NCBI GenBank assembly: GCA_048539495.1
Contig: JBLYPS010000005.1
Coordinates: 11,473 to 75,472 of the forward strand
Direction of reading: 5' to 3'
Source of the DNA: Dehalococcoidia bacterium
GTDB taxonomy: Bacteria > Chloroflexota > Dehalococcoidia > SZUA-161 > SpSt-899
DNA length: 64,000 nucleotides
Shown here: piece after piece, positions 1 through 64,000 of the stretch
How the letters are laid out: each line of letters opens with the position of its first letter
Position numbering within the stretch: position 1 is the stretch's first letter
The notes under the pieces: generated by a model
The model's input: only the letters and a program-made list of their open reading frames with translations
What the model was told of the DNA's origin: nothing
Databases searched by the model: none
Position numbers and translations under genes: made by a program

Positions 1-240
1 TTGAAAGGATCGTCCCATTGGTCGAAAACTTGCTGTTTCTTGACGCTCCAGTTTTGCCCTGATGCTCTCGAATTGCCTGACAGTTTCCTGGGAATACAGG
101 CGCTCCCCGCAGTGGAGACAAACCTCGGCATGCACTCTCAGGATGGCCGTATGAATGCCTCCTCGCAGTAGCTTCTCAACTTCCTTCTCGACCAGGTCAG
201 CCCCGCAGATCGGGCACTTCTCAAATGGCATCATCATCAT
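1..240 (-). CDS. YgiT/MqsA-type zinc-finger protein, putative antitoxin (3' end runs off the window)
   Basis: Hand translation MMMMPFEKCPICGADLVEKEVEKLLRGG...EVCLHCGERLYS...GRSFQ has two CxxC pairs; the ATG overlaps the TGA of the upstream DUF4258 gene (ATGA). Confidence 0.8.
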   Translation of the reverse strand, partial: MMMMPFEKCPICGADLVEKEVEKLLRGGIHTAILRVHAEVCLHCGERLYSQETVRQFESIRAKLERQETASFRPMGRSFQ

Positions 241-548
241 TTCCTCCTTTGCCGCCAATTGATCCACAGATCGGGATCAGGTCGATAGACCGTGATAAGG
301 GCAGCCCACTGATTATTGTCATTATACGCCCAGACACTATGTACAGCGTCACCACTGAACGTTTGGCCATATATTAAACAGCTTGGATAAGGTTTATCAG
401 TGGGATAGTGCTGGATGATTTCGCCATGAAGAACGGAGAAGTAGACCTCATCAAGCGATAGGTTGTCAGCTTGAGCTTCCTCATCAGCGTGATCGGTGAT
501 GCGAACTCGACTTGCATGGATTGCTTCGATAATGTCAGAAATTTTCAC
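237..548 (-). CDS. DUF4258 domain protein, putative toxin of a TA pair
   Basis: Motifs ITDHADEE, IIQHYPTDKPYPSCLIYG and LITVYRPDP...W are typical of DUF4258; coupled to the zinc-finger gene. Confidence 0.8.
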   Translation of the reverse strand: MKISDIIEAIHASRVRITDHADEEAQADNLSLDEVYFSVLHGEIIQHYPTDKPYPSCLIYGQTFSGDAVHSVWAYNDNNQWAALITVYRPDPDLWINWRQRRK

Positions 549-606
549 GGCTATACGCGCCCAGTCAAAGCACTCTTTGCCTTTTGTTTAACGAAGCAAT
601 TCCCCC

Positions 607-1620
607 TCACTCGCCCCTCAACGTATACGACTCCGCTAGCTCGAAGTACCTCCTGGCGATCCCCAGAACCTGGCCCTTTTCCTCGTCCGAGATATGCGGG
701 TCGTCGAGCTTAAAGCTTTCCACCTTTCCCCTCACATAGGCCCGATAACAGCGGTAGAAGTTGAGCATTTGCTGCAGTTCCCGATCGCCGGATAGCGCAA
801 CGTAGCTATCGACAAAATGCCTCGAGAGATGGGGATAACCATGCACATCCAGGTCCATGGCCAGAAAGGCAATCTCACTGGCTACATCGCAGTACCTGAA
901 GCGGTCGTTGAATTCGATGCAATCGAAGATATAGACTTCGTTGCCAAAACAAATGTGTGCCGAGTGCAGATCCCCGTGGCAGTCCCTTATCTTGTCCTCC
1001 CTCATGCGCTGCTTGAATAGCGGGGTTTGTCTGTCTATAAAGCTTGCGGTGTAAGACTTTATACCCTCATAGGTTTCCGGGGAAAGGGACACCTTTATAT
1101 ATTTTGTCGTTTGAGCGAAGTTCTCGTCCATGTTCTGGACGATGGTCTCGATATCGCCGTACCTCGATATTTCTTCATCGCACCTGGAAGCCTGGTGGAA
1201 CTCGACCAGCTTCCGTGCTACCTCCACCAGCATTGCGGGGGTCGCCTGATTTCTGGCAAGGAGCTTATCCAGACAGCGTTCCCGCGGGAGCTGACGCATC
1301 TTCACGGCGTATTCTACAACCTCGCCGGTGCCCTCCACGGAGAACCGCCCCTCATTTTGAGTCACCTCAACTACCCCGAGGTAGACCCCCGGGGCGAGGC
1401 GTCTATTGAGCTTCACCTCTTGCTGGCAGTAAAAGCGCCGCTTCTCCAGGGTACTGAAATCGAGGTAGCCGAGATCGACCGGTTTCTTGATCTTGTAGGC
1501 GAAGTCACCAATGAGGAAAACGAAGGACATCTGCGTCTGTATCAGATCGACATGCCGGGGATTCTCTGGATAGGCGTCTCCCTTCAGCAATGCCTGAACC
1601 AGCGGTGGTAACTGCGCCAT
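607..1620 (-). CDS. Aminoglycoside phosphotransferase-like kinase (COG2187-type N-terminal domain, no fused AAA_33 domain)
   Basis: Motifs IQTQMSFVFL, YKIKKPVDLGYLDFST, RDCHGDLH and FDCIEFNDRFRYCDV. Confidence 0.8.
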   Translation of the reverse strand: MAQLPPLVQALLKGDAYPENPRHVDLIQTQMSFVFLIGDFAYKIKKPVDLGYLDFSTLEKRRFYCQQEVKLNRRLAPGVYLGVVEVTQNEGRFSVEGTGEVVEYAVKMRQLPRERCLDKLLARNQATPAMLVEVARKLVEFHQASRCDEEISRYGDIETIVQNMDENFAQTTKYIKVSLSPETYEGIKSYTASFIDRQTPLFKQRMREDKIRDCHGDLHSAHICFGNEVYIFDCIEFNDRFRYCDVASEIAFLAMDLDVHGYPHLSRHFVDSYVALSGDRELQQMLNFYRCYRAYVRGKVESFKLDDPHISDEEKGQVLGIARRYFELAESYTLRGE

Positions 1621-1649
1621 TATTTTAGTGATTGGTGACTCACTATTGA

Positions 1650-1745
1650 CTACTCACCAGATGCCTTTCCGGCCTTCCTCTTCTCCTCGATTTTCTTCTT
1701 CCTGCGGCGATGCTTGAGACTGGCTACCCTCTTTGTTTTATTCAT
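1650..1745 (-). CDS. Small basic protein, 31 aa (absent from the ORF track)
   Basis: Hand translation MNKTKRVASLKHRRRKKKIEEKRKAGKASGE*; co-oriented between the DUF35 and kinase genes, with a purine-rich upstream region. Confidence 0.5.
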   Translation of the reverse strand: MNKTKRVASLKHRRRKKKIEEKRKAGKASGE

Positions 1746-1800
1746 ATACCCAACCTTTCATTTTCGTCGAGGTCAGGGACGACCTCGACTACGAGTTAGT

Positions 1801-2205
1801 CTATTCCTCCAGACTAAAGGTCGCGGTCACACGCTCACCGGCCGAGAACTTGTCTCCGGGGATAACCGCATGGCCTAATTTGACTCTCTTGCCGATCATA
1901 TCCATGGTGGCTTCATCGCAGTTTACACCAATGATGTTGCCCATGAGCCACGGGCCTTCGTCAAGCTCGACGATGCCGACAACGTATGGGGCCTGAAATC
2001 CTTCTGACGCCACCCGGATGACGGTGAAGGTTCTGATCTCTCCCTTGCCGCTGAGTTCGACGATGCCCACTTCCTCGCCGGCACACTCGATACACACCTT
2101 CTTCGGGGGCACGGTGTAGCCACCGCAAGCATTGCATTTGAGTCCCATCAGCCTGTTCTCTCTCAGCGCACCGGTATACGCCTTGTGAGTCAGTTTATAT
2201 TCCAT
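1801..2205 (-). CDS. Zn-ribbon/OB-fold (DUF35-type) thiolase partner protein
   Basis: CNACG...PPKKVCIEC and PYVVGIVELDEGP; start moved to MEYKL (ATG 2205), which follows GGGGAG. Confidence 0.9.
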   Translation of the reverse strand: MEYKLTHKAYTGALRENRLMGLKCNACGGYTVPPKKVCIECAGEEVGIVELSGKGEIRTFTVIRVASEGFQAPYVVGIVELDEGPWLMGNIIGVNCDEATMDMIGKRVKLGHAVIPGDKFSAGERVTATFSLEE

Positions 2206-2249
2206 TCTCCCCTCTCTTCCCTCTGTGTCCTCTGTGGCTACTTCGGCGT

Positions 2250-3497
2250 TTACCAGCCCCTCTTCAGGATTATGTTGCATACTGTGCCGGCATCGCCGCC
2301 CAGGGTATCGGTCATGCCTATTCTTGCGCCGTCCACCTGCCGCTTTCCGCATTCACTCCGAAGCTGCTTTACCACTTCGTATACCTGAGCAGCACCGGTA
2401 GCCCCTATGGGATGACCCTTGGCCTTAAGACCACCGGAGGGATTGATGGCGATCTTGCCGCCGATCTCGGTCTCGCCCCGCTCCACCGCCCGGCCTCCGT
2501 GGCCGAACTCAAAGAATCCGAGGCACTCCATAGACACAATCTCAGCAATGGTAAAGCAATCATGGAGCTCGCAGAGGTCAACGTCCTGTGGCTCAATGCC
2601 CGCTTGAGCATAGGCTTGCTTTGCCGATAGGATTCGAGATTTCATCTGGGTGAAGTCCTTCTGATCGGAGAGAGAGCCGACGGAACACTGCCCCACGCCA
2701 GCTATCAGAACAGGCTTATCGGTCAATGTCCTGGCCTTGTCACCGGATACCAGTACCACTGCGGCTGCACCATCGGTGAAGGGGCAGCAATCGTAGAGTT
2801 GCAAGGGATCGGCGATCAGTGGATTCGCCTTGATGTCACGAAGGAACTCCATCTCATCCGCCCAGGTGGGAACCGACTGACCCTTTTGGGTTGCTCTAGC
2901 TATCCGTGCCTCCATGAGGTCTCTAATGGTTGCCTGGAACTGAGCCTTGGGATTGAGCTTGCCGTTCCGATGGTTCTTGATGGCTACCATTGCCATTTGC
3001 TCCTTGAGTTTGGCGAGTGGTATCCCATACTTATGGGAGTAGAGGTGAGCCAACAGAGCGAAGACCCCGGGAAAGGTGATCCCCGCGGGGCCCTCGTAGT
3101 AGCTATTGCTACACATGGCAAAGGCCCGCGTTGCGGCGGGGGTGTCCATCGCCAAAACCCTCTCGGTCCCACCGGCGAGCACGATGTCATAATACCCCGA
3201 AGCTACCCACATGAAGGCATCCCTGACCGCCACCGAGCCGCTAGCACAGGCACCCTCGAATCTAGTGGTGGGGATATTGGGGATTCCTATATCAGCGGCG
3301 GCGAATGGGGCCATGTTTACCTGGCCCTCTTCATGCGAGCCAAACACGTTGCCGAAGAAAAGTGCCTGGATATCCTTCGGCTTGAGATTCGACTCGTTTA
3401 TAGCTTCCATGGCAGCCTCAGAGAACATCTCGATGTTGGTGTTTTCCGAGACGCCGAACTTGGTCATTCCCACGCCAACTACTGCAACCTCTCTTAT
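2250..3497 (-). CDS. Thiolase family protein (SCP2/archaeal-type acetyl-CoA acetyltransferase), probable ATA start
   Basis: Motifs EGACASG, HDCF and GHPIGATG. The frame extends upstream as IREVAVVGVGMTKFG, with AGGAGG 5 nt before the ATA at 3497. Confidence 0.9.
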   Translation of the reverse strand: MREVAVVGVGMTKFGVSENTNIEMFSEAAMEAINESNLKPKDIQALFFGNVFGSHEEGQVNMAPFAAADIGIPNIPTTRFEGACASGSVAVRDAFMWVASGYYDIVLAGGTERVLAMDTPAATRAFAMCSNSYYEGPAGITFPGVFALLAHLYSHKYGIPLAKLKEQMAMVAIKNHRNGKLNPKAQFQATIRDLMEARIARATQKGQSVPTWADEMEFLRDIKANPLIADPLQLYDCCPFTDGAAAVVLVSGDKARTLTDKPVLIAGVGQCSVGSLSDQKDFTQMKSRILSAKQAYAQAGIEPQDVDLCELHDCFTIAEIVSMECLGFFEFGHGGRAVERGETEIGGKIAINPSGGLKAKGHPIGATGAAQVYEVVKQLRSECGKRQVDGARIGMTDTLGGDAGTVCNIILKRGW

Positions 3498-4665
3498 CTC
3501 TTCCTCCTTTCAGTTGTAAACGCCTGAACTCCCTCGACACCTCGGCCGTCAACTCCAGGGCCCGCTCCGCTGACCGGGGCGAGATCGAGCCCAGGCCGCA
3601 GGACGGGGTAATCAGGCTTTGTTCCCATAATCTATCATAACCGATGCCACTCTCTGAAAGCAAGCCCATCAGCTTCTCCAGACGCCCCAGTAGCTTCGAG
3701 GCGGTCTCATCAGACAGCATCGCCTCATCGCTGGGGACGATTCCCCAGGCCAGCACACCACCTCGATCGATGAAGGCCTTGATTTCAGCGGGATATAACG
3801 TCAGCGACTCACCGTAGTTGTAGGCATCGAAGCTGAGGATATCGATGGTCGTATTCATCAAGACGGGCCAGTCGGCATTTCCACAGCAATGGATTCCTTT
3901 GAGTCCACTCAGGCCACCCAGTGTCTCATCGATGAGACTGATGACCATATCAGTCGAAACCGCCACAAATGCCGAACCCAACGAGGCAAGATATGGCTCG
4001 TCGATGAAGATAATGGTATTGGATGAAAGTCTGGATAGCTCCCTCTCCTGCCACCTGGCCTTTAAGGCGAGGTGTTTGGCCAGGGCATCGGCGAGGGCAT
4101 CATCATACAGGATGGGACGGCGATTCTGGTCGGTGACCATCAGTCCGAAGCTGACAGGCCCAATCACCTGCCCTTTCACGGCGTAGATACGAGTTCCGAG
4201 TTCCGAGTTCCGAGTTCCGAGGGGGAAGGTCTCGGTACTCAGTACTCGGTACTCAGTACTCAAATGGGAGAGAAACTGCTGGAGTCCGAGGGCATATTCC
4301 GGGCTTACGGCACCGAGTTCTGAGTGTCGAGTGCCGAGTGCCGAGCACCGAGTACCGGGTGGGGTGGGGGGTACTCGGTACTCAGTACTCAGTACTCGGT
4401 ACTCCGTGTAGAGTCTTTCCAGCGGCTCAGAGAGGTCCACCGAGCGGTTGACGTAGATACGCTCGCTCCCCTGAACCAATCCGGGGAAGCCCTCACTAAA
4501 CTGGGTGTACATGCTCTCCAGGAACGATCGACGGGGGAGTTGCGGCCAGACGGGTATCTCGGGCAGATTCGCCCGAACAATCGAACACGCCTCAACAGGG
4601 TCGGTGTGCGGCATGCTGCCGATCGCGGTGGGTAAGCCTCCGGGTTTGAATGTTTTCCGGTTCAA
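3418..4665 (-). CDS. Cobalamin-independent methionine synthase catalytic-domain-like (core MetE-like) protein with two in-frame repeat insertions
   Basis: Motifs PTAIGSMPHTDP, IFIDEPYL, IHCCG and TPSCGLG (Zn-ligand pattern); probable TTG start at 4665 after GGGAG. Confidence 0.8.
   Translation of the reverse strand: MNRKTFKPGGLPTAIGSMPHTDPVEACSIVRANLPEIPVWPQLPRRSFLESMYTQFSEGFPGLVQGSERIYVNRSVDLSEPLERLYTEYRVLSTEYRVPPTPPGTRCSALGTRHSELGAVSPEYALGLQQFLSHLSTEYRVLSTETFPLGTRNSELGTRIYAVKGQVIGPVSFGLMVTDQNRRPILYDDALADALAKHLALKARWQERELSRLSSNTIIFIDEPYLASLGSAFVAVSTDMVISLIDETLGGLSGLKGIHCCGNADWPVLMNTTIDILSFDAYNYGESLTLYPAEIKAFIDRGGVLAWGIVPSDEAMLSDETASKLLGRLEKLMGLLSESGIGYDRLWEQSLITPSCGLGSISPRSAERALELTAEVSREFRRLQLKGGRDKRGCSSWRGNDQVRRLGKHQHRDVL
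4190..4261. repeat. Imperfectly palindromic heptamer repeat block (CGAGTTC)n...(GTACTCG/A)n inside the CDS
   Basis: Read directly; encodes STEYRVLSTETFPLGTRNSELGTR. Confidence 0.9.
4314..4404. repeat. Imperfectly palindromic heptamer repeat block (CGAGTGC/CGAGTAC)n...(GTACTCG/A)n inside the CDS
   Basis: Read directly; encodes TEYRVLSTEYRVPPTPPGTRCSALGTRHSELG. Confidence 0.9.
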
Positions 4666-4859
4666 TTTCGTGCTCCCTGGATTTATTATTGCAAACACAA
4701 TTTTCTTCCCCGTGAATTGCAATAATTATCGGCCGAATATCTCCACATCGATTCATGAATGCTAATTGAGTTTCAGCACTATTATAACACTGCCGCAGAG
4801 TAGTGCAAAGGAGGCTTTATTGAGGTGGCCCTAAGATTTGCTTACGAGAAAGCAGTTTA

Positions 4860-5004
4860 AGTCAACGTTTCTGCCGTGGCCGAAGTTGCCGCCGTAATTC
4901 GCCGACCAAGACACTCCACTGACAAGTCTCCGCTCGCTTACCTGCACCTCCGCTGACAAAGAAGGCGGGAATTTGGGGCGAAGCCCGGCCACGGCGCGTT
5001 AGAC
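4860..5004. other. Long imperfect inverted repeat resembling an orphan attC site
   Basis: GTCAAC-gtttct-GCCGTGGCCG ... CGGCCACGGC-gc-GTTAGAC; the GTTAGAC end matches GTTRRRY. Confidence 0.3.
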
Positions 5005-5485
5005 GAAGCCGAGCCAGCTTTTGTCACTAAGCAACAATCATATCAAACTCCGCGAGAGGTTTCTCAATGCAAATTGAGCTAACAGGCATGCCAAGCTTTT
5101 TGGTTGAAGATAGAGCATTCTTAGCTAGATTATCTTTTTCCTCATCATAGTGAAATGAATCGTCCTCTCATCTTCTTGTATAGGGTAATTTCACATAAAT
5201 AGCAAATAGACGAACTCAGAGTTCACCTAATCCGCTCTGGTTTGCCAAATGTTAGCATCTCCCGTGGTAGCTGTCAAGCTTATTGCGGGCATGCTTGCGA
5301 TCCATCAAATGATAAACGCAAAAAGTCGGGCCACCCATTTGCGAGGATCAAACAAAACGCTAAAACGTGACATCCCCGCATGGGTATCATCTCGGTCATA
5401 CCCTTCCTGCTAACAAACCACTACATGCGGCCCCTTTCTTGACCTGCCTGTGGACACTAATCCGTTGAACAGTTAAACTAGAGAC

Positions 5486-6021
5486 ATGGTTCAAACAACG
5501 TCCCCCCAATTGATCATGGTAGGGAAACGCAAAATCACCGTTAACGGCCAAATCATTTCCTACATCATCAAGCACAGCGCCAGGGCAAAACACGTCCGGC
5601 TCGAGGTGAGACAAGGAACGGGCCTTATAGTAGTGATTCCAAAGTCTTGTAAGATTGAACAAATCCCGGACCTTTTGAAGGCGAAGGGGGACTGGATATT
5701 AGACAAGCTCGCAAAGTATGGCGAAGTGCAACCGCTTTGTGCCGACAGGGAAGTCAAAAGTGGCGATGTCATTCCCACCTTGACTACATCATCATTCATG
5801 AGCTTGCCCATCTAAAAGAGATGAATCATGAGGCTCTTGCAAAAATCCGTTGGCCGAAGCTGAGATAACGCAACTGCCAGCTTCAGAGAATCCCTTTTGC
5901 AAGAGGCTCTCATACAAAGAGATTCTGGGAACTGGTAGCTGAACACTGTCCCCGATGGCGCGAGCACAAGAAATGGCTCAAGGATCACGAGACAGAGCTC
6001 GCTGCCAAACTGCTCCCTTAG
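5486..6021 (+). pseudogene. M48/YgjP-like (DUF45) metallopeptidase pseudogene
   Basis: The N-terminus (SARAKHVRLEV...WILDKL) joins out of frame to LDYIIIHELAHLKEMNH (HEXXH), so the middle of the protein is missing. A MITE interrupts NH/HTKRFW; the C-terminus ends ...WLKDHETELAAKLLP*. Confidence 0.85.
5830..5909 (+). mobile_element. 80-bp MITE, copy 1
   Basis: Terminal inverted repeats GAG(G/C)CTCTTGCAAAA; 4-bp target duplication TCAT at 5826-5829 and 5910-5913; second copy at 44965. Confidence 0.9.
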
Positions 6022-6186
6022 AAGCAGCGCTGATTAGACAAAAGCGAGGAATGTTGCGTTGATCGCCTCGCATTTTCCCCTGGTTACTGGGATATAGGAT
6101 GCTTTGCCCGAGTTGGGGATATGCGTTGCAAGGCTCAATTGGAGAGTGCTGCTCAGAGGAAGACGAGAGCGCATCACCAGATTGAT

Positions 6187-7053
6187 ATGTCGCAGATTAC
6201 AGGATTCTCAGATGTCCGGATAGCTGAAGTGGAGTGTAAGTCGGTGCTGAACAAGTCAGCCCTGGCTGACTATACTGTCAACTGCTACGCTGGATGTGAG
6301 CATGGGTGCTGCTATTGCTATGCGAGATTTGCCACCAGGTTTTCTCACCCCGGTGAACCCTGGGGGAACTTCGTCGATGTCAAGGTAAACGCGCCCCAGA
6401 TTCTGGCACGCGAGGTAAGACGAAAGAGGATAGGCACAGTATTCATAAGCTCAGTGTGCGATGGCTGGCAGCCCTGGGAAGCTAGCTACAGACTGACTAG
6501 GCAGTGTCTGGAAATATTGCTCCACTACGGCTATCCGTTAACTATTCTCACCAAGAGCACACTGGCAGGTCGTGACCTCGATCTCCTCAGCTCAAAAGTC
6601 GGCGTGGACTTCGGGGTTACAATCACCACTCTTGACGAGGAGTTGTGCCGGCTCATCGAACCCGGGGGCTCTCCTCCCATTGAGAGATTGGCTCTCCTAG
6701 AAGAGGCCAGGATGAGGGGAGTTAGAACCTATGCCTTTCTCGGACCTTTGCTGCCCTATCTATCAGACATTGAGGGAAGCCTGGTACCGCTGCTAAAGGC
6801 GCTCAAGGACGTCGGTGTTGATTACTTCTACATTGATCGGCTTAATCCGCGCTTTGGCGTCTGGGCCTCAGTAAAGAACCTCCTCCAGGAGCACTTTCCT
6901 CACCTCATTGGAGAATATCGCAAGATTCTCTTTGACGAGCGTGTCAGGAGGGAATACTCACAGCAGATCATATCCGCGGTCAATCTTTTGGCCAAGAAGC
7001 AAGGACTCGATGGCAAGATGAGATTATGTTTCTGGGCTCTTCTCCAAATTTAG
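6187..7053 (+). CDS. Radical SAM protein, SplB/COG1533 DNA-repair photolyase-like
   Basis: CEHGCCYCYA (CxxxCxxC), YTVNCY.GC and ILTKS motifs; the last residues (WALLQI*) are encoded by the ISL3 end. Confidence 0.85.
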   Translation: MSQITGFSDVRIAEVECKSVLNKSALADYTVNCYAGCEHGCCYCYARFATRFSHPGEPWGNFVDVKVNAPQILAREVRRKRIGTVFISSVCDGWQPWEASYRLTRQCLEILLHYGYPLTILTKSTLAGRDLDLLSSKVGVDFGVTITTLDEELCRLIEPGGSPPIERLALLEEARMRGVRTYAFLGPLLPYLSDIEGSLVPLLKALKDVGVDYFYIDRLNPRFGVWASVKNLLQEHFPHLIGEYRKILFDERVRREYSQQIISAVNLLAKKQGLDGKMRLCFWALLQI

Positions 7054-8658
7054 TAAAGAGGGGTGATTTTGTTTCATGAAACCTTGAGTTGTTTGAAAAT
7101 ATAATAGCACTAACAATATGGAGATTGTGGGTAACCCGAAGGGTTATCCAAGTATGTGGTTAAGTCGCAGACTTATCCACATACGGCAATATCCACATTG
7201 ACTCTGGCCACTTTCAGCAATAGATCTCTGGTTTTAACAAGATTCTAGTGCGAGGCATCCATCTCTGGTCTGGATAGAGCACTGATGGAGGGTCTGAATC
7301 TGAGCAAGTCACCCTTACATCGAAAACTAGCTTGTATCCAGCGGGGGTGAGCACCCTTGTTTGATTTTAAGGATAAAGTAGTCATCATCGTGAAATCCAT
7401 AGGCAATGCGTTTGATGACTTTGATCTTGTTATTCATCCCCTCTAATTTACCAGTGTTTATAGGGTAATAGCAGTGATTAATAAGACCGTATCTATACCT
7501 ATCCAGCGTCTGAGCAAACTTCACAAGAGGGTTAATATTACTCGCTGTAGCGATGCCAATCCAGGAGTCAAGATGTCGGTTAGCCCAGCCCGGGGATTTG
7601 TAATCCCAGAGCCCCTTCAAGTCATCTTTCAGCATATAGGCGATGTTTATGTTCTCATTTAGTTCAAGTAATTTCTGAAGCTGTTCCTTCTCATCTGTCT
7701 TGAGTTTGTCCTGGTTCTTAAGGAGCAGATATTTAGTGCCCTTGATAGCTTGTTTCTTCTCCTCAGTGGCCTTCTTGAACTCGACATTTCTTACTTTATC
7801 GATAACTTTGGAGTAGTTCTTGATGACATGGAATTTATCCAATACTATTTTGGCTCTTGGAGCATGTTTCTTGATAGAAGCAATGTATGGATCCCACATA
7901 TCACAAGCTACCGCTTCTATTTTATCACTCCTTTCTGTGCCAAGCTCTTTGAAAAACTGATCCAGGGTTTCTTGCTTTCGACCCTTGCTCACCCAGACTA
8001 TCCGGGTTCGCTCTAAGTCCATGACCACCGTAAAGTAATTATGGCCTTTATGGGCAGCTATCTCATCTACTGCCAGAAGCCTTAAACCATCATAGTCTGG
8101 GATGGCGAACTGCTTCTCCAGGAACTTTTTGTCAATTGCCTTGACGGTCTTCCAATCCAGATCAAGTAGTTCCGCTACCTGCTTGAGGCTGGTCATACGG
8201 CAGAGCCGAGCAACCAGCTCCTCAAATCTGGTAGTGCATCGGGAGTAAAGGTCAGCAAACTCAAGTTTCTCAACCTTCACCCCGCAGATTGGACAATCGG
8301 TACGATGTTTATGTATAATCAGATAAGCTTTAAACTCAAACACTGGGAGGTCTCTGATCCTAGCCATTCGTCAGTCCCAACTCCAAAATGACATCTGTCC
8401 ACAGCTAGAGCAGGTAAATCCGGAAGAGTAATCCCTATTAAGATAAATTTCGGTGCAATCACCATGAGTAATCGCCTTATCAAATTTTACGCTTGCGAGA
8501 TTGAGCCATTCTGTTATAATATAGTAGGTGGCATCTGTCTTCTCCTTGTATTTTCTTTGTACCTGCTACAGTATACAGGAAAGACGGATGCCTTTCTCAA
8601 CCCTAGGTTTTCAAAAACTATTCCTCCTGTGGATAACTACACTTTTTGGAGAAGAACC
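7035..8658 (-). mobile_element. ISL3-family insertion sequence (degenerate)
   Basis: Inverted ends GGCTCTTCTCCAAAT (7035) and GGTTCTTCTCCAAAA (reverse complement ending 8658) flank the transposase; no clean 8-bp target duplication seen. Confidence 0.85.
7327..8534 (-). pseudogene. ISL3 transposase with a 5' frameshift and an in-frame TGA
   Basis: Motifs LAVDEIA, ACDMWDPY, DKFHVIK and EGMNNKIKVIKRIAYGF. The upstream frame continues ...CSSCGQMSFWSWD*RMARIRDLP (TGA 8373-8371); the ATG at 8534 after AAGGAG is one base out of frame. Confidence 0.85.
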
Positions 8659-8696
8659 CAAAACTTTTACCTCTTATGCTAAGCACCTTTAGACTC

Positions 8697-9917
8697 CTAC
8701 CTCGATAAACTTGGCGTCTGTGAGGTGTAGCCTTCCTCGCAAGTAGGGAAGATTTCTTTTAGTAGCAAGGTTCTGCCAGTTTGTATCGCAGTAAAGCCAT
8801 ACTTGTCGCGGATGCGGTCAATGGCTGTATTTAGTTGCTCTAGCCTTTGGGCTGATGAGTCAAACATATCTAGCTGCCTGCTTGGCTCAACCAGGTTAGA
8901 TACCCCAATGCCAATGAGGCGAACTGGCTGCTTTTCCTGGGCTAAGGCTTTGTTTAATAGCTCTAGCCCGGTGTCAAAGATGGTCTGGTCAGTATTGCTC
9001 GCTTGCTTTAAGGTACGGCTGCGGGTAATAGTGGTGAAATCAGCATATCTCAGCTTTAAGGTTACGCACCTGGTTTGCTTACCTCCCCGGCGCAGCTCGG
9101 CACCGACCCGTTCACTAAGATAACGGAATGTTGCCTCAAGTAAGGGGCGGTCTCTAGTATCTTTGTCAAAGGTAGTTTCTCGACTGATGGACCTGGCGGC
9201 ACCAGGGGGCTCTACTTTTCTATTATCAATGCCATTAGCATAGCGATGTAGAAGCTCACCGGAGGCACCAAAACGGCTTTTCAGGGCACTTAGCGGCATA
9301 ATAGATAGTTTACCGATAGTATTAATGCCTAAACCGCTTAGTATTTGTTCTGTCTTCTTGCCTACTCCGGGTAGTTTAGCAATGGGTAATGGTGCCAGGA
9401 AGGAGCGCTCTTCTCCCCGAGCTATTTCCAGTAAGCCGTCTGGCTTGGATAACTCAGAGGCAATCTTGGCTGCCACCTTACAGCTAGCGATGCCCACCGA
9501 GGCACAAAGCCCTAGTTCATCTTTTATCCGCTGCTTTATCGCTACCGCCATTTGCCAGATTGAGCCATAGATAGATTCAAAGCCAGTGGCATCCAGATAG
9601 ACTTCATCCAGGCTCACTGGTTCCAGAGAGGGCGAAAAATCAGCCAGGACAGAGATAAACCGTTGTGAAGCATCACGGTATTTGGGGAAGCTGCCCTCGA
9701 TGAAGGTAGCTTGAGGGCAGAGGCGGCTGGCAGTGGTAAGTGGCATACCAGCATGTAAACCGAAAGCCCGGGCTTCATATGAGGCGCAAGCAACTACCCC
9801 CCGTTTGTCAGGTCTGCCACCGACTACTACCGGTTTGCCCTGAAGCTCAGGATTCAGCGCTTGCTCTACCGAGACAAAGAAGGCATCAAGGTCTATGTGC
9901 ATAATAATTCGTGCCAT
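8697..9917 (-). CDS. dinB: DNA polymerase IV
   Basis: MARIIMHIDLDAFFVSVEQ, ACASYEARAFG, SLDEVYLD and IAKLPGVGKKT. Confidence 0.95.
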   Translation of the reverse strand: MARIIMHIDLDAFFVSVEQALNPELQGKPVVVGGRPDKRGVVACASYEARAFGLHAGMPLTTASRLCPQATFIEGSFPKYRDASQRFISVLADFSPSLEPVSLDEVYLDATGFESIYGSIWQMAVAIKQRIKDELGLCASVGIASCKVAAKIASELSKPDGLLEIARGEERSFLAPLPIAKLPGVGKKTEQILSGLGINTIGKLSIMPLSALKSRFGASGELLHRYANGIDNRKVEPPGAARSISRETTFDKDTRDRPLLEATFRYLSERVGAELRRGGKQTRCVTLKLRYADFTTITRSRTLKQASNTDQTIFDTGLELLNKALAQEKQPVRLIGIGVSNLVEPSRQLDMFDSSAQRLEQLNTAIDRIRDKYGFTAIQTGRTLLLKEIFPTCEEGYTSQTPSLSR

Positions 9918-9990
9918 TACGGCATCTCTCAGGACCATCCCCAATAGCGACCCGCGAAATTTACTTCTGTCAGTATGAACCCTTCTCGTT

Positions 9991-10725
9991 CTACCTCTCA
10001 ATCCATTCAATCAATTCACTGGACCACGCTTCGCCTATGGCTGCTTCCAGCGCTCTCTGTCCGGGATTTCTCACGTTCAACAGCGCCTCCAAAGTCCGAT
10101 CTTCGAGAGGATGCAGAAATCGGCACTGCTTGCGAAATGAAAGCAGCGTGTTACGTTCGCCGCCGTAGATAACGTAGTCTAATCGCCCGATGTGAGGCTC
10201 CAGTCGCTCTCTCACATGGGTGCACACCCGACTAAAGAAGAGCTCTATTTGCTTTTCCCGGTGTCTCTCAAATCGCCGCTGGGAAGACCCTCCCTTTTTG
10301 TGACGCGAGTGTATCAGGCCGGTTCCAACCTTGCTGGATACCAGCTCCTCGCCTTGAAATATCCCAATGGCATAGCTGCCCAGGCGCACCAGGATCAAAG
10401 CAATGGTGAATTCTTGTTGAAGGAGCGAACACAGCGGGTCTATATCAAGGCTGGCGGAGACTCGCCTTTGTGCAACCGGAAATGGCGGCAGCACCAGATA
10501 CCGGTGCTGCTCGCCCCAGAAGATCACTGCCCCTGTTTTGGAATTGGTAACCAATTTGGCCAGATCAGATGGCAACTCTTCGGGTGATATCCTTAGTATT
10601 TCCTCGATCTCAGCCATTGATGAGCGGGGAGGTAGGTACAGGGATGCCCCTGAGTCAGCAGCAGACTCATTGAGAAAGCGGAGCATTCCCGCCCTGCTAA
10701 GTCGGCGTCTATTCGATACTAGCAT
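9991..10725 (-). CDS. Actinobacteria/Chloroflexi VLRF1 (Vms1-like release factor) family protein
   Basis: ILVRLGSYAIGIF...SSKVG...HSRHKKGGSSQRRFERHRE, including the catalytic-type GxSQ motif. Confidence 0.8.
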   Translation of the reverse strand: MLVSNRRRLSRAGMLRFLNESAADSGASLYLPPRSSMAEIEEILRISPEELPSDLAKLVTNSKTGAVIFWGEQHRYLVLPPFPVAQRRVSASLDIDPLCSLLQQEFTIALILVRLGSYAIGIFQGEELVSSKVGTGLIHSRHKKGGSSQRRFERHREKQIELFFSRVCTHVRERLEPHIGRLDYVIYGGERNTLLSFRKQCRFLHPLEDRTLEALLNVRNPGQRALEAAIGEAWSSELIEWIER

Positions 10726-10761
10726 GAGACGTAACTACTCAGCCGGCAATTGATAACCACC

Positions 10762-10823
10762 GTAGCCGCAGGCTTTATGCCTGCGAAAGCCCCCGCAATC
10801 GCACCCGTAAAGGGTGCGGCTAC
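10762..10823 (+). repeat. GTAG-type REP-like double hairpin
   Basis: GTAGCCGCAGGCTTTATGCCTGCG...CGCACCCGTAAAGGGTGCGGCTAC. Confidence 0.7.
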
Positions 10824-11518
10824 TCCCTACCCATGTGGTCAGCAGCCTGGATATTGGCCCCGTGGTTCCCCTGCAAAGGCAGTCGATAGGAGAAGCCTTT
10901 TATCGGTTTTCCATGCAGATACGAGCCCAATGGCGAGTCAAATTCAGCCCATCTCTGAAATCCATACCGCTCATAGAACCAGAAACTTACGGTTTCGCTG
11001 GTGAACACGGAAAGAGCCTGAACGCCACATCGCACAGCATGCTGCACAAAACGGTCCATCAGCTTACGTCCGATACCCTGCCCCTGATATTTCGGAGAAA
11101 CCGCAAAATATTCAATCTTCCCCTCGCCGGGAGGAACTTTTCCCCTGAGCTCCTGCTCCTCACGCAGGAGGGGCCACAGCAATCTGACCAGCTTCTGGCG
11201 ACTCCCATATCGTCCGAGAAGAAACCGCCCCAATAGCGGAAGATATTTCTTCACCAAACAGCACTTATCAATCAAGGTGAAGTGACGCTCAATACGGCCA
11301 AAGATAAAGCCCGCTACCTCACCATCGATGACGGCCAGCTCGCTGTAAGTGGAAGTCCCATCACAGATCTCTACCGCTGCCTCGTAAATCTTGACTGTTG
11401 TCCCATTGAGCTTACGTTCGAGAGCACCAGCATCCAAAGCAAAAGCGGCCGCGCCGATGCTGGCGCAAGCGGGATAGTCCGCCCTATCGCAAGAACGAAA
11501 ATCAATATCAGTACTCAT
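10820..11518 (-). CDS. GNAT family N-acetyltransferase
   Basis: FAVSPKYQGQGIGRKLM (acetyl-CoA binding motif A) and FYERYGF. Confidence 0.85.
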   Translation of the reverse strand: MSTDIDFRSCDRADYPACASIGAAAFALDAGALERKLNGTTVKIYEAAVEICDGTSTYSELAVIDGEVAGFIFGRIERHFTLIDKCCLVKKYLPLLGRFLLGRYGSRQKLVRLLWPLLREEQELRGKVPPGEGKIEYFAVSPKYQGQGIGRKLMDRFVQHAVRCGVQALSVFTSETVSFWFYERYGFQRWAEFDSPLGSYLHGKPIKGFSYRLPLQGNHGANIQAADHMGRE

Positions 11519-11600
11519 TCGTAACTACCCAGCCACAGATCACACCAAGATCCTTGTCCTGAGCGAAGCCGAAGGAACAGAGAGATTCTCTCGACACCAT

Positions 11601-11649
11601 ATTACCCATTACCCATTACCCATCACCCATTACCCATCACCCATCACCC
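11601..11649. repeat. Intergenic heptamer tandem repeat (AT[T/C]ACCC)x7
   Basis: Seven copies read directly. Confidence 0.95.
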
Positions 11650-11743
11650 GCTCTCTCCATGGTAATTCTATCATTAGTCTCAAGTTTTGCAACAGCCTCG
11701 GAGGGAAATGTAAGGGGATTACAACAGATTCGCCCTGTGTCTG

Positions 11744-11772
11744 TTGACACGCCGCCGCAAATACATTAAACT
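11744..11772 (+). promoter_or_regulatory. Sigma70-type promoter of the thrS operon
   Basis: TTGACA-N17-TAAACT. Confidence 0.55.
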
Positions 11773-11862
11773 TATGGAGAGGGCCTTCATCTGGCACAGG
11801 CGGCAACCCCTCGCCATGATAAGATGGGGGCTTGAGGTGTCGTTGGTTCGGGATATTAGATA

Positions 11863-13611
11863 ATGCAGCAAGAGGAGAAAGCAGAGCGACTGGAGGCGAT
11901 GCGTCACTCGGCGGCCCATGTTATGGCTGAGGCAGTGCAGGCGCTCTTTCCTGACGTCAAGTTCGGCATCGGGCCGGCGACCGAAGATGGCTTCTATTAT
12001 GATTTCGAACTCCCCCGTCCCCTCACTCCCGACGACCTCAGCGTCATCGAGGAAAAGATGCGGGAATCCATCGCTGCCGATCTCCCCTTTGCTAAAGAAG
12101 AGGTGACGAAGGCGGCGGCACGCCCCATATTCCATTCCCAGCCCTATAAATTGGAGTTGATCGACGACCTTGAGGACGAGAAGGTTACTATTTACCGGCA
12201 GGGGCACTTCACCGATCTCTGTCGCGGGCCGCACCTGGGATCGACAGGAGAGCTAAAGGCTTTCAAATTGCTCAGCATCGCCGGCGCTTACTGGCGTGGC
12301 GATGAGCGGCGACCGATGATGCACCGGATTTAACGCGCGGCCTTCGAGACTGAGGCCGAGCTTGCGGATCACCTCAACAAGCTCGAAGAGGCAGCCAAGA
12401 GAGACCATCGCAAACTCGGACGTGACCTCGATCTCTTCAGCATCCATGAAGGGGTCGGGTCGGGTCTTGTCCTCTGGCATCCCGGGGGTGGACGCGTACG
12501 TGTGCTGATCGAGGACTACTGGCGCAAATTGCACTATGAAGGTGGGTACGAGATCGTCTTCACGCCGCACATCGGCCGGGCTCAACTGTGGGAGAGGTCG
12601 GGGCACCTCGACTTTTACAGGGACGGCATGTATTCGCCCATGGACATTGAGGGACAAGATTATTATGTAAAGCCGATGAACTGCCCCTTCCATATCATGA
12701 TCTACAAGTCGCAGACACGCTCCTACCGCGACCTGCCGTTGCGCTGGGCGGAATTGGGCACCGTTTATCGCTATGAGCGCAGCGGAACGCTGCGCGGGTT
12801 GATGCGCGTTCGTGGCTTTACACAGGACGATGCACACATCTTCTGCGCGCCGGAACAGGTCGAAGATGAGATCCTCCGCGTGTTGGACTTCAGCCTGAAC
12901 CTGCTGCGGGGCTTTGGATTTGAGGAGTTCAAACTCGAATTAAGTGTGCGCGACCCCGGAACGCCGGAAAAATACGCCGGCGATGATGTGATGTGGGAAC
13001 AGGCCGAGGCATCGCTGGTTGCGGCATTGGAAGCACGAAACCTGCCCTACGAGCGGATAGAAGGCGAGGCGGTTTTCTATGGGCCCAAGATTGATATCAA
13101 GATTAAAGACGCGCTGGAAAGAATGTGGCAATGCACCACGATCCAGTTCGACTTCAATTTGCCTGAACGGTTTGACATGGCCTATATAGGTGAGGACGGC
13201 AAAGGGCATTGGCCTTACATGATTCACCGGACGTTGCTGGGCAGCATGGAGCGATTCCTTGGCATCCTCGTAGAACACTATGGCGGCGCCTTTCCGGTAT
13301 GGCTGGCGCCGGTGCAGGTTAAAGTAATTCCCATAGCTGATCGCCATCTGGACTATGCCCAACAGGTTTGTAGTCGGTTGAGGGATGAGGGACTGCGTGT
13401 CGAAGTCGATGATCGCAAAGAGAGGATGAACCTGAAGATCAGAGAGGCGCAGCTAGCTAAAGTGCCTTATATGCTGATAGCAGGTGACGCCGAGGTCCAG
13501 GATTCCACCGTCGCTGTTCGCTTGCGAAACGGGGAGAATCTTAAGGCAGAATCACTGGGGGCATTTAAAGATCGGGTCAGGAATGCTATAATGTCTAAGC
13601 GAGGGCTTTGA
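11863..13611 (+). CDS. thrS: Threonyl-tRNA synthetase, interrupted by an in-frame TAA at 12331-12333
   Basis: MRHSAAHVMAEAV, DLCRGPH, AGAYWRGDE, RDHRKLG, KPMNCP, RVRGFTQDDAH and FYGPKID; both halves are in the same frame. Confidence 0.95.
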
Positions 13612-13638
13612 CTTACGGATAAAGAGAGGTGGTGGCGA

Positions 13639-14214
13639 ATAGCTAAGCAATATCGTTCCGTCCAACCAACCAAGCAATACCGCATAAACCAATGGATCAG
13701 GGCTAAAGAGGTGCGGGTGATCGGTGAGTCTGGCGAGCAATTGGGTGTGATGCCGCTTCTGGATGCTCGCCAAATGGCCAGGGAGCGTGATGTCGATCTG
13801 GTTGAAGTGGCTCCCACCGCGCAGCCGCCGGTCTGCCGCTTGATGGATTTCGGTAAGTTCAAGTATGAACAGGCCAAAAAGGAGCGCCAAGCCCACAAGA
13901 GTCAAAAGTCAACCGGGCTCAGGGAAGTCAGAATGCGTCCCAAGATTGGCCAGCATGATATTGATTTCAAAATTCGTTTAGTGAAGAAGCTCCTCGAAGA
14001 GGGGAACAAAGTCAAGATTCTGGTCATCTTCCGCGGACGTGAGATTGTCTACCCCCATTTAGGAAAGGCTCTGATGGAGGAAGTGATCGAATCCCTGGGA
14101 GAAGCAGCCAAAGTGGAAAGGGCTATCAGTATGGAGGGGCGGAGGATGATCGTGATTTTGTCACCGGGTAAACCAGGAAAAGGGGGCAAGAATGCCGAAA
14201 CTAAAAACCCGTAG
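13639..14214 (+). CDS. infC: Translation initiation factor IF-3 (ATA start)
   Basis: [40 protein letters not shown]; an in-frame ATA after GAGAGGTGG fits the known non-canonical infC start. Confidence 0.95.
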
Positions 14215-14395
14215 CTCGCTGAAACGGCGGTTCCGTGTCACCGGCACGGGTAAGATCATGCGGGCCAAGATTGGCAAGAGCCATCTGCGTTACAAGAAGG
14301 CTAAACGAACCAAGCGTACCTATTCTCAAAGCCTTGAACTGCATCCGACAGATAGAAAACGAATGAAGAATGTCTTCCCTGGGGGGTTGAGATAA
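14192..14395 (+). CDS. rpmI: 50S ribosomal protein L35
   Basis: [22 protein letters not shown]; sits in the infC-rpmI-rplT operon. Confidence 0.95.
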
Positions 14396-14462
14396 GGAGT
14401 AGCACCCGGCCTTCGGGTCGAGTGAGGATTGAAACAAGCAAACAAACAGATAAGGAGAAACC

Positions 14463-14816
14463 ATGCCACGAGTTAAAGGGGGAACAACCGCTCGACACCG
14501 TCACAAGAAGGTGTTGAAACTCACCAGGGGGCATAGAGCGACCAGTCACTCGCTTTATTGTCGAGCTCATGAGTCGATGCTCCATTCATTGAACTATGCC
14601 TACCGTCACCGCCGGGAGCGCAAGGGAGATATGCGACGACTGTGGATCGCTCGCATCAATGCGGCCGCCAGGGAGCATGACTTGCCTTATAACAAGTTCA
14701 TGCACGGTCTGATCGAAGCCGGTGTATCCCTCGACCGGAAGATGCTGGCCGATATGGCGGTGCGGGATTCCGCGGCCTTTGCCCAACTGGTGGGGATTGC
14801 CAAAGGGGCAGGATAA
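14463..14816 (+). CDS. rplT: 50S ribosomal protein L20
   Basis: [30 protein letters not shown] and [10 protein letters not shown]. Confidence 0.97.
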
Positions 14817-14842
14817 GGGTATTCCTTGAGTCAAATACTCCG

Positions 14843-14871
14843 AAAATGCCCCCTGAGTGGGGGCGTTTTTT
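14843..14871 (+). terminator. Rho-independent terminator after rplT
   Basis: AAAATGCCCCC-tgagt-GGGGGCGTTTTTT. Confidence 0.85.
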
Positions 14872-14878
14872 GTATATA

Positions 14879-16681
14879 GAGCGTGTCGCACAACAAGGGC
14901 GCATGACCACAATAATATCTTAAGGGCATAGAGCTCTTTTGGGTTGACAAGCACACTTCCTCTCTGATATAACTTGGGGTATGGAAACCCAAAACCCAGG
15001 AGGAAATCATGAGAGAACAAAGCCATTCTACATCATTAGGGCCCTCTTTGGCAACGGAAAAAGCAGAAAAAGGAGAGATCGTCTCCATCTATGTGGACTA
15101 CAATCACCCTCTGCTGCAACTCAAGCGGGCGCTCCCTTGGGAGGCTATTCGAGAGGTCATGGTCAGAAGGTGGAGGGCTGCGGGAAAAAATGTGGATGGC
15201 AAATCTGGGCTCTCCTGGGATGTCTCGTTATATGTGCCTATCTTGGCATTGATGTTAGTCAAGCATTTCAACTCCAGGGCGATGGAGGCGTATTTGGCCG
15301 AGAGCGTTGTAGCACGGGTGTTTATCTCGAAGCAGGACGATCCGACGCCTCAGGTTCGGGATCATTCCAACATCGCTCGGGCATATGCGGCGCTGGGGGA
15401 GGAGGGCCTGAAAGAGACCAACGAGCTTATCGTGAAGGAGTCGGTGCGCTTGGGATTTGGAGACCCCAGCGTCTTTTCGGGGGATACCACGGCTCAAGAG
15501 CTTCCAATTGGCTATCCCAACGAACCTGGAATCTTGAGGGGGATGGCGCAACGCTGCCTGAGAGCCCTGGGGAATCTCAAGAAGAAGGGTGTTCAAGGAG
15601 TAGAGCCCGCGATCGAGCAGGCCAAGACCGTGATAAGATCGGTCAAAGAACATCACCTGTTTGCCAAATGCAAGGAGGAGAAGCAGCAGATTTTAGCTCG
15701 GATCATCGAAGAGACCGAGCATCTGATGGAACAGACCACCCAGGTGGTCAAAAGCATCCCTCGGAGCACAGATCGCGTGAAGCAAGGAGCGATCAACAAG
15801 CTCAATACCATGAAAGAAGTGGCCACGCGGCTGATTCCGCAGATCATGCAATGGATGACCACCGGCGTGGTGGCCAAGGGAAAGATTCTGCATACTGGAC
15901 TCACCCAGGCGCGTGCAATTATCCGCAACAAGGCGGGGAAGAGGGTCGAATTTGGACTCCAGTATCTGATCAACCGGATAGGCGGGGGGTATCTCTTTGG
16001 CAGCCTCTTACTCTCTTCCCCAGACGAGTCGAAGATGCCGCTTCTTTCGCTGGTTGGTTACCGGGAGATATTTGGAGAGAAGGCGGTGCCGGAGTTATTT
16101 GTCTACGATCGTGGTGGATATGCACAAGCGACGCTAAAAAAGCTTGCGCAGGAGGGTGTCCGGAAGATCGGGATTCAGCCCAAGGGGAAAGGGGAATGGC
16201 TCGTTGCCGGGGAAGACCGGGAGAGAGTGAGAAGCGAGCGGGGAAAGATGGAAGGAAGCATCGGCACATTGAAGACAGAGAAATACGGGTTCAACAAGCC
16301 CAAGGAGCGAAAATGGGAGGTGCTTCAGGGGACAGGGCAGAGGTCTATGCTGTCGTTGAATCTGAACAAGCTCATGAGGGATCTGGCGAATTCCGAGAGG
16401 CGTGTGAAAGAGGCACAGATCTGAAGAGAAAAATGAACCGAAATGAGATAAATGTATCCTCTCAATATCTTGGGGATCAAACAGGCCGGATTCCCATGCC
16501 CGGCAATGCGGCGGCGTGGGAACCGCCCCTGCTTATTGAGAGGATGCAGATAAACCTTAGAGCAGGCTTGTCCTCGCGAAGGCGGGGATTGGAGAAAACT
16601 GGTAATGGTGGGTGAAAAGGGAACCTTCGGAAAGAGGGAAAAGTCACCTGTTCATCTTCAAACCAATTCTGCGACACGCTC
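14879..16681 (+). mobile_element. IS5-family-like insertion sequence (~1.8 kb)
   Basis: Perfect inverted ends GAGCGTGTCGCA / TGCGACACGCTC with TATATA on both flanks (target duplication). Confidence 0.85.
15009..16424 (+). CDS. DDE transposase, IS5-like
   Basis: HPLLQLKRALPW, DTTAQELPIGYPNE, KRVEFG and YDRGGY match the IS5-type DDE pattern; SD AGGAGG. Confidence 0.8.
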   Translation: MREQSHSTSLGPSLATEKAEKGEIVSIYVDYNHPLLQLKRALPWEAIREVMVRRWRAAGKNVDGKSGLSWDVSLYVPILALMLVKHFNSRAMEAYLAESVVARVFISKQDDPTPQVRDHSNIARAYAALGEEGLKETNELIVKESVRLGFGDPSVFSGDTTAQELPIGYPNEPGILRGMAQRCLRALGNLKKKGVQGVEPAIEQAKTVIRSVKEHHLFAKCKEEKQQILARIIEETEHLMEQTTQVVKSIPRSTDRVKQGAINKLNTMKEVATRLIPQIMQWMTTGVVAKGKILHTGLTQARAIIRNKAGKRVEFGLQYLINRIGGGYLFGSLLLSSPDESKMPLLSLVGYREIFGEKAVPELFVYDRGGYAQATLKKLAQEGVRKIGIQPKGKGEWLVAGEDRERVRSERGKMEGSIGTLKTEKYGFNKPKERKWEVLQGTGQRSMLSLNLNKLMRDLANSERRVKEAQI

Positions 16682-16763
16682 TATATAGGAGAAATAAAAG
16701 GTTCATTCATATAAATGCTACACCTTAGGCAGCGCATTCACACAGATAACTAAACCCCATGAG

Positions 16764-17210
16764 GTGGCATGCAGAAACGAGCTTCTTGAACCTGGCTATC
16801 TTTACTCCGGTCTACCCACATTAACCGATGCAGATAAGAAGACAGACATTCACAATAACTTTGTGGCGTGTCTCGACGGACGACTAGTCAATTCAAAGTT
16901 GTACTACTCCCTCGACCTCGCGCCTTGGGCAGGCGAGGACAAGATAGCCGAATATCTTACTACCAAACAGAATCGGCTTTTTGACGAGGATGACCCGCGC
17001 TGTCATGTTTTCATCTTCTGCTGGGGAGATGTCTCAGTCGTCGTCACAATGAGGTTTAGAGATGGAGAAGGTCCTATCGATATTCAACGGATAGCCGAAG
17101 CCGATGAGCACACCCATCCTCTTAAAAGGCTTTTTCATCACGAAACTCTTGAATTGTCTGAGAACACCCGGCTGGACGTCACTCCTTGTAAACCATTTCC
17201 TGATGATTGA
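16764..17210 (+). CDS. Hypothetical protein
   Basis: 148-aa ORF with protein-like composition; family not recognised. Confidence 0.4.
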   Translation: MACRNELLEPGYLYSGLPTLTDADKKTDIHNNFVACLDGRLVNSKLYYSLDLAPWAGEDKIAEYLTTKQNRLFDEDDPRCHVFIFCWGDVSVVVTMRFRDGEGPIDIQRIAEADEHTHPLKRLFHHETLELSENTRLDVTPCKPFPDD

Positions 17211-17259
17211 TCAAGGATACCGTGGAAGCAACAATCCGTCAGAATGTGCTATTTTCGCT

Positions 17260-17397
17260 GACAATTTACAAGCTGGCGTAGCCACAATGTCCATCAAAGA
17301 CCTGGGTAGATGGGAATCATTGGAGATAGCACAAAGATATACGAGACCTGCAAGTTTCAGTGATAGCTTGAAGTTTCGTAAGGTGCCTCTGTCGTAA
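17260..17397 (+). pseudogene. Tyrosine recombinase C-terminal remnant
   Basis: LQAGVATMSIKDLGRWESLEIAQRYTRPASFSDSLKF resembles the LG(R/H)W...RYT catalytic-Tyr end of integrases; the N-terminus is absent. Confidence 0.65.
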
Positions 17398-17569
17398 GAT
17401 GTGCGGTTGAGATTAGTTACTATAACCTCATCTTTTCGATTAAGATAATGCCCCCTCCCTTGCGGGAGTCGGGTCGGGGCAGGGACGCATAAACATTGAC
17501 ATTCCATCAAACCGTATGTATACTAGTCACGCGAGCGTAAATGCACAATAAGTAACTGCGGTCTGCTTT

Positions 17570-18376
17570 GTGGTGAAGCGAATGTCTCAACAAGATAAAC
17601 CTGATCCCCAACCACTTAGTGCATGGCATATTGGGGGGCTAAGACTTACGGCTTTTGCTATTTCAGATGCTCCAGTGAAGGCCCGCGAGTGGTGGCAGGT
17701 TCTCATGGGTGAACCCCCAGAAACCAGCATCACGCGGCCCAGGGAGAGTATGCAAAGAGACGAAGGTCCATACTACGGCGGTACGTTGATCAACCAAGTG
17801 CAACTAAATCGGATCGATTGGTTGCTGAACCCAGCACCCGGTCAGGGACCCGGAGATATAGGCTTTCCACCGAGCGCTCCATTCCCTGAGTTGCTCGATT
17901 CATTTACTCAACTTATGATCCGATGGCTTGATCCTGAAGTGTGTCCTGCGCTACAACGCCTGGCGTTCGGAGCTATCCTGTACCTTCCTGTGGATAGCAG
18001 GGTGGAAGGCTACCGGCAATTGTCAGCTTATCTTCCCTCCGTTGTTTTGGACGTCGAGGGTTCGTCAGACTTTGTGTACCGGATCAATCGACCTAGAAAA
18101 TCCGCTTCTGGGATCTCTGGCCTTAAAGTGAATCGCCTTTCCAAATGGACTGTAGTCACCAGTGCATTATTTGAGCAGATGATCGATCTCTCCGAGGGAT
18201 CACCATCATCTGGGGACTTCGGCAGAACGAAGCAATCGTTCGCTTGTCAGTTGGAGTTGGATATTAACACGCAGCCGGGCTTGCAAAAGCCATTGCCGCA
18301 ACAGCAACTGACGCAAGTTTTCGAAGAGCTAGTGAATCTCGGAAAGGAAATTGCTGTGAGGGGAGATATCCCGTGA
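17570..18376 (+). CDS. Hypothetical protein, TIGR04255-like; first gene of a coupled three-gene operon
   Basis: RIDWLL, LQRLAFGAIL, YRINRPR, NRLSKW and LELDINT resemble that family from memory; GTGA overlap with the next gene. Confidence 0.55.
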   Translation: MVKRMSQQDKPDPQPLSAWHIGGLRLTAFAISDAPVKAREWWQVLMGEPPETSITRPRESMQRDEGPYYGGTLINQVQLNRIDWLLNPAPGQGPGDIGFPPSAPFPELLDSFTQLMIRWLDPEVCPALQRLAFGAILYLPVDSRVEGYRQLSAYLPSVVLDVEGSSDFVYRINRPRKSASGISGLKVNRLSKWTVVTSALFEQMIDLSEGSPSSGDFGRTKQSFACQLELDINTQPGLQKPLPQQQLTQVFEELVNLGKEIAVRGDIP

Positions 18377-19221
18377 GCCAAGCCACTGAGACCGCCATGG
18401 AAGTCGCGGAGACAGGTTTGTACATCGATGAACCTGGCAGGACTGATCTAGAGTTCTACAACAAACTATGGGAGTCCTACCATAAACCATGGCGATCCCC
18501 GTTAAAAGCCGTAGATGCACGCACAGACTATCCGAGGGATAGACCAGGTGAAATCTCTCAGAATGTTGTGCGGTTAGTCCTTCATGGTAGTGGTGCGTCA
18601 AGGCAGGTTATACCTGCGTTGATTTGTTCTGTTGACACAACAATGACATGGCCAGTGCCTACAGTCGGTTCCGGGAAAGCGCTGGTATATGCAAACTTGA
18701 TCCAAGAAGGTGCTGCAGAGGAATCAGCGGAGGGGTCGGTAAACCTTACGACAGAACTAAAACACCCAGGGGACATCAATCAGCTAGTTGATGCTGCCTT
18801 CAAGGAAGCTATAGAGCAGGATTTCGAAGATGGCATGGAGAGCGAGTTTTCACGGAGACTCCCTTCTCTGCTCCGCAATTACGGCATTTTTGCGGTACAA
18901 GAAATAGCCCATGTGATTACGCGAGGGAGGGTTAATTCTGAGGTCGCGTCTGAGGCTTTGCGTTGGCTAGGTCGTATGGATGATCCTGCAACCCATAGCT
19001 CGCGTCTGTGGCTCCTCGAGAAAAGTCTCGCTTCGACATCGGCACAGGTACGTGACGGCGCTGCCTTGGGCTTGGCCTCTATGGATGATCCGGATGCCAT
19101 ACCTTCCGTCAAGCGGGCTATTGAAAGAGAAAACTACATTGAGCTGCGTAAGGATATGAAGCAGGTTTTGGAAGATCTGGAGGCCACTCGCAGTGCCACT
19201 TTTGCTAAGGTTCATACGTAA
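18373..19221 (+). CDS. Hypothetical protein with C-terminal HEAT-like repeats
   Basis: VASEALRWLGRM...VRDGAALGLASMDDPDAIPSVKRAIERE. Confidence 0.65.
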   Translation: MSQATETAMEVAETGLYIDEPGRTDLEFYNKLWESYHKPWRSPLKAVDARTDYPRDRPGEISQNVVRLVLHGSGASRQVIPALICSVDTTMTWPVPTVGSGKALVYANLIQEGAAEESAEGSVNLTTELKHPGDINQLVDAAFKEAIEQDFEDGMESEFSRRLPSLLRNYGIFAVQEIAHVITRGRVNSEVASEALRWLGRMDDPATHSSRLWLLEKSLASTSAQVRDGAALGLASMDDPDAIPSVKRAIERENYIELRKDMKQVLEDLEATRSATFAKVHT

Positions 19222-19714
19222 GTCTAGGTGGTACGGCCACGAAGTCCACCCCTGGCTTCCTGCAGGTTCATTGCAAGCCGACGCCCTGCTTGACCTAAAG
19301 ACGACTGCCAACGGCCTTTCCATGTGGCAGATTAAGGATGACAAGTCGAATTTGAAACAAGTCATCACGGCTCATGCAACAACCCGAGACCACGTTTCCA
19401 ATTCGGACTATGCTATCTTCGATCAGCAGCTTATGTCGGAAATAGATGTCAAGATTAAGTATACGATGGGAAATACCAGCTACGAGAATGCGAATCCTTG
19501 GCATCGCGACCTCCCTGAGCTGTCAGCCGAGAAGCTCATGGGGTTGGCGAGAGTCATCATGGAAAGTGCGGACAAACAGCGATTTTCAGAAAAGCGTGTT
19601 CTAGGCCTACTCAAGGAAGCGGTAGTCTCAGGCGACATCGATTTAACGAAGCTCAAGGATGGAGTCAAGACGAGGATTTCCGGACTGGGACTGCCCGACA
19701 TGGCAAGCCCTTGA
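19193..19714 (+). CDS. Hypothetical protein, possible ADP-ribosyltransferase/RES-like fold
   Basis: An early-strand Arg (LLLRFIR), then DLKTTANGLSMW and WHRDL; overlaps the previous gene by 29 nt. Confidence 0.5.
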   Translation: MPLLLRFIRKSRWYGHEVHPWLPAGSLQADALLDLKTTANGLSMWQIKDDKSNLKQVITAHATTRDHVSNSDYAIFDQQLMSEIDVKIKYTMGNTSYENANPWHRDLPELSAEKLMGLARVIMESADKQRFSEKRVLGLLKEAVVSGDIDLTKLKDGVKTRISGLGLPDMASP

Positions 19715-19811
19715 AGTCATTTCTTCCTATCACGTCCATGCGTCCCTTCGTGCGGTTTTCTCCTATTATTGTCTCCAAAACAATCAGCCAGAAAGTTCAC
19801 TGCACCCATGG

Positions 19812-20486
19812 CTATCTTCGGTTTTGGTGATGGCTCAAGAACTTGTCAACTGCCTCGTTTGCCTCAGATTTTATTCCCCGGTAGCATAGGTAGTCGCCGG
19901 ATTCCAGCGGAAATTCAGAATTGAGCAGTCTATCCTCGTATTTGGTATAGTTATGTCGGATATACGCTCGTGCGGCCAGCATCGCCTTCTCTTCGAGGGG
20001 TAATTTCCGCGTTCGCCCTACTCGATCACTGCCGACTTGCGTCGCATGCTCAGCAACACCCCTGGCGATGTCGCGAGCCAGCTTCTCGTGCCTGGGCGCA
20101 AAACCGAGATACTTGTAGACAGCCTCCGCAAATTGCTCCTGATACTTGACCTCCTGTCTTTCACGCGCTGCTCGTGAAATAACTCGATTAGCCTCTCTCT
20201 GTGCCCTCGTCTCTTCTGCTAGTTTCTGAGCAGCTTCGATGTTCTCCTTCGGAGCCCATATGCCCAGCGTTTTGGTATAGCCCTTCGCACGCTTCTTTGC
20301 TACCCAATGTGGGCCCATCAGTTTTACCTGCCTGGTTACGAAAGCATCACCGGGTGACAGAGACTCCCACCTCTCTGGTATCTCGATATCCCCATATTGG
20401 CGGCACCACCAGTTCTGGGATTCGGTCCGTGGTGGATATACCCATAGAATCTCATCCGAGTGATCTTGCTTATTGCGCATCTGCAT
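19812..20486 (-). CDS. DUF2293 domain protein
   Basis: WESLSPGDAFVTRQVK, LGIWAP, RVGRT and AARAYIRHNYTKYE; start position uncertain. Confidence 0.75.
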   Translation of the reverse strand: MQMRNKQDHSDEILWVYPPRTESQNWWCRQYGDIEIPERWESLSPGDAFVTRQVKLMGPHWVAKKRAKGYTKTLGIWAPKENIEAAQKLAEETRAQREANRVISRAARERQEVKYQEQFAEAVYKYLGFAPRHEKLARDIARGVAEHATQVGSDRVGRTRKLPLEEKAMLAARAYIRHNYTKYEDRLLNSEFPLESGDYLCYRGIKSEANEAVDKFLSHHQNRR

Positions 20487-20720
20487 CTGTCGCATCCCTC
20501 TGTAGCGGTGCGCGGGCCGCCCACTGGCTTCTAATTGTACACTCACGGCCAAGGGTGGGCAAGGTGATTGAGAGGATTATAACTTGGCGGGTCTCACGAT
20601 TCCCATCGCTGTGCCTGCGTTTTGGTTGACCATTGGACCTGGCCTTTGTTATCATAGAATTAGACCCCAAGGCCGTAACACCTGTGCCATGCCAGCGCCG
20701 GTAGAAAGGTCGTCAGTCTA

Positions 20721-23111
20721 ATGACATTTATCTGGGCCCCTGAGGCGCTCGAAAATCTTCTCCTGCATCGGTCAGCGGATGTTCAACAGTGGGCTATCCG
20801 CAGAGCCCTCGATCTGTATCCGGATATACTGTGTGACCAAGTCATTGGGCTAATTCCCTTTGCCTCTGCTGAGATCTCCTCGCTGATACTGCGTCGCCTG
20901 GCAAAGCTGGATTTGATCATTACCAATCCAGACCCCCTGGTGGAGCTGGCCCGAGGCGACACGCGGCCGGACCTCAAAGCCCTTGCCGGAGCTATCCTTC
21001 TGCGCTCTGGTCATGCGCTTTTGCCCAGCGAGATAGAATCGGTCAGCGCAACCCTTTATGCCCATATCGTTGGTTCTACGGAGCGAGGCTTTGACCTCCT
21101 GCTTCGGGTCTACGGTGAGTCTGATGCTGATAATAAGTCCATCCTTGATGGGATAGCTCATGCCTGCAACTTCGCCGATCTTCCCCGGGATCTGGCCCGT
21201 GCAGAAGGTGAAGAGGGAATCAAAGAGAGAATCAATTGCTTTGGTAAGGTGTGGGGATGCGATATTCCTCGGCTGGAACGGCTCTCCCAGCCCGAAGAGG
21301 TCCAATCGGCCATGGAACAGGCCCTGGCATGGGTAGTCCCGGCAGACAACACACAATGGAAACAAGGCTTGCTGGCTGAGTTGGAACAAGACCGAGCGCG
21401 GCTGGCAGCTTTGTGGCACATAGCCTGGGAAAGGGTCTCCAGGTGGTCAACAGAGGAGAGAAGGCTTCTTCTGGCATGCATCCTCTGTCTTCGGCGTAAT
21501 GAGACATGCTGGAGGCGTTTCATAGAGGCTCAGGATGTGGCCGGATTATGGAGAGCACTGGTGATGAAACCCTGGCGTGGCGTTCCGGGGCAGGCACTCC
21601 AGGGATTCCTGCTATCGGTAAAGCCAGAGGAACTCCTCGCTTCACTATCGAAGGCACTCTCCCGGGAATACTCTTATGCCTCCTATGCTTTCCGCCTCCT
21701 CAACGCTCTGGACACTCCCGGAAGGTTCGGGCTCTTTCTGGATGCCTTTGAGGGGAAGAAGTATGGCGATGTTCTGGCTGAGGAGGCCGCTGAGGCTTTG
21801 GAAAAGGCCGGTGTGCCAGCATCTCAATATATAATTGAACACTACTCCCAAATGTCTGGAAGTCTGCGGACATTGATTCTCTATATACTGGACTCGCTTC
21901 CTACACCCCAGGTGGTCGATTTCTGCCTGGAGCACTTCGAGGATTATATGTGCAGCTGGGATCCCTCGGAATTTGCAGGGTGTCTGGGGGAAATAGGTTC
22001 CAATCGGTTCCTGGCTCCCCTGCTTCGGGAATGGAAAGAAGGCGAAGTGGGCATAGGCAGGGCTATAAAGCTGATCTCCGAGATACACAGCGTCAAGGAT
22101 GAGCAGATTGATAGGGTTATTCGGGATGTTGAGAGGATAGCTCGGCACCCTGAGGATGCCCTGGAGAGGCCTATTTCCTTGTTTCCTCTTCGCTGCACCG
22201 AATGCGGGCATACTTACCACTACGAACCAAAAAACATCTATATATACAAGGAGGGCAAGCCCATCATTGGGGACATTATCCAGTGCAAAGGCTGCGGGAG
22301 CATCGAGACTTATGAAATGACGGCCCAGGCGCACTTCGGGCTCATGGCTGAGATAGCGAGGCTGGTGGCCATCAAGGAGGCACAGGGGAAAGAGACGTTC
22401 GACTCCTTTGATACCCCGCTCAAGGTTTACAGTCAGTTTCATATGCAAACCCTTGGCCGAAAGGTGAAGAGCACCGGCGAGGCATATCACCTTCTCAAAG
22501 GCGAGATCGAAAGACATCCTCAAGATGCCGATCTCCAAAGACGCATGGGGAATGTGCTTAGAAACGGGGGGAGGCCTGATCTGGCATTGCCTTACTATCT
22601 TGAGGCTATCAGGCTCAACCCCAACGATGCCGAGTCCTACCACTGCATCGTTGATACCTTCATAGAGCGGGGGCAGTACAGGGAGGCCATCCCCTACCTG
22701 GAGCGGCTTATACCACTATGCCGTGAGAGCAAGCTGGATGAGGATTTACGGCGAGGCTTGTTTTCAGCCTTACTCAACCAGGCTAACATTATCCAGGAGG
22801 AGACCGGCCATAAGGTAGAGCTTTTCCCACTGGCTAAACCTGATGACCTGCGTGAGGCAAAAGGGCCTATTACTATCAACATCCGCTCATTCGACTCCTC
22901 TGACCCGGAAGGTTTTGAGTGGTTATATCATACATTTCGCTATGGTAGGGTCCCTAAAGAAGCAATAAAGTCAGATATCACACTCGAAGCGACTCGGCTT
23001 CAAGAAGTCGTGCAACAATCTCCCGTTCTAAGATCAGGCAGAAAGCTGGGTCGCAATGACCCTTGCCCTTGCGGCAGCGGCAAAAAGTTTAAGAAGTGTT
23101 GCGGACGGTAA
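20721..23111 (+). CDS. Large helical-repeat protein with Zn-finger, TPR and C-terminal SEC-C motif
   Basis: CTECG...CKGCG; TPR-like [33 protein letters not shown]; [19 protein letters not shown]. Confidence 0.85.
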
Positions 23112-23192
23112 GCCCGTTCGTCTGTAATTCGGGCAGGAGACACAGCGTCCAATTCCTGGTCTGGGTGCCTCGGAGGGCCATGGTGCTGACTA

Positions 23193-23429
23193 ATGCCTTG
23201 CCTAATTCAATCCTTCAACTTGCCTTTCGCAGCGGCTGGGAAGTTCAATGCGATAATGAATGCCATCGAAATGCAGGTAGAGGACTGTCACTATAGTCCG
23301 GCAGTAATAGACTATCTATGCGAATCCATATTGGCGCTGGCTGATCAATATGAGTTCAAAGAGCAGCGTGCTACACTCGAAGCCGTCCTGACAGCATTTG
23401 GCCGGGACTTGGGAATATGGGACGTTTAG
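23193..23429 (+). CDS. Small hypothetical protein
   Basis: 78-aa ORF co-oriented with the SEC-C gene; helical composition only. Confidence 0.3.
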   Translation: MPCLIQSFNLPFAAAGKFNAIMNAIEMQVEDCHYSPAVIDYLCESILALADQYEFKEQRATLEAVLTAFGRDLGIWDV

Positions 23430-23749
23430 CCTCAGTCCCACATGTCACTCAATGATGATATGCTAACATCGGTAGCGTAGAGCCTGACTTACTGTTTGGC
23501 ATATCTGTGTTAATGCCTGTGGTTCAGACTCCGCCCCTTCAGCTCGACAGGGATGAATCCCGCTCAAAGTAAAGCCGGGGTAAACAAAACAGCGGATTGT
23601 TGAGCGGTGCCATTCAACTTGAAAACCAGCCGCTCCTTTGACATAACGCGTCTGCTTGGTGGCTGACTGACCGCTTCGAGTTTGCCCACTAACCTTCAAC
23701 GAAAACCAAGTTTGGCAGTTATGAGCTGACGCCCTCTTGCTTGCTTAAG

Positions 23750-24235
23750 CTACCTTGCTCGACGTATAGCCTGCAAGATCTCCGCTGTAGGATAACCGAA
23801 GATAGTCTTGATTCGACCAGGCCGTTCGATAACGATAAATGCATCTCCGTCAATGCGATACTCTGCATTCCATTCAATACTAAAGTCAGTGGGTGTTTCG
23901 GTAATCGTAAACGGCTGTTCCTCTCCATCTCGTGCCAAACAGAGGGCCAATTCATCTTCAGGGTCAAGCATCCAGGCATCGCCTGTTTCTGTGGAGAAGA
24001 AAATCAAGGGGCCATGCGTGACTAAACGAGGATCGTAGTTTTCGGCTTGATTGATGATGTAGTTTGCCTCTTTTGTGATGCTAACTTCTCCAGCTTCGAG
24101 GACTTGCATTCGATATACCTTGGTTCCACAGCCCGGGCATTCACCTTGAGTCGCCGGACGTCCGCTCTTCATTGTTATGGCTTTCGGGTTCTTGATCTCT
24201 ACCTTTTCCCTACACTTCATACAGTAAGCCTGCAT
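23750..24235 (-). CDS. DUF5679-like Zn-ribbon fused to an uncharacterised beta-rich domain
   Basis: MQAYCMKCREKVEI...QGECPGCGTKVYRM, then LIFFSTETGDAWMLDPED...IEW; SD AAGGAGG. Confidence 0.7.
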   Translation of the reverse strand: MQAYCMKCREKVEIKNPKAITMKSGRPATQGECPGCGTKVYRMQVLEAGEVSITKEANYIINQAENYDPRLVTHGPLIFFSTETGDAWMLDPEDELALCLARDGEEQPFTITETPTDFSIEWNAEYRIDGDAFIVIERPGRIKTIFGYPTAEILQAIRRAR

Positions 24236-24332
24236 CTTGTCCTCCTTGAGCGTGAATTTTGATTACAGACTAACACGTGGATGATAATCAGTCAATAGGC
24301 GCACTGAACAAAATCTTTTTGTTTTACGTCGC

Positions 24333-24383
24333 GTGGGTCAGTTTCAAGCGGTAAGCTGGTCCAATTTTAAGAGAGAGTCTACA
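24333..24383 (+). mobile_element. IS21-like terminal remnant
   Basis: GTGGGTCAGTTTCAAG...CTGGTCCAATTTTAAG...CTACA: repeated subterminal boxes ending in CA; no istAB nearby. Confidence 0.4.
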
Positions 24384-24473
24384 GGCAAAACGTAAGAGTT
24401 TCACCTGTGAGGAATGCGATAGTCCCTAGCAAGCTGAAAGGGGGGTATCTGATCCCGGTGAAGACTGTTTTCG

Positions 24474-24830
24474 GTGAAAGGCAGGGGGAAAAGATACACC
24501 TCAGTCAGTTCCACAACTATCGGATTGATTTGCGGCCGCAAGTTGATAAAAGAGGATTTCGGTTATGCCCGTTCAACCGTAGACCAAGTATTTGCCGAGT
24601 TTATTGAGCCAGAAGCGGAACTGGATCAGGGTAAAGAACGGGAAACCATGCCGGCGGTTTACAAGAAGGATGATCGCCTGAATCCAGAAGTATTGCTGCG
24701 CCGCTACATGGACGGCAGCTACGAGGATGAGCTTGATCTGATTTTTATATTCACCAGGGCGTCGTATCTACTGGCTATCCAGAGTACGTATCCACTAGCT
24801 GGATACGGGTGGGTGGCCATGTTCCGCTGA
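24474..24830 (+). CDS. Hypothetical protein or gene remnant
   Basis: ORF track only; family not recognised. Confidence 0.25.
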   Translation: MKGRGKRYTSVSSTTIGLICGRKLIKEDFGYARSTVDQVFAEFIEPEAELDQGKERETMPAVYKKDDRLNPEVLLRRYMDGSYEDELDLIFIFTRASYLLAIQSTYPLAGYGWVAMFR

Positions 24831-25204
24831 ACAAAAGACGATATTGTTATCACCGGCCATCAATATGAGAGTTGGCTTCTTCAACCCTGCTGAGACCTGT
24901 GTAAAGATTATACCCCTCGCCCTGGGGCTGTGAAGGGCCAAATTGATTTATAGTTTTGGTCACCGAAGGTGGTATTATTGATTCAAAAATAGTGTTACCG
25001 GATGTGAGACGACACAAGGCAACATAAGCCCCGGCTCATTGCGGATCAAACAAAACGTCTTTTTGTTCCGCGGCCAGCGCATCCAGAGGCGGATCAGCTT
25101 ATCCGATTGGTGCAGTCTATTCTAATTGAAGAATGAGCCTGAAGGATAGTAGTAGTAGCAGCAGTAATAATCCCCCCCTGCGGAGGCTGGGGTATGATGG
25201 TCTC

Positions 25205-25810
25205 ATGCAGTTGACGGTACCCCTGCAATTTGCCGAGGACGTTGAATCCTGCTTGGCGCAGGCCCCAGATCCGGGGACGATTTCGGCTGAGACATGGGAG
25301 AATGCGATCAGGGGTTGGCCGCCCTTATCTCAGGGCAGGTCACTGGTTCAATCCCTTCAGGAAGCTGGCGACAGAATCCTGGCAGAGTTCCATAGGGGAA
25401 AGCTTCGGGTGGATCCCTTCGTGGTTTGCCGGGGCTTGGCGGTACTCTTCATGGCACCTTTTCTTCCGCAGGGGCAGTGGCTACTGCCGCGGGTAGCCGT
25501 CGTTGTCGGGGCCAGCCCCTATCAGCCGGCAGCCTTGCTCATCGATCGCTACGTTGAAATGGTGATCAGCGGAGATCAGGATATGCTGGGGAAGATCAAT
25601 TGTTGTATAATCGAAGAGGCACCGGTGTTGGGAACGTGGTCTGCCGCCGTAATGGAGGCTGTGGCGAGATTCCCATTTATCCCCCGGATGAGCGCAGTAA
25701 CGCCGCCTCTCTCAGCCGAGTTTGAGGCTGATATACTGGTTCAAGAGTTTTGCCGTATAATGGCTGGCATAGTATCCCGCCTTTTGAGAAAACAGGACGG
25801 GACCGGATAA
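25205..25810 (+). CDS. Hypothetical protein
   Basis: Protein-like ORF directly upstream of the recombinase; start uncertain (25133 or 25205). Confidence 0.5.
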   Translation: MQLTVPLQFAEDVESCLAQAPDPGTISAETWENAIRGWPPLSQGRSLVQSLQEAGDRILAEFHRGKLRVDPFVVCRGLAVLFMAPFLPQGQWLLPRVAVVVGASPYQPAALLIDRYVEMVISGDQDMLGKINCCIIEEAPVLGTWSAAVMEAVARFPFIPRMSAVTPPLSAEFEADILVQEFCRIMAGIVSRLLRKQDGTG

Positions 25811-25843
25811 CGATGTTCAAAACGAAGGAGAGGTAAATAAGAA

Positions 25844-27388
25844 ATGAGGGCTGCACTTTATGTAAGGGTAAGCACCGAGGAGCAAGTGGAAGGCTATAGT
25901 CTGGATGCTCAATTAAGGTCAATGAGGGGATTCTGTGCCGAAAGGGGTTGGGAGATTGTTGGAGAATATATCGAAGAGGGCAGGTCGGCAAGGAGTGAGA
26001 ATATAGGGAAACGTCCCCAGTTTAAAGTTCTGATGAATGATGCTTTCTCTGGGAAGGTCGAGGTGGTAGTAGTCCATAAGCTTGACCGATTTTCAAGGAA
26101 TTTAATTGTCACTCTGACCTATTTTCAAGAGTTCGCCAAGCGCAATATCGCTTTTGTCTCCCTCTCCGAGCAAATGGACTTCTCCAGCCCTTCAGGAAGG
26201 CTCATGCTGGCGATGATGGGGGCTTTTGCCCAGTGGTATAGCGATAATTTGGCGCACGAAACCTCTAAAGGGAAAAGGGAACGGGCACTACAGGGCTATT
26301 ACAATGGCGATTTGCCTTTTGGCTATATTAAGGGGGATGATGGCATTCCTGTTATCGAACCTAAAGAGGCCGTGGCGATTGAAAGGGCTTTTCCAATGTA
26401 TGCCACCGGGGATTATGGCTTCCAGGATGTAGCGAACGAAGTCAACACTATGGGATTTCTGACACGCAATAAGAGGAAGCAGGATATTTACGGTGCTGTG
26501 GGGCCAAGACCTTTTACCTGTGATTCTGTGCGGGATATGATTTCTAATCCCTTCTATGCTGGCTATATTACCTATAAAGGCGAAAGGATTTTAGGTAAGC
26601 AGCAAGCCATTATACCTAAAGATGTCTATGAGAAGTGCTGCCAGGTGAGAAGGAAGCACCGCAAGGCACCGAGGACACATTCTCCCAGGTTTCGCACTTA
26701 TTTGCTCAAGGGACTTATACGGTGTGCCTTTTGCGGTGAGAAGCTTTGGGTTAATGCTTCACCATCTGGTTCCAAATACTATAGAGAGGTATCGGGGAAA
26801 AGAGGCAGGGTCTGCCTCTATCCAGATAAATATGTGAGGGCCGAAGAATTGGATCAGCAGGTTGATGGGGTAATGAAAAGCCTGGTGATTCCACAGGCTT
26901 GGCAAATTGAAATGATGAATATTCTGACTTCGCTGGATGAAAGGACTCGGATTGCTAGGGAAAAGGAAAGGATAGAGGAGAAGATAAGGAGGCTGAGAAG
27001 GCTTTATGCGGAACTGGAAATCGGTGAGGCTGAATATGAGCTTGGGAAAAGGAGACTCGAAGTATCCCTTGCGTCTCTGGTTGTTCCCAAAGAGAACGAA
27101 ATGATTAGAGCTGGTGAAAAGCTAAAGAGCATGCTAGAAATCTGGGGTGAAGCTACTGAGGAAGAGAAGGCCAAAATGCTGGCTATAATGCTTGATGCTG
27201 TCTACTGTGATACAAATAGAAAGAAGATTGTAGCTTTGAAGCTAAAGTCTCCGTTCCTGCCTGTGTTTAGCCTTTGCGATGGCTTAAAGGAAAACGATGG
27301 GCTTATTTTTATGCCTGAACTCGTAGGTATTGGCGACCCCGAGGGGATTCGAACCCCTGATCTCCACCGTGACAGGGTGGCATGTTAG
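25844..27388 (+). CDS. Large serine recombinase (resolvase + recombinase + Zn-ribbon)
   Basis: MRAALYVRVSTEEQ...SLDAQ, VHKLDRFSR, PFGY and GLIRCAFCG; the last 19 codons lie antisense to tRNA-Asp. Confidence 0.92.
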   Translation: MRAALYVRVSTEEQVEGYSLDAQLRSMRGFCAERGWEIVGEYIEEGRSARSENIGKRPQFKVLMNDAFSGKVEVVVVHKLDRFSRNLIVTLTYFQEFAKRNIAFVSLSEQMDFSSPSGRLMLAMMGAFAQWYSDNLAHETSKGKRERALQGYYNGDLPFGYIKGDDGIPVIEPKEAVAIERAFPMYATGDYGFQDVANEVNTMGFLTRNKRKQDIYGAVGPRPFTCDSVRDMISNPFYAGYITYKGERILGKQQAIIPKDVYEKCCQVRRKHRKAPRTHSPRFRTYLLKGLIRCAFCGEKLWVNASPSGSKYYREVSGKRGRVCLYPDKYVRAEELDQQVDGVMKSLVIPQAWQIEMMNILTSLDERTRIAREKERIEEKIRRLRRLYAELEIGEAEYELGKRRLEVSLASLVVPKENEMIRAGEKLKSMLEIWGEATEEEKAKMLAIMLDAVYCDTNRKKIVALKLKSPFLPVFSLCDGLKENDGLIFMPELVGIGDPEGIRTPDLHRDRVAC

Positions 27389-27407
27389 TCCGCTACACCA
27401 CGGGGCC
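27331..27407 (-). tRNA. tRNA-Asp (GTC)
   Basis: Reverse complement GGCCCCGTGGTGTAGCGGACTAACATGCCACCCTGTCACGGTGGAGATCAGGGGTTCGAATCCCCTCGGGGTCGCCA: cloverleaf, anticodon GTC, encoded CCA. Confidence 0.97.
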
Positions 27408-27460
27408 GTTTTAAGTTTTAAGGGAGTGAACCTCGGTGCCACTTAACACTTAATACTTTA

Positions 27461-29914
27461 TCAGTCTTTCTCTTGCGCTGTCAAGGTTACTGGCTCATCT
27501 TTAGTAAAGACGAGTCCATCTGCCCCCCGTTCCACGAGGATATGATCGCCATCCTGAAATTCCCCCTGCAAAATGCGCTTGGAGAGGGGGCTTTCCAGCG
27601 AGCGCTGGAGTGCCCGCCGCAGCGGGCGGGCTCCGTACATCGGATCAAACCCTTCGCTGGCCAGCCATGACTTCGCTTCGGGTGTCAGAGATACGGTTAT
27701 CTTCCGCTCGGCAAGACGCTCCTGGATTTCCTTGAGCATTAACTCTACGATTTGATGCAACTGCTCTTCGGAAAGTTCATCGAAGATGATGATATCGTCG
27801 ATCCGATTCAGGAACTCCGGACGGAAGGTCTGCTTCAGGGTGCTCTCAACGGCGCTTTTCTTTCGCTGTCGGTCAGCCCTGGTCTCATCGCCGCGGCGGA
27901 AGCCTATGGATTGGCGCTGGAATTCCTGGCTTCCCAGGTTGCTGGTCATGATGATCACCGTGTTCTTGAAGTCAACCGTGCGGCCGTGTCCGTCGGTCAG
28001 CCGTCCATCCTCCATTATCTGCAGCAAGATGTTGAATACCTCGGGATGTGCCTTCTCGATCTCGTCGAACAGGATTACCCGATAGGGACGGCGGCGCACG
28101 ATCTCGGTGAGCTGCCCCCCTTCTTCGTAGCCGATGTATCCCGGTGGGGCTCCGATCAGACGGGAGACGGTGTGCTTCTCCATGTACTCCGACATGTCCA
28201 TCCTGACCAGCGCCTCCTCTTCATCGAAGAGAAACTCGGCCAGAGCTCGGGCGAGTTCCGTCTTGCCCACACCGGTGGGGCCCAGGAAAATGAAGCTGCC
28301 GATAGGCCGCTTGGGGTCCTTTAGTCCGGAACGGGCACGTCTTATGGCATCGGAGACGGCGGTTATCGCCTCGTCCTGTCCGACGACCCGTTGGTGGATT
28401 CTCTCCTCCATATGGACGAGCTTTTCCATCTCGCCCTCCAGCATGCGGCTCACCGGGATGCCGGTCCATTTGGAAATGAGCTCCGCGATATCCTCCTCAT
28501 CCACCACGTGGTCGATCTTCTTCTCCTGAAGCCAGTTGTTCCTTAGTTCCTGATATTTTCCCTCGATCTGTAATCTCTCGGACTTGAGATGGGCCGCGCG
28601 CTCGTAGTCGCGACGCTGTGAGGCCGCCTCTTCCTCGTCGGTCAGGTGTCTCAGTCGCTGCCCCAGCTCCTTGATTTTAGGGGGATAACTTTCAGAGTCG
28701 ATGCGAAGTTTGGCCGAGGCCTCATCGATGAGGTCTATCGCCTTATCGGGAAGGAAACGACCCGACACGTAGCGATCACTGAGCTGGGCAGCCGCTGTTA
28801 GGGCAGAATCGGTGATCTGAGTCTTGTGGTGCGATTCATACTTGGGACGCAGACCCTGCAGCATTTCTATGGTAGTATCCACGCTGGGCTCTTCCAGAAG
28901 CACCGGCTGGAACCGTCTTTCCAGGGCGGCATCCTTTTCTATGCGCTGGCGATATTCAGCGAGGGTGGTCGCCCCGACACATTGCAGTTCACCTCTGGCT
29001 AGAGCTGGTTTCAGCATGTTGGAGGCATCGATCGCTCCTTCGGCCGCTCCGGCACCGACAACCGTGTGCAGCTCATCGATGAACAATATGATCTCTCCCT
29101 GAGCACGGCGCACCTCATCCATTACCGACTTGAGACGCTCCTCGAACTCGCCTCTGAACTTGCTTCCGGCCACCAGGGCACCCATATCCAGGGCTACCAT
29201 TCGCCGCCCTCTCAGGGACTCGGGAACATCGTCGGCAGCAATCTTCTGAGCCAGCCCCTCGGCTATGGCGGTCTTGCCCACGCCAACGTCCCCAATAATG
29301 ACGGGGTTGTTCTTGGTGCGGCGGATCAACACCTGCATCACCCGTTTTATCTCTTCGTCGCGCCCGATAACCGGGTCCAGCTTCCCCTCGCGGGCCAGCA
29401 TAGTCAGGTCGCGGCTGTACTTCTCCAGGGCTCGATACTTGCTCTCTGGTCGAGAGTCGGTCACCCTCTGACCACCGCGAATGTCCTGGAGCACCCGGTA
29501 TATCTTCTCTTGATCTATGCCAAAACCCTGGAGAATCTGCGCCGCCTGGCCTCCCCTTTCCCCGATCATAGCTATGAGAAGATGCTCGGTGCTGATGAAC
29601 TCATCTTTCAGCCGATCAGCCTCGGCTTCGGCGTTCTGGAACAGTTGCGCGATGCGAGGGGTGGCATAAACCTGAGTGCTCTCATAGGCCATCTTCGGGC
29701 TTTGATCGAGAACTTGCTGCACCCTCTGGCGTACCTGTAGAGGGTCTACGCCCAGTTGCGTCAGTATCTCGCCGGTTAAACCGGCCTGGTGACTCAGCAG
29801 CGCCAGGAGTACGTGTTCCACATCCCATTGGCTGTGGCGAAACCCTCGCACCAGCTCCTGCGACGCCGCCAAAACCTCCTGAGCCTGCTCGGTGAATCTC
29901 TCTGGTCCTATCAT
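27461..29914 (-). CDS. clpC: Clp ATPase, ClpC-type
   Basis: Two AAA+ modules (GDVGVGKT; GPTGVGKT), a short UVR-like middle domain, and a SIGF ClpP-docking loop. Confidence 0.85.
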
Positions 29915-30216
29915 TTACTGAGCCTCCTTATCTCCGATTCCATCTCCTGCATTTGCTTCTCCATCTCGGCTATCCGCCGGGTGAGCCGAAGTACCACCTC
30001 AACTCCGGCCAGGTTAACACCGAGATTATCAGCCAGTGTCCTTATCTGCTGCACCCTTTCAATATCCATTGCGGAGTAAAGACGCTGATTTCCTGGGGAA
30101 CGTTTGGGTTGGACTATCCCCAGTCGTTCGTAGTATCGCAGCGTGTGCGTATGGACTCCGACTATTCTTGCGGCGACATTTATCACGTAGCGAGGCTCAG
30201 TATCTTTTGAGTTCAT
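29911..30216 (-). CDS. hspR: MerR-family heat-shock repressor HspR
   Basis: YVINVAARIVGVHTHTLRYYERLG and LGVNLAGVEVVLRL; lies between dnaJ and clp. Confidence 0.88.
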   Translation of the reverse strand: MNSKDTEPRYVINVAARIVGVHTHTLRYYERLGIVQPKRSPGNQRLYSAMDIERVQQIRTLADNLGVNLAGVEVVLRLTRRIAEMEKQMQEMESEIRRLSK

Positions 30217-30218
30217 AA

Positions 30219-31103
30219 TTATCCGCGCAGAGACCTCAACTCCTTGAAGAGTTCTTTCTCCCTTTCTGTTAGATTTGTTGGCAAGACTACCCGAATCTTA
30301 GCAAAGAGGTCGCCTTTGCCTGAATTGCCCAGATGCGGCATGCCTTGCCCGGCCAGGCGGAAGACCTTGCCGTTCTGTGTTTCGGGCGGGATCTTGAGCG
30401 CCAGCTTGCCCTTTGGTGTTGGCACCTCTGTCTCACCACCAAGAATGGTCTCAGTCAGGGAAACTGGCACCTCAACGTGGAGATCACTTCCTTTCCGTTC
30501 AAAGCGCTGGTGCGGTTTAACCGAGATCATCAGGTAGATGTCCCCGCCCTCTTGACCATCCCCGGCTGCCACCCGTATCCTTGAACCATCGTTGACCCCC
30601 GGGGGAATCTTGACCTCCAACCGGCGGCCATCCAGCTCGACCGTTCGCTGTGTGCCGGAATAGGCCTCCTCGAGCGACAACTCAACCGGCTGCTCCAATG
30701 CCCGTTTTTTGCGATCCCGTCCTCGGGTATGGGTTGTGCGATCGAAGGTATGGTCGCGAAACAGGCTCTCGAAGATGCCGCCGAGATTCCCCTCGTCCAG
30801 GTCGCCAAACTCAAAAACGGTACCGCCCCGCTTGAAATCACCGTAGGGCTGTGCACCGGCTCCGGCGAATTGCTCCGCAAATTGCCATTTGTGGCCGAAC
30901 TGATCATATTTGCGGCGTTTCTCCGGATCAGAGAGCACCTCGTGGGCCTCGTTTATTTCCTTGAACCTGGCCTCGGCTGATTTATCTCCCGGGTTGACAT
31001 CGGGGTGATACTTTCGGGCGAGCTTGCGGTAGGCCTTTTTTATCTCCTTATCAGAGACACCCCGATTCACCCCCAGAATTTGATAGAAATCCTTCCCCGC
31101 CAA
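30219..31103 (-). CDS. dnaJ: DnaJ-class chaperone without Zn-finger (CbpA-like)
   Basis: J-domain with HPD (KYHPDVNPG) and C-terminal substrate-binding domain; TTG start after GGAGG. Confidence 0.9.
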
Positions 31104-31121
31104 TTCGTGACCTCCAAGGGT

Positions 31122-31150
31122 ATTATACTGCTATACAAACTTTTTGTCAA
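31122..31150 (-). promoter_or_regulatory. Sigma70 promoter of dnaJ-hspR-clpC
   Basis: Reverse complement TTGACA-N17-TATAAT, a perfect consensus. Confidence 0.8.
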
Positions 31151-31243
31151 GTCTTTAGGATTGCAATTGCGAGATAAGTTGATAACAATGTATTAAGAAG
31201 GCTTGTAAGTGTTCCGGCAGGGGCTGGAAGTCAGAGGTCATAG

Positions 31244-31311
31244 CACAGGATACACGATTCAGGATTCATGATGCACGATGCACCCGTCTCCAGACTCTAG
31301 ACTCCAGACTC
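31244..31311. repeat. Degenerate heptamer tandem repeats (TNCANGA; CTCYAGA)
   Basis: cacagga tacacga ttcagga ttcatga tgcacga, then ctccaga ctctaga ctccaga. Confidence 0.7.
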
Positions 31312-31788
31312 TCCCCCGAATCCCTCTACCAGCCGGGCGTAGGTGTCTGCCAGAGCTTCGGGCACAACCTTCGCATCGGATATAACCGGCATAAAGTTAG
31401 TATCGCCCTCCCATCGCGGCACGATATGAGTATGGATGTGATCCTCGACTCCGGCGCCGGCCACCTTGCCCAGGTTTATCCCTATATTAAAGCCGGATGG
31501 ACGCAGCACCCTTGTCAGCAGGGCAACAGACCGACTCACCAGTCGAAAATGTTCCAGCAACTCTTCGTCACTTAGCTTATCCAGGCTCGCTACATGCCTA
31601 TACGGTGCCACCATCAGATGTCCCGGATTATAGGGGTAAATGTTCAACATGGAGAAGTTCCTCTCTCCCCGACGCACAATGTAGTTCTTCCCATCCGTCT
31701 CTTGACCTGCTTTTTCACAGAAGATGCATTGCTTCTCCTTTTTGGCCAGAATATACTCCATTCTCCATGGAGCCCAGAGATGTTCCAT
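31297..31788 (-). CDS. HIT family hydrolase (Ap4A phosphorylase-like)
   Basis: LWAPWRMEYI, CIFC, YPYNPGHLMV and HIHTHIVPRW; AGGAGG 6 nt upstream of the ATG at 31788. Confidence 0.92.
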   Translation of the reverse strand: MEHLWAPWRMEYILAKKEKQCIFCEKAGQETDGKNYIVRRGERNFSMLNIYPYNPGHLMVAPYRHVASLDKLSDEELLEHFRLVSRSVALLTRVLRPSGFNIGINLGKVAGAGVEDHIHTHIVPRWEGDTNFMPVISDAKVVPEALADTYARLVEGFGGESGV

Positions 31789-31990
31789 TTTCATCCTCCT
31801 AACCGGACAAGTCGGAACCGAATAGGTGGTAAAATTGCCCACCCCGACTTCCGGCGACCTTGTGTTATTATAGCCCGAGGGCCACCAGATGACAAGCTTG
31901 CCGGCAACCGGGGTGTATTGGGGTCCGCCGTCTCAACTGGCCCCATAGGACCACCTCGTCCGAGCGAAGTCTTGAAAGAGGCATGGGGAG

Positions 31991-32033
31991 TTGACAGGCT
32001 TGGGGGCATGGTCTATAATCGCAATTGGTCGCA
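31991..32033 (+). promoter_or_regulatory. Sigma70 promoter plus candidate Fur-family operator
   Basis: TTGACA-N17-TATAAT immediately followed by CGCAATTGGTCGCA. Confidence 0.7.
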
Positions 32034-32063
32034 AGCATTCTTGCCACTTTAGGGGGAGTAGCT

Positions 32064-32267
32064 ATGGATGAGAGAGAGAAGCTGCGGGTATTAGTCGATC
32101 ACTGGATCGAACACAATAGGGATCATGCTGAGGAATTTCAGGAGTGGGCCAGGAGAGCAAGGGACTTCGCAAAGGAAGCGGCTGGCGATAATATATTGAA
32201 GGCAGTGGGGCGACTCGAAGAGGCGAACGAATTCCTTCTCCGGGCCGCGGAGGAATTGAAAGAATAA
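32064..32267 (+). CDS. Small His-containing helical protein, putative Ni-binding
   Basis: KLRVLVDHWIEHNRDHAEEF motif; first gene of the hypA operon. Confidence 0.7.
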   Translation: MDEREKLRVLVDHWIEHNRDHAEEFQEWARRARDFAKEAAGDNILKAVGRLEEANEFLLRAAEELKE

Positions 32268-32672
32268 ATGCATGAATGGGCACTGGCCGAAGGGGTCATC
32301 TCTACGGCCCTCCAGGTGGCGGAGAGAGAAGGGCTTAATGAAATCACCGCCATCAAGATTAAGATGGGTGAACTGCAGCAAATAGACCTGGAGATATTTG
32401 AACTCGCGCTAAGCGAAATCAGACAATCTCAGACTTCGATGGTGGCCAACGCAAGAACAGAGCTGGAAAGGGAGGCGGCGGTTCTGAAATGCCGGGTCTG
32501 CGGGAGGGAATGGGCTTTTGGCGATGCCCTGCTGGCCGAGGAGGAGCGCGAATCCATTCATTTCCTTCCCGAGATCGCCCATACCTACATCACCTGTCCC
32601 GAGTGTAAGAGTCCCGATTTCCAATTTGTGAAGGGACGCGGGGTCTGGATAGACTCTATCGTGGGGAGCTAA
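32268..32672 (+). CDS. hypA: Hydrogenase nickel incorporation protein HypA (long archaeal-style form)
   Basis: MHEWALA, CRVCG...CPECKS and KGRGVWI, with an insertion between the CxxC pairs. Confidence 0.9.
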   Translation: MHEWALAEGVISTALQVAEREGLNEITAIKIKMGELQQIDLEIFELALSEIRQSQTSMVANARTELEREAAVLKCRVCGREWAFGDALLAEEERESIHFLPEIAHTYITCPECKSPDFQFVKGRGVWIDSIVGS

Positions 32673-32673
32673 T

Positions 32674-33399
32674 ATGGACCCTAGACTAGCAATCATCGGC
32701 GAGAGATTTAAGGACATAAAACGATTGATTGCCGTTGCGGGGGGCAAGGGGGGGGATCGGGAAGAGCATGATCGCCTCCACCCTGGCACTCATCCTGTCA
32801 GACCTGGGCTACCGCGTTGGTCTGCTGGACCTGGATTTCTGCGGCCCCTCCACGCATGCGATACTGGGAATAGACGGGGCCTATCCCGAAGAGGATAAGG
32901 GGATCGTCCCGCCGCAGGTACATGGCATCAAGTTTCTATCCATCGTTTACTATGCCGGTGACAATCCCTCACCGTTAAGGGGCATCGATATTTCGAATGC
33001 CATGATAGAACTGTTGGCCATTACCAGATGGGGTTCGCTGGATTTTCTCATCATTGACATGCCACCGGGAATCGGAGACACCGCTCTGGATACCGTTCGA
33101 CTGATAGAAGGGGTGGAGTTTCTGGTGATAACCACCCCCTCAAAGGTGGCCCTGGAGACGGTGGGGAAGACATTGAGGATACTCAAGGAGATGAGTGTCC
33201 CGATTATCGCAGTTATCGAGAATATGAAGATGGCCGAGTCCTCATATGTCAGGGAGCAAATAAGGAAGATCGATGTGCCCTTTGGGGGTGAGATAGCTTT
33301 CGATAGGGGATGCAGTCAGGCTGCTTGAGACCGACTTCGCACAGAGTCTCAGGCGGATCGTTTTGAGCACGCCTGCGTTCAAGCTTCAAGATGGTGAAT
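32674..33399 (+). pseudogene. mrp: Mrp/MinD-family ATPase (HypB-AT-like), frameshifted twice
   Basis: MDPRL...GGKGG continues as IGKS only after removing one G from the G8 run at 32748-32755. DLDFCGPS and IDMPPG follow. The C-terminal LLETDFAQSLRRIV lies in another frame after ~33310. Confidence 0.8.
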
Positions 33400-33411
33400 A
33401 AGGAGGGGAAA

Positions 33412-33606
33412 ATGTGTCTGGCCAGAGCATACCTCAGCGCAAACGGACAGCGGGAGCTTCTCCTGGAGGAGGTGGCAAGCTTGAAGATCGAAGGAGAGAT
33501 GCTTCATCTGCGCACCCTCTTCGGCGAGCAGAGGGAGATTGCGGCAGCCGTCAGGGAAGTTGACTTCCAGAATTCCACTATCACTCTGGAGAAAGCTGAG
33601 GGGTAA
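33412..33606 (+). CDS. cooT: CooT-family nickel-binding protein
   Basis: MCLARAY...LLEEV...LRTLFGE...VDF; SD AAGGAGG. Confidence 0.85.
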   Translation: MCLARAYLSANGQRELLLEEVASLKIEGEMLHLRTLFGEQREIAAAVREVDFQNSTITLEKAEG

Positions 33607-33610
33607 GGAA

Positions 33611-34018
33611 ATGAGCTGCTTTCGTCTCTTGAAGGAAAAGGGTTATCGGCTTACACCGCAGCGGGCGATAATTCTGGATATACTCCACCGGGTGGAAAAG
33701 CATATCACGCCGGAGGAAATCTATGAGGAGGCGCGGGCCAAATACCCCGAGGTGAATAAGTCCACCATCTACCGCACACTTGAACTGCTCGGAAGGCTGG
33801 GGCTGGTGGATGAGACCGACCTCGGTGGCGACAAGCTTCACTACCACCACGCGGAGAAAGGACATCACCACCACCTCATCTGTCAGAGGTGCGGCCGTGT
33901 TCTTGATGTGGATGAGGAGATACTCGATTCCTTCAAAGAGGCGCTGACTCGTGATCACCGATTCGTCCCCGATATGAGGCACCTGGGCATTTTCGGGCAT
34001 TGCTTGACATGCGAGTGA
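33611..34018 (+). CDS. Fur-family metalloregulator (Zur/Nur-like)
   Basis: GYRLTPQR, STIYRTLELL, HHHHLICQRCG and FGHCLTC. Confidence 0.92.
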   Translation: MSCFRLLKEKGYRLTPQRAIILDILHRVEKHITPEEIYEEARAKYPEVNKSTIYRTLELLGRLGLVDETDLGGDKLHYHHAEKGHHHHLICQRCGRVLDVDEEILDSFKEALTRDHRFVPDMRHLGIFGHCLTCE

Positions 34019-34037
34019 TTTTTTGTTAAGATGTTAT

Positions 34038-34051
34038 TGCAATTGGTTGCA
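34038..34051 (+). promoter_or_regulatory. Candidate Fur-family operator
   Basis: TGCAATTGGTTGCA, an imperfect palindrome matching the boxes at 32020 and 34238. Confidence 0.5.
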
Positions 34052-34237
34052 GACGCCTTTAATTGCGGAGTATCACAACCGAAGTGATGTCATCTGTTTT
34101 GAGAGGGTTCAGTGAAATGGTGCTACGTTCTTGCTTTGCCCGACAGGAAGAGAACGATAAAGCAAGCGAGATTTCCCACTCTAGCAGATTCGGGATGATA
34201 AACAACGTCAGGGAAGGAGGTTTTTGGGGGATGTAAT

Positions 34238-34251
34238 CGCAACTAATTGCA
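34238..34251 (+). promoter_or_regulatory. Candidate Fur-family operator
   Basis: CGCAACTAATTGCA. Confidence 0.45.
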
Positions 34252-34296
34252 GGAGCGAAGAAGGTTACCGAAGAATAAAACAGCAGGAGGTCACAA

Positions 34297-35868
34297 ATGC
34301 TCAAGAGAATCTCGGAAAGAACAACGGTGGTAGTCGTAATCGGTATCTTGCTGTTAAGCGCCATGTCATTGGGGTGTCCTGCGCCTCAAGCAGAGGTAGA
34401 GGTCGAAGTGCCGCAGGAACTGACGGTCGGGATAAGTACCGATGTGGAGCATTGGTGCTTGGATAAGTTTCCTGGTGGCGACGCCAGATTCGTATGGTCG
34501 CAGATTTACGAAACCCTGGTGCGGGTGGACCCGGATCTAAAGGTGCAACCGGGATTGGCGGAATCCTGGGAAACCCCTGATGACGGAAAAACCTGGCTGT
34601 TCCACTTGAGAGAGGGGATAAGCTTTCACGATGGAACGTCATTCAACGCAGCGGCTGTAGTGTTTTCATACGGTGATGGAGCCTATGTCAGAACTACCAT
34701 GCTGAGAGCGGTGGCGCATGTAGAGGTTGTTGATGAGCACACGGTAAAATTTGTTTTAAAACGACCCATGCCGTTGCCGCTCTATCTTACCCACGTAGCC
34801 TGGCCGGTCATGAGTCCGACCAGCGTAAATGAGCAGGGCAAATTCGTGGCGGCGGTGGGAACCGGACCGTTTAAATTTGACCACCAGGTTGACGATCAAA
34901 AGATCGTGCTGGTCAGGAACGATGCCTATTGGGGAGAGAAGCCGACTCTGGAAAAAGTCACCTTCAAGGTCATACCGGATGCTACTACGCGGGTAATGGC
35001 CCTGGAACGCCAGGAAGTTGACATGATTATAAAAGTGCCGGAGGCTGAGGTTTCCAGGTTAGATGGGGAACCGGACATTACGGTGCATAGGAGATTGACC
35101 ACTTTTACTGATTTCCTGCAGTTTAACTGTCTAAGAGCGCCATTCAATGACCTGGCGGTGAGAAGGGCGGTGGCCTATGCCGTTGATACCGAACAGATAG
35201 TGGCCACTGTGTTGGAGGGCATCGGAGAACCGGCCAGGGGGCGTCCTTTCTCGCCGATCATGATGTTTGCCAACCCTGATCTAGACTTGTTCGAAGCCAA
35301 TGTTGAACGGTCCAAAGAGCTGTTGTCGGCAGCCGGCTGGCAAGATATCGACGGCGATGGCTTGCTGGAGAAGGATGGCGAGGTTCTCAAAGCGACTTTC
35401 CTGGTGGCCAGGGGCGCTTGGGCGCCGCGCCATACTTCAATAGCGGAAGCGGTTCAGGGAGCTTTGCGTGAGGTGGGAATGGATGTGGAGATCCAACTGT
35501 TGGACGGTGGAGCCATGAGAGAACTTGAAACGGCGGGTGACTTTGATATCATCCTGCGCTTCGGGTATTTTGTGTGGGGTCCCTATCCGCGTCATTTCTT
35601 CATCCATCATACTAACTCTCCGTGGGGGCATTTTCAGGATGAAGAATATGACCAACTGGTGAATGCGGCTGACATGACAGCGAATCCGGAAAAACAGAAA
35701 GAGCTGTATTTTATGTTGCAGAATATGGTGATTGAAAGACTCCCTGCCTTTTACCTGGTGCATGAAGAAAAGATTGTGGCCACCAATGCCTATGTGCAGG
35801 GTTATACCATGACTGCCGAAGCTCCCTGGCTTAACCTGGACGGTGTTTATATGATAGAGAAGAAGTGA
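34297..35868 (+). CDS. ABC transporter substrate-binding lipoprotein, family 5 (NikA/DppA-like) #1
   Basis: Lipobox SLGC; PGLAESW, FHDGTSFNA and VGTGPFK. Confidence 0.9.
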   Translation: MLKRISERTTVVVVIGILLLSAMSLGCPAPQAEVEVEVPQELTVGISTDVEHWCLDKFPGGDARFVWSQIYETLVRVDPDLKVQPGLAESWETPDDGKTWLFHLREGISFHDGTSFNAAAVVFSYGDGAYVRTTMLRAVAHVEVVDEHTVKFVLKRPMPLPLYLTHVAWPVMSPTSVNEQGKFVAAVGTGPFKFDHQVDDQKIVLVRNDAYWGEKPTLEKVTFKVIPDATTRVMALERQEVDMIIKVPEAEVSRLDGEPDITVHRRLTTFTDFLQFNCLRAPFNDLAVRRAVAYAVDTEQIVATVLEGIGEPARGRPFSPIMMFANPDLDLFEANVERSKELLSAAGWQDIDGDGLLEKDGEVLKATFLVARGAWAPRHTSIAEAVQGALREVGMDVEIQLLDGGAMRELETAGDFDIILRFGYFVWGPYPRHFFIHHTNSPWGHFQDEEYDQLVNAADMTANPEKQKELYFMLQNMVIERLPAFYLVHEEKIVATNAYVQGYTMTAEAPWLNLDGVYMIEKK

Positions 35869-35887
35869 TCGAAGAGGAAATACGCAA

Positions 35888-36490
35888 ATGAATTCGAGGC
35901 ATAAAGAATTTTTCGATAGCATGGCTGAAAAATGGGATGAAATGGTACGGCATGACCCGAACAAATTAAGACGTATCTTCGATTATATCGACCTGGAAGC
36001 GGGACAAAGAGTGCTTGATGTGGGGACCGGTACGGGTGTATTGATCCCCTATATCCGTGATGCTATAGGAACAGAGGGGGCAGTAGTGGCCGTTGATTTT
36101 TCCGGGGAAATGCTGCGCATTGCTCAACAAAAGCATACTTGGGAGAATGTAAAGTACCTCCAGGGCGATGTAGAAAAACTGAAGCTGGATAATGAATACG
36201 ACTGCATCATCTGCTACTCGGTTTTCCCGCATTTTACCAATCAAGAAAAGATAGTTCAGCATTTGGCGAGCGGACTGAAAAAGAGCGGGAAATTGGTCAT
36301 TTGCCACTCGCAGTCCAGGGAGGCAGTAAACAGTCTTCATCAACGGGCGGGGGAAGAGGTCAGAGAATGTCAATTGCCGACCATAGATCAACTACGCCGG
36401 ATGATGGAAAAGGTCGGATTGTTAGTGGAAAAACAAATCGACGGGGAAGAGATGTTTTTCATAGCGGCGGTGAAAGAAAATTTAGCTTGA
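35888..36490 (+). CDS. Class I SAM-dependent methyltransferase
   Basis: VLDVGTGTG and VAVDFSGEML. Confidence 0.88.
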   Translation: MNSRHKEFFDSMAEKWDEMVRHDPNKLRRIFDYIDLEAGQRVLDVGTGTGVLIPYIRDAIGTEGAVVAVDFSGEMLRIAQQKHTWENVKYLQGDVEKLKLDNEYDCIICYSVFPHFTNQEKIVQHLASGLKKSGKLVICHSQSREAVNSLHQRAGEEVRECQLPTIDQLRRMMEKVGLLVEKQIDGEEMFFIAAVKENLA

Positions 36491-36588
36491 GGGGAGAGAA
36501 ATGATTGAAGTGCTGGTGTGGTAAAATCCTCAGAAGAGATGGAAAATTACAAAGTAGTATTTTAAAATAATTGAAGGAGGAAATCTAA

Positions 36589-38157
36589 ATGTTAAACAAA
36601 AAAATGATTAGTTTGATTATATGTGTCCTGCTTCTTTGCACCATGTTAGCCGGTTGCGTCGAACAACAGGCAGAAGAGGTAGAGGTTGAAGTCCCGCAGG
36701 AAGTAGTTGCAGGGCTTTCCAGGGATGCTGGTGATTCCCCTCGGTTTAAAGTAAATCCATATTTAACAGGAATCCTTGAGACATTAGTTATACTGGATGA
36801 AAAAATGGAGCCTCAACCATGGTTGGCCAAGTCATGGAATGTTTCGGAAGATGGATTAACCTGGACACTTTATCTTCGTGAGGGTGTTTATTTCCATGAT
36901 GGTACACCATTCAATGCCGATGCTGTAAAGGTCAATATTGAAAGGATAGAGGATGAACGACCTGGATTCTTAGGGGAGTTACAATCGATAGAGGTGATCG
37001 ATGACTATGTAATTAAGTTTACACATAGTGAGCCGTTTGCACCTTTTATCGAGACTTTAGCGTGGGGCACTCTGTTTGCTATCGTTTCTCCAAACGCAAT
37101 CGATGAAAAAGGAAATATTATAGAACCAATTGGGACTGGTGCGTTTAAATTTTATGAACATGTCCCGGATGATAGATTAGTAATGGTAAGAAACGAAGAT
37201 TATTGGGGAGGGATACCAAAACTTGAGAAGATTACCCTGAAATCAATCCCTGACCATCTCACTCGTATAATGGCACTTGAGGCAGGCGAGGTTGATCTGA
37301 TTACATGTATCTTGCCTGAACATGCATCAATCCTGATAAACGATCCTGAGATAACGATGCTCATAGAACCGTCCTCTACATCGCATTTCCTTATATTTAA
37401 CAACAATAGAACACCTTTTGACGATGTTCGGGTGAGACAGGCAGTTCGATATGCTATCAATACGGAGACGATGGTGGAGCATGCGATGGAGGGGTTTGGA
37501 ATTGTAGGTATGGGTATAACCCCACCAAACATCGAAAGTTGGTTCCATCCAGAGATAGGTGCACCAGAGTTTAATCCAGAGAAGTCGAGAGAACTTCTGC
37601 AAGAAGCAGGCTGGGTGGATATCGATGGTGATGGAATGATGGAGAAAGATGGCGAGAAGTTTAAAGTTAGGTTTGCACTAAACACACTTTATCTTGCTAT
37701 GTATCCTCATCTGACAATGGCAGAAATAATACAAGCTCAATTGAGTGATGTTGGAATTGAAGTAGAGCTGATAGTTCTTGAAAGAGGAGCATATTTCGAT
37801 GGTTTAAGAGCGGGAGAGTTGGAAATGTGTTTTGATGCTTTTCCGTTTTTAACTGGGGAGCCCGATTTTGTTTTTTATCGGTCATTCCATTCGGAAGGGG
37901 ACTGGAATCCAAGATTTGGAATGTTCTATAACAATCCGAGAGTAGATGAATTGCTTGAGCTTGGAAAAACAACAACAAATTTTCAAGAACGAAGAGAGAT
38001 TTATCACGAAATAGAGGAAATAATCGTTGACGAGGTTCCTTTATACACACTCATGTATGGAAAGAACATCGATGCAATAAGGAATCATGTTCAGGGATCC
38101 CATAGGCATTCGATATTTGGACTTTATTGGGCAGATGTATATCTCTTGAAGAGGTAA
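36589..38157 (+). CDS. ABC transporter substrate-binding lipoprotein, family 5 #2
   Basis: Lipobox LAGC; PWLAKSW, FHDGTPFNA and IGTGAFK; visibly lower GC than its neighbours. Confidence 0.9.
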   Translation: MLNKKMISLIICVLLLCTMLAGCVEQQAEEVEVEVPQEVVAGLSRDAGDSPRFKVNPYLTGILETLVILDEKMEPQPWLAKSWNVSEDGLTWTLYLREGVYFHDGTPFNADAVKVNIERIEDERPGFLGELQSIEVIDDYVIKFTHSEPFAPFIETLAWGTLFAIVSPNAIDEKGNIIEPIGTGAFKFYEHVPDDRLVMVRNEDYWGGIPKLEKITLKSIPDHLTRIMALEAGEVDLITCILPEHASILINDPEITMLIEPSSTSHFLIFNNNRTPFDDVRVRQAVRYAINTETMVEHAMEGFGIVGMGITPPNIESWFHPEIGAPEFNPEKSRELLQEAGWVDIDGDGMMEKDGEKFKVRFALNTLYLAMYPHLTMAEIIQAQLSDVGIEVELIVLERGAYFDGLRAGELEMCFDAFPFLTGEPDFVFYRSFHSEGDWNPRFGMFYNNPRVDELLELGKTTTNFQERREIYHEIEEIIVDEVPLYTLMYGKNIDAIRNHVQGSHRHSIFGLYWADVYLLKR

Positions 38158-38301
38158 AGTCTGAAACAGTCAACTACAATTACCCATAAAGTAAAAGGGC
38201 ATAAGAAAACAGGCCATCTGTTGATGGCTTTTAAAAAAGACATAGTTCAGAACTCAGGACATTGCATGACAGTTTAGTGTGCACATTTAGTACTTTACCC
38301 C

Positions 38302-38742
38302 ATGCGGTGCGGGATAATATACGGGGATATAAGCCCCACCCTTGGTTTGTCGTCAACTGGGAAGATATCTATGTGGCGAGTGAGCATCATGATGCAACTC
38401 GGATGGCTTGATGCCGTTTCAGGGTTTGCCGAACCGGCAACAGGTCTTGTGGGACTCCCGGGCGAATCGGCAATGGTTATAGCTACTCAGATATTCGAAT
38501 ATACATCTGGCGTCGTCATCGCTGGAACGCTTCTACATAAACAAATTCTGACCCCGGTGCAAACGGTCTGCGCGCTTCTTCTGGGCGGAATCATCTCGAT
38601 GTCTGTGATGTATGTCAGGCATTCGCTGCCATCGAAAATAGCATATTTTGGGGCCAAGATGGGCACAAAGATCGCGTTTTATAATCTCATTGTCGATTTG
38701 GCTTTCACATCCATCGTGCTGATGGTATTATTGCAAATGTAA
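38302..38742 (+). pseudogene. Nucleoside-recognition (Gate) domain membrane protein, probably 5'-truncated
   Basis: GLVGLPGESAMVIA and SVMYVRHSLPSKIAYFG.K.G resemble the C-terminal half of Gate-domain proteins; no credible N-terminus. Confidence 0.55.
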
Positions 38743-38841
38743 AAGACTTATTTCTTCGAAGTATTACAAATATCATTTTTTTATGTTTGTCGTGTTACTA
38801 ATCGAAAGATATTTATTACTGCAAACCTAAAGACGATTATC

Positions 38842-40398
38842 ATGCGTAATAAAACAATCAGTTTGGTTATGTGCATCTTGCTCTTGGGGAGCATGGTGGC
38901 AGGATGTCCCCGACCGCAAGCAGAGGTAGAAGTGCCACAGGAAGTAGTTGTCGGGCTGGGGAGAGACCCCGGAGTGGCGTATGGATATGGTGCACATCCA
39001 TCGCTAACGCGCGTTCTTGAGCCATTAATCTTTAGGGATATCAAGCTCGAGCATAAACCTGGGCTTGCTACTTCATGGAAAGTATCAGATGATAGGTTGA
39101 CCTGGACCATTCAACTGCGAGAGGGTGTCAAATTTCACGACGGCACCCCTTTTAATGCTGAAGCAGCGAAACACAATCTGGAAAGGGTATCAGTGAGATG
39201 GCCTGGGCGTTTTGGACCAATCAAATCCATAGATGCTGTCGGTGAATATACAGTCAAAGTCACACATGAGGATGTTTTTGCGCCGTTTGCTTATTCGCTG
39301 GCCTGGCCTGGTGCAGCGATGATCAGCCCTGGTGTTATTGATGAGGCAGGAAAAGTCATCGAGCCAATCGGAACAGGTCCTTTTAAAAGGGTTGAATGGG
39401 TTACCGGTGAAAAAATGGTATTGGTGCGGAATGAAGATTATTGGGGGGGCAAGCCCAAGCTAGAACGAGTAACTTTAAAGTTCATTCCCGATCCAACAAC
39501 AAGAATAATGGCCCTCGAAGCCGGTGAGATAGACATGATCATCGATACCGGCGGCGTAATGCCGGAACATGTGCCCACCCTTATAATGCATCCCGAAATA
39601 GAGGTACTGACAGTTCCCGGGGCAGTTCCGCATTATATGACCCTCAATACCAAGAGTGTGTTTTTTGATGATACGCGAGTAAGAAGGGCGATAATGTACG
39701 CTATAGATCCGGAAAGTATTATCAGGTATGCACTGGAAGGTTATGGCAAGGTTATGACCACTGTTACTCCTCACTCAGAATCGGAGTGGATGCATCCAGA
39801 GCCTCTATTCCAGTTCAATAAGCCGGATAAGGCGCGAGAACTGCTGCAAGAAGCAGGATGGATAGATACTGATGGTGATGGTATACGTGAGAGGAACGGA
39901 GAAAAATTCAAGGTAACATTCCTTCTATCTACCGGTCTGGTTGGCCGCTGGCCGTACGATACTATTGCCGAGATTATACAGGCACAGCTTCGAGAAGTAG
40001 GAATTCAGGTTGAACTTCTGACAGTGGAGACAGGCCTTTGGAGTAAAAAGTTAAAGGAAGGAAAAGCGGAGATCTCAATCCGTCCCTGGGCAGCAATATC
40101 TCCCCAGGAACGCCTGCATTCGTGGCTCCATTCCGAGGGCATAAATGTCCTTGGCATGGGAATATTCTACTCAAATCAAGAGATGGATAAACTGATCAAT
40201 GAGCTTATGCGGACAACCGATGAAGGGGTGGCAAAGAGGTTAGCTTTTGAGATACAAAGAATCGCTGCCAGGGATATTCCGATAATTCCGGTATATGATG
40301 AAGTTTTGATCAACGCTGTTCGACACAACATAAGAGGATACAAGCTCCATCCATGGTTTCAGGTCAACTGGGAAGATATCTACGTAGTAGGACCATGA
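38842..40398 (+). CDS. ABC transporter substrate-binding lipoprotein, family 5 #3
   Basis: Lipobox VAGC; PGLATSW, FHDGTPFNA and IGTGPFK. Confidence 0.9.
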   Translation: MRNKTISLVMCILLLGSMVAGCPRPQAEVEVPQEVVVGLGRDPGVAYGYGAHPSLTRVLEPLIFRDIKLEHKPGLATSWKVSDDRLTWTIQLREGVKFHDGTPFNAEAAKHNLERVSVRWPGRFGPIKSIDAVGEYTVKVTHEDVFAPFAYSLAWPGAAMISPGVIDEAGKVIEPIGTGPFKRVEWVTGEKMVLVRNEDYWGGKPKLERVTLKFIPDPTTRIMALEAGEIDMIIDTGGVMPEHVPTLIMHPEIEVLTVPGAVPHYMTLNTKSVFFDDTRVRRAIMYAIDPESIIRYALEGYGKVMTTVTPHSESEWMHPEPLFQFNKPDKARELLQEAGWIDTDGDGIRERNGEKFKVTFLLSTGLVGRWPYDTIAEIIQAQLREVGIQVELLTVETGLWSKKLKEGKAEISIRPWAAISPQERLHSWLHSEGINVLGMGIFYSNQEMDKLINELMRTTDEGVAKRLAFEIQRIAARDIPIIPVYDEVLINAVRHNIRGYKLHPWFQVNWEDIYVVGP

Positions 40399-41186
40399 CT
40401 TGGGCTGATGAATGGCGAAAACTGGTGCTGGGGTCATCGCTCAGAAAGGGCGGTGACCCTTTCACCTCGAGGGAATTCGTCGAATGGTATGACCGTCAGC
40501 TCGAGCATAACGGTTATCCCGGCATCCTGCTGGACAAAGTCCGAAGCCATCTAAATAAGGGTTCAACGGTGCTGGATATCGGCGCCGGCACGGGCGCCTT
40601 TGCCATTCCGCTTGCCCAACTGGTTAAAGAGGTTATGGTAGTGGAACCATCACCGCAGATGCTGGCGCGTCTCGGCAGCAAGATGAACAACCTGACTAAC
40701 ATTCACCTGATTAACCAGCGCTGGGAAGATGTTAACATTGAGGAAGTTGGCATACATGATATGATAATAGCCGCCCACTCGCTCTACGATATTATAGACA
40801 TCGAGACAATACTAAAAAAGATGATATCAGCAGCGAAAAAACATCTTTACATCATTATGGGGGTTGGGCGGTCAGACTTCTATGCTGATATCTGGCAGCA
40901 TTTCAAAGAGGAATATCACCCTCCACCCAGTTTCATTTACGCCTACAATGTCCTCTATGAGATGGGAATACTTGCCGATGTGGAGATCGTACAAACTCCC
41001 CGCAGTCAGGTTTATTCGGGCATCGGGCAGGCGGTAAAACATTGGACGGCTCGACTTGACTTACCTTCTGAAAAGGAAGACCAGTTGCGAGCATTCTTGC
41101 GGAACCGTTTGAAAGAAAGGGAGGGGTTGCTCTACTTTGAGGAAAAGGGACAGACGGCGATCATAAGGTATGAGAAAAAATGCTAA
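40395..41186 (+). CDS. Class I SAM-dependent methyltransferase
   Basis: VLDIGAGTGAFAIPLA and VEPSPQML; ATGA overlap with binding protein #3. Confidence 0.88.
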   Translation: MTWADEWRKLVLGSSLRKGGDPFTSREFVEWYDRQLEHNGYPGILLDKVRSHLNKGSTVLDIGAGTGAFAIPLAQLVKEVMVVEPSPQMLARLGSKMNNLTNIHLINQRWEDVNIEEVGIHDMIIAAHSLYDIIDIETILKKMISAAKKHLYIIMGVGRSDFYADIWQHFKEEYHPPPSFIYAYNVLYEMGILADVEIVQTPRSQVYSGIGQAVKHWTARLDLPSEKEDQLRAFLRNRLKEREGLLYFEEKGQTAIIRYEKKC

Positions 41187-42124
41187 CCTATATCATCAGA
41201 AGAATTGGAGTGATGGTTTTTATCTTGCTGGGCGTATCGGTGATCACCTTTTCCATGATGCATTTTGTGCCGGGCGATCCGGCCGAGGTGATTGCCATAG
41301 AACGATATGGGGAGGAAGTCACGGCAGAGACGATCGAACATGTAAGAAGGGAATTGGGCCTCGACCAGCCGGTTTATATTCAGTATTTTCGCTGGCTGAC
41401 TAATGTGCTCCAGGGAGACCTGGGCTATTCCGCCCGCACCGACCGCCCGGTTTTAGATGAAATCCTGACCAGACTGCCCGCCACGATACAACTGGCCCTG
41501 GCAGGCATGCTGGTATCGCTCATCATAGCAATTCCAGTTGGGATTATCTCGGCCACCAAGCAATACTCAATAGTCGACAACGTTAGCATGTTTGGCGCGC
41601 TCTTAGGGGTTTCCATGCCCAATTTCTGGCTTGGACTGCTGCTCATATTGCTTTTTTCGGTTCATTTAGGCTGGCTTCCGGTCTTTGGTCGGGGAGGAAT
41701 AGAACACCTGATCCTGCCGGCAATAACCCTGGGGACAGGTATGGCGGCGATCACGACCAGATTGATGAGATCAAGCATGCTGGAAGTCCTGATGCAAAAT
41801 TACATCCGCACAGCAAGGGCGAAGGGCCTCACTGAAAAGCTGGTGATAGGGAAACATGCCTTGAAAAATGCCGTGATCCCGGTGGTTACCATAGTCGGGC
41901 TGCAATTTGCCCACCTTCTCGAGGGGGCAGTGATTGTGGAGACTATTTTTGCCTGGCCGGGAATAGGCAGACTCATGGTGGGTTCGATTTTTGCCCGGGA
42001 TTTCGCCGTGGTCCAGGGATGTGTCCTGTTCTTCGCCCTTATCTTCGTCCTCTCCAACCTCATTGTCGACATCTCCTATGCTTATCTTGATCCCCGAATT
42101 CGATATGCGAGGAGGAGGGTGTAG
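41180..42124 (+). CDS. ABC permease (NikB/DppB family)
   Basis: PGDPA, ELGLDQPVYIQY, EAA-loop YIRTARAKGL and YAYLDPRIR. Confidence 0.92.
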   Translation: MLTYIIRRIGVMVFILLGVSVITFSMMHFVPGDPAEVIAIERYGEEVTAETIEHVRRELGLDQPVYIQYFRWLTNVLQGDLGYSARTDRPVLDEILTRLPATIQLALAGMLVSLIIAIPVGIISATKQYSIVDNVSMFGALLGVSMPNFWLGLLLILLFSVHLGWLPVFGRGGIEHLILPAITLGTGMAAITTRLMRSSMLEVLMQNYIRTARAKGLTEKLVIGKHALKNAVIPVVTIVGLQFAHLLEGAVIVETIFAWPGIGRLMVGSIFARDFAVVQGCVLFFALIFVLSNLIVDISYAYLDPRIRYARRRV

Positions 42125-42126
42125 AC

Positions 42127-43026
42127 ATGGAGAGCGTCGCTGTCGAGAGAGCCATATCAGCACTGATAAAGGTTAGCCCCTATGCCATTGAGGTGTTTGA
42201 GAGACTTAGAGAGAACCGGTTGGCAGTGGTTGGGCTAGCAATTGTGCTCTCTCTGACACTGGTGGCGATTCTTGCTCCCTTCATTGCTCCTCATGACCCC
42301 ATTGAGCAGAATCTTGGGCTTCGTCTCCTTTCCCCCTCCTGGCAGTATCTCCTGGGAACAGATGCCCTGGGGCGGTGCATCATGAGCCGGCTGATATATG
42401 GAACTCGGGTCTCGCTACAGATAGGAGTGATGGTAGTGGGGATAACCGCGCTTTTGGGTACCCTGCTCGGGCTTATCGCGGGATACGTGGGAGGGGTGGT
42501 TGATGAGGGCATCATGAGGATTGTGGATGTGTTCCTGGCGTTTCCTGGGCTTATACTGGCGCTGGTTATCGCCGGGCTCCTTGGGCCGGGGCTCTTCAAT
42601 ATCATGCTGGCCCTTTCCGTTATCGGCTGGACAGGATATGCCCGGGTGGTGCGGGGGTGTGTCCTTTCGGCAAAGGAGAGAGGTTTTGTGGAAGCGACGA
42701 GGGCGCTTGGCGGCAGCAACCTTTATATCATGTTCCGTCATGTTCTGCCGGAGGCTCTTTCGCCGGTTATCGTGATGGCAACACTGGGCATGGGAGGGGT
42801 GATTCTTTCAACAGCCGCCTTGAGTTTCCTGGGCCTCGGCGCTCAACCACCAATGCCGGAATGGGGCTCGATGCTGAGCGGCGGGCGGGCTTTTATGCGG
42901 ACCGCACCCCATCTGACCATCTTTCCCGGGCTGGCGATAATGGTAACAATTCTGTCCCTCAACTTCCTTGGCGATGGGCTCCGGGATGCGCTTGACCCCA
43001 GACAGAAAAGGAAGTTGGAGATATAA
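42127..43026 (+). CDS. ABC permease (NikC/DppC family)
   Basis: LLGTDALGRC, FVEATRALGGS and NFLGDGLRDALDPR. Confidence 0.92.
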   Translation: MESVAVERAISALIKVSPYAIEVFERLRENRLAVVGLAIVLSLTLVAILAPFIAPHDPIEQNLGLRLLSPSWQYLLGTDALGRCIMSRLIYGTRVSLQIGVMVVGITALLGTLLGLIAGYVGGVVDEGIMRIVDVFLAFPGLILALVIAGLLGPGLFNIMLALSVIGWTGYARVVRGCVLSAKERGFVEATRALGGSNLYIMFRHVLPEALSPVIVMATLGMGGVILSTAALSFLGLGAQPPMPEWGSMLSGGRAFMRTAPHLTIFPGLAIMVTILSLNFLGDGLRDALDPRQKRKLEI

Positions 43027-43029
43027 GCC

Positions 43030-43956
43030 ATGGGTCTGCTCCAGATCAACAACCTGCACGTAAATTTCCCTACAAAGGCGGGGGTGGTACGGGCTTCCGA
43101 TGGGGTGAGCTTGGAGATAAAGCAGGGAGAGTCTTTAGCCCTGGTCGGGGAATCCGGCTGTGGGAAGACCATTGTGGCACTCAGCATAATGCGTCTGCTC
43201 CCCGAAGATGCCCGAATAAGCGGTGAAATACGCTTCGAGGGAAAGAACCTCCTTTCGCTGGGGAAAGAGGAAATCAGGGAAATAAGAGGCCGGGAGATCG
43301 CTATGATCTTCGAGCAGCCCGCAACTTGCCTGAATCCCGTTTTCACTGTCGGCGACCAGATATCCGAAGCAGTGAGAGTTCACAATAACTGTTCCCGAAA
43401 GGAGTCTAAGGAGAGGGCTATTGAACTGATGGAGATGGTGGGAATTCCATCCCCCCAGAAAAGGTGCGGTCAGTATCCTCACGAATTCAGCGGCGGGATG
43501 CAGCAGCGGGTGATGATTGCCATTGCTCTGGCGCTCAGCCCCTCGCTGCTCATCGCCGATGAGCCTACGACCTCCCTCGATGTTACCATCCAGGCGCAGA
43601 TCATGGAGCTTCTCAAGGATTTAATCGCCAAATTCAAGACATCCCTCTTTTTGATAACCCACAATCTCGGCGTTGCCGCTGAGATGTGCGATAACGTTGC
43701 TGTGATGTATGCCGGCGAGATTGTGGAGAGAGGACGCCTGAGCGAGGTCTTCGAATATCCGAGGCATCCCTATACCAAAGCCCTGCTGGGGGCGATCTCA
43801 AACGATGGGCTACGGCCTATAAAGGGCTCAGTTCCCGAGCTTACCCGTCTTCCAAATGGGTGCCGGTTTCATCCTCGCTGCCCTCAGGCGGAGAATGTGT
43901 GCCGAAAAGTGAGGCCAGAAATGAGATTCAAAGTGAGGTGTCACCTATGGGACTAA
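43030..43956 (+). CDS. ABC ATPase (NikD/DppD family)
   Basis: [23 protein letters not shown] and C-terminal CRFHPRC. Confidence 0.92.
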
Positions 43957-44882
43957 TCGAGGTCAAAAATCTGAGAAAATATTTCACCAGCGGTCTGTTT
44001 CGGAAAAGCTGTGTTAAGGCTGTTGACGGGGTTTCCTTTGAGGTAGAGGAGGGCGAGACCTTTGCTTTGGTTGGAGAAAGCGGCTGCGGAAAATCTACGG
44101 TGGGACGATGTATTCTGCGCCTGATCGAGCCCACCGCGGGAGAGGTTTATTTTAGGGGTATAAACATATCAGGGTCAAACGGAAACCTCCGGGGTTTGAG
44201 AAAAAAGATGCAGATGATCTTCCAGGATGCCGACGGTACTCTTAATCCCAGAATGAGGGTTTTCGACCTCATCACGGAGCCTTCAAGGGTTCACCGGCTG
44301 GTTAATGGGCGAGAAAAGGCTGCCGAGCTTATGGAGATGGTGAACCTTACTCCCGATCTCCTTGGTCGCTACCCTCACGAGCTGTCCGGCGGACAAAGGC
44401 ACCGGATCGGGATAGCCAGGGCAATGAGCTTAAATCCCGAATTTATCGTCGCCGATGAACTAGCCGCTTCCTTAGACCTCTCTGTCCAGGCACAGATGCT
44501 GGACCTGATGAAAAGGCTTCAGGCGGAGTTTGCGATTGGCTATCTCTTTATCTCGCATAACCTCAACGTCGTCAAGCTCATGGCGGATAGGGTAGCCGTG
44601 ATGTATCTCGGTAAGTTTGTTGAAGTTGGGGATACAAGGAGGATATTCAGCGCTTCCGCCCATCCCTATACCCAGGCTCTCCTTTCCACGGTTCTTAATC
44701 CCAACCCATCGGCAAGGCGAAAAAGAATAGTGCTTGAGGGGGAAATCCCCAGCCCCTTGAATCCTCCATCGGGATGCAGGTTCCACCCTCGGTGCCCTGA
44801 GGCTAAGGCAATCTGTTCTGAGATTGAGGCTGATCTCCGGGAAATAGAGGACCGTCACTTAGTGTCCTGCCATTTTGCCTAG
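43947..44882 (+). CDS. ABC ATPase (NikE/DppF family)
   Basis: [16 protein letters not shown] and HPYTQALL. Confidence 0.92.
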
Positions 44883-44964
44883 ATACCTCTCTGCCCGCAA
44901 CCTCGACCTCCGGCATTGCAATCCGGACGTAAGGCATGATAAGCTCGTAAGTATCCAGAAAGTT

Positions 44965-45045
44965 GAGCCTCTTGCAAAAAGGGATTCTCTGAAGCTGGCA
45001 GTTGCGTTATCTCAGCTTCGGCCAACGGATTTTTGCAAGAGCCTC
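44965..45045 (-). mobile_element. 81-bp MITE, copy 2
   Basis: Reverse complement of 5830-5909 apart from one extra base in the terminal homopolymer; target duplication AGTT at 44961-44964 and 45046-45049. Confidence 0.9.
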
Positions 45046-45068
45046 AGTTATCACCTCTATTTCTTGGG

Positions 45069-45119
45069 GTGGGGGCGAATTTATTCGCCCTGTCGGGGGG
45101 AGGCTTTAGCCTCCCCTAC
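45069..45119 (+). repeat. REP-like double hairpin, copy 1 of 3
   Basis: GGGGCGAATTTATTCGCCC-tgtc-GGGGGGAGGCTTTAGCCTCCCCTAC; also at 46871 and 51214. Confidence 0.8.
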
Positions 45120-45181
45120 CCAATGTAGCCTGTAGCCGGAAAGGAGCCCACCCAGCAAAATACTATTTCACCGAGCAAGCC

Positions 45182-45925
45182 ATGCCCAAAAGCGAAATCA
45201 TCATCTCGGACTGGAACGGCACTCTCATCGAAGATAGGGACGAAGCGCTGATATTCGGGTTCATCGGCAGGGGACTGGTCAAAGATTCCCTCCCTTTCCA
45301 CCCCCTTCGATTCCTTCGCCTGATAAAAGCTAAGCGCCAATTAGAGGCCTTGCCCGATGGATTTGAGCTATTGGCCGATGGGTATAACATTGAGACGCTG
45401 AAGCAGATGCACCAGATCTGCAGCCGCGTCCTTCAAGGGGTGGAAATAGATTCAATAACCAGACGCGTAAATCTCTATGCCTCCGATGCGTCAAAGCGAC
45501 TGGAGGAGCGGATGCTCCGCCCCATCCAGGAAATGCACCGCCAGGGGAAGCAGACCGGTATCCTGAGCATCGGGTATCGTTATGGCATAGGCAGGATACT
45601 CTCCGTCGGGGGCTATGGAGAAGTCTTCGACTTCATCGAGGCCAACGATCTGAGGACAAAGGGCTCGAAGATATCCAGCCTTTCCTTCCGCATAGATAAA
45701 GCCAGGTGGCTGACAGAACTCCTTTCCTATCTCAGCGTATCCCCGGGCAAAACCATCTACATCGGCGATGCCAATCCCGATGAACCATGCTTCGAGATGG
45801 TCAGGTATCCCGTAGTCTCCTTCCTGGCCACGGAGGATTTCAAGCAGCATTGCGCTCGCAAATTCGGGGTGCAGTGTGTGCCGGAGAGTGAAGCCGATCT
45901 CCGGAAATATCTCCACGGCATTTAG
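45182..45925 (+). CDS. HAD-superfamily hydrolase
   Basis: Motif I ISDWNGTL, ILSIG and YIGDANPDEPC. Confidence 0.8.
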   Translation: MPKSEIIISDWNGTLIEDRDEALIFGFIGRGLVKDSLPFHPLRFLRLIKAKRQLEALPDGFELLADGYNIETLKQMHQICSRVLQGVEIDSITRRVNLYASDASKRLEERMLRPIQEMHRQGKQTGILSIGYRYGIGRILSVGGYGEVFDFIEANDLRTKGSKISSLSFRIDKARWLTELLSYLSVSPGKTIYIGDANPDEPCFEMVRYPVVSFLATEDFKQHCARKFGVQCVPESEADLRKYLHGI

Positions 45926-45963
45926 AGTCAAGATACATCAGGGGTTATCCCCTATCCTCTATT

Positions 45964-46689
45964 TCATGCCGCCGGGAAAAGCTTGCCGTATGAAAAGATC
46001 AGGTTGATGCCCAGCGCTCGCGCCAGTTCCTGGACGGCAGGCCGAGCCCGGAATCCGAAGAATAGCGGGATCACCTCGGCGTGCGCCAGGTACTGGCCTT
46101 GCAACAGATGCGGGCGTGCCCGCTCCACTAGCGTGGCGAAGCGGATCAATTCCGGAGCAGTGATGTTGGTTTTCACCTCACCCAGAATCACCACCATTTG
46201 TCCCGGCCGGTCCCGATAGATCCCCTCTCCGTAGATGTTGAACTCCACCTCTTCTTCCCCGATGGTCACGTACCCCCGAGCCAACTCACCCAACTTCAGG
46301 CCCAGTTCCTTCTCCAGGACGTACGGTACCACTTCATAGGAAAGATCTTCCAGGCCACCGCCCAGATTTTCACTCAACCCCCCTAACTGGTGAGCCAGAT
46401 CCCGCACCGCTTTTTCAGTCCGCACCTGCACCTGCGCCAACTTGTCGATCCGTGCCTCGGTCCGTACCTGTGCCTGCGCCAATTCAGCCACCCGTGCCTC
46501 GGTCCGCACCTGCGCCTGCGCCAACTCAGCCACCCGTGCCTCGGTCCGCACCTGCGCCTGCGCCAAGTCCTGCACGACATCCCTGAGTTCGCCCAACTCG
46601 GTGGTATGCTTCTCCTGCACGTACTCCGCCACCATCTCGTTGATGGCCCGCCGCTGTTCCAGATTAAAAGCCTGCTCCGATAAACTCAT
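45964..46689 (-). CDS. Coiled-coil 14-aa-repeat protein with a C-terminal PD-(D/E)XK-like domain
   Basis: (LAQAQVRTEARVAE)n, then EFNIYGEG...ILGEVKT. Confidence 0.7.
   Translation of the reverse strand: MSLSEQAFNLEQRRAINEMVAEYVQEKHTTELGELRDVVQDLAQAQVRTEARVAELAQAQVRTEARVAELAQAQVRTEARIDKLAQVQVRTEKAVRDLAHQLGGLSENLGGGLEDLSYEVVPYVLEKELGLKLGELARGYVTIGEEEVEFNIYGEGIYRDRPGQMVVILGEVKTNITAPELIRFATLVERARPHLLQGQYLAHAEVIPLFFGFRARPAVQELARALGINLIFSYGKLFPAA
46418..46566. repeat. 42-bp coding tandem repeat (~3.5 copies)
   Basis: GCCACCCGTGCCTCGGTCCGCACCTGCGCCTGCGCCAA units. Confidence 0.85.
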
Positions 46690-46809
46690 CATCACACCTC
46701 TCATGTGTCAACCAGGAATACACTCTATAATCCTACCATAAATATCTACGGATGAAAAGCAACTTGCCCGGGGTGAGTTCAACATCGCTGGATTCCGAAA
46801 CCAGTCCTT

Positions 46810-46922
46810 GCAATAATTCTTCCCTGACAAAAGCCCATCTGACATCTGCTGAATTCTCAAGCTTCTTGGGATAGGGGCGAATTTATTCGCCCTGTCGGGG
46901 GGGAGACTAAATCCTCCCCTAC
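46810..46922 (+). repeat. ~110-bp element ending in the REP-like hairpins, duplicated at 51153-51263
   Basis: Shared CCTGACAAAAGCCCATCTG.CATCTGC.GAATTCTCAAGCTTCTTGGG followed by the REP. Confidence 0.85.
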
Positions 46923-46989
46923 TCAATGTTATCACCCTCACTACACTGGGAAAGGCGTTTTCGACCTGAAACACCGGACGGGCGCAGAA

Positions 46990-47018
46990 CCTAACCTTTT
47001 GTCGTTTTCTTCGTTATA
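46990..47018 (+). promoter_or_regulatory. ECF-type promoter, class P1
   Basis: CCTAAC-N16-CGTTATA; the same motif and spacing occur at 48579 and 53271. Confidence 0.7.
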
Positions 47019-47058
47019 ATTAATACGGCAGCAATATTGAGCTGTCGGAGGTTGCTAG

Positions 47059-47619
47059 GTGCAAGATGAACAGGATATTGTCCACCGGGCGCAAAGGGGA
47101 GACAAAGAAGCTCTGGCGCAACTTTACGAGACCCATTTTGACAAGGTGTATCGTTACGTAAGGCTCAGAATAGGAAACCGGACAGAGGCGGAGGATATAA
47201 CCCAGCAGGTCTTTCTGAAGGCAGTTGGGTCTATTTCCACCTTCAAGTGGAAGGGCATACCCTTCGCTGCCTGGTTATTTCGTATTGCTCACAATGAGGT
47301 GGCCGACCATTGGAGAAAGGAAAGCAAGCAGGGAACGGTTCCTCTTAATGAATCGCTGACGAGAGCCACCGGTAGCGCCGGCAACCCGCATTTGGTGGCA
47401 GAACACCAGTCGGATATTGAGCAGCTAATGACAGCGACGAAGAGGCTGACTAAGGCACAGCGCGAGGTGATTTCTCTTCGCTTTGCCAGTGAGTTATCTA
47501 TCGCACAGGTAGCAAGTGTTATGGGTAAAAGTCAGGGGGCTGTGAAGGCATTGCAGCATAGTGCGATTGTCGCTTTGCGCGAAGCACTGTTAGTGGGAGA
47601 GGATAATGAAGAGAGGTAA
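47059..47619 (+). CDS. ECF sigma factor (sigma-1)
   Basis: AEDITQQVFLKA, AWLFRIAHN, LTKAQREVISLRF and SQGAVKALQHSA. Confidence 0.93.
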   Translation: MQDEQDIVHRAQRGDKEALAQLYETHFDKVYRYVRLRIGNRTEAEDITQQVFLKAVGSISTFKWKGIPFAAWLFRIAHNEVADHWRKESKQGTVPLNESLTRATGSAGNPHLVAEHQSDIEQLMTATKRLTKAQREVISLRFASELSIAQVASVMGKSQGAVKALQHSAIVALREALLVGEDNEER

Positions 47620-48541
47620 AGAAGACATCCTGGATGAATGTTTAGAACGACTGCTGGTCAACGGCCAGACTGTAGAACAATGTCTTCAGAGCTATCCGGA
47701 GCTCTCAACTGAGCTTGAGCCATTACTGAGGACAGTCCTGGCCGCAAGAAAGGCTTCCGTTATCCGACCTTGCCCGGAGTTCAAAGCCAGAGCGAGATAC
47801 CAGTTTCACCGGGCACTCGAGGAATTAAAGCCTAAGAGAAGGCTCTGGGCCTGGGACTGGCAGCCACGCTGGGTGACGGCGGTAGCCATAATCCTTGTCT
47901 TGGTGCTTGCTGGTGGCGGCACGATGATGGCAGCTCACGATAGCATGCCTGGCCATCTCCTCCATCCGGTGAGGTTGGCCACCGAGGAGGTGCGATTGGC
48001 ACTAACCCCTTCAGCCATAGGCAAAGCAGAACTGCACGCAGAGCTTGCAGACAAGAGGGTAGCAGAGATCATTTACCTGGCTAAGAGGGAAGATAAAGCA
48101 GCGAAAGTAGTGCAGGTCGTTCAGCGACTGGAGCATCACCTGACCACGATAACGGACCTAGCTTTAGCCGAAGCAGTGACGAAGATGGATCATTTTGAAG
48201 TTGAAGAAAAAGTCCAGGTGCCGGTTGAGCTAACAGCACCGGCGGTCCCTCCGCCTGCTCAAGTTGAGGGAGAAGCGGCAACACATCTTGGTGCGCGATA
48301 CAAAGTCGATGAAGCTGAACCACTCGCCCCGAACATTGTTCCAACCGCCAAGGAGATGGTTCTACTTGAGGCCGATAGGTGGGCTAGACTCAAAATAACC
48401 CTGCAATATCAGGCGGTCGATCACCTGGCTGACCTACGCAATCTACTGCCGGTAGCCCCGGAATCAGCAATACCCGCGCTCCTTGAGGCAATTGTCATAG
48501 CTGAAGCCAGCTATGAGCGAGCCCTTCGAGTTTTGGAGTAG
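47606..48541 (+). CDS. Membrane anti-sigma factor with a DUF5667-like domain
   Basis: LDECLERL...CLQSYPE N-terminus, one TM helix, and SMPGHLLHPVRLATEEVRLALT; overlaps the sigma stop. Confidence 0.8.
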   Translation: MKRGKEDILDECLERLLVNGQTVEQCLQSYPELSTELEPLLRTVLAARKASVIRPCPEFKARARYQFHRALEELKPKRRLWAWDWQPRWVTAVAIILVLVLAGGGTMMAAHDSMPGHLLHPVRLATEEVRLALTPSAIGKAELHAELADKRVAEIIYLAKREDKAAKVVQVVQRLEHHLTTITDLALAEAVTKMDHFEVEEKVQVPVELTAPAVPPPAQVEGEAATHLGARYKVDEAEPLAPNIVPTAKEMVLLEADRWARLKITLQYQAVDHLADLRNLLPVAPESAIPALLEAIVIAEASYERALRVLE

Positions 48542-48578
48542 GTAGAAGCCAGTTTCCCCCAAATACTCCCTGCTCTTT

Positions 48579-48607
48579 CCTAACTTTTTGGTGCTTTCTT
48601 CGTTATA
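48579..48607 (+). promoter_or_regulatory. ECF-type promoter, class P1
   Basis: CCTAAC-N16-CGTTATA upstream of protease copy A. Confidence 0.7.
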
Positions 48608-48732
48608 TATAGTAGAGGGAAAAATCCCGGTCACCAATAAGGGAGGTGAGAGCCAGTGACGATAACCTGAATCGAGTCAGAGTTCGTCCACACTCGCAAA
48701 AAAGTGGGCCAGAAATTAGGAGGATAACAAAG

Positions 48733-50371
48733 ATGAAGCTGACGAGAATAAAAGGAATCGCCCTACTTGTGGCTGCGGTATTGTTGCTGACGGGAGCAAT
48801 GGGTGCAATAGCAGCAGGTGGGGAAGAGAGGCGTGAGGAGTTCCGAATGGATGCTCGCTACTGGTGGGAAGCACCACCCTTAACCCCTTATGAGCGTGAG
48901 CAAGTAAGGGGGATAATGGTCTTGATACTTGACCGTTACTTTGGGATTGATGTTTCTACTATGAGCCCAGAGGAGTTCGAGGATTTGGGGAGATCGATAG
49001 GTCCCGAAAGAGAGAAGGAGGCACTTCGCCTCTTCGAGCATTACGCCAAGAAGAAGGGATTTCAAATGCCTGCAGGGATATTTGAAATGCCTGTGGGGAT
49101 CCCTGTTCCCGGGGAGTTCATACCCCCTGCTGAGGTAAGCTACTGGTGGGAATTGGTTGACCCTGAATATCGTGAGGCAAGGATTGCCTTTTTCCAGGAA
49201 ATGTTTCCAGAGGTCAATGTGAGGAATATGACGCCGGAGGAATTTGAACGTCTCCTTAACCCTCCTCCGCCTCCTCTCAGATTGCTGTCGATTGAGGAGA
49301 TGAAGGGGGAACCGGCTGTCATCGCGGTACATGGAAGAGCCCGTTCATACAGCACCCAGGCCGAGATACGAGAATGGCTCAATAGATTGCGTGAAGTGCA
49401 AGAACTCTTCGGTATTCTGAAGGGGCTAACGGGGCCATCGTTCCCTAGAATCACTGCTAGTGTTGATCCTGCCGGTTACGTCGAGGTATCGCTGACTATG
49501 TTCGAAGGCGAAGAAATGACAATTAATGATGCTCTAGCGTATGTGCCCGAAATTTATGCATTAATAGCTGAGAAGGCAGAGACACTCGACATCAAGGATG
49601 TTCCGGTCGTATTTCGCTTGATAAGAATAATGACAGGACTTTAGTACAGCGACCAGTCCAACCATTGAGGTGGCAATAGCTCCGCAGACAACCCTCCTGG
49701 GTTATGGCGCAAGATATCGCCCTATAATTGGCGGAATTCAGAAGCAGACACGTATTGCGTGGAGATTATCGACAATAGGCTTCGCAGTTCGGCGTCCAAT
49801 CCCGTGGTGGCCTGATGATCTAGACTATGTCATCACCGGACACCTTGGCCCTAGCAATACGCGAACGCCTGTAAATACGCAGATATACCAGCCAACAGTA
49901 GCGTCGGGAAACGAAGTCGGCAGGGTTGCAGCCGTTGCAAGCATGAATGGCTTTGCGGATGTAGCTCGGGTAGCCATTGACAATTGGCATGTCGCCCCAT
50001 ATATCCATATCGGAGGTGGGCACACGGTAGCCGTAAGGGCTTGGGGAGATCCAGTTGAGCACCAGTGGGTCAGTAAATCTGGAATCGCAACCGGCGTTAC
50101 TATTGGGCGGGTAATTAGAACAGGTGTTCCAGAGAACAACCTTGCCTTCGGCACTCTCCAAAACCAGGTTAGAGTAGCTTTTAGAATGACTCCCGGAGAC
50201 AGTGGCGCCCCCGTTTACAGACACAGGAACGGCTGGGCCGAGGGGGTGGAGATACTAGGGATCCTCTGGGGTTGGGCAGAGGATGGGGCAGGCAACTTTT
50301 TATACTCCATCTTTTCACCAACATCGGGAGTAAGAGCTGAACTACCAGGATGGCAACCGCACACGAAATAA
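48733..50371 (+). pseudogene. Secreted S1 protease paralog A, split by one extra base at ~49639-49642
   Basis: Signal peptide, YWWE repeats and DVPVVF prodomain; removing one T from CTTTAG joins it to RYRPIIGG...TGHLG...FADVARV...PGDSGAP. Confidence 0.85.
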
Positions 50372-50450
50372 TTTGCCGTCGTCCCCAATATGGAAAACCT
50401 TAGGGGAAATCCTGGGGCATAATACTTGAGGTTGTTTCAACGGTTCGGAA

Positions 50451-50515
50451 GACACAATACCTATTTCTTCCAAGGCGAGCGAGTTGCCCGCCGATGGTGA
50501 GATAGGTATTGTGTC
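50451..50515. repeat. 65-bp MITE-like element with 14-bp perfect terminal inverted repeats
   Basis: GACACAATACCTAT ... ATAGGTATTGTGTC. Confidence 0.65.
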
Positions 50516-50576
50516 CCGGGTTTCGATAACGTTATAATCAACACGGCAGCAATATTAAGCTGTCGGAGGTTGCCAG

Positions 50577-51137
50577 GTGCAAGATGAACAGGATATTGTC
50601 CACCGGGCGCAAAGGGGAGACAAAGAGGCTTTGGCGCAACTTTACGAGACCCATTTTGACAAGGTGTATCGTTACGTAAGGCTCAGAATAGGAAACCGGA
50701 CAGAGGCAGAGGACGTTACCCAGCAGGTCTTTCTGAAGGCAGTTGGGTTTATTTCCACCTTCAAGTGGAAGGGCATACCCTTCGCTGCCTGGTTATTTCG
50801 TATTGCTCACAATGAGGTGGCCGACCATTGGAGAAAGGAAAGCAAGCAGGGAACGGTTCCTCTTAACGAATCGCTGACGAGAGCCAACAGTAGCGCCGGC
50901 AACCCGCATTTGGTGGCAGAACACCAGTCGGATATTGAGCAGCTAATGACAGCGACGAAGAGGCTGACTAAGGCACAGCGCGAGGTGATTTCCCTTCGCT
51001 TTGCCAGTGAGTTGTCTATCGCACAGGTGGCAAGTGTTATGGGTAAAAGTCAGGGGGCGGTGAAGGCATTGCAGCATAGTGCGATTGTCGCTTTGCGCGA
51101 AGCACTGTTAGTGGGAGAGGATAATGAAGAGAGGTAA
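50577..51137 (+). CDS. ECF sigma factor (sigma-1', near-identical duplicate of 47059-47619)
   Basis: Same length with only a few substitutions (DI>DV, GS>GF, TG>NS); DNA 47012-47629 aligns with 50530-51147. Confidence 0.9.
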   Translation: MQDEQDIVHRAQRGDKEALAQLYETHFDKVYRYVRLRIGNRTEAEDVTQQVFLKAVGFISTFKWKGIPFAAWLFRIAHNEVADHWRKESKQGTVPLNESLTRANSSAGNPHLVAEHQSDIEQLMTATKRLTKAQREVISLRFASELSIAQVASVMGKSQGAVKALQHSAIVALREALLVGEDNEER

Positions 51138-51147
51138 AGAAAACATC
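51124..51147 (+). pseudogene. Anti-sigma 5' stub (MKRGKEN) cut off by the repeat element
   Basis: Matches MKRGKEDI at 47606, then switches to the 110-bp repeat. Confidence 0.75.
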
Positions 51148-51152
51148 TCCGT

Positions 51153-51263
51153 GCAGCAATTCTCTCCTGACAAAAGCCCATCTGGCATCTGCCGAATTCT
51201 CAAGCTTCTTGGGGTAGGGGCGAATTTATTCACTCTGTCGGGGGAGGCTAAAGCCTCCCCTAC
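51153..51263 (+). repeat. Second copy of the ~110-bp REP-containing element
   Basis: Aligns with 46810-46922; GTAG at 51214. Confidence 0.85.
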
Positions 51264-51299
51264 ACATAGAACTACTACCTCACTGCACGGGAAAGGCCG

Positions 51300-52613
51300 T
51301 TATTGCGCTGGGTCTGAGATTGAACCGCTCTTTGCCATCTCACGCATCCTGTCGATGAGCCGCTCGTTATAGGGCAGCAGCGCCATCGCGGTAGTCCTAG
51401 AATCGGAGGGCCCCAGCCTGTCCCCGTGAAAAGTAACATAGGCGGCGATTCCACCGTCGGGGTTCTGCATACTCCACAGCCTGGCCTCAATCTGAGGACA
51501 GTCGATTGGTATATCCAGAACCCTGCTGGCGTAGAGAATCAGGGCCAGCTTATGGGTGGCATAGATACCCTCTCTCCTGGTCGCGGCATCGTATATTCCC
51601 TTCCCATCCCACATCGAATATGCCTGATGGAAGTACTTCCTCGCCGCCTCTCCCTCGCCGCGCAGGTGTTGATTCAGCGATTGATAGATGAGCATGTCGC
51701 CGTAATCCTGCCAGGATAGCGGCATCGGCGAATCGTGGAATCGGGCGATAATCAGGAACTCGGCCTCCCTGGCCACCACAACCTCATTGGCGATGGAGAT
51801 ATCCCTCGGTATCGGCTCGCCAAAGAGAACCTCAAATAGCCGGCTCGGCCGCTGGGCGTAGCGCCGCAGTGTTTGCGCTATCTCTTGAGCCATCTCCGCA
51901 TCGAACGGCTGGAGGACATACGAGGCGATCAGGTTATCGGGATAGAGCCAGTATATCTGGTCATAACGATATTGCCGGCTACCCACCATCCTGAAGCCAG
52001 GTTCCTTGCTCTGAAAGATAAGCCCAACCTCGGGATTGAAGCTGGACCTGAGGTAATCCACCGCCCTGGCGATTTGCTGGTCGCGGTCCACTTTGTCGGC
52101 AAGTGCAACCTCCGCGCCTTTTACTGGTGCGGCGTCAAGTCCAGCCACCTCAACCAAGCGCTCGATTTGGGGCGGCTCCGATACTGGTGCTACTTCCATT
52201 TCCTCGTCCACGTCCTTCTCGATCAATCCCACCCCCACCGGGGCCGGTGCGATCATCCGCGGGACGATGAGGGCCAGGGCCACCACCAGAAAGATGGATA
52301 GTCCCGCCGCCAGCGCCGGGCGATGCCGCAACCATAGCGCCGAGAAGGCTCCGGTGATGACGGAGATCCAACCTGGTGACCTCTCCAGTTCTACTCTCTG
52401 CAGGCGAACAAGGAAACCGGGAGCCGGCTCGATGCTTTCCCAGTATCGGGGAACCTCTTGCCTCAAGCGGACATCCAGTTTGCTGACGCTCTCCAGTTCA
52501 TTAGCGCAATCCTGGCAACTCTGGAGATGCCCCTCAAAGGCATTGAGGTCATTGCCCCGGAAGGCGCCGGCTAAGTATTCTGCCAATCTCTCCCTGACCT
52601 GGTGACACTTCAT
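51300..52613 (-). CDS. Zinc-finger (zf-HC2/ZAS) membrane anti-sigma factor with a large extracytoplasmic domain
   Basis: MKCHQVRERL...HLQSCQDC (HxxxCxxC), TM helix ALAAGLSIFLVVALALIV, and a helical C-domain with LWSMQNPDGG; TAATG coupling to sigma-3. Confidence 0.85.
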   Translation of the reverse strand: MKCHQVRERLAEYLAGAFRGNDLNAFEGHLQSCQDCANELESVSKLDVRLRQEVPRYWESIEPAPGFLVRLQRVELERSPGWISVITGAFSALWLRHRPALAAGLSIFLVVALALIVPRMIAPAPVGVGLIEKDVDEEMEVAPVSEPPQIERLVEVAGLDAAPVKGAEVALADKVDRDQQIARAVDYLRSSFNPEVGLIFQSKEPGFRMVGSRQYRYDQIYWLYPDNLIASYVLQPFDAEMAQEIAQTLRRYAQRPSRLFEVLFGEPIPRDISIANEVVVAREAEFLIIARFHDSPMPLSWQDYGDMLIYQSLNQHLRGEGEAARKYFHQAYSMWDGKGIYDAATRREGIYATHKLALILYASRVLDIPIDCPQIEARLWSMQNPDGGIAAYVTFHGDRLGPSDSRTTAMALLPYNERLIDRMREMAKSGSISDPAQ

Positions 52614-53182
52614 TATCTATCACCCCCCTCTAAATATAGACGTAACAAGCGGTATGATTCGCTCAGTATCCTTCTTACGGTTCCCACAGGACGGTTCAAG
52701 GTACGGGCTATTTCATCGGTGGAGGCATCCTCGGAGTAGTGCAGCATGATGACCAGGCGGTGCAGCTCCGGCAGCCTGGTGATCGCTTCATGAAGGTCGA
52801 GGGCAAAATCCTGTCTGCTCTCCGCAGGATTATGAGACATCGCCGTTTTGTGTATGGAGATGGTGGCTTCGACAGCCTTGCGCTCTCGCTGCCTCTTGCG
52901 CAGGAGGTCATAGGCCCTGGTGGTAACTATGCGGCCGAGCCAGGAGCCAAAGGAGCCCTCCTTCTCCAGTTTCTTGATAGACTTATAGGCGGTGATGAAG
53001 GCTTCCTGCACCGTGTCCTCGGCGTCGCTCTGGTTCCGGAGGATGGCGAAGGCAATACGGTAGGCTCGCGGTGCATGAGTCTCCATCAGTTGCCCGAAAG
53101 CCTCCCTGTCGCCTGCCCTGGCCCGGCGAATCAAGGTTATTTCTTCATGGAGGAAGTTCTCGTTCAATAGATCTGCCTTCAA
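52613..53182 (-). CDS. ECF sigma factor (sigma-3)
   Basis: DAEDTVQEAFITAY, SFGSWLGRIV, LPELHRLVIMLHY and PVGTVRR. Confidence 0.92.
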   Translation of the reverse strand: MKADLLNENFLHEEITLIRRARAGDREAFGQLMETHAPRAYRIAFAILRNQSDAEDTVQEAFITAYKSIKKLEKEGSFGSWLGRIVTTRAYDLLRKRQRERKAVEATISIHKTAMSHNPAESRQDFALDLHEAITRLPELHRLVIMLHYSEDASTDEIARTLNRPVGTVRRILSESYRLLRLYLEGGDR

Positions 53183-53233
53183 GAAACCCTTCTGCTGAGA
53201 TTATACGCCAGTGCGGAAAGCAATCGCAAGCGG

Positions 53234-53299
53234 GTGAGCAGAACCGGTCGTTCCAAGCGTCTTAAATATACCTAACTTTTTGGCGTCTGCTTCGTTATA
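53234..53299 (+). promoter_or_regulatory. Tandem ECF-type promoters P2 then P1
   Basis: GTGAGCA-N17-CGTC (53234-53261) followed by CCTAAC-N16-CGTTATA (53271-53299). Confidence 0.7.
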
Positions 53300-53441
53300 T
53301 ATTATAGAGGGGCAAAAATGTGGATAAGGTATGGGGGCAAACGGGGAAGTGGGGGGTGTGCTTTCAGGAGGTGATAACGATGTAAGAATGAGATCGAGTA
53401 GGGGGCGACTCCAGGGAAGAAGAAAAAGGAGGGAAAAGAAA

Positions 53442-54419
53442 ATGAAAAAATGGTGGTTAGTGATCAGTCTGGTAGTCGTGATTGCCATGCTCGGTGCGGG
53501 GGGGCTTGTGGCTTTCCATGGTAATCAGCAGGTGGCGGATTATGGCTACGGTGCTGAGGTAGATGGTGATGTCACCGCTGAGGGGGATACTAATCTGGCC
53601 GCTGAGGAACTAACACTAACAGCACTAACATCTGATGTCTACATGCCTAACCCCGAGCACACGAAAGCCTATGAAAAACTGTTTGAGGCTATACCTTATA
53701 TGAACGCCCAAGGTATACCTGTGGTAGATTTTTGCCGACGCCACTGTGGGACAGACCCCGAGACGGGCGCCACTCAGATCATGGTTATCTTGGTAGGGCT
53801 CAGAGAGGTGAGGGACGAGTATAAAGAGGCCATAAAAGCGATAGTGGAGGGCGTTGATGGCATAGAATTCGACTTCTTCCAGGCCGAATTTACCAGGGAG
53901 GAAATTTGGGGCTGGCAAGATAAGATTTGGGGAACATTCTCACGTCCCTGGGACCTTCCGCCGGGCATAATAGAGGTTCCTGTATCCGGGACAAGCTCAT
54001 CATGGAGGGATCAGATAATAGGGGTTCAACTTGCTGGGGAGGTAAGGCCAGAGTATATCGAGGCCATTAAAGCCGTAGTTGGCAACGAAGCTCCGCTCAA
54101 CTTTCAGGGCGGAGGCTCCGTGCGTCACCACACCCGCTATTGGCAAGAAAAGTGGGACCCTGATGAGATGATGGAAAAACAAGTGATGTTGCATGTCTTT
54201 GCGCTGCTCTTTCCCGACGTTGAGTTATCGAGTATGCGCATCGGGGAAGTTGAGGAGTTCATTAAGGGATTAAGCGTCGAGGAAGCAACAGAGCTTATTC
54301 GCAAGCTCCTTGATTATGCCCTTGAGCGAGGGTTAGTAACGCCGTTAGTAACCCCGGAGGAGCGGCAGGAATTAGAAGAAGAAATGCTGCAACATTGGCT
54401 GGAATGGAGGCAAGAGTAG
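53442..54419 (+). CDS. Secreted or membrane-anchored protein with two prodomain-like modules and a C-terminal RYW domain; no protease domain
   Basis: N-terminal hydrophobic helix; repeats EYKEAIKAIV and EYIEAIKAVV; the C-terminal RYWQE...LFPDVELSSM...E aligns by eye with RYWWE...YFGIDVSTMSPEEFE. Confidence 0.75.
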   Translation: MKKWWLVISLVVVIAMLGAGGLVAFHGNQQVADYGYGAEVDGDVTAEGDTNLAAEELTLTALTSDVYMPNPEHTKAYEKLFEAIPYMNAQGIPVVDFCRRHCGTDPETGATQIMVILVGLREVRDEYKEAIKAIVEGVDGIEFDFFQAEFTREEIWGWQDKIWGTFSRPWDLPPGIIEVPVSGTSSSWRDQIIGVQLAGEVRPEYIEAIKAVVGNEAPLNFQGGGSVRHHTRYWQEKWDPDEMMEKQVMLHVFALLFPDVELSSMRIGEVEEFIKGLSVEEATELIRKLLDYALERGLVTPLVTPEERQELEEEMLQHWLEWRQE

Positions 54420-54585
54420 ATGGAATCGTTGTCTCTTTCGTTATATATTATAGAGGGGCAAATCATGGTCGCCACGAAGGGAGGTGAGCGCCAGTGATGA
54501 TAAGCTAAATGTGGTCAGGTGAGCTGGGAGTTCGTCCACACTCACAAAAAGTGGGCAAAAACATAAGAAACGGAGGGTAACAAAA

Positions 54586-56338
54586 ATGAAACTGAAGGGA
54601 ATAAAAGGGATCGCCTTGCTTGTGACTGCGCTGACCTTGCTGGTAGCACCACTGGCTGCAATAGCAGGAGAGGGTATTAATGGGGAATTCAGACCGACGA
54701 CAGGGGAAGGATGGGAATGGGACGCTCGCTATTGGTGGGAAGTGCCGCCTTTAACTGCTTATGAGCGTGAGCAGATGAGGGAGATAATGACCCTGATATT
54801 TGACCGTTACTTCGGAATTGATATCAGCAGGATGAGCCCACAAGAATTTGAGGACGTCGGGACATCGATAGGTCTTGAAGGAGAGAAGAAGGCACTTCGC
54901 CTCTTTGAGCATTACGCCAGGGAGAGGGGATTTCAAATGCCTGCAGGGATATTTGAAATGCCTGGGGAGAGACCCATTCCCGGGGAGTTTATACTCCCGG
55001 TTGATGTAACCTACTGGTGGGAACTGATATACCCTCAATACCGCGAGAAGGAGATTGCCATAATGCTACAGCTTCATCCAGAGCTCAATCGTTATGATCT
55101 GCTGAATATGACGCTGGAGGAGTTTCAACGTCTCCTTAACCCACCTCCGCCTCCTTTGAGATTAAGATTGGTCACGAGAGAAGAGATAGAAGAGTTGGTC
55201 GCGAGAAACCCCTATGTCATTGCAGTATACGGAAAGCTCCGAGCGTATGATACCCAGGCTGAGATAAAAGAGTGGCTCGAGAGATTGGAGGAAGTGCAGG
55301 ACCTTGCGCTCATCCTTATTCTTGAACTAACCACGGCACCACTCACTTCCCTTGGCGTTGGTGCGGGTTACATCTCAGTAGGGTTGTGTATGGACACAGT
55401 GACCGCTGATGAGGCTCTTCTACGGTATGTGCCTGAAGTTCATGCCGTGATATCTGAGGAGGCGGAGACATTCGGCATCTACGATGTTCCCGTAAAATTT
55501 TCGCTTGGCGGACGCATACGATTCGATCTAGGGTACGATATAGGGTGCATAGCGGTACATGCGGATGTTGCAACTCAATCGGGGGCAGTTAGCTCCGCTC
55601 CCGGTTGGTGGCCCTTCCCAGGTCGCATCCCAACTGATCCGAGAGACCACCCCCATGCTCTCATAATTGGTGGGCTTCGCCATGCGATACGCGGGGAGAC
55701 AGGATGGGCCACAACAAGGCTTCGTAGTGCAAAGGCCAATCCCCTTCTGGTGGGATGATGAGGACTATCTCATCACTGGACACTTTGGTCCTGGCAGATT
55801 GCCCGGTACAACCCCTGTAAATCGGGTCGTGTACCAACCAGGGCATCCGCACAACGCCGGGCAGGTTGCAGCAGTCGCACCGTTGGGTGGTTTTGCGGAT
55901 GTAGCCCGAGTGGCAATTGCCGACAGGCGTGTCAACCCCCCATATGTCCATCTGGGGGATCCCGGAATGGATGGCAAAAAGCCAGTTCTCGGCTGGCTGG
56001 ATGATGTACACCGGCAACACGAGCTCTGGATGTCTGGGGCAAGGAGTGGCCTACAATTTGGGCGCGTACATTGGACAAGGAGAGACATAGTTTGCCCCGT
56101 CCGAGGAACTTTTCTCCGGGATCAGGTCTGGGCAGATTATCATGCCGATCCTGGAGATAGTGGCGCTCCCATTCTCCACCCTATGTCAAGGATCGTTGGC
56201 GGCGAGATAACGCGAGGAGTGGCAGTATTAGGAATCCACTCCGGTAGAAAAGTGTACCAAGGTAGGGTATATCGCTTCTTTTCCCCAATATCTGGGATAA
56301 GAACTGAACTGCCAGGATGGTATCCATACACGAGATGA
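54586..56338 (+). pseudogene. Secreted S1 protease paralog B, split by one extra A at ~55716
   Basis: ACAACAAGGCTTC versus ACAACAGGCTTC (TTGF, as in paralog E); triad motifs TGHFG, FADVARV and PGDSGAP are intact. Confidence 0.85.
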
Positions 56339-56419
56339 TTTGCCGCTGTCCTTGACCGAGGGGCATTAATAATTGACCCCAGAGCTATATACGCTGACGC
56401 AGAAAAACGAGCGCAAGTG

Positions 56420-56447
56420 ATGAGCAGAATTATGTGTTCCAGACGTC
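56420..56447 (+). promoter_or_regulatory. ECF-type promoter, class P2
   Basis: ATGAGCA-N17-CGTC upstream of paralog C. Confidence 0.6.
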
Positions 56448-56585
56448 TCACATATAGAGGCCAACATACCAGTGCCCGCCTCGCTTTTGATGGAAGGGGG
56501 CGATGGTTATGTGAAAACGAAACTATAACGGGGAGCTCGTCCACACTCGCAAAAAAGTGGATAAATACAAGGGAGAGTAACAACA

Positions 56586-57638
56586 ATGAGACCGAAGGGA
56601 ATAAAAGGGATCGCTTTACTCGTCGCTGCGGTATTGCTGCTGGTGATTCCAATGGTTGCAATACCGGCAGCAGGTGGGGAAGAGAGGGGGGAGGGGTTCC
56701 GAGTGGATGCTCGCTATTGGTGGGAAGACCCGTATTTGACTGCTTATGAGCGTGAGCAGGTAAAGGAGATAATGGTTTTGGTATTTGACCGTTACTTCGG
56801 GACCGATGTCTCTGCTATGAGCCCTGAGGAATTCGAGGAGGTAGTGTTATCGGTAGGACCTGAACCTGAGGAGATATTCCGTCTGTTTACGCAATATGCG
56901 GAGAAAAGAGGGTTTGAAATCCCTGGGGAAATACCTGAGGAAGTACCTGACCCCCCTGTGGAGGACCGATGCGCGTATATTGCTCGTATAATGGCTGCCG
57001 ATGTAAGGTATCGGGAGTTATCGCCTGCCGATGTAACCTATTGGTGGGAACTGGTGGGGACTGAATGCCGTGAGGCAACAGTTGCGGCGGTGCGGGAACT
57101 GTTCCCCGAGATAGATGTGGTAGATGTGGTGAGTATGTCACCTGATGAACTGAATCTCCTGCTTAATCCCCCTCCTCCTCCACTTAGGCTGTTATCCATT
57201 GAGGAGAGAAGGGAGAAGCGCCCAACCACCATTATTGCGATATACGGAAGGCCCCGCACATATGAAAGTGAGGTTGAGGTGCGCGAGTGGCTTGGCAGAT
57301 TGCGAGGCATAGAGGAGAAAATCTTTCCCTGGGCTTACGATAACACAGGCAAGGTAATCATGTTTGGAGTTTGTCACGCCGGCTACCTCAGTGTGGGGTT
57401 GAATTTAGATAGGCTGACGAGAGATGAGGCTTTGGCATTTGCCGCCGAAGCATATCCGATACTAGCTGAAATGGCAAAGGCGGCGGGTGTCGACGATGTT
57501 CCGGTCGTATTCGAGCTCTGGGCAATAAGGACTACTACATTACGGCATGAAAGAATCCGTCCCATAGACGGCGGGATTCGGATGAGCAGGCAACTGGCTG
57601 ATTACTGCCTTCTCACCAATGACTGGGGTAACAAATGA
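56586..57638 (+). pseudogene. Paralog C: prodomain only, protease domain replaced by unrelated sequence
   Basis: Homology ends at RHERIRPIDGGIRM (~57585); 57590-57868 is unrelated sequence. Confidence 0.8.
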
Positions 57639-57916
57639 GCTGGATCCCTTCATTCCCTATACAATTTTCTGTCCGTAGGAGAATTGAGATGCTGGCTCCT
57701 CGGTGAGTGTAGAGGGGCCAGTATCTTTCTTTTGCAATGAAAATAAGGCAGAGAGCTGGAGGAATTGCCACAAAACAACGCAGTTAAAACCTTTGAGAAG
57801 ACCAAGCTGGTAGTTTGGGGTACAACTAACTCTGAGCGGGATTGCCTGTTCCACATGTCTTGTATACAACACTCGCAAAAAGCGGGCAAGAAACTAAGAA
57901 ACGGAGGGTAACAAGA

Positions 57917-59662
57917 ATGAGACTGAAGGGAATAAAAGGGATCGATTTACTCGTCGCTGCGGCATTGTTGCTGATAGCATTAATGGGTGCAATAGCAGCA
58001 GCGGGTGGGGAAGAGAGACGTATTGATGTGGAGGACTTTAATTGGGATGCTCGCTATTGGTGGGAGGCGCCACCTTTAACCCCTTATGAGCGTCAACAGG
58101 TAAAGGAGATAATGGTCTTGATACTTGACCGTTACTTCGGAACTGATGTCTCTGCAATGAGCCCAGCAGAATTCGAGGAGTTGGGGGAGTCGCTAGGCCC
58201 CGAAAGAGAGAAGGAGGTGCTTCGCCTCTTTGAGCGTTACGCCGAGAAGAGGGGATTTGAAATCCCTCCAGGGCTATTTGAAATGCCTGTGGAGGTACCC
58301 GCTCCCGATGAGCTCATACCCCCTGCTGGGGCACGCTACTGGTGGGAACTGGTGGACCCTGAATATCGCGAGAATGCAATTGCCTTCGCCAAGAAGCACA
58401 TTCCAGAGATGCTTCGCTACTACTGGCAGCTCGCCACGGAGGAAGGGTTTGAAGTGCCGCCGGGCATGCCTCGTCCTGAAGAAGTCGATGTGATGAGATT
58501 GACACCGGAGGAGTATGCCCTTATTCTTAACCCACCTCTGCCTCCCCTCAGATTGCTGACGATAGAGGGGATAATAGAGGAGATGAAGGGAAGACCGTGG
58601 TTCGTTGCGGCATACGGAAGAATCCCGTCATACAATACCCAGACCGAGATACGAGAATGGCTCGACAGATTGCGTGAACTGAAAGACCTTATCGTGCCCC
58701 CCCCAGGGACACCATGGATACTACCACCGGCTACAGGCTTCATTGCGATTTCTAGTGACGGTTACCTTGACGTGGGGCTGAATAGGGACAAAATGGACAA
58801 ATTGAGAATCAATGAGGAGGCTCTGGCGCTTGCATTCGAAATTTATGCGCTGATATCTGAGAAGGCAGAGACGCTTGGCATGCAGGATGTTCCGGTCCTA
58901 TTTACCCTCACCAGAACTGGTGGCTTGGATGGTATTACAGCTCAACCCCATCAGGTGATAGATCCGGAGATAACCGCCGTGCAGCAAGCGGGCTACCGCG
59001 AAAGATATCGCCCCATAATTGGTGGGATTTTGATGACAATTGATGCATGGGGAGCGACAGTAGGCTTCGCAGTTCGAGATCCAATCCCGTGGTGGCCTGA
59101 TGATTTAGACTATGTCATCACCGGACACCTTGGTCCTCCCTTTGGCTCGCCAAGCCCTGTAAATACGCAGGTATACCAGCCAACAGTAGGACCCGGAAAC
59201 GAAGCCGGCAGGGTTGAAGATGTTGCAAGCATGAATGGCTTTGCGGATGTAGCCCGGGTGGCGATTCACAATTCGGATGTCGACCCATATATCCATGTAG
59301 GAGATGGCGCAAAGGTGCCGGTAAAGAGTTGGCGAGATCCACATATGCACGAGTGGGTCATAATGTCCGGGGTCGTAAGTGGCTACACTCAAGGGAGGGT
59401 ACTTCAGACAGGTGTTACATTACCTCAGGGCCACAACCCCGCCTTCGGCGCTCTCCGAAACCAGTTTATAGCAGCTTATGCACGCTCTGGAGGAGACAGT
59501 GGTGCCCCCATTTTCAGCTTCCTTGCGGGCTGGGAAGTAGAGATATTCGGAATCCATGTGGGTTCGATTGAACACCACGGTGTCATACGCCCCTACTTTT
59601 CACCAACATCGGGAGTAAGAGTTGAACTACCAGGATGGTATCCGTACACGAAATCCCCTTGA
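57917..59662 (+). CDS. Secreted S1 (chymotrypsin/alpha-lytic-like) protease paralog D, intact
   Basis: 581 aa: signal peptide, YWWE repeats, DVPVLF prodomain, TGHLG, FADVARV and GGDSGAP. Confidence 0.88.
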   Translation: MRLKGIKGIDLLVAAALLLIALMGAIAAAGGEERRIDVEDFNWDARYWWEAPPLTPYERQQVKEIMVLILDRYFGTDVSAMSPAEFEELGESLGPEREKEVLRLFERYAEKRGFEIPPGLFEMPVEVPAPDELIPPAGARYWWELVDPEYRENAIAFAKKHIPEMLRYYWQLATEEGFEVPPGMPRPEEVDVMRLTPEEYALILNPPLPPLRLLTIEGIIEEMKGRPWFVAAYGRIPSYNTQTEIREWLDRLRELKDLIVPPPGTPWILPPATGFIAISSDGYLDVGLNRDKMDKLRINEEALALAFEIYALISEKAETLGMQDVPVLFTLTRTGGLDGITAQPHQVIDPEITAVQQAGYRERYRPIIGGILMTIDAWGATVGFAVRDPIPWWPDDLDYVITGHLGPPFGSPSPVNTQVYQPTVGPGNEAGRVEDVASMNGFADVARVAIHNSDVDPYIHVGDGAKVPVKSWRDPHMHEWVIMSGVVSGYTQGRVLQTGVTLPQGHNPAFGALRNQFIAAYARSGGDSGAPIFSFLAGWEVEIFGIHVGSIEHHGVIRPYFSPTSGVRVELPGWYPYTKSP

Positions 59663-59719
59663 TGGGGTTGATGGGGAAACCTAAGGGGAATCTAAATCTA
59701 GGAGATAAATATTAGTGCC

Positions 59720-59798
59720 CCGCAAAAATCTTTGAATTTTTGCGGCGACCCCAGAGTCATTCTCCCCAAAAAGTCTTCGACTTTTTGGGGAGAACTAC
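59720..59798. repeat. Double hairpin between array genes (terminator- or REP-like); also at 61775-61853 and 63778-63856
   Basis: CCGCAAAAATCTTTGAATTTTTGCGG and TTCTCCCCAAAAAGTCTTCGACTTTTTGGGGAGAACTAC. Confidence 0.85.
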
Positions 59799-59830
59799 AT
59801 ACGTGTTGACGCAGAAAGCAAGCGCAAGTG

Positions 59831-59857
59831 GTGAGCAGAATCGTCTATCCCAGCGTC
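59831..59857 (+). promoter_or_regulatory. ECF-type promoter, class P2
   Basis: GTGAGCA-N16-CGTC upstream of paralog E. Confidence 0.6.
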
Positions 59858-60005
59858 TTATATATAGAGGCCAAAATTTAATGGCTGCGGCTGCCTCGCC
59901 CTTGATCGAAGGAGGTGATGGTTATGTGATAAGGAAACTATAACCGGGAGTTCGTCCATACTCGCAAAAAAGTGGGCAAAAAATAAGAAACGGAGGGTAA
60001 CAAGA

Positions 60006-61719
60006 ATGAAGCGGAAGGGAATAAGAACCATCGTCTTGCTTGGGGTTGTGGCATTGTTGCTGATAGCATTAATGGGTGCAATAGCAGCAGCGGGTGGGGA
60101 AGAGAGACGTATTGATGTGGAGGACTTTAATTGGGATGCTCGCTATTGGTGGGAGGCGCCACCTTTAACCCCTTATGAGCGTGAGCAGGTAAAGGAGATA
60201 ATGGTCTTCATATTTGACCGTTACTTCGGGATCGATGTCTCTACCATGAGCCCAGAGGAGTTCGAGGACTTGGGGAGGTCGATAGGCCCCGGAAGAGAGA
60301 AGGATGTACTTCTCCTCTTCGAGTATTACACCGAGAAGAGGGGATTTCAAATGCCTCCGGGGATATTCGAAATGCCTGTGGACATATCTGTTCTCGAGGA
60401 GTTCATGCCCCCTGCTGAGGTAAGCTACTGGTGGGAACTGGTAGACCCTGAATACCGTGAGGCAAGGATTGCCTTTTTCCAGGAAATATTCGGGGAAAGG
60501 TTTGAAAGGTATCCCGAAGAATTCCCATTCGCAGAAGTGAACGTGAGAAATATGACGCCGGAGGAGTTTGAACGTGCCCTTAGTCCGCCTCTGCCCCCTC
60601 TCAGATTGCTAACGATCGAGGAGATAAAGAGGGAAGGTCCGGCTATCATCGCGGTATACGGAAGACCCCGATCATACACTGCCCAGACCGAGATACGAGA
60701 ATGGCTCGATAGATTGCGTGAAGTGCAGGAACTCTTCATACAGCAAGTGTTTCCGGAGACGCCAGCACCTACGCGACTATTCCCCATAAACCAGATTGGT
60801 ATTCGCTACGGTTTCCTGGTCGTGGGACTGTGTAAGGAAGAATTAACAATCAATGAGGCTCTAGCTCTTGCATCCCACATTTATGCGCTGGTATCTGAGA
60901 AGGCAGATAGACTCGGTGTCCAGGATGTTCCGGTCGTATTTAGCCTCATCCGGAGGGCTGTGCTGGATATAGCTGAACCCCATCAGGTCGCACCTCCGCA
61001 GACAACACGCCCCCCATGGGTGCCCCCCGTGGGTCCAGCCTTCGTACTACCTAAGATTTCGTCCTATACCGGGTGCGGTTTTGATGGCGACACGTTATCT
61101 GCCGACGGGAGCTGCAACGACAGGCTTCGCGGTTATACGGCGAATCGCCTGGTGGCCTGATGATCTAGACTATGTCGTCACCGGACACCTTGGTCCTCGC
61201 CGTACGCGAACGCCTATAGGTATGCCGATATACCAGCCAAGGGTAGCCCCGGGAAACGAAGCCGGCACGGTTGAAGCTGTTGGAAGGATGCATGGATTTG
61301 CCGATGTAGCCCGGGTGGGGATTGCTAATCGCGATGTCGTCCCATATATCCATATAGGAGGTGGCTCCAGGATACCGGTAAGGAGTTGGCGAGATGCACA
61401 TTGGCCTGAGTGGGTCAGCAAGTCCGGGGCCGCAACTGGTGACACTCAAGGGAGGGTAGTTACCAGGCAACCTATTAAGGTATGGAACCCCGCCTTAGGC
61501 TCGCTCCAAAACCAGGTTTTAGCAGCTTACGCATCCGCTGGGGGAGATAGTGGCTCCCCCGTTTTCTTATTCGGTCCCACCGGGGGAGTATACGCAGTGA
61601 TAGTGGGAATCCACTGGGGTCGGGCACCTTGCCCGATAACAGGCATCGATAGGGCTACGTTTTCACCAATATCGGGGATAATGACCGAACTATCCGGATG
61701 GGAACCACACACGAAATAA
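60006..61719 (+). pseudogene. Secreted S1 protease paralog E, split by one extra base in the linker (~61005-61030, C6 runs)
   Basis: The prodomain frame drifts off; the +1 frame reads YYLRFRPIPG...TGHLG...FADVARV...GGDSGSP. Confidence 0.85.
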
Positions 61720-61904
61720 TTTGCTGCCGCCCCCAGTATGGAAAACCTCAGGGAATCCAGGGACATAATATGCCCCGCAAGAATCCAAAGATTTTTGCGG
61801 CGACCCCAGAGTCATTCTCCCCAAAAAGGCCTCGGCTTTTTGGGGAGAACTATAGAAACCCTAGTAGCGGGATTATATGCTGATGCAGGAAGCAAGCGCA
61901 AGTG

Positions 61905-61932
61905 ATGAGCAGAATTATCTGTTCCAGACGTC
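61905..61932 (+). promoter_or_regulatory. ECF-type promoter, class P2
   Basis: ATGAGCA-N17-CGTC upstream of paralog F. Confidence 0.6.
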
Positions 61933-62071
61933 TCATATATATAGAGGCCAACATACCAGTGCCCGCCTCGCCCTTGATCGAAGGAGGTGATGGTTATGTG
62001 ATAAGGAAACTATAACCGGGAGTTCGTCCATACTCGCAAAAAAGTGGGCAAAAAAAAGGAGGGTAACAAGA

Positions 62072-63721
62072 ATGAGGCTCAAGGGAATAAAAGGCATCGC
62101 CTTACTTATAGCTGCGGTATTGTTGCTGGTGATTCCAATGGCCGCAATACCAGCAGCGGCTGGAGAAGAGAGGCATGAGGAGTTCCGATGGGATGCTCGC
62201 TACTGGTGGGAAGCACTACCGCTTTCTCCCCATTATCAGCAGCAAGTGAGGGAGATAATGGTCTCGGTATTTGACCGTTACTTCGAGACTGATATCTCCG
62301 CTATGAGTCCACAGAAACTCGAGGAGTTGTGGAATGCGATAGATTGTGAAAGCCGAGAAAAGGTGCTGTGTCTCTCTGCACAATATGCCACAACGAAGGG
62401 GTTTCAAATACCCGGAATGCCTACTCCGAGGGAGGAGTTCATACCCCCTGCTGGTGCAACCTACTGGTGGGAGTTTGTGGACCCTGAACTGCGTGAGGGC
62501 GCAATTGTTGGGGCAAAGGAAGACATTCCAGAGGCGCTTCGCTCCGTCTGGGAGCTTACTGAGTGGAAGGGAGTTGAACTGCCCATACCTCGTCCTGAGA
62601 ACCTTGATGTGATGAGATTAACACCAGAGGAATATAATCTCATCCTTACCCCTTCATTCCCTCTTGGAAGGATAGGAGTTGAGGAGTGGATAAATAGATA
62701 TTTTCCGGGTGTTGATATCATTGCAACATTCGGGAGAACTCGCGCATATAGCAATCCAGCAAAATGGTTCGATAGATTGCGTGAAGTAACCGAGCTCACG
62801 TCTCCACTTTTCCTTCCCTTGATGAAAAGTAAATCTGGAATTTGGACGAAGGGGATTGACGCTTCCGGTTATATTAGTGTGTGGTTGGATTGCAGGAAGT
62901 TGACAAGGTGCGAGGCGGTGGCGATTGCTCCCAAGATTTATGCCATGATAGCTACAAAAGCAGAGATGGTTGGTGTTCAGGATGTTCCGGTCGTTATTGT
63001 CCTCAGGTGGATTGAAGTCCACCTAGCTGGATCGAAAGACCCGCGCGGCTACCTAGGGACACCCCTACCCCTTGACCAGAAATTCCGCCCCATACCCGGT
63101 GGAGCCCAAGTGAAGGGGAGATCATGGCACGCGACAGCGGGCTTCCCGGTTCAGAGGCCAATCGTGTTTTGGTGGGATGACAAAGACCTTACGACCACCG
63201 GACATCTTGGGGGCCCCCCTGTCCCTATAAACACGCGGGTGTACCAGCCAACGGAACTGGGGGGAAATAAAGTCGGCACGGTTGCCGGTGTTGCAAGCCG
63301 TGGAGGATTTGCAGATGTTGCGCGCGTAGCCACCCCCGATGGGAATGTCATCCCATACATTCGGGTAATGACCTTCTGGACATCCCCGGTAACAGGTTCG
63401 CGAGATCCAGCGCTGCATGAGTGGTCTGGCAAATTTGGGAGGACCACCGGTCGTACCTCCGGCCGCATACTTAGTGTGAATCGAGATACGTACAATCCTG
63501 CATTTGGCGTTCTCCAAGACCAAGTTTGGACAACTATTAGAGTAGAGCCCGGAGACAGTGGTTCTCCCCTTTTCATAAGCGCCGCCGGGGGTGGAGTGGC
63601 AGTAACAGGAATCGCCTGGGGTTTCTTATATTGCCCTCACATTGGCCGGATCGGCCTCTTTTCACCGGTATCGGGAGTAATGACTGAACTGCCAGGATGG
63701 AGACCATTCACGAGGAGATAG
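62072..63721 (+). CDS. Secreted S1 protease paralog F, intact
   Basis: 549 aa: signal peptide, YWWE repeats, DVPVVI, TGHLG, FADVARV and PGDSGSP. Confidence 0.88.
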   Translation: MRLKGIKGIALLIAAVLLLVIPMAAIPAAAGEERHEEFRWDARYWWEALPLSPHYQQQVREIMVSVFDRYFETDISAMSPQKLEELWNAIDCESREKVLCLSAQYATTKGFQIPGMPTPREEFIPPAGATYWWEFVDPELREGAIVGAKEDIPEALRSVWELTEWKGVELPIPRPENLDVMRLTPEEYNLILTPSFPLGRIGVEEWINRYFPGVDIIATFGRTRAYSNPAKWFDRLREVTELTSPLFLPLMKSKSGIWTKGIDASGYISVWLDCRKLTRCEAVAIAPKIYAMIATKAEMVGVQDVPVVIVLRWIEVHLAGSKDPRGYLGTPLPLDQKFRPIPGGAQVKGRSWHATAGFPVQRPIVFWWDDKDLTTTGHLGGPPVPINTRVYQPTELGGNKVGTVAGVASRGGFADVARVATPDGNVIPYIRVMTFWTSPVTGSRDPALHEWSGKFGRTTGRTSGRILSVNRDTYNPAFGVLQDQVWTTIRVEPGDSGSPLFISAAGGGVAVTGIAWGFLYCPHIGRIGLFSPVSGVMTELPGWRPFTRR

Positions 63722-63888
63722 CTTGCCGCTGTCCCTAATGGAGAAACCTCGGGGAGATCCAGCGACATGATAGTGCCCCGCAAAAATCTTTGAATTTTTG
63801 CGGCGACCCCAGAGTCATTCTCCCCAAAAAGTCTTCGACTTTTTGGGGAGAACTACATACGTGTTGACGCAGAAAGCAAGCGCAAGTG

Positions 63889-64000
63889 GTGAGCAGAATG
63901 CTCAGTTCATGCGTCTTATTATATAGAGGCCAAAAATTAATGGCTGCCTCGCCCTTGATCGAAGGAGGTGATGGTTATGTGATAAGGAAACTATAACCGG
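63889..64000 (+). promoter_or_regulatory. P2 promoter and conserved leader of a probable seventh array gene beyond the window
   Basis: GTGAGCA-N16-CGTC, then GCCTCGCCCTTGATCGAAGGAGGTGATGGTTATGTGATAAGGAAACTATAACCGG, identical to the leaders of E and F. Confidence 0.7.

Follow-up and report, generated by a model that had tools for sequence, protein, structure and literature searches.

Two inverted pairs of heptamer arrays arose inside a core methionine synthase gene in one small clade of groundwater Dehalococcoidia. The pairs lie in a 64,000-nt stretch of DNA from a Dehalococcoidia bacterium (GCA_048539495.1 JBLYPS010000005.1:11473-75472), which we call the window. The reading we favor, and consider rather probable, is that these two blocks are tolerated microsatellite hairpins, seeded by illegitimate repair or template switching, grown by slippage, and filtered by selection for reading frame, absence of stop codons, and tolerance of the loops in which they sit. 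We infer that translation of the blocks lengthens the protein by about 21 residues at each of two places, giving low-complexity segments that are probably flexible, and that these are tolerated passengers, neither functional modules nor copies of a transposing element.

The host gene lies on the minus strand, with a promoter-like site upstream:

3418-4665, minus strand: mesB / core-MetE methionine synthase gene, assigned from named homologs, zinc ligands, and fold
4781-4809, minus strand: promoter-like site, TTTGCA-17-TATAAT with TG, upstream of mesB, a consensus match only

The mechanical minus-strand open reading frame covers 3418-4722. Translation probably begins at the TTG at 4665, giving a protein of 415 amino acids that starts MNRKTFKPGG, in agreement with P0001, a 99% identical protein from an NCBI Dehalococcoidia MAG. 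More than 7000 homologs were found; the named ones are methionine synthases (cobalamin-independent), and their typical length is about 345 amino acids, including that of named Dehalococcoidia methionine synthases. The zinc ligands of the host protein are intact (H259, C261, D280, and C356), are invariant in our larger ortholog alignment (A2, 90 proteins), and correspond to H215, C217, D236, and C312 of CBDB1. Their offset from the published positions, +44, equals two 21-residue net insertions plus 2. An AlphaFold model of the host protein built with 90 sequences has a mean pLDDT of 85.8, and its closest PDB folds by Foldseek are B12-independent methionine synthases (3rpd, E 4e-8; 1xdj, TM 0.52). 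Neither Pfam, searched with the insert-bearing protein, nor a PDB sequence search with the 90-sequence profile returned a match, and NCBIfam gave only a weak, sub-threshold methionine synthase match; we therefore identify the protein from its named homologs, its zinc ligands, and its fold. An NCBI record labels the insert-bearing protein merely as a hypothetical protein.

The MesB/core-MetE family has been characterized in Dehalococcoides mccartyi (PMC7005905, PMC7857596). Full membership in the family would imply that homocysteine is methylated in a methylcobalamin- or CoFeSP-dependent way and that the genome has Wood-Ljungdahl genes. Like D. mccartyi MesB, the host protein comes from the class Dehalococcoidia, is modeled as a single MetE-like barrel, has the HxC...D...C zinc site of the family (ligands His, Cys, Asp/Glu, Cys), lacks a folate-binding N-terminal domain, and belongs with orthologs of about 345 amino acids, which is also its own approximate length once the inserts are set aside. 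Unlike that enzyme, it is 415 amino acids long, having gained a net 21 amino acids at each of two insertions and carrying about 30 more in a C-terminal tail, and it has QVIG at the HxxG motif of the characterized enzyme. These features point to a MesB/core-MetE type methionine synthase with a predicted MetE-like fold, which bears out, more precisely, the MetE-like host named in the original prediction. The dN/dS is 0.32 against the insert-free ortholog L124, and the ortholog pair L122-L124 also gives 0.32. Judged from sequence, the host gene looks functional: purifying selection acts on the enzyme at the same level as on its relatives, and the catalytic residues are kept.

The two blocks are composed as follows:

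4183-4266, minus strand: block A, 84 nt of non-native sequence, residues 134-161 (HLSTEYRVLSTETFPLGTRNSELGTRIY), delimited by DNA alignment with orthologs
4190-4221, plus strand: block A 5' arm, CGAGTTC x4.6, perfect (100% matches; Tandem Repeats Finder)
4222-4230, plus strand: block A loop, 9 nt, G-rich on the plus strand, GGGGAAGGT (sequence and fold)
4231-4262, plus strand: block A 3' arm, alternating CTCGGTA and CTCAGTA, that is, CTCrGTA x4.6, with a perfect 14-mer period x2.2 (Tandem Repeats Finder)
4182-4191, plus strand: 10-nt stretch CGTAGATACG at the outer junction of block A, repeated exactly at 4452-4461
4312-4404, minus strand: block B, 93 nt of non-native sequence, residues 88-118 (EYRVLSTEYRVPPTPPGTRCSALGTRHSELG), delimited by DNA alignment with orthologs
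4313-4356, plus strand: block B 5' arm, degenerate (GAGTTCT GAGTGTC GAGTGCC GAGTGCC GAGCACC GAGTACC; repeat and inverted-repeat calls)
4357-4369, plus strand: block B loop, 13 nt, G-rich on the plus strand, GGGTGGGGTGGGG; C-rich on the mRNA, where it encodes PPTPP (sequence and fold)
4370-4404, plus strand: block B 3' arm, GGTACTC/AGTACTC x5 (Tandem Repeats Finder and inverted-repeat call)

The original prediction had described two such palindromic blocks here, in frame and both encoding STEYRVLSTE, and this description was confirmed in each respect. Inverted-repeat arms of 31 to 38 nt, 76 to 81% complementary, flank loops of 9 to 13 nt in both blocks, and the coding (minus) strand is predicted to fold stably as RNA (block A, -41.5 kcal/mol, z -7.0; block B, -53 kcal/mol, z -6.0), with none of 200 shuffles as stable as the blocks. 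In block A, each unit of the paired arms contains a single T:T mismatch, which is A:A on the mRNA. The minus-strand reading frame stays open through both blocks (...LYTEYRVLSTEYRVPPTPPGTRCSALGTRHSELGAV... and ...SHLSTEYRVLSTETFPLGTRNSELGTRIYAV...), and STEYRVLSTE occurs in both; in block B, the 3' arm reads GAGTACY on the mRNA and encodes EYRVLSTEYRV. The motif GTACTCRGTACTC occurs 8 times in the window, always within the blocks, against 0.04 occurrences expected. The two blocks differ from each other in loop and 5' arm; Tandem Repeats Finder describes the block B 5' array as CCGAGTG-like x7 (4313-4361, 76% matches). Rfam returned sub-threshold microRNA-precursor look-alikes only, of the generic long-hairpin kind. 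A role for the blocks as terminators was considered and rejected, since no terminator-like site was found in or near them.

Orthologs lack the blocks. We aligned the host protein with orthologs in sets of 22 proteins (A1) and 90 proteins (A2) and also examined the gene at metagenome and GTDB loci. About 200 orthologs have neither block; those lacking them comprise 20 proteins in A1 and 88 in A2, together with 80 loci from metagenomes and 80 from GTDB. The sole exception is a sister strain, P0002, in which the site of block B (site B) is occupied by another heptamer hairpin, while the site of block A (site A) has no such hairpin. Across the 22- and 90-protein alignments, block A was found in no other sequence, and extra sequence at site B was confined to P0002, where it is unrelated to block B. 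Among 160 loci of this gene (80 from metagenomes, 247 kb, and 80 from GTDB), none has a heptamer array within mesB, and none is an intermediate allele with fewer units. The additions are thus lineage specific, as had been proposed, and the alternative that orthologs carry the same segments was not seen.

DNA alignment with orthologs indicates that both blocks replaced native sequence. Block B stands in for 30 native nt (AYMNDDPDRY in the ortholog) and block A for 21 (RELGSAF in the ortholog), and the net gain is 63 nt in each case, or 21 amino acids per block. No target-site duplication was found at either block in this alignment. At the junctions we observed microhomology to the native sequence (GCCTAC~GAGTAC, CCGGT~TCGGT, and GAAtTgGG--CTCGG~GAACTCGGAACTCGG). 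The second copy of CGTAGATACG lies 270 nt away in the same gene, and the copy at the block A junction may be templated filler; by a rough estimate, the chance of such a repeat falling at a junction is 1 in 100.

The sister strain provides a third event in the same gene. The P0002 gene (loci L122, L123, and L445) has at site B a degenerate hairpin of GGGTAAT/ATTACCC-type heptamers, the unit of which is also the unit of an intergenic array at position 11601 of the window. A P0002-like strain coexists with ours in the same samples, at about one-third of the depth, where an 89-nt insert takes the place of 4314-4405 and 19 native nt take the place of 4183-4264; it differs at flanking single-nucleotide polymorphisms as well. 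Empty, filled, and differently filled alleles are found together in one aquifer.

We examined assembled contigs from eight groundwater runs collected from 2017 to 2024 (six DNA and two metatranscriptome). Contigs of all eight runs span 4189/4193-4558 with no differences, covering the second arm of block A and the whole of block B, and the NCBI MAG is identical through both blocks. No length variants or indels were present in the assembled contigs of the eight runs or in the MAG, contigs being a form of data that drops rare variants. Metatranscriptome contigs carry the blocks at a depth like that of their flanks, showing that the blocks are transcribed with the gene. These data bear on the proposal that the blocks are an assembly artefact, or else are removed before the protein is made, as an intron-like or intein-like element or by translational bypass. 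In most runs De Bruijn contigs do end at the (CGAGTTC)n arm, as an artefact might. However, eight independent assemblies and the NCBI MAG reproduce the blocks, the RNA contigs retain them, and joints without them come solely from the coexisting P0002-like strain with its own flanking polymorphisms. Moreover, both blocks are multiples of three and free of stops, neither of which a bypassed or spliced element would need, the inserted sequence is a simple repeat, and no Rfam family reached threshold. Artefact or removal, which we consider extremely improbable, is already largely refuted.

K-mers of the (CGAGTTC)n arm occur at 3 to 18 times the depth of the flanks in the eight runs, and contigs link the arm to other flanks, so the same array is present at other loci in the community as well. 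These other loci share the arm only, not the whole block.

In the predicted structure, the insert residues 88-118 and 134-161 lie within a helical excursion between a β-hairpin (residues 63-72) and the barrel strand 163-168. The STEYRVLSTE segments encoded by GAGTACY are modeled as extensions of helices 79-97 and 126-143, with the remainder as coil, and the mean pLDDT of the blocks falls to 51-68. The native residues that were replaced are "x" columns of the family consensus, and the inserts fall in the most variable columns of the alignment. The proposal that the blocks occupy coding loops and add new peptide sequence is supported, the predicted peptide being dictated by the DNA repeat.

We considered whether the hairpins are instead selected for a function, either as mRNA structures that slow translation or set the stability of the message, or as surface segments that alter docking of the corrinoid methyl donor. 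The blocks form strong RNA hairpins and have been stable over 7 years and in two assemblies, and block A ends four residues ahead of the KGQ strand that aligns with the proposed corrinoid-facing His122 of the characterized enzyme. Yet the blocks are absent from every other ortholog, and a coexisting sister strain does without block A; the peptide is merely what the DNA repeat dictates and is modeled with low confidence; and identical units are found in unrelated proteins and in intergenic DNA. We regard selection for function as very unlikely.

Heptamer arrays are not confined to mesB. A period scan of the window found nine period-7 runs, against zero to two for periods 5, 6, 8, and 9, and six different heptamer units are present in it. 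GTACTCR arrays were found nowhere in the 64-kb window outside the two blocks. Other arrays that the original prediction had placed between genes at 11601 and 31244 do exist, with different units, but only the first is intergenic:

11601-11649, strand not given: ATTACCC x7 array, intergenic
31246-31311, strand not given: heptamer arrays overlapping the 3' end of a HIT-family gene

Within loci fetched around seeds, we counted 265 period-7 arrays, against 0 to 19 for other periods. Array density is 7.8 per 100 kb in the window and 12.9 per 100 kb in the three closest genomes, compared with 0.28 per 100 kb in other Dehalococcoidia (1 in 358 kb). This roughly 30-fold higher density in the small clade indicates that array activity is clade specific. 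One of the three closest genomes, the single-cell genome AH-958-J08, has a GAGTTCC/GGTACTC hairpin at locus L023.

More widely, GTACTCR arrays were found in at least 120 GTDB loci and CGAGTTC arrays in at least 120, among them loci from Acidobacteriota, Planctomycetota, Gemmatimonadota, Chloroflexota, Verrucomicrobiota, Bacteroidota, Cyanobacteria, and others. A scrambled control heptamer also forms arrays in at least 120 GTDB loci; all three counts are lower bounds and cannot be compared as relative abundances. Since the control is as widespread, period 7 rather than any one sequence is the general property, and we dropped GTACTCR/GAGTTCC as a special cross-phylum sequence family. Array clusters are depleted in long open frames but not absent from them (41/145, 28%, versus 467/725 random controls). 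In other phyla, at least 11 conserved proteins contain in-frame arrays of the same units, with Pfam confirming the following:

UvrA: loci L002 (three clusters) and L095
Mfd: locus L006 (three clusters)
DnaE: loci L017 and L127
Tgt: locus L045
PriA: locus L064
PutA: locus L133
CheA: loci L220 and L175
AsnB: locus L214
NadA: locus L126

The peptides STEYRV, SSEFRVPS, and LGTRNSEL recur in these proteins. A literature search for the heptamer units or the encoded peptides (LGTRNSE, SEFRVPS) found nothing relevant. The asymmetric combination of a GAGTTCC arm with a GGTACTC arm is also present in a Planctomyces UvrA (L002) and in the related Dehalococcoidia at L023, and in one Phycisphaeraceae MAG several hairpins have a common inner stem, GAGTTrrAAGGC...GCCTTtcAACTC.

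These recurrences raise the possibility that the blocks belong to a nonautonomous mobile palindromic element, resembling a MITE, a REPIN, or a Rickettsia palindromic element (RPE), that is mobilized by an enzyme encoded elsewhere and is spreading into coding loops. The recurring arm pair, shared even with a close relative, and the Phycisphaeraceae inner stem would fit a mobile family, as would the excess depth of the (CGAGTTC)n arm, with its other flanks, and three insertions in one gene of one clade. The window offers an internal standard for such an element, since it contains a genuine MITE:

5830-5909, strand not given: MITE copy, 80 nt, with terminal inverted repeats and a TCAT duplication
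44965-45045, inverted relative to the 5830 copy: near-identical MITE copy with an AGTT duplication
11685-11699, strand not given: solo MITE end

The terminal inverted repeats of this MITE are 15 nt long (GAGGCTCTTGCAAAA), and the copy at 5830-5909 lies inside a decayed YgjP-like gene, which it lengthens by 84 nt without shifting the frame but with a stop codon. Like the MITE, the heptamer hairpins are short hairpin-forming DNA able to land in genes. Unlike it, they have no terminal inverted repeats, no 4-bp duplications, and no near-identical full-length copies within the 64 kb or at the community loci, and native bases were lost where they stand. Thus, the window's real MITE displays all the expected hallmarks and the blocks none.

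Comparison with other palindromic families gives a similar picture. RPEs, an account of which is attributed to Ogata et al. in 2000, are reportedly palindromic DNA lying in frame in housekeeping genes; they stay in the transcript and lengthen the protein where an extra segment is tolerated, and the family is said to have a conserved consensus of about 100 to 150 bp. The blocks resemble them in being palindromic, in frame, retained in mRNA, and probably translated into a segment at tolerant sites, but differ in sharing only the 7-nt unit, without conserved consensus, loop, or ends, and in replacing native bases. REP/REPIN elements go with a RAYT transposase and have a conserved, tagged palindrome; no fixed palindrome of 20 to 40 nt was found in the block sequences. 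The original prediction had proposed a selfish repeat family colonizing coding loops; other coding genes have indeed been reached, but a single inserting selfish family was not supported, given the absence of target-site duplications and of conserved termini or loops, the varying unit numbers, and the loss of 30 and 21 native nt. In addition, the heptamer units change from locus to locus, and nothing about the GAGTNCC sequence is special when a scrambled heptamer forms arrays as widely. The blocks are not a proven mobile element, and we think it unlikely that they are a mobile element at all.

A closer match is found among bacterial microsatellites. Heptamer microsatellites are over-represented in bacteria (PMC4692102, PMC4679880), an observation first made by Mrazek et al. 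in 2007 according to the citation in PMC4692102, and in Xanthomonas, GGGAATC arrays occur as convergent inverted pairs (Rehm et al. 2015, PMC4692102). The mesB blocks likewise consist of tandem 7-nt units (4.6, 4.6, 7, and 5 head-to-tail copies, where at least three define a heptanucleotide repeat and three to seven are usual), form inverted pairs of the same polarity, vary in unit number and sequence among close relatives, are transcribed, and have a period that exceeds its neighbors in frequency. They differ in that the published arrays are intergenic and under-represented in open reading frames, whereas here two pairs lie within the mesB frame; intergenic location is, however, typical of the class rather than strictly defining. 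The block units also do not form G-quadruplexes, and between the arms a mismatch recurs systematically, once in every unit. In cyanobacteria, STRR heptamer arrays are known from Calothrix/Nostoc, as cited in PMC4692102. With these the mesB arrays have in common several unrelated heptamer units per genome, frequent hairpins, and lineage-specific abundance, and they differ in phylum, units, and coding location. The cyanobacterial arrays are also said to contain nested small dispersed repeats, a finding attributed to Elhai et al. in 2008, whereas no nested dispersed repeat was seen here. By analogy, the blocks would be the same kind of object as the Xanthomonas convergent pairs and the cyanobacterial STRR arrays.

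The inverted pairs have a strong polarity. A hairpin of the form [X]n-loop-[X']n is the same on either strand, so the reverse order is a different object. Among adjacent inverted pairs, 44 place the GAGTNCC arm first and 8 the ACTC arm first (p 4e-7); both window blocks are GAGT-first on the plus strand and so have the majority polarity. For other units, the 5' arm has more G than C in 24 of 31 pairs, and no reversed pair was seen in the control heptamer family. Xanthomonas heptamer pairs are described as "always" convergent (PMC4692102).

Such polarity could arise if, at a DNA break, both 3' ends were extended by reiterative 7-nt copying, through slippage or a telomerase-like activity, and then joined, the hairpin being the repaired break. 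A break process of this kind would explain why native bases are lost, why the loops are unrelated and homopolymer-rich, why no duplication is present, and why arms can have different units (GAGTTCC versus GAGTACY), and it fits the 10-nt copy of nearby sequence at the block A junction. It rests wholly on pattern, however, with no known enzyme or intermediate; selection acting on transcripts or on the stability of hairpins could produce the polarity instead, and the GAGTACC unit breaks a simple base-skew rule. We consider it quite unlikely as an explanation of the blocks. The broader idea that a widespread polar DNA-end process writes peptide segments into essential enzymes (MesB; UvrA, Mfd, DnaE, PriA, Tgt, NadA, and others) strikes us as equally doubtful.

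Returning to tolerated microsatellite hairpins, the blocks could have formed in the following way. A local illegitimate event, either break repair or template switching at microhomology, would have deleted 30 native bases at one site and 21 at the other, leaving behind a short inverted seed, and replication slippage would then have enlarged and homogenized the 7-nt units on both arms. As no intermediate alleles were found, we infer this growth in situ rather than having observed it. The blocks would survive in coding sequence because each net gain is a multiple of three, because GAGTACY, GGAACTC, and GGCACTC give no stop in the frame used, because no loops of the family vary more than those at the two sites, and because one mismatch per unit keeps the palindromes imperfect. 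Against this reading stands the clustering of events: within one small clade, a single gene of 1.25 kb has undergone three independent events, one site being hit twice. This exceeds uniform random expectation, which suggests a hot spot, local spread, or import. Plain slippage does not account for these three events in one gene and clade, for the asymmetric pair of arms that recurs, or for the polarity.

Heptamers are the most over-represented long bacterial microsatellites, and they have been treated as intergenic. Heptamer over-representation and convergent pairs are already known, and what we describe is a common kind of bacterial repeat in a setting where it is rare, a coding region. As far as its sequence can tell, the mesB case illustrates that heptamer arrays can replace loops of an essential enzyme without breaking it, and in our survey enzymes of DNA repair, replication, and biosynthesis from at least six phyla showed the same. 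In practice, inserts of this type prevent profile matches, as the blank Pfam result for the host protein illustrates. The coexistence of empty, filled, and differently filled alleles, together with the polarity of the arms, offers a handle on how these repeats are made, and the finding would gain weight if the polarity reflects a dedicated mechanism. Heptamer arrays emerge as a means by which de novo segments repeatedly enter proteins and as one reason for the unexplained "low-complexity inserts" of MAG proteins.

Inverted heptamer-array pairs show strong polarity. Across the ~360 fetched GTDB loci (L001-L363), pairs of the GAGT family had the GAGT arm first in 44 cases versus the reverse order in 8, and among the same loci (~360 in all) the control heptamer family yielded no reversed-order pairs. 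One systematic mismatch per unit was frequent in the inverted pairs (e.g., GAGTTCC/GGTACTC and CGATACT/GAGCATC). In one Phycisphaeraceae MAG (L180, 5800-7060; L196, 2250-7200), GAGTTCC/GGAACTC hairpins have variable centers and a conserved inner stem, GAGTTrrAAGGC...GCCTTtcAACTC. These hairpins are more element-like than blocks A and B, the two in-frame hairpin blocks of the methionine synthase gene mesB.

In the sister strain from the same aquifer (L122, 2683-3780; L123; L445; contigs of the groundwater runs X1-X8), mesB lacks block A and has a different, degenerate heptamer hairpin of the GGGTAAT type at the block B site, VMGSRQWAMGATGYLYDLSPLTYYPEC. Where mesB meets the downstream thiolase gene (3418-3530), the expected thiolase ATG is ATA in both the window and the NCBI MAG; in the sister strain (L122) the ATG is present, as an ATGA overlap. 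The mesB end in this interval is displaced by an 8-nt indel, and as a result a tail of ~30 amino acids, modeled with pLDDT <50, overlaps the thiolase gene.

The window also contains a true MITE-like element of 80 nt with 15-nt terminal inverted repeats, GAGGCTCTTGCAAAA, whose two copies are near-identical and lie in opposite orientation.

5830-5909, copy 1: 80 nt, 4-bp duplication TCAT
44965-45045, copy 2: inverted relative to copy 1, 4-bp duplication AGTT
11685-11699, solo end: 36 nt from heptamer array 11601-11649

Copy 1, within the YgjP-like gene (HELAHLKEMNH; 5486-6020), adds 84 nt, keeps the frame and introduces a TAA stop. This gene is a pseudogene: its middle is absent, and its N-terminal part sits in a different frame. 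Other repeats were also seen, including two unlike 21-nt doublets, each at two far-apart sites, which may be upstream regulatory sites common to paralogous genes.

46418-46566, 42-nt tandem repeat, 3.5 copies, inside ORF 45964-46704 (minus strand)
49055-49100 and 54930-54968, doublet pair 1, ATTTCAAATGCCTGCAGGGAT
54567-54606 and 59987-60027, doublet pair 2, GAAACGGAAGGGAACAAAAAT

Heptamer arrays also reach other genes. The final four codons and TAG stop of the HIT-family gene derive from a CTCCAGA/CTCTAGA array, whose CAGACTC unit recurs in arrays of the related single-cell genome AH-958-J08 (L446, 512-564).

31297-31842, minus strand, HIT-family gene: 3' end overlaps heptamer array 31288-31311
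L002 4239-4272, 5255-5343, 6053-6144, UvrA of a Planctomyces MAG: three separate in-frame heptamer clusters
L006 3420-3513, 5784-5829, 6363-6427, Mfd of a Chloroflexia MAG: three separate in-frame heptamer clusters

With three clusters each, UvrA and Mfd resemble mesB with its two, and these multiple clusters within single genes suggest that heptamer arrays cluster locally.

Follow-up and report, generated by a model that had tools for sequence, protein, structure and literature searches.

The protease island of an uncultured groundwater Dehalococcoidia bacterium consists of duplicated secreted-protease genes, encodes three ECF sigma factors (sigma-1, sigma-2, and sigma-3), and carries upstream of its genes copies of two promoter-like motifs, P1 or P2; the question raised by this locus is which sigma factor reads which motif. 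To our knowledge, gene regulation in the Dehalococcoidia has hardly been studied, since few of them are in culture, and the locus offers two clear-cut candidates for ECF promoter motifs together with candidate cognate sigma factors. We consider it fairly probable that the whole two-class explanation holds, in which P1 is read by sigma-1 and sigma-2, and P2 most likely by sigma-3.

Layout of the protease island

The island (Table 1), lying within the 64-kb stretch of DNA analyzed here as a whole (the window), appears to be a tidy yet fairly ordinary case of stress-type gene wiring. The paralogs are tandem duplicates, each with its own putative promoter and a common leader of ~110 nt, and are predicted to encode membrane-anchored or secreted proteins that combine an N-terminal domain with an S1 domain resembling alpha-lytic protease. 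The latter domain contains GDSGAP and has conserved TGH and ADVAR; it has no sequence match in Pfam or the PDB. A model of low confidence (pLDDT 56) resembles alpha-lytic protease and SGPA/B, the target TM-scores being 0.55-0.63, and relatives are named 'S1 family peptidase' by NCBI. The 53442 gene has neither a protease domain nor a Pfam match. Contigs of four metatranscriptome runs span the intergenic regions of the locus. Several of the 'proteases' are split or truncated in this assembly, paralog A by a 1-nt frameshift near 49640, where one base is missing from the contigs of four runs, which joins the frames, and paralog B at 55716, where the contig of one run lacks one base.

Table 1. Features of the protease island, with window coordinates
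Feature	Position	Strand	Basis
P1 before sigma-1	46990..47018	+	Exact match; CCTAAC-N16-CGTTATAAT
Sigma-1, BldN-like ECF sigma	47059..47619	+	Pfam Sigma70_r2 and r4
Anti-sigma-1, membrane protein with DUF5667	47606..48541	+	Pfam PF18915, 42.8 bits
P1 before paralog A	48579..48607	+	Exact match
Paralog A, N-terminal domain and S1-like protease domain	48733..50371	+	ORFs 48646-49644, 49670-50371
Sigma70-like promoter of sigma-2, TTGTGT-N18-TATAAT	50509..50538	+	Read from sequence; P1 -35 absent
Sigma-2, orphan copy of sigma-1	50577..51137	+	Self-BLAST, protein identity 97.8%
Anti-sigma-3, ZAS-type	51300..52613	-	Pfam zf-HC2, 26.5 bits vs cut-off 22.2
Sigma-3, ECF sigma with atypical recognition helix GTVRRILSESYRLL	52613..53182	-	Pfam r2 and r4
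P2-like site in 3' end of sigma-3	52638..52665	-	TGAGCGAAT-N14-CGTCT; ~25 nt upstream of anti-sigma-3 start codon
Sigma70-type promoter of sigma-3, TTGCGA-N18-TATAAT	53200..53229	-	10/12 consensus positions; back-to-back with P2
P2, first of tandem P2-P1 pair before 53442 gene	53235..53261	+	Motif match
P1, second of tandem P2-P1 pair before 53442 gene	53271..53299	+	Exact match
53442 gene, membrane-anchored protein	53442..54419	+	Orthologues in L001, L002, 66-69% identity
P1 remnant, -10 CGTTATA, before paralog B	54439..54445	+	Compared with intact copy, L002 5221
Paralog B, split by frameshift near 55716	54586..56338	+	ORF list
P2 before paralog C	56421..56447	+	Motif match
Paralog C, without protease domain	56586-57638	+	ORF list
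Degenerate P2 before paralog D	57833..57866	+	Matrix scan; TGAGCGGGAT-N12-ATGTCT, CGTCT to TGTCT
Paralog D	57917-59662	+	Downstream of degenerate P2
P2 before paralog E	59832..59857	+	Motif match
Paralog E, split	60006-61719	+	ORF list
P2 before paralog F	61906..61932	+	Motif match
Paralog F, intact, 549 aa	62072-63721	+	ORF list
P2 before next paralog (gene leaves window)	63890..63915	+	Motif match

Two promoter-like motif classes

In the window there are three exact copies of P1 (CCTAAC-N16-CGTTATA) and five of P2 (TGAGCA-N16/17-CGTC), against 0.01 and 0.30 expected from 100 shuffles per motif, none of which reached the observed number, but the copies of either motif are paralogous and lie inside longer duplicated blocks, so that these statistics overstate their independence and copy number is not independent evidence. 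All eight sites are on the + strand, each upstream of a + strand gene and facing it, and neither exact motif was found elsewhere in the 64-kb window. The original prediction had placed P1 before sigma-1, paralog A, and the 53442 gene, P2 before the 53442 gene, paralogs C, E, and F, and the next gene, only the -10 box of P1 before paralog B, and a sigma70-like promoter before sigma-3, and all of these were found (Table 1); before paralog B the P1 spacer is kept as well, the -35 box having gone through a small deletion, as judged against the intact L002 copy. Matrices built from foreign loci only recovered the same eight sites and a degenerate P2 before paralog D, with nothing else in the window as strong. 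This degenerate variant, which was absent from the earlier list, is also kept in L003 and L175.

P1 (extended form CCTAAC TTTTTG..CGTCT... CGTTATATA) has both the AAC-type -35 and the CGT-type -10 boxes that are the hallmark of ECF promoters (PMC8103513). P2 (extended form GTGAGCAGAAY-N12/13-CGTCT) has the CGTC -10 box, but TGAGC(A) where AAC is expected in the -35 box; its spacer (..GTCGTTCC..) is unusually conserved and holds GAAC-N5-GTTC. The P2 copies before paralogs C, E, and F and the next gene have a remnant of the divergent sigma70 promoter of sigma-3 attached.

The real support for the motifs is their conservation across genomes rather than their copy number in the window. Across the window and the Dehalococcoidia loci L001, L002, L003, and L173, 11 copies of each motif are present, and further P2 copies occur in L175 and L176; conservation begins sharply at the -35 box, the upstream flanks are unrelated, and the proteins encoded there are only ~40% identical. 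The tandem P2-P1 pair recurs in L001 at 9797/9832, and the back-to-back arrangement of P2 and the sigma-3 promoter is seen in three loci (window, L001, and L173/L174). The division into two promoter-like classes, both with ECF geometry, is real and holds across genomes.

Sigma-1, sigma-2, and the reading of P1

The three sigma factors contain only Pfam Sigma70_r2 and r4/r4_2, are 186-189 aa long, and pass the TIGR02937 ECF superfamily cut-off. The best NCBIfam match of sigma-1 is, by a wide margin, the TIGR02952 BldN family, yet its 189.9 bits lie below the curated equivalog cut-off of 206.45, and sigma-3 reaches no NCBIfam equivalog. The closest solved structure to sigma-1 is that of BldN (6DXO, E 1.7e-34), the two recognition helices read GAVKALQHSAI (sigma-1) vs GAIKTLQYRAV (BldN), and a 70% identical relative (P0191) is named 'BldN family' by NCBI. 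The start of anti-sigma-1 overlaps the end of sigma-1, and the pair of a sigma-1-type gene and a DUF5667 anti-sigma gene is also found in L002, L003, and L175.

Because sigma-1 is BldN-like and P1 matches the published BldN target motif, CGTAAC-N16-CGTTGA (PMC2375139), the reading of P1 by sigma-1 is well supported. P1 would then be a canonical BldN/ShbA-type ECF promoter (TAAC-N16-CGTT) read by sigma-1 and the near-identical sigma-2, both of which may be restrained by the DUF5667 anti-sigma factor. The autoregulation of sigma-1 that had been proposed along with this reading would apply to this genome only: the sigma genes of L002, L003, and L175 (sigma-1'), as well as sigma-2, have a sigma70-type TTG(T/C)(G/A)(T/C)-N17/18-TATAAT promoter, that of sigma-2 being homologous to the others. 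The P1 of sigma-1 is a hybrid, its -35 box and spacer fused to the CGTTATAAT box common to sigma-2, and the similarity between the two genes begins precisely at this box, at position 47012 (47012-47629 vs 50530-51147, 96.9% in self-BLAST). P1 upstream of a sigma gene is, as far as these relatives indicate, peculiar to this genome. The duplication covers the first 24 nt of the reading frame for the anti-sigma factor and no anti-sigma gene accompanies sigma-2, an orphan status on which the original prediction had not remarked.

Sigma-3 and its intragenic P2-like site

Sigma-3 belongs to a family with 55-98% identity within the Dehalococcoidia, and its recognition helix, aligned with SigW and SigE, is GTVRRILSESY, in contrast to GTV(K/R)(S/T)R(I/L)xRxR of canonical ECFs. 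Its reading frame overlaps that of the zf-HC2 protein anti-sigma-3, which is built of a zinc-binding N-terminus H-x3-C-x2-C (HLQSCQDC), a transmembrane segment, and an outer domain of ~300 aa. An equivalent of its sigma70-type promoter (TTGCRY-N17/18-TATAAT) precedes 8/8 sigma-3 orthologues. Expression of sigma-3 is predicted to come from this conserved promoter of the housekeeping type, with the zinc-binding anti-sigma factor restraining the protein.

The window contains four matches to the form TGAGC-N18-CGTCT (0.08 expected); three of these are P2, and the sole other lies inside sigma-3, where it is kept in all eight orthologues examined. Among eight related sequences, sigma-3 has six codon-invariant columns, and four of them fall within this site, which overlaps highly conserved codons, and permutation for synonymous constraint gave p = 0.002 for the pre-specified stretch and p = 0.067 for any stretch of the gene. 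The site may be a sigma-3-dependent promoter of the anti-sigma-3 gene, apparently the sole self-target of sigma-3, and transcription of the anti-sigma gene alone would provide negative feedback. A sigma-dependent promoter serving the anti-sigma gene alone has a precedent in rsbN (PMC6101532).

The reading of P2

P2, in which the -35 box is not of the AAC type, may also be an ECF-type promoter, and its most likely reader is sigma-3. This pairing, also part of the original prediction, is plausible, although weaker than that of sigma-1 with P1: the divergent adjacency, the intragenic site, and the atypical helix speak for it, but it is not settled because P2 directly follows a BldN-type operon in L002, L003, L175, and L176. 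As to the further proposal that two signals induce different protease subsets, we only infer that this might be so.

An extension of the sigma-3/P2 pairing, which we regard as tentative and rather unlikely, is that the sigma-3 family, widespread in the Dehalococcoidia, constitutes a negative-feedback-only ECF module. The sigma gene would always be transcribed from its housekeeping-type promoter, the intragenic promoter would be written in the codons of the -35 recognition helix (ILSESY = ..CTGAGCGAATCATAC..), and P2, back-to-back with the promoter of sigma-3, would have been duplicated as one unit ahead of successive protease paralogues in this lineage, bringing these under a sigma factor with a non-AAC -35 code.

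It is improbable that the reader of P2 is instead the BldN-type sigma encoded in the neighboring operon (sigma-1', possibly sigma-1/2), or that P1 and P2 are split between BldN-type paralogues. In the four loci named above, P2 or a near variant lies ~15-50 nt from the stop codon of the DUF5667 anti-sigma gene, with a serpin next in L002 and L003 and a protease next in L175 and L176; L175 has four P2-type sites and zero P1 within 9 kb around sigma-1', and sigma-3 is absent from these short contigs. However, the recognition helix is near-identical (GAVK[AS]LQH[SG]AI) among sigma-1, sigma-1', and the L002 sigma and resembles that of the GTAAC-reading BldN, a single specificity cannot cover both CCTAAC and TGAGCAGAA, and L002 and L003 hold three P1 copies each beside that very sigma.

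We attach a similarly low probability to P2 requiring, or being read by, a factor out of view (an unlinked sigma or a transcription factor), the adjacency of sigma-3 being incidental. The short inverted repeat GAAY-N5-GTTC in the P2 spacer is a possible transcription-factor site, P2 is still present in L001 despite the decay of sigma-3 and anti-sigma-3 there, and most sigma-3 orthologues lie in housekeeping-gene surroundings without nearby P2 targets, no P2-driven neighbors being found for the more distant ones (61-74% identical); this is countered by the intragenic site, conserved in all orthologues, and by the recurrence of the divergent layout in L173/L174. That the motifs are simply the conserved 5' ends of duplicated cassettes kept similar by duplication and gene conversion, with no ECF role and with transcription from housekeeping-type promoters or read-through, would suit the longer duplicated blocks, the three tandem units of P1 and leader that lie 132 nt apart in L003, and the conservation extending ~20 nt past the -10 box into the leader, but is very unlikely given the exact onset of conservation at the -35 box in 11 copies whose upstream flanks are unrelated, the match in geometry and bases to the motif of the characterized relative BldN, and the lack of a good sigma70 hexamer pair in the region apart from that of sigma-3 itself.

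If P1 is read by sigma-1 and sigma-2 and P2 by sigma-3, a BldN-type sigma outside Actinobacteria would gain a regulon (a lineage-specific alpha-lytic-protease-like family, plus a serpin in relatives), a promoter code would be defined for an ECF family whose recognition helix is unusual, and promoter modules would be seen to spread with tandem gene duplication; none of these outcomes would overturn the current understanding of ECF signaling.

Comparison with known ECF systems

Like SigW/RsiW, SigE/RseA, and SigR/RsrA, sigma-3 has regions 2 and 4 only and an overlapping gene for an HxxxCxxC anti-sigma factor, and SigW and M. tuberculosis SigE are its best solved-structure matches. Unlike these ZAS-paired ECFs, it is missing the usual recognition-helix arginines (RRILSESY) and, with its housekeeping-type promoter, classical positive autoregulation, and TGAGC takes the place of AAC as its candidate cognate -35 box. 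The ECF41 promoter of Wecke et al. 2012 is reportedly TGTCACA-N16-CGTC, also with a non-AAC -35 box, and P2 is similar to it in outline (TGxxCA-N16/17-CGTC); in contrast to ECF41, sigma-3 has a separate anti-sigma factor and no fused C-terminal domain.

The ShbA target motif, CGTAAC-N16-CGATGA (PMC12019637), shares with P1 the TAAC of the -35 box (GTAAC in ShbA) and the spacing, but has CGAT rather than CGTT at -10. In NCBIfam, ShbA/SigD (ECF40) belongs to the families that match sigma-1 next best after BldN, at a low score (111 vs 209 bits). BldN (ECF121) of Streptomyces is paired with the anti-sigma factor RsbN and has as its targets multigene families of secreted proteins (chaplins and rodlins). 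BldN is described with an N-terminal pro-extension, and sigma-1 is 186 aa long. The two systems may differ in the anti-sigma factor, that of sigma-1 carrying DUF5667, and they differ in their targets, those of sigma-1 being, as candidates, protease-domain proteins in a Dehalococcoidia host. Nevertheless, BldN is the factor most similar to sigma-1 in sequence, recognition helix included, its motif has the same TAAC-N16-CGTT core as P1, and in both systems a membrane anti-sigma factor is encoded alongside and the regulon, presumed in the case of sigma-1, is a paralogous family of exported proteins.

Two promoter-like classes across Dehalococcoidia loci

Two distinct promoter-like classes in the 46.9–64 kb stretch of this uncultured groundwater Dehalococcoidia bacterium are real, as judged from motif matches and cross-genome conservation, and all sequence statements of the original prediction held when checked in the window. 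The P1 motif (CCTAAC-N16-CGTTATA) has three exact matches against 0.01 expected from shuffled sequences, and the P2 motif (TGAGCA-N16/17-CGTC) has five, a number reached by none of the shuffles (0.30 expected); 8/8 sites lie on the plus strand, 40–170 nt upstream of plus-strand genes. Before paralog B, one of the duplicated protease-like genes (A–F), the −35 box of P1 is gone, with the spacer and −10 box kept, and its intact orthologous counterpart stands at position 5221 of L002, a comparison locus from another Dehalococcoidia genome. The sigma70-like promoter of sigma-3 (TTGCGA-N18-TATAAT) was likewise confirmed. Matrices built solely from foreign loci recovered the same eight window sites together with a degenerate P2 before paralog D, a variant that also precedes D-like genes in L003 and L175. 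Interpretation of the two motifs as sigma70 promoters was rejected, since neither accommodates a hexamer pair that has both an acceptable spacing and the invariant last T of the −10 box.

Features of the sigma factor–protease island (window positions)
Feature	Position	Strand	Remark
Sigma-1 gene	47059–47619	+	First gene of the island
DUF5667 anti-sigma gene	47606–48541	+	Overlaps sigma-1
Protease paralog A			After the DUF5667 anti-sigma gene, before sigma-2
Sigma-2 promoter	50509–50538		TTGTGT-N18-TATAAT, housekeeping type
Sigma-2 gene	50577–51137	+	Between paralog A and the sigma-3 pair
Zinc-finger anti-sigma gene	52613–51300	−	Overlaps sigma-3
Intragenic P2-like site	52638–52665	−	Inside sigma-3, at its 3' end; the anti-sigma start codon follows ~25 nt downstream
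Sigma-3 gene	53182–52613	−	
Sigma-3 promoter	53229–53200	−	
53442 gene	start 53442	+	Membrane protein
Paralogs B, C, D, E, F and one more			Downstream of the 53442 gene; the last cut by the window edge
P1 sites	46990, 48579, 53271	+	Exact matches
P2 sites	53235, 56421, 59832, 61906, 63890	+	
P1 −10 box of paralog B	54439–54445		CGTTATA
Degenerate P2 before paralog D	57833		TGAGCGGGAT..ATGTCT; from the matrix scan, absent from the original prediction
Backward promoter remnants	56385–56420, 59795–59831, 61870–61905, 63853–63889	−	TTGCGC-N17/18-TAT(A/G)TA
Leaders (examples)	48610–48732, 54450–54585, 56455–56585, 59865–60005, 61940–62071		
Long near-perfect hairpins	~59760–59794, ~61815–61849, ~63817–63851		TTCTCCCCAAAAAG-loop-CTTTTTGGGGAGAA; behind D, E and F, shortly before the P2 module that follows

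According to flank comparison and self-BLAST, the motif copies of the window arose by duplication and do not count as independent events. Immediately upstream of the P2 copies that precede C, E, F and the gene after F lies a remnant of the divergent sigma70-type promoter of sigma-3; copying of the genes therefore took along the entire bidirectional module between sigma-3 and the 53442 gene. Independent support is provided by L001, L002, L003, L173/L174 and L175/L176, the protease proteins of the first three being 39–42% identical to D. The window, L001–L003 and L173 combined hold 11 copies of P1 and 11 of P2, with additional P2 copies in L175 and L176. Upstream flanks are unrelated across loci, conservation starting exactly at CCTAAC or GTGAGCAGAA; the spacers are conserved too (TTTTTG.CGTCT in P1, GTCGTTCC in P2), as are ~20 nt past the −10 box (TATATTATAGAGGGGCAAA).

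Antisense transcription from the backward remnants could reach the 3' end of the paralog lying before them. In L003, a P1-plus-leader unit occurs three times in tandem (1215, 1348 and 1480; period 132–133 nt) before one protease gene. The leader, ~110 nt long and common to P1- and P2-driven paralogs in several genomes, comprises a strong ribosome-binding site, a mini-ORF of 3–4 codons (GGAGGTGATGGTTATGTGA) and a block, GAGTTCGTCCACACTCGCAAAAAAGTGGGC, forming a 6-bp hairpin; a structured leader RNA was rejected, with no Rfam match and an alignment giving only a single 6-bp hairpin, devoid of compensatory changes or covariation. The long hairpins behind D, E and F, passed over by a simple terminator scan for want of a T tail, may be terminators or recombination joints. 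A tRNA-like sequence (..GGGCTCATTACCCGAAGG..TTCGAATCC..) lies at ~3400–3480 of L002, between a protease gene and the 53442-gene orthologue. In the four metatranscriptome runs with the locus, RNA contig ends match repeat boundaries seen also in DNA runs, and some of the contigs cross intergenic regions.

Sigma-1 and P1

The assignment of P1 to sigma-1 is the best-supported step of the predicted wiring, because the sigma factor is BldN-like in family and recognition helix and the motif shares the TAAC-N16-CGTT core of the BldN target. BldN is the top family match of sigma-1, although its 189.9 bits fall just under the curated cut-off of 206.45, and BldN is also its closest solved relative (6DXO, E 1.7e-34); the helix GAVKALQHSAI resembles GAIKTLQYRAV of BldN. 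The targets of BldN and the related ShbA are CGTAAC-N16-CGTTGA (PMC2375139) and CGTAAC-N16-CGATGA (PMC12019637), respectively; in P1, a T-rich tract stands right after AAC. From its sequence, P1 is classed as a putative BldN/ECF121-type promoter, for which sigma-1 is a good candidate reader. A further BldN-type candidate, TAAC-N16-CGTT at 23698 (minus strand), was discarded, having neither T-tract nor gene context and agreeing with a chance expectation of 0.74.

The proposed autoregulation of sigma-1 stood only in part: P1 precedes sigma-1 in the window, whereas the sigma-1-like genes of L002, L003 and L175 (sigma-1'; 64–71% identical to sigma-1, 81–83% among themselves) have no P1 and are each preceded by a sigma70-type promoter, TTG(T/C)(G/A)(T/C)-N17-TATAAT. 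The 97% identical duplication of the sigma gene (47012–47629 versus 50530–51147) starts exactly at CGTTATAAT and stops 24 nt inside the anti-sigma frame. From these limits it follows that sigma-2, under a housekeeping-type promoter and lacking an anti-sigma gene, kept the ancestral promoter, and that sigma-1 gained the P1 −35 box and spacer and kept the anti-sigma gene. We may reasonably infer that sigma-2 would be supplied at a basal level, with feedback coming from the operon of sigma-1 and its anti-sigma gene under P1. The segment upstream of sigma-1 (46805–46956) is repeated at 51148–51297, directly 3' of sigma-2 (84% identical), each copy with a terminator-like hairpin (46861 and 51204); this repeat layout suggests tandem duplication followed by deletion of the second anti-sigma gene. 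A literature search found no co-mention of DUF5667 with a sigma factor.

Sigma-3 and P2

P2 would be a promoter of the ECF type whose −35 box is not AAC, as is known from other ECF groups. Its predicted reading by sigma-3 is plausible. P2 and the sigma-3 promoter stand back to back, with ~5 nt between −35 boxes, in the window, L001 and L173/L174; the L173/L174 sigma-3 is 77% identical, and P2 would there drive an 84-aa gene. Besides this adjacency, an intragenic site and its conservation link sigma-3 to P2. The sigma-3 family is widespread in Dehalococcoidia (55–98% identity); contig scans of genomes and metagenomes for relatives returned none above 39% identity among the matches listed, mostly generic ECF peptide patterns. 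Its region 4.2 helix, GT(V/I)RR(I/V)LSESYxLLRLYL, is invariant across the family and lacks the arginines of canonical ECFs (SigW GTVKTRIHRGR, SigE GTVRSRIHRGR), so that an unusual −35 specificity is plausible. Classical autoregulation of sigma-3 appears unlikely, since a conserved housekeeping-type promoter (TTGCRY-N17/18-TATAAT) precedes 8/8 orthologues with DNA.

Across the window, the pattern TGAGC-N18-CGTCT matches four times where 0.08 would be expected; three matches are P2 sites and the fourth is the intragenic P2-like site. This site, found in 8/8 sigma-3 orthologues, coincides in part with the codons that specify the recognition helix. Of 62 codon columns in which the amino acid is invariant and degenerate, only six show the same codon throughout the eight sequences, and four of these (AGC, GAA, TAC, CGT) fall in the site (permutation p = 0.002 for the site; 0.067 allowing any stretch, on eight sequences). 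A promoter within sigma-3 serving negative feedback only is a tentative reading of this conservation, which we consider possible but rather unlikely.

Counting against the sigma-3–P2 link, P2 persists in L001, where sigma-3 and its anti-sigma gene have decayed, and P2 neighbours are lacking beside more distant sigma-3 orthologues. P2 might instead be read by the BldN-type sigma of the adjoining operon (sigma-1', possibly sigma-1/2), or P1 and P2 be split between BldN-type paralogues: in L002, L003, L175 and L176, short contigs from which sigma-3 is absent, P2 or a close variant begins right after the DUF5667 anti-sigma gene, followed by a serpin (L002, L003) or a protease (L175, L176). However, the nearly identical helices of sigma-1, sigma-1' and the L002 protein make recognition of both CCTAAC and TGAGCAGAA by a BldN-type sigma unlikely, and we regard such a reader as improbable. 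Sigma-3 thus stays the best candidate reader of P2, with a chance we put slightly better than even.

What is left in L001 (8675–9740) encodes, in pieces, sigma residues 5–74 and anti-sigma residues 25–202 and 308–423, beside an intact tandem P2–P1 pair. The serpin genes (Pfam PF00079; L002 8984–10264, L003 7057–8355) directly follow the BldN-type sigma/anti-sigma operon with P2 before them; a protease inhibitor would then share the putative regulon with proteases.

The protease-like paralogs and their variants

The paralog family is small and lineage-confined (24 clusters in the search), some members bearing the NCBI name 'S1 family peptidase'. Sequence profiles did not recognise the C-terminal domain, in which GDSGAP is present and TGH and ADVAR motifs are conserved; a low-confidence model (pLDDT 56) resembles alpha-lytic protease and Streptomyces griseus proteases A and B (target TM-scores 0.55–0.63), suggesting that the paralogs are likely proteases.

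In assembly GCA_048539495.1, a number of the paralogs are present in split or truncated form, and population variants restore A and B. Contigs of other runs from the same groundwater studies carry single-base indels relative to the window at 49640, 55716 and 61268: a base absent at 49640 (four runs) rejoins the halves of A and one absent at 55716 (one run) rejoins B, and the insertion at 61268 would leave E unrepaired. Because these deletions rejoin the halves, the frameshifts at 49640 and 55716 reflect either polymorphism between strains or errors of assembly. Compared with 54.4–57.9 kb of the window, L175 (GCA_018725405)/L176, from one MAG, encodes a D protein that is 100% identical to that of the window in an alignment covering 96% of the query; upstream of C, a protease, sigma-1', an anti-sigma gene and a second protease replace the 53442 gene and B. 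Loose contig ends in runs (place 56487) fit this alternative junction. Either the population has rearranged island versions or one assembly is chimeric across repeats.

Comparison with known ECF systems

Altogether, the predicted wiring diagram is partly supported; in its physiological reading, two signals would induce different protease subsets. A more unusual reading is an intragenic promoter restricted to negative feedback in the sigma-3 family, for which rsbN offers a precedent as an anti-sigma gene served alone by a sigma-dependent promoter (PMC6101532). In its working, the system would resemble ordinary ECF signalling by sigma and anti-sigma factors that act on a local regulon.

Follow-up and report, generated by a model that had tools for sequence, protein, structure and literature searches.

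Leader minigenes and orphan Shine-Dalgarno (SD) stabilizers are, to our knowledge, known from few single loci and in model bacteria only. In the aprE-type leader of Bacillus subtilis, whose gene encodes a secreted protease, 5' structure or ribosome binding stabilizes the mRNA. The LEE1 leader of enterohemorrhagic Escherichia coli (EHEC) contains a two-codon minigene that is required for optimal ler expression (Islam et al. 2011, PMC3262186); the translation of this minigene and its position both affect expression of the next gene (PMC3262186). The STAB-SD stabilizes the cry3A mRNA of Bacillus thuringiensis (Agaisse and Lereclus 1996, reviewed in PMC4113751), and start-stop sites in E. coli bind ribosomes, for which a regulatory role has been proposed (Meydan et al. 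2019, bioRxiv 10.1101/520783). In B. subtilis hbs, 5'-proximal ribosome binding stabilizes the mRNA, with ribosomes initiating on the gene's own strong SD (PMC5737220).

The leader described here, from a 64,000-nucleotide stretch of a Dehalococcoidia genome (the window), resembles that of LEE1 (about 170 nt) in carrying a very short open reading frame (ORF) that has its own SD and does not overlap the gene. LEE1, however, is a single E. coli locus, whereas the Dehalococcoidia leader is a family spread across many non-homologous genes, with an 8- to 11-nt perfect anti-SD complement, an ORF of 1 to 4 codons, a conserved hairpin, and a function that is predicted. The STAB-SD is likewise SD-like, with long complementarity to the 16S 3' end and proposed 30S binding, and lies far upstream of the start codon (about 100 to 130 nt in cry3A), but it directs no initiation, whereas nearly every copy of the Dehalococcoidia leader has a start codon at ideal spacing; moreover, it blocks RNase J1, of which this genome has no clear orthologue. 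E. coli start-stop sites share the start codon followed directly by a stop and preceded by an SD-like sequence, but they lie within coding regions and attenuate mildly, whereas those described here occupy 5' leaders and show conservation among paralogs and between species. The hbs and aprE leaders share with the present one a strong 5'-proximal SD together with structure, features that there tie stability to ribosome binding; in hbs, however, the strong SD is the gene's own, whereas here it is an orphan well upstream of the gene's SD.

A shared leader precedes non-homologous genes

The leader is present in 10 copies in the genome that contains the window and in about 34 copies across the genus (five genomes), and 45 further genomes from the same order yielded no copy. 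Its 17-nt core, GTCCAYACTCRCAAAAA, has 5 exact matches in the window versus 0.03 expected. Copies in the window, all on the forward strand, are of two types, and the element positions in the preliminary description were borne out by the sequence for copies A, B, C, E, and F, as was the weaker SD of copy C.

Leader A (type I, 48579-48735) consists of a P_I promoter (48579-48610), the orphan SD GGAGGTGA (48642-49), the mini-ORF GTG ACG ATA ACC TGA (48656-70), a hairpin (48686-48709), and the true SD (48719-23) ahead of the gene's ATG at 48733. The same order recurs in leader B (type I, 54421-54588), with the -10 element CGTTATATAT at 54439-48, GGAGGTGA at 54480-87, the mini-ORF GTG ATG ATA AGC TAA at 54494-508, the hairpin at 54534-56, the true SD at 54572-76, and the ATG at 54586. 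Type II leaders carry a P_II promoter and the start-stop ATG TGA. In leader C (56417-56588; P_II, 56417-52), the weak orphan SD GGAAGGGGG (56492-500) is followed by the start-stop (56509-14), a hairpin with the 3' arm GTGGAT (56539-62), and the ATG (56586). Leader E (59828-60008; P_II, 59828-62) has the 11-nt anti-SD complement AAGGAGGTGAT at 59909-19, the start-stop at 59924-29, the hairpin at 59954-77, and the ATG at 60006; leader F (61902-62074; P_II, 61902-38) has the SD AAGGAGGTGAT at 61981-91, the start-stop at 61996-62001, the hairpin at 62026-49, and the ATG at 62072. The 5' part of leader G (63886-64000; P_II, 63886-920; SD, 63962-72; start-stop, 63977-82) reaches the last base of the window, past which lie its hairpin (C5:75479 in genome G000) and ATG (C5:75533). 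Leader D (57869-57919), which precedes an intact protease gene (ATG at 57917), is a partial nhmmer match comprising only the 3' half: everything from the loop through the 3' arm (GCGGGC) and A-rich spacer to the true SD is present, and the 5' hairpin arm is lacking, as are the mini-ORF and orphan SD. A further leader (53231-53444) has tandem P_II (53231-66) and P_I (53271-304) promoters, an orphan SD (53367-74), and the start-stop ATG TAA (53380-85) with no core hairpin; it serves a gene for a secreted protein of unknown function with a true start at about 53442 (MKKWW).

The leader had been described as standing before each protease gene. It does precede proteases, but also a serpin and other secreted proteins, and protease D has only the 3' half. 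Genes that share it are non-homologous, encoding streptogrisin-like proteases, the serpin, and secreted proteins of unknown function. A Pfam search did not recognize the "protease" genes of the window; only in the C-terminal domain of protease F is there a weak match, to S1 proteases of the streptogrisin type (2sfa, E = 1e-3, GDSG aligned). Frameshifts interrupt genes A, B, and E, and C is without a protease domain, leaving F, which is full-length, and D as the sole intact proteases in the window. The gene following leader G, just beyond the window's end, encodes the serpin (Pfam Serpin, 398 bits).

Orphan SDs are followed by conserved mini-ORFs

The 16S 3' end of this genome is GGATCACCTCCTTTCT, making AAGGAGGTGAT a perfect complement of 11 nt. 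Complementarity to this end extends over 8 to 11 nt in the orphan SDs and 5 to 6 nt in the true SDs, and 85 to 105 nt separate the orphan SD from the gene's ATG. In C, E, F, and G, and throughout the aligned type I copies, the orphan SD is followed 8 to 9 nt later by a start codon (GTG or ATG). Every aligned type I copy (19/19) retains the mini-ORF, with GTG or ATG as the start, TAA or TGA as the stop, and variable codons, as does a minus-strand copy on contig C2; among type II copies, ATG TGA is retained in C, E, F, and G. Copy H (type II) has lost the start-stop, has ATA as its main start, and carries an insertion 3' of the promoter. The earlier observation that the layout of SD, start, and stop is conserved and the peptide is not holds for both leader types and between species.

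This layout is separable from the hairpin. Two further leader families, those of a SIMPL gene and of the 53442 gene, have it without the hairpin, and both are conserved in genomes G002 to G004, the 53442 type at G004 loci L146 and L149. An SD at functional spacing from a start codon, with a stop within 0 to 3 codons, recurs in A, B, C, E, F, and G, at 53380, before the SIMPL gene, and in four other species. Features of a leader-peptide attenuator were not found: the peptide is unconserved (in type II it amounts to one codon), no U-tract accompanies the hairpin, and terminator prediction gave no call within the leaders.

The arrangement is also enriched over chance. Of 36 orphan GGAGGTGA sites in intergenic DNA genome-wide, 16 have an ORF of ≤6 codons after them, versus 3.0 expected; with paralogs collapsed, the count is 11 of 30 (P = 1.8e-5), and among intragenic GGAGGTGA sites it is 5 of 94. 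One orphan-SD/mini-ORF site sits behind a cobalamin riboswitch. In other genomes of the order, exact perfect-SD start-stops occur at about the rate expected from GGAGGTGA abundance (an estimated 0.7 or so per genome), which counts against ribosome loading as the function.

Ribosome loading as a candidate function

Ribosome loading on the mini-ORF had been proposed to control or protect the mRNA. Complementarity, the retained layout, its recurrence without the hairpin, and the genome-wide enrichment favor this proposal. The case for the hairpin is weaker than had been implied, with no covariation and some arms missing. Our best explanation, to which we give slightly less than an even chance, is that the leader is a genus-specific, modular 5' untranslated element whose candidate function is cis-acting ribosome loading of the minigene or STAB-SD type. 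Transcription would start at the ECF-type promoter, placing the orphan SD about 30 to 60 nt into the RNA, where it could pair with 8 to 11 nt of the 16S 3' end. With a stop immediately after the start or three codons on, ribosomes would bind the orphan SD more avidly than the gene's 5- to 6-nt SD, make nothing useful, and terminate, and this 5'-proximal occupancy would affect the downstream gene in cis. Its likely effects would be to shield the 5' end from 5'-end-dependent decay and to pass ribosomes to the A-rich spacer and moderate SD 60 to 90 nt downstream. The core hairpin is a second module, separable from the first, which may serve as an extra stabilizer or as a recognition site. That the mini-ORF is translated, and in which direction it acts, is what we infer from these features.

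Two properties of the genome count against ribosome loading. Intact protease D is without the module, and an RNase J orthologue was not clearly found: the best candidate for the RNase J model TIGR00649 is a 519-amino-acid MBL/RMMBL protein scoring 46 bits against a cutoff of 400. RNase Y is present. The yecJ start-stop in E. coli also counts against it, lowering rather than raising expression of its host gene (10.1101/520783), and this attenuation would fit a negative or conditional translational gate, in which ribosomes are trapped or metered at the very strong orphan SD and its start-stop and secreted-protein expression is reduced or made conditional, whether by ribosome competition, by Rho gaining access to the C-rich core, or by cleavage that depends on translation. 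Rho is encoded (595 bits), the core UUCGUCCACACUCGCAAAAAA is C-rich and G-poor, and tight limits on proteases and their inhibitor are plausible. Such a gate is nonetheless unlikely, in that the mini-ORF, 60 to 90 nt from the true SD, is too distant for direct occlusion, the C-rich stretch is merely about 20 nt, and no terminator lies downstream.

The core hairpin

The conserved core spans 30 nt and contains a 6-bp hairpin with an A-rich loop of 11 to 14 nt. It is the most conserved segment of the leader (identity, 0.90), with the invariant pattern GAG.T.GT.C..A.T, and all 6 pairs can form in 22 of 24 copies. Substitutions, at least about 8 events spread over 5 of the 6 pairs, all preserve pairing, which agrees with the earlier claim as far as it went; all of these changes, however, are one-sided and wobble compatible, and so there is no true covariation. 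No pair changed on both sides, and 500 of 500 shuffles paired equally well. L039 and L043 lack the 3' arm, and in L142 to L144 the arm is degenerate. RNAalifold returned only a 4-bp GAGU/ACUC stem (-2.5 kcal/mol), no larger fold was found (folding z-scores, -0.97 and -1.78), and the 5' helix of copy B, 65% paired, was no better than shuffles. An Rfam search over 46000-64000 gave no relevant match at E ≤ 10. A riboswitch or other Rfam-type structured RNA is not supported, with neither a covariance-model match in that range nor covariation.

These properties bear on whether the core is the functional heart of the leader, with the SD and mini-ORF accessory to it. The core would then be the site of a trans-acting protein or small RNA, or a small ligand-binding pseudoknot with GAGU/ACUC as stem 1, GUCCAC/GUGGGC as stem 2, and an A-rich third loop. 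Its conservation and pairing speak for this, and an H-type pseudoknot fits on paper. The want of covariation, the weak predicted fold, and the missing arms make it quite unlikely, as do changes in stem 1 (2 pair-keeping versus 3 pair-breaking), the lack of any antisense partner longer than 14 nt in the genome (the few 13- to 14-nt matches are near chance), and the absence of the whole core from the SIMPL and 53442 leaders.

Leader identity exceeds that of flanking sequence

Pairwise identity among leaders is 0.67 to 0.90, against a background of 0.30 to 0.45 upstream of the promoter and 0.40 to 0.70 at third codon positions. Leader A and G1_L013 are 0.91 identical in the leader and 0.64 at fourfold sites; for leader B and G4_L016, the values are 0.88 and 0.42. 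Comparison of leader with coding identity indicates that the two form mosaics, so recombination or gene conversion could explain part of the leader identity. Extended to the whole, this would make the leader a functionless remnant of a promoter/leader/signal-peptide cassette that was recently duplicated in tandem and subject to gene conversion, as the tandem array of genes, the discordant identities, and the continuation of the conserved block into the signal-peptide codons (third-position identity of 0.70 over codons 1 to 20) might suggest. We consider this very unlikely: identity falls to background directly upstream of the promoter, start and stop codons vary yet stay start and stop codons, and the layout occurs in unrelated leaders and is enriched with paralogs collapsed. 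It is most improbable that the core is a DNA operator (GCGAGT-N8-ACTCGC) bound by a repressor downstream of the promoter, since the near-perfect 6- to 7-bp inverted repeat with an 8-bp spacer in many G002 and G004 copies has only its inner 4 bp conserved, with outer positions often mismatched (G0 copies, L010, L016, L025, and L047), and would lie about 70 to 95 bp downstream of the inferred transcription start.

ECF-type promoters and the set of genes behind the leader

ECF-type promoter motifs lie 30 to 60 nt upstream of the orphan SDs, and no sigma-70-type promoter was found near the leaders. P_I (CCTAAC-N16-CGTTA) is present in A, at the 53271 site, and in most copies of genomes G001 to G004; its AAC-N16-CGT motif is one that we take to be ECF-type, from promoters of the sigma-W/X/M type. 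Judged from the position of these motifs, transcription starts downstream of the mini-ORF are unlikely, and the genes behind the leader probably form an ECF-sigma-controlled set of secreted proteins.

The leader may, in a broader and rather improbable proposal, be a lineage-specific posttranscriptional regulon tag, its start-stop and hairpin or pseudoknot read by a dedicated trans-factor that coordinates ECF-induced secreted proteases and the serpin at the mRNA level, with perfect-SD mini-ORFs a general 5'-untranslated-region expression device in small-genome Dehalococcoidia. With about 34 copies in five species and two sequence types, some without one module, the leaders form a natural series for comparison and indicate that the SD-start-stop layout is itself under selection and movable between unrelated genes. 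Among the natural variants, D has no mini-ORF, the SIMPL leader no hairpin, and H neither start codon. The series offers a first view of posttranscriptional control in an uncultured Dehalococcoidia lineage, in which an ECF sigma regulon would pair secreted proteases with a serpin. The gene at 47059-47619 has Pfam Sigma70_r2, Sigma70_r4, and Sigma70_ECF matches and is preceded on the forward strand by its own P_I motif, CCTAAC-N16-CGTTA (46990-47023, from an nhmmer promoter-profile match and sequence), through which this ECF sigma gene is probably autoregulated.

Distribution of the leader

The leader is a real, conserved, and modular feature. Inspection of the sequence located all of the elements named in the preliminary description (a strong Shine-Dalgarno [SD] sequence, a mini-ORF, and a hairpin) where it had placed them. 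The conserved core, GTCCAYACTCRCAAAAA, has five exact matches in the window versus 0.03 expected, and each of these lies ~45 nt upstream of the start codon (ATG) of one of the paralogous genes. The window corresponds to C5:11473-75472 of its own genome, G000 (1.86 Mb; estimated completeness, 97%), in which a profile search recovered 10 leader copies, 8 on contig C5 and 2 on contig C2. The eight C5 copies include a half-copy before protease D (57869-57919), copy G (C5:75426-75535), which begins inside the window at 63954 and has its core past base 64000, and copy H, which lies entirely beyond the window end. BLAST searches detected 3, 11, 3, and 7 copies in the other four genomes of the genus; 45 further genomes of the order yielded no copy. 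When metagenomes were scanned for the core pattern, only 6 of the 73 stretches recovered were true leaders, and all 6 appear to derive from the population to which G000 belongs.

Mini-ORFs and complementarity to 16S rRNA

Type I leaders, which comprise copies A and B, the C2 copies, and most copies of other species, consist of GGAGGTGA, 9 nt, and then [G/A]TG-NNN-ATA-ANC-T[A/G]A. The start and in-frame stop are kept in 19 of 19 aligned type I copies, with differing codons, and the mini-ORF is present as well in the C2 minus-strand copy. Type II leaders (C, E, F, G, and H) have AAGGAGGTGAT, followed by ATG TGA 8 nt after GGAGG; C, E, F, and G retain this start-stop, and H has lost it (ACG). The SD-start-stop layout noted earlier is shared by the two leader types and extends across species, with a varying peptide. 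The 16S rRNA of G000 ends in GGATCACCTCCTTTCT, so that type II leaders form 11 perfect pairs with it and type I leaders 8, compared with 5 to 6 for the genes' own SDs.

A longer upstream ORF (uORF) that would span the core (ATG TGG TCA ... CGT CCA CAC TCG) was rejected: its start is absent from many copies, its frame is broken by A runs of 5, 6, or 8, stops interrupt it in locus L016 and in the C2 plus-strand copy, and a hand count gave ~6 synonymous versus 11 nonsynonymous changes. Locus L142 of G003 (C54:13198-13500) has a degenerate type I leader and, downstream of it, a type II-like uORF (GAAGGAGACG ATG...) of ~21 codons. The stop codon of this uORF and the start codon of a lipoprotein gene overlap as ATGA, a translational-coupling layout.

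SD-start-stop as a separate module

As a module, the SD-start-stop recurs and can occur apart from the core. Copy H is followed by a SIMPL/DUF541 gene that carries promoter motif P_II and GGGAGGTGATGGTTATGTGA without the core, and the orthologues of this gene keep a GGGAGGTG motif followed by ATG TGA. A gene with its true start near 53442 is preceded by GGAGGTGA-N5-ATG TAA at 53367-85, again without the core, an arrangement conserved in two G004 loci. Conversely, D retains the 3' half of the hairpin and has no mini-ORF.

We counted ORFs of ≤6 codons situated 4 to 11 nt after orphan GGAGGTGA sites genome-wide, with expectations derived from local shuffles. In G000, such ORFs follow 16 of 36 intergenic-like sites, versus 3.0 expected, and 11 of 30 when paralogs are collapsed (P = 1.8e-5, binomial test), as against 5 of 94 intragenic sites. 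Unrelated examples lie 74 to 164 nt upstream of genes on contigs C1, C2, C6, C10, and C12. One immediately follows a riboswitch of the cobalamin class (Rfam RF00174, 51 bits; C1:89120-89352, minus strand; L161), where the order is riboswitch, terminator-like hairpin, GGAGGTGA-N7-ATG TGA TAA, and then 164 nt to the regulated gene. Across the order, perfect-SD start-stops occur at 30 sites, versus 5 with a reversed-pattern control, but by our estimate the abundance of GGAGGTGA predicts ~0.7 per genome, about the rate at which exact perfect-SD start-stops are found outside the genus. Since this abundance explains the 30 sites, we claim no enrichment beyond this genus.

A second small tandem array occupies the minus strand of C2 (6632, 8786, and 10307; L056), and its members share a different promoter-like 5' end. 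Two of them have GGGAGGTGA and then ATG AGA/GGA AAA TGA before secreted-protein genes; the third, a leader copy, has an upstream ATG ATG in frame with the main ORF.

Promoters and sigma factor genes

Two promoter motifs precede the leaders. P_I, CCTAAC-N16-CGTTATATAT, is of the AAC-N16-CGT form, which we take to be an ECF-type promoter motif, and is also present upstream of the ECF sigma gene at 47059, a placement that suggests autoregulation and a regulon. P_II, GTGAGCAGAAT-N12/13-GCGTCTTAT, occurs eight times, every one inside this array. With P_I and P_II as the leader promoters and no sigma-70-type site found near the leaders, transcription would start 30 to 60 nt upstream of the orphan SD.

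Three ECF sigma genes lie within 6 kb. The first (47059-47619) is followed by a gene for a DUF5667 protein; the second (50577-51137) keeps the -10 element CGTTATAAT, its -35 element not being recognizable; and the third (52613-53182, minus strand) is followed by a zf-HC2 anti-sigma gene (51300-52613, minus strand).

Possible function and relation to known leaders

The best-supported interpretation of the sequence is a cis-acting ribosome-loading element: ribosomes would be held or cycled near the 5' end of the mRNA by a minimal ORF and its orphan SD, which is far stronger than the SD of the gene itself. Among known leaders, optimal ler expression requires the LEE1 minigene (PMC3262186), both STAB-SD and the hbs leader confer ribosome-dependent protection against RNase J1 (PMC4113751, PMC5737220), and ribosome binding and modulation of expression have been described for start-stops (10.1101/520783). 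Unlike STAB-SD, the present leader contains a usable start codon, and unlike the LEE1 leader, it forms a mobile, multigene family with an extra hairpin. It belongs, as a variant, to the leader-minigene/orphan-SD class, with a putative function in ribosome loading. Alternatively, the leader may act negatively, as a ribosome "trap." RNase Y and Rho are encoded in the G000 genome, in which RNase E/G was not found and RNase J is represented only by a distant beta-CASP relative.

The hairpin

Of 24 copies, 22 form all six pairs of the hairpin (GTCCAC/GTGGGC, with an A-rich loop of 11 to 14 nt). A single pair is invariant; at the other five, every change affects one side alone and leaves either a Watson-Crick or a wobble pair. 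We counted at least 8 such events and none that break a pair; because 7 of 12 possible transitions preserve pairing, P is roughly 0.01, which is suggestive. The claim that substitutions preserve pairing stands, but the formal test gave no covariation: 0 pairs changed on both sides, and each of 500 shuffles paired equally well. L039 and L043 lack the 3' arm, which is degenerate in L142-L144. An Rfam search of window positions 46000-64000 (E ≤ 10) returned nothing relevant, RNAalifold recovered only a 4-bp stem from the 19 type I leaders, and the minimum free energies of leaders (z-scores of -0.97 and -1.78) revealed no larger conserved fold.

An H-type pseudoknot can be drawn for the core from a GAGU/ACUC stem, the hairpin, and an A-rich third loop. 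In the GAGU/ACUC stem, however, changes that disrupt pairing are as frequent as those that preserve it, and we therefore rate this structure as weak. A 13-bp 5' helix of copy B was rejected (65% paired across copies, no covariation), as were an antisense sRNA partner (G000 complements do not exceed 14 nt, and those of 13 to 14 nt are few and near chance) and a DNA palindrome serving as operator (conservation confined to the inner 4 bp).

Downstream genes and recombination

Pfam did not recognize the "protease" ORFs. The C-terminal domain of F resembles streptogrisin-type S1 proteases (2sfa, SGPA, and SGPB) weakly but consistently (E = 1e-3), with GDSG aligned. The only intact protease genes in the window are D (57917-59662) and F (62072-63721). 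A (48733-50371), B (54586-56338), and E (60006-61719) are split by frameshifts, so that in each the protease-domain ORF is in a different frame from the N-terminal ORF; the splits may mark pseudogenes, stem from assembly errors, or be deliberate; C (56586-57638) terminates without a protease domain. The leader had been described as preceding each protease gene, and the protease paralogs do carry it, but D lacks the mini-ORF, and nonhomologous genes too are headed by the leader and have a similar signal peptide (MKLKGIKGIALLV...). These encode a 415-aa protein with no assigned function on C2, the product of G1_L027, a small lipoprotein-like product in G002 and G004, and, just past the window end, a 431-aa serpin (C5:75533-76828; L006:1555-2850; Pfam Serpin, 398 bits). 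Because the serpin gene has the type II leader of the proteases, protease and inhibitor appear to be coregulated. The signal peptide of the serpin is lipobox-like. The copy H region (C5:76859-77130; L007 and L058) contains P_II and then a lengthy palindromic insertion (CATTGCGAG...CTCGCAATG). Despite ATA at the main start and ACG at the mini-ORF start, a frame of 596 codons remains open in H and is 71% identical to F.

Pairwise identity is 0.30 to 0.45 upstream of the promoter, 0.67 to 0.90 in the promoter and leader (0.90 in the core), and 0.40 to 0.70 at third codon positions. Identities in the leader and at fourfold sites are 0.91 and 0.64 for A versus G1_L013 and 0.88 and 0.42 for B versus G4_L016. 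Across G000-G004, leader and coding identities are often discordant, indicating that leaders and gene bodies have recombined, and the similarity of the leaders may stem in part from gene conversion. Mosaic cases include B versus G4_L034, with identities of 0.92 far upstream, 0.84 in the leader, and only 0.47 in the protein, and L021 versus L025, with 0.96 at fourfold sites and 0.87 in the leader.

Follow-up and report, generated by a model that had tools for sequence, protein, structure and literature searches.

Segregating loss-of-function alleles and candidate pro-region retention in a tandem array of secreted serine proteases of a groundwater Dehalococcoidia bacterium

The protease array and its domains

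Seven paralogous genes for secreted serine proteases (A to G) form a tandem array in the genome of a groundwater Dehalococcoidia bacterium. In each paralog a signal peptide is followed by a pro-region of some 330-360 residues, which a disordered linker of about 50 residues joins to a chymotrypsin-fold domain most similar to alpha-lytic protease. The window, that is, the whole stretch of 64,000 nucleotides that was analysed, holds A to F, all on the + strand, and the intact seventh paralog G lies just beyond its end (genome C5:77124-78770). D (57842-59662, 606 aa) and F (62072-63721) are intact. In A, the ORF for the signal peptide and pro-region (48646-49644) is followed by the protease half in the +1 frame (49641-50371, the ORF proper being 49670-50371). 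The same layout is found in B, with a pro-region ORF at 54586-55758 and a protease half at 55718-56338 in a +1 ORF that opens at 55667, and in E, where the pro-region ORF (60006-61160) continues out of frame beyond the junction and the protease half occupies 61036-61719 (+1 ORF 61081-61719). C is a pro-region-only ORF of 350 aa (56586-57638) without a protease domain. Genes for an ECF sigma factor and an anti-sigma factor adjoin the array. In a search of 41 genomes the family was confined to the window's own genus; its database matches are all metagenome-assembled genomes (MAGs), most of them labelled Dehalococcoidia, and some members are named 'S1 family peptidase' by NCBI.

Pfam and NCBIfam gave no match for D, F or either half of A, and phmmer against PDB sequences returned nothing significant (best 1hpg at E = 3.2). 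The AlphaFold model of D, the paralog that also served as reference for lesion numbering, is moderately confident (pLDDT 62, residues 414-480 low) and comprises a confident pro-region module (160-360), a disordered stretch (360-407) and the protease domain (408-606). Its top Foldseek matches were alpha-lytic protease (2lpr/2alp), TFPA and SGPA/B, with E about 1e-7; the match to 2lpr_A (E = 9e-8, target TM 0.62) and many further S1E entries point to a double beta-barrel chymotrypsin fold. A, B, D, E, F and G share conserved TGH, ADVARV and GDSG(A/S)P columns, in the order His, Asp, Ser. The original observation that the triads downstream of the breaks remain intact was borne out: A, B and E each keep TGH, ADVARV and GDSG in the shifted half. 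Ahead of the linker the model places a beta-alpha-beta-beta-alpha-beta module; the pro-region model gave no significant fold match in the PDB, the alpha-lytic pro-region (3pro_C/4pro_C) being at E = 0.8-1.2.

Alleles of the array in the groundwater population

The alleles were surveyed in Logan contigs from eight public groundwater runs (X1-X8) of two studies, with depths of about 40-1200, which Nextera adapters identify as Illumina runs; such contigs show the presence of an allele, not its frequency or phase. The single extra bases originally placed at 49640 in A and 55716 in B proved exact, the Illumina contigs differing there by one base. In A, TT becomes TTT at 49640-49642 and the extra T creates the TAG that ends the pro-region ORF. 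It is present in X6, is the major form in X2 and coincides with a break of the contigs (bubble) in X7; the gene is intact, without the extra T, in X1, X3, X4, X5 and X8. In B, A becomes AA at 55716, turning ACA ACA GGC into ACA ACA AGG C. The extra A is present in X2 and X5 and absent from an intact gene in X3, X4, X6, X7 and X8, the contigs of X1 break at 55695/55717 (bubble), and an intact B protein is found in the protein database (P0015). For both genes the intact in-frame alleles predominate in most samples.

C had been described as truncated. Its protease domain is indeed gone, but it was lost through a deletion inside the gene, which removed about 180 codons between AGCAGGC microhomologies and is out of frame, rather than through a simple truncation. 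The 7-nt AGCAGGC at the deletion junction (57585-57591) is common to both breakpoints of the full-length allele. Residues 1-336 of C align to residues 1-336 of P0012 (59% identity), and the last 30 codons of the protease domain survive in the +1 frame as a remnant (57586-57678) that aligns to P0012 residues 518-547 (60% identity, E = 2e-11). The deletion was assembled independently in X2, X6 and the NCBI metagenome contig L028, and full-length C was found in four runs: contigs of X4 and X8 extend about 900 nt beyond 57591, X7 has a loose end at 57591 (GGCGGATGGTCAATGAACC..., which reads SRRRMVNEPG) and X5 one at 57585 (...GAGAAGAGATGA). We infer the full-length allele of this species from these contig overhangs; the protein search yielded no full-length C protein of the same species, only the orthologues P0012 and P0018 of other species.

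The statement that the long pro-regions carry no breaks holds within the window but not for the population, given that the C8 tract in the pro-region of D (58697-58704, encoding VPPPG) is shortened to C7 in X4, X7 and X8, with a frameshift at codon 286 and a stop after residue 312. Loss of mismatch repair seems an unlikely cause of tract instability, a MutS_V homologue being present. E does need a +1 shift, as originally noted, and carries an extra base in one of the two C6 runs of its linker (61010-61015 and 61023-61028, within 61010-61028). This allele is identical in all eight runs and in L028. Beyond it the protease half has no stop and keeps its triad, and shows zero substitutions against L028, the sole other assembly; in X2 and, as a minor variant, in X5 this half is shifted once more by a +G behind 61268. 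Signs of relaxed constraint in the E protease half are weak: a relative-rate comparison gave 35 vs 23 unique changes (P = 0.15), and Fisher's test was outgroup-dependent (P = 0.045 with D, 1.0 with F). F and G had no coding indel in the four runs compared (X2, X4, X5 and X6).

The breaks are real mutations segregating in a natural population and not sequencing or assembly errors. For A, B, C and D the aquifer population has both an intact and a loss-of-function allele, and the mutational routes to the latter differ: insertion of one nucleotide in A and B, microhomology-mediated deletion in C and slippage of the C8 tract in D. Across the eight runs, single-base differences come and go at exactly 49640, 55716 and 58697. 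Loss-of-function polymorphism is in modest excess in the array, with 4-5 events per 10 kb against 3 per 40 kb in the flanks (P = 0.01-0.03). An origin of the broken genes in the MAG itself, through insertion-biased errors or a chimeric consensus, could draw on the intact A, B and C of several other samples and on the mrp (G8) and thrS (substitution cluster with a stop) genes of the window, which also look damaged compared with other runs. However, the same broken alleles were assembled independently (A in X6 and X2, B in X2 and X5, E in all runs and L028), and with this recurrence in Illumina contigs, a second study included, the insertion-biased error that had been offered as one of three options is not supported. 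The C deletion and the E frameshift are both found in L028, which is 99.6% identical to the window, and indel disagreement is nearly absent from the flanking sequence, 40 kb of which differ from four Illumina runs by four indels only. An artefact is thus already largely refuted, and we give it a minimal probability. Comparison with accurate reads, the check proposed at the outset, restored full-length ORFs of A and B, and also of C, in some samples, but never that of E; since such reads restore some alleles yet confirm the broken ones, the lesions are real polymorphisms.

Both states were at times seen in one sample (A mixed in X2 and X7, the B bubble in X1, branch-ending C contigs in X1 and X3). 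A mixture of strains would give the same picture as on/off states within one population.

Position of the lesions and competing explanations

In D numbering, the lesions of the window fall at 363, 380, 400 and 407, all inside the low-confidence linker (360-407) of the AlphaFold model. Counting the first lesion of each gene, 4/5 in this species lie within a 60-residue junction window (binomial P = 4e-4, post hoc); the population lesion of D at codon 286 is inside the pro-region and counts against its sparing. Among independent first lesions of other species (n = 11), 6/11 are at the junction (P = 0.002), 5/11 in the protease domain and 0/11 in the pro-region (P = 0.004), so that the pooled set has 1/16 in the 355-residue pro-region. 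Among these lesions, the relatives L031, L032 and L014 have frameshifts at the junction, L030 has a nonsense codon at about 413, and L033 and a C-like gene of G002/G003 show truncations. The replication set was drawn partly from protein matches of at least 192 aa and is therefore blind to very early breaks, for which the statistics allow. The genomes of the relatives are fragmentary MAGs, with G002-G004 nearly the same, and a lesion found in several of them entered the count only once. Window C and the C-like gene of G002/G003 were counted separately because the 3' remnant is present only in window C; the tree left their orthology unsettled and the count assumes two events. Both in this species and in its relatives, first lesions cluster where the pro-region meets the protease and hardly ever strike the pro-region itself. 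The C-like pro-region-only gene of G003 is itself split at about D residue 240, a pattern expected of a decaying and not of a retained gene. dN/dS was estimated at 0.36-0.54 in the pro-region, E included, and at 0.75-0.92 in the protease domains of three paralogs (A, D and E).

The reading that we favor, with somewhat better than even confidence, is a recurrent and ongoing loss of protease domains in which selection spares the pro-region ORF. Protease domains may be dispensable or costly in a redundant, fast-evolving array, and selection would purge lesions that destroy the pro-region, so that alleles ending cleanly at the linker would survive and could still export a complete pro-region. The MAG consensus would be the haplotype uniting the lesions of A, B and C. 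By analogy with alpha-lytic protease, whose pro-region is needed for folding and is active in cis or in trans (PMC2289522), a free pro-region could serve sister proteases in trans as a foldase, or could inhibit them. Of the three options originally put forward, silencing of the protease with retention of a secreted pro-region is the best supported, because the first lesions of other species likewise cluster at the junction and are missing from the pro-region and because protease-less paralogs occur in the cluster; the function of the free pro-region is putative.

Neutral birth-and-death decay, in which redundant paralogs are simply being lost and the pro-region-only products have no function, seems to us rather unlikely, although several observations would fit it. 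The junction excess would then reflect a Pro-rich linker with C runs that is prone to mutation or tolerant of indels, together with gene conversion repairing the 5' pro-region; indeed, gene conversion among conserved 5' parts could mend pro-region lesions without selection. The lesion of E in its C6 runs and that of D in the C8 tract, the G8 tract of mrp, likewise variable among runs, the differing linker length among paralogs and the near-identical 5' stretches that D and E have in common are all in line with such decay, as are the second frameshift acquired by E in X2 and the position of C on the longest terminal branch among the window paralogs in the pro-region tree. Against it, the junction was also hit without slippage (TT to TTT, A to AA, a nonsense codon, and deletions with their left end at the junction), the sparing extends over the entire 355-residue pro-region and not over a converted 5' end alone, and the dN/dS of the pro-region remains low even in E.

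Two further readings would keep the broken proteases in use. Reversible slippage in short repeats might switch them so that cells express different subsets, and the original option of slippage or phase variation stands loosely, insofar as A, B, C and D each have on and off alleles in the population (those of A in X2 and X7 and of B in X1 even within one sample), D varies at its C8 tract and both G/C runs of at least 8 in the window are length-polymorphic. However, slippage-prone sites are limited to this C8 tract and, weakly, the C6 runs of E, the lesions of A and B are in runs of just 2-3 bases, the C deletion is irreversible and E is identical across samples; moreover, conservation of the tracts is seen neither among paralogs nor among orthologs, and a MutS homologue is present, which leaves switching very unlikely. 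Leaky or programmed +1 ribosomal frameshifting would instead yield some full-length protease, with the lesions tuning its dosage. The broken A allele reads GGA CUU UAG U, where a +1 slip enters the protease frame in the arrangement of the prfB site (CUU-U and a stop); CCC CCC in E is a known +1-prone proline context, and the E protease half is stop-free with its triad kept. Nevertheless, the sites differ among A, B and E and do not occur in the intact alleles, which are prevalent in most samples, that of B (ACA AGG) is not slippery, and E gains a further frameshift in X2. At the prfB site a Shine-Dalgarno-like element is reported three bases upstream of CUU; broken A has no such stimulator at that distance, its AGGA directly abutting CUU. 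We regard frameshifting as very improbable.

Within the favored reading of protease loss with the pro-region spared, it is also conceivable, if unlikely, that the array reflects an evolutionary conflict. Free pro-regions might serve as inhibitors or immunity factors against the proteases of kin or competitors, or as trans-foldases, protease loss being adaptive ('cheating' on a public good) and frequency-dependent selection keeping on/off alleles in the aquifer for years. If true, this would explain the lesions at the junction, the spared pro-region and the high dN/dS of the protease domains.

Significance and relation to known systems

Apparent 'frameshift errors' of a MAG are here real, sample-specific alleles, and annotation pipelines would discard or wrongly repair such genes. 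The array offers a rare population-level view of a secreted-enzyme family losing catalytic domains and keeping pro-regions in an uncultured subsurface bacterium. If the free pro-regions are active, it would show how stand-alone protease inhibitors or foldases can arise in bacteria from S1-type enzymes, and would also be a natural case of public-good enzyme polymorphism.

Among known systems, the phase-variable contingency loci of Neisseria, Haemophilus and Campylobacter switch through homopolymer tracts, and the C8/C7 tract of D and the G8/G7 tract of mrp resemble them in giving one-base on/off alleles across samples. Unlike in those loci, most array lesions lie outside long tracts, one is a deletion, E is invariant and the tracts are not conserved. 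The programmed +1 frameshift of prfB (RF2) has a counterpart in broken A, with CUU U followed by a stop and the full protein in the +1 frame; the A site, however, arose from a recent insertion, does not occur in most alleles or in the other paralogs, and differs in its Shine-Dalgarno-like spacing. Similar in overall architecture are the alpha-lytic and streptogrisin preproenzymes (MEROPS S1E), which are likewise secreted, with a large N-terminal region between the signal peptide and a protease of chymotrypsin fold with a His-Asp-Ser triad and GDSG. The N-terminal region of the array proteins is about twice as long as that of alpha-lytic protease (330-360 aa vs 166 aa) and lacks a significant sequence or fold match to it, no Pfam or NCBIfam model matches either array domain, and the genes stand as seven tandem copies. 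The stand-alone propeptide-like inhibitors of MEROPS I9 (yeast PBI2, Pleurotus POIA1) derive from subtilisin (S8) propeptides and have measured inhibition. In the array, the parent is of the S1 type, the truncations are recent or still polymorphic and the inhibitor role is putative. Nevertheless, the I9 inhibitors are proteins consisting of a protease pro-region alone that persist as separate genes, and we propose the same fate for C, E and the broken alleles.

Tandem protease array and its lesions

The region at 47-64 kb of the window carries, on the plus strand, a tandem array of paralogous genes of the type signal peptide, long pro-region, linker and alpha-lytic-type protease domain. The source genome is a MAG of 1.86 Mb in 80 contigs. 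Paralogs D (57842-59662, 606 aa) and F (62072-63721, 549 aa) are intact, as is a seventh copy, G, just past the window end (genome C5:77124-78770). Among the 41 related genomes searched, the protease family was present only in the window's own genus; database homologues carry the label Dehalococcoidia, some being named 'S1 family peptidase' by NCBI, and neither Pfam nor NCBIfam recognized any part of the array proteins.

Three-frame translation located the +1 shifts of the original prediction in A (48646-49644, then 49670-50371), at GGA CTT TAG T (TTT at 49640-49642), in B (54586-55758, then 55667-56338), at ACA ACA AGG C (55716), and in E (60006-61160, then 61081-61719), in the interval from APPQTT to YYLRFRP, which contains two C6 runs (61010-61015 and 61023-61028). 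The catalytic motifs His (TGH), Asp (ADVARV) and Ser (GDSG), said to persist downstream, are indeed kept wherever a copy has a protease domain, the shifted halves of A, B and E included. Paralog C (56586-57638) had been described as truncated at RPIDGGIRM, and a stop does follow soon after; however, the full-length orthologue P0012 matches it over residues 1-336 of both proteins, and 30 codons in the +1 frame at 57586-57678 correspond to the C-terminal 30 residues of P0012. What C has lost is thus an internal stretch of about 180 codons, deleted out of frame and including the whole catalytic triad. The original observation is confirmed, and it reaches beyond this genome.

A conserved paralog without a protease domain lies in the cluster too (window 53331-54419; contigs L013 3754-5364 and L019 2993-4603). 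It has 362 aa in the window versus 536 aa in the congeneric MAGs G002 and G003, where its middle contains an additional pro-region-like part; the window copy seems to have been shortened internally. A second ECF sigma gene copy lies at 50530-51300. Contigs of several runs exit the window at 51147/51148 into a full anti-sigma sequence (CTGGATGAATGTTTAGAACGACTGCTGGTC, reading ...LDECLERLLV), which makes the truncated anti-sigma stub either a structural variant or an artefact of repeat collapse.

Alleles across groundwater runs

This sequence was present in eight public groundwater runs (X1-X8; six DNA, two RNA) from two studies, for which we used Logan contigs; their assembly was independent of the MAG, and Nextera adapter ends show them to be Illumina-derived. 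The extra T of A (49640) was found in the window and X6, the intact form in X1, X3, X4, X5 and X8, and mixed or branching contigs in X2 (majority broken) and X7 (an RNA run, whose contigs break there). B carries its extra A (55716) in the window, X2 and X5 and is intact in X3, X4, X6, X7, X8 and the database protein P0015, X1 (RNA) having contigs that break at the site. The deletion in C (57585-57591) was shared by the window, X2, X6 and L028, a metagenome contig at NCBI with 99.6% identity to the window; intact C was seen in X4, X5, X7 and X8, and in X1 and X3 the contigs terminate at the branch. At 57591, contigs of X4, X8 and X7 depart from the window and read ...SRRRMVNEPG (...SRRRM(T/I)..EP in orthologues), and an X5 contig joins it at 57585, coming from ...GIQWGVRRDE; AGCAGGC is common to both breakpoints, making this a microhomology deletion. 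D is broken in X4, X7 and X8 by a C8 to C7 change at 58697, giving a stop after residue 312, and is intact in the window and the five other runs. E is broken at its C6 runs in 8/8 runs and L028, and a second lesion (+G behind 61268) is present in X2, minor in X5 and absent from X1 and X3. No coding indel was found in F or G in X2, X4, X5 and X6. Lesion combinations differ from sample to sample: X2 resembles the window's triple-lesion haplotype, and A, B and D all seem intact in X3.

Compared with four runs, window 1-20000 showed one indel, in a repeat, and 20001-40000 three, so the MAG assembly is not prone to insertions. The lesions are real alleles, not errors. Accurate (Illumina) contigs did restore full-length A and B in some runs, but these genes are broken in others and E in all. 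The insertion-biased sequencing error originally offered is rejected given the few flanking indels and the broken alleles in independent assemblies, which contradict an artefact and leave it hardly credible.

Other sites also vary. An in-frame 6-nt deletion lies in the pro-region of E in X4 (60695-60701); the pro-region of this frameshifted gene thus varies yet stays in frame. Poly-A tracts at 59860-59978 (A6/A6, E) and 62050-62057 (A8, F), in conserved leaders just upstream of the E and F Shine-Dalgarno sequences, differ in length between runs (+AA, -1, A8 to A7), and most other indels of the array are in intergenic leaders. In an Mrp/ApbC-like ATPase gene, a G8 tract (32748-32755) in the P-loop (GKGG|IGKS) throws the gene out of frame in the window, is G7 with GKGGIGKS restored in X2, and has both lengths in X5 and X6; near the 3' end of this ORF, X5 has a 20-nt insertion (TTCGATAGCGAACTTGAGGA) at 33298. 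G/C runs of at least 8 number only 41 in the genome, and the window's two, this tract and the C8 of D, are both length-polymorphic. In thrS, 7 clustered substitutions at 12319-12355, including a stop codon at 12331-12333, distinguish the window from X2 and X4, which lack the stop, and contigs of X3 and X5 break at 12323 and restart at 12456; the pattern resembles a patch that varies between strains, or else a chimeric local consensus, and not an indel. A joint going back 2212 with 38 extra letters (36669-38880), common to X4, X5 and X6, points to a variant with a tandem duplication or rearrangement.

Lesion position and domain architecture

The AlphaFold2 model of D (pLDDT 62) comprises a confident alpha/beta module (160-360), a low-confidence stretch (360-407) and a beta-rich C-terminal domain that Foldseek matched to alpha-lytic protease, Thermobifida protease A and Streptomyces griseus proteases (E about 1e-7). 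The N-terminal 330-360 residues form a putative prodomain, a designation resting on position and likeness to alpha-lytic protease; structural search with the C protein model gave no significant match, the alpha-lytic pro-region appearing only at E about 1. The four window lesions, at 363, 380, 400 and 407 in D numbering, all fall within the disordered linker 360-407, which holds a conserved (R/K)P-I-x-GG motif at 392.

In the window's own species, 4/5 first lesions lie inside a 60-residue junction window covering 9.9% of the length (P = 4e-4), chosen post hoc, after the data were seen. First lesions were therefore gathered from other genomes, by six-frame searches of four congeneric MAGs and from contigs encoding short database homologues; these relatives are fragmentary MAGs, and lesions common to the near-identical G002-G004 were entered once. 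Six of the 11 lesions fall at the junction: a G002/G003 C-like gene truncated just past RPIPGG with no 3' remnant, a frame change between residues 358 and 405 (L014), frameshifts at 359-363 (L031) and within the IIGG motif (L032), a truncation at about 360 (L033) and an in-frame stop at about 413 (L030). First lesions of L017, L020, an H-type copy, L034 (deletion 473-585) and L035 lie in the protease domain, and none of the 11 in the pro-region. Even with the count restricted to residues 190-606, to compensate for the protein search's length cut-off, lesions are over-represented at the junction (6/11, P = 0.002) and under-represented in the pro-region (0/11, P = 0.004). All 16 first lesions comprise 10 in the junction, 5 in the protease and 1 in the pro-region.

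Selection and possible fate of the pro-region

The lesions arose by several unrelated mutational routes, are segregating and spare the pro-region. Pairwise dN/dS was 0.36-0.54 for pro-regions, 0.75-0.92 for the protease domains of A, D and E, and 0.43 for F and G. In the paralog comparison (48646-63721), dS was low (0.38-0.5) and dN high, and a near-identical 5' coding stretch common to D and E indicates gene conversion.

Neutral decay, in which the linker is mutable and gene conversion acts on the 5' part, accounts for the C-run lesions of E and D and for the D/E mosaic, but leaves the non-slippage junction events and the sparing of the whole pro-region without explanation, and we consider it possible but rather doubtful. 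Phase variation, part of the original prediction, fits only the C8 tract of D; the mrp G8 tract varies in length as well, so unstable tracts look like a general phenomenon, not one peculiar to the array, and this explanation is improbable. Leaky +1 decoding is suggested by the A allele, resembling the prfB CUU-U-stop site, and by the CCC CCC of E; against it stand the lack of conservation of these sites, the predominance of intact alleles and the second frameshift gained by E, and it is more improbable still.

Silencing of the protease with retention of the prodomain is the best supported option of the original prediction, and we lean towards it. In this redundant array the protease domains would be under relaxed or diversifying selection and be lost again and again, alleles destroying the pro-region would be purged, and exported pro-regions would be the surviving products. 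The pro-region of alpha-lytic protease is a tight inhibitor. It is needed for folding and can act both in cis and in trans (PMC2289522). By analogy, a free pro-region could have folding or inhibitor activity, a function that is putative here. Pseudogenisation in a gene family and stand-alone propeptide-like proteins are already known; what is new is a consistent domain-boundary pattern, caught as standing polymorphism in a subsurface population.
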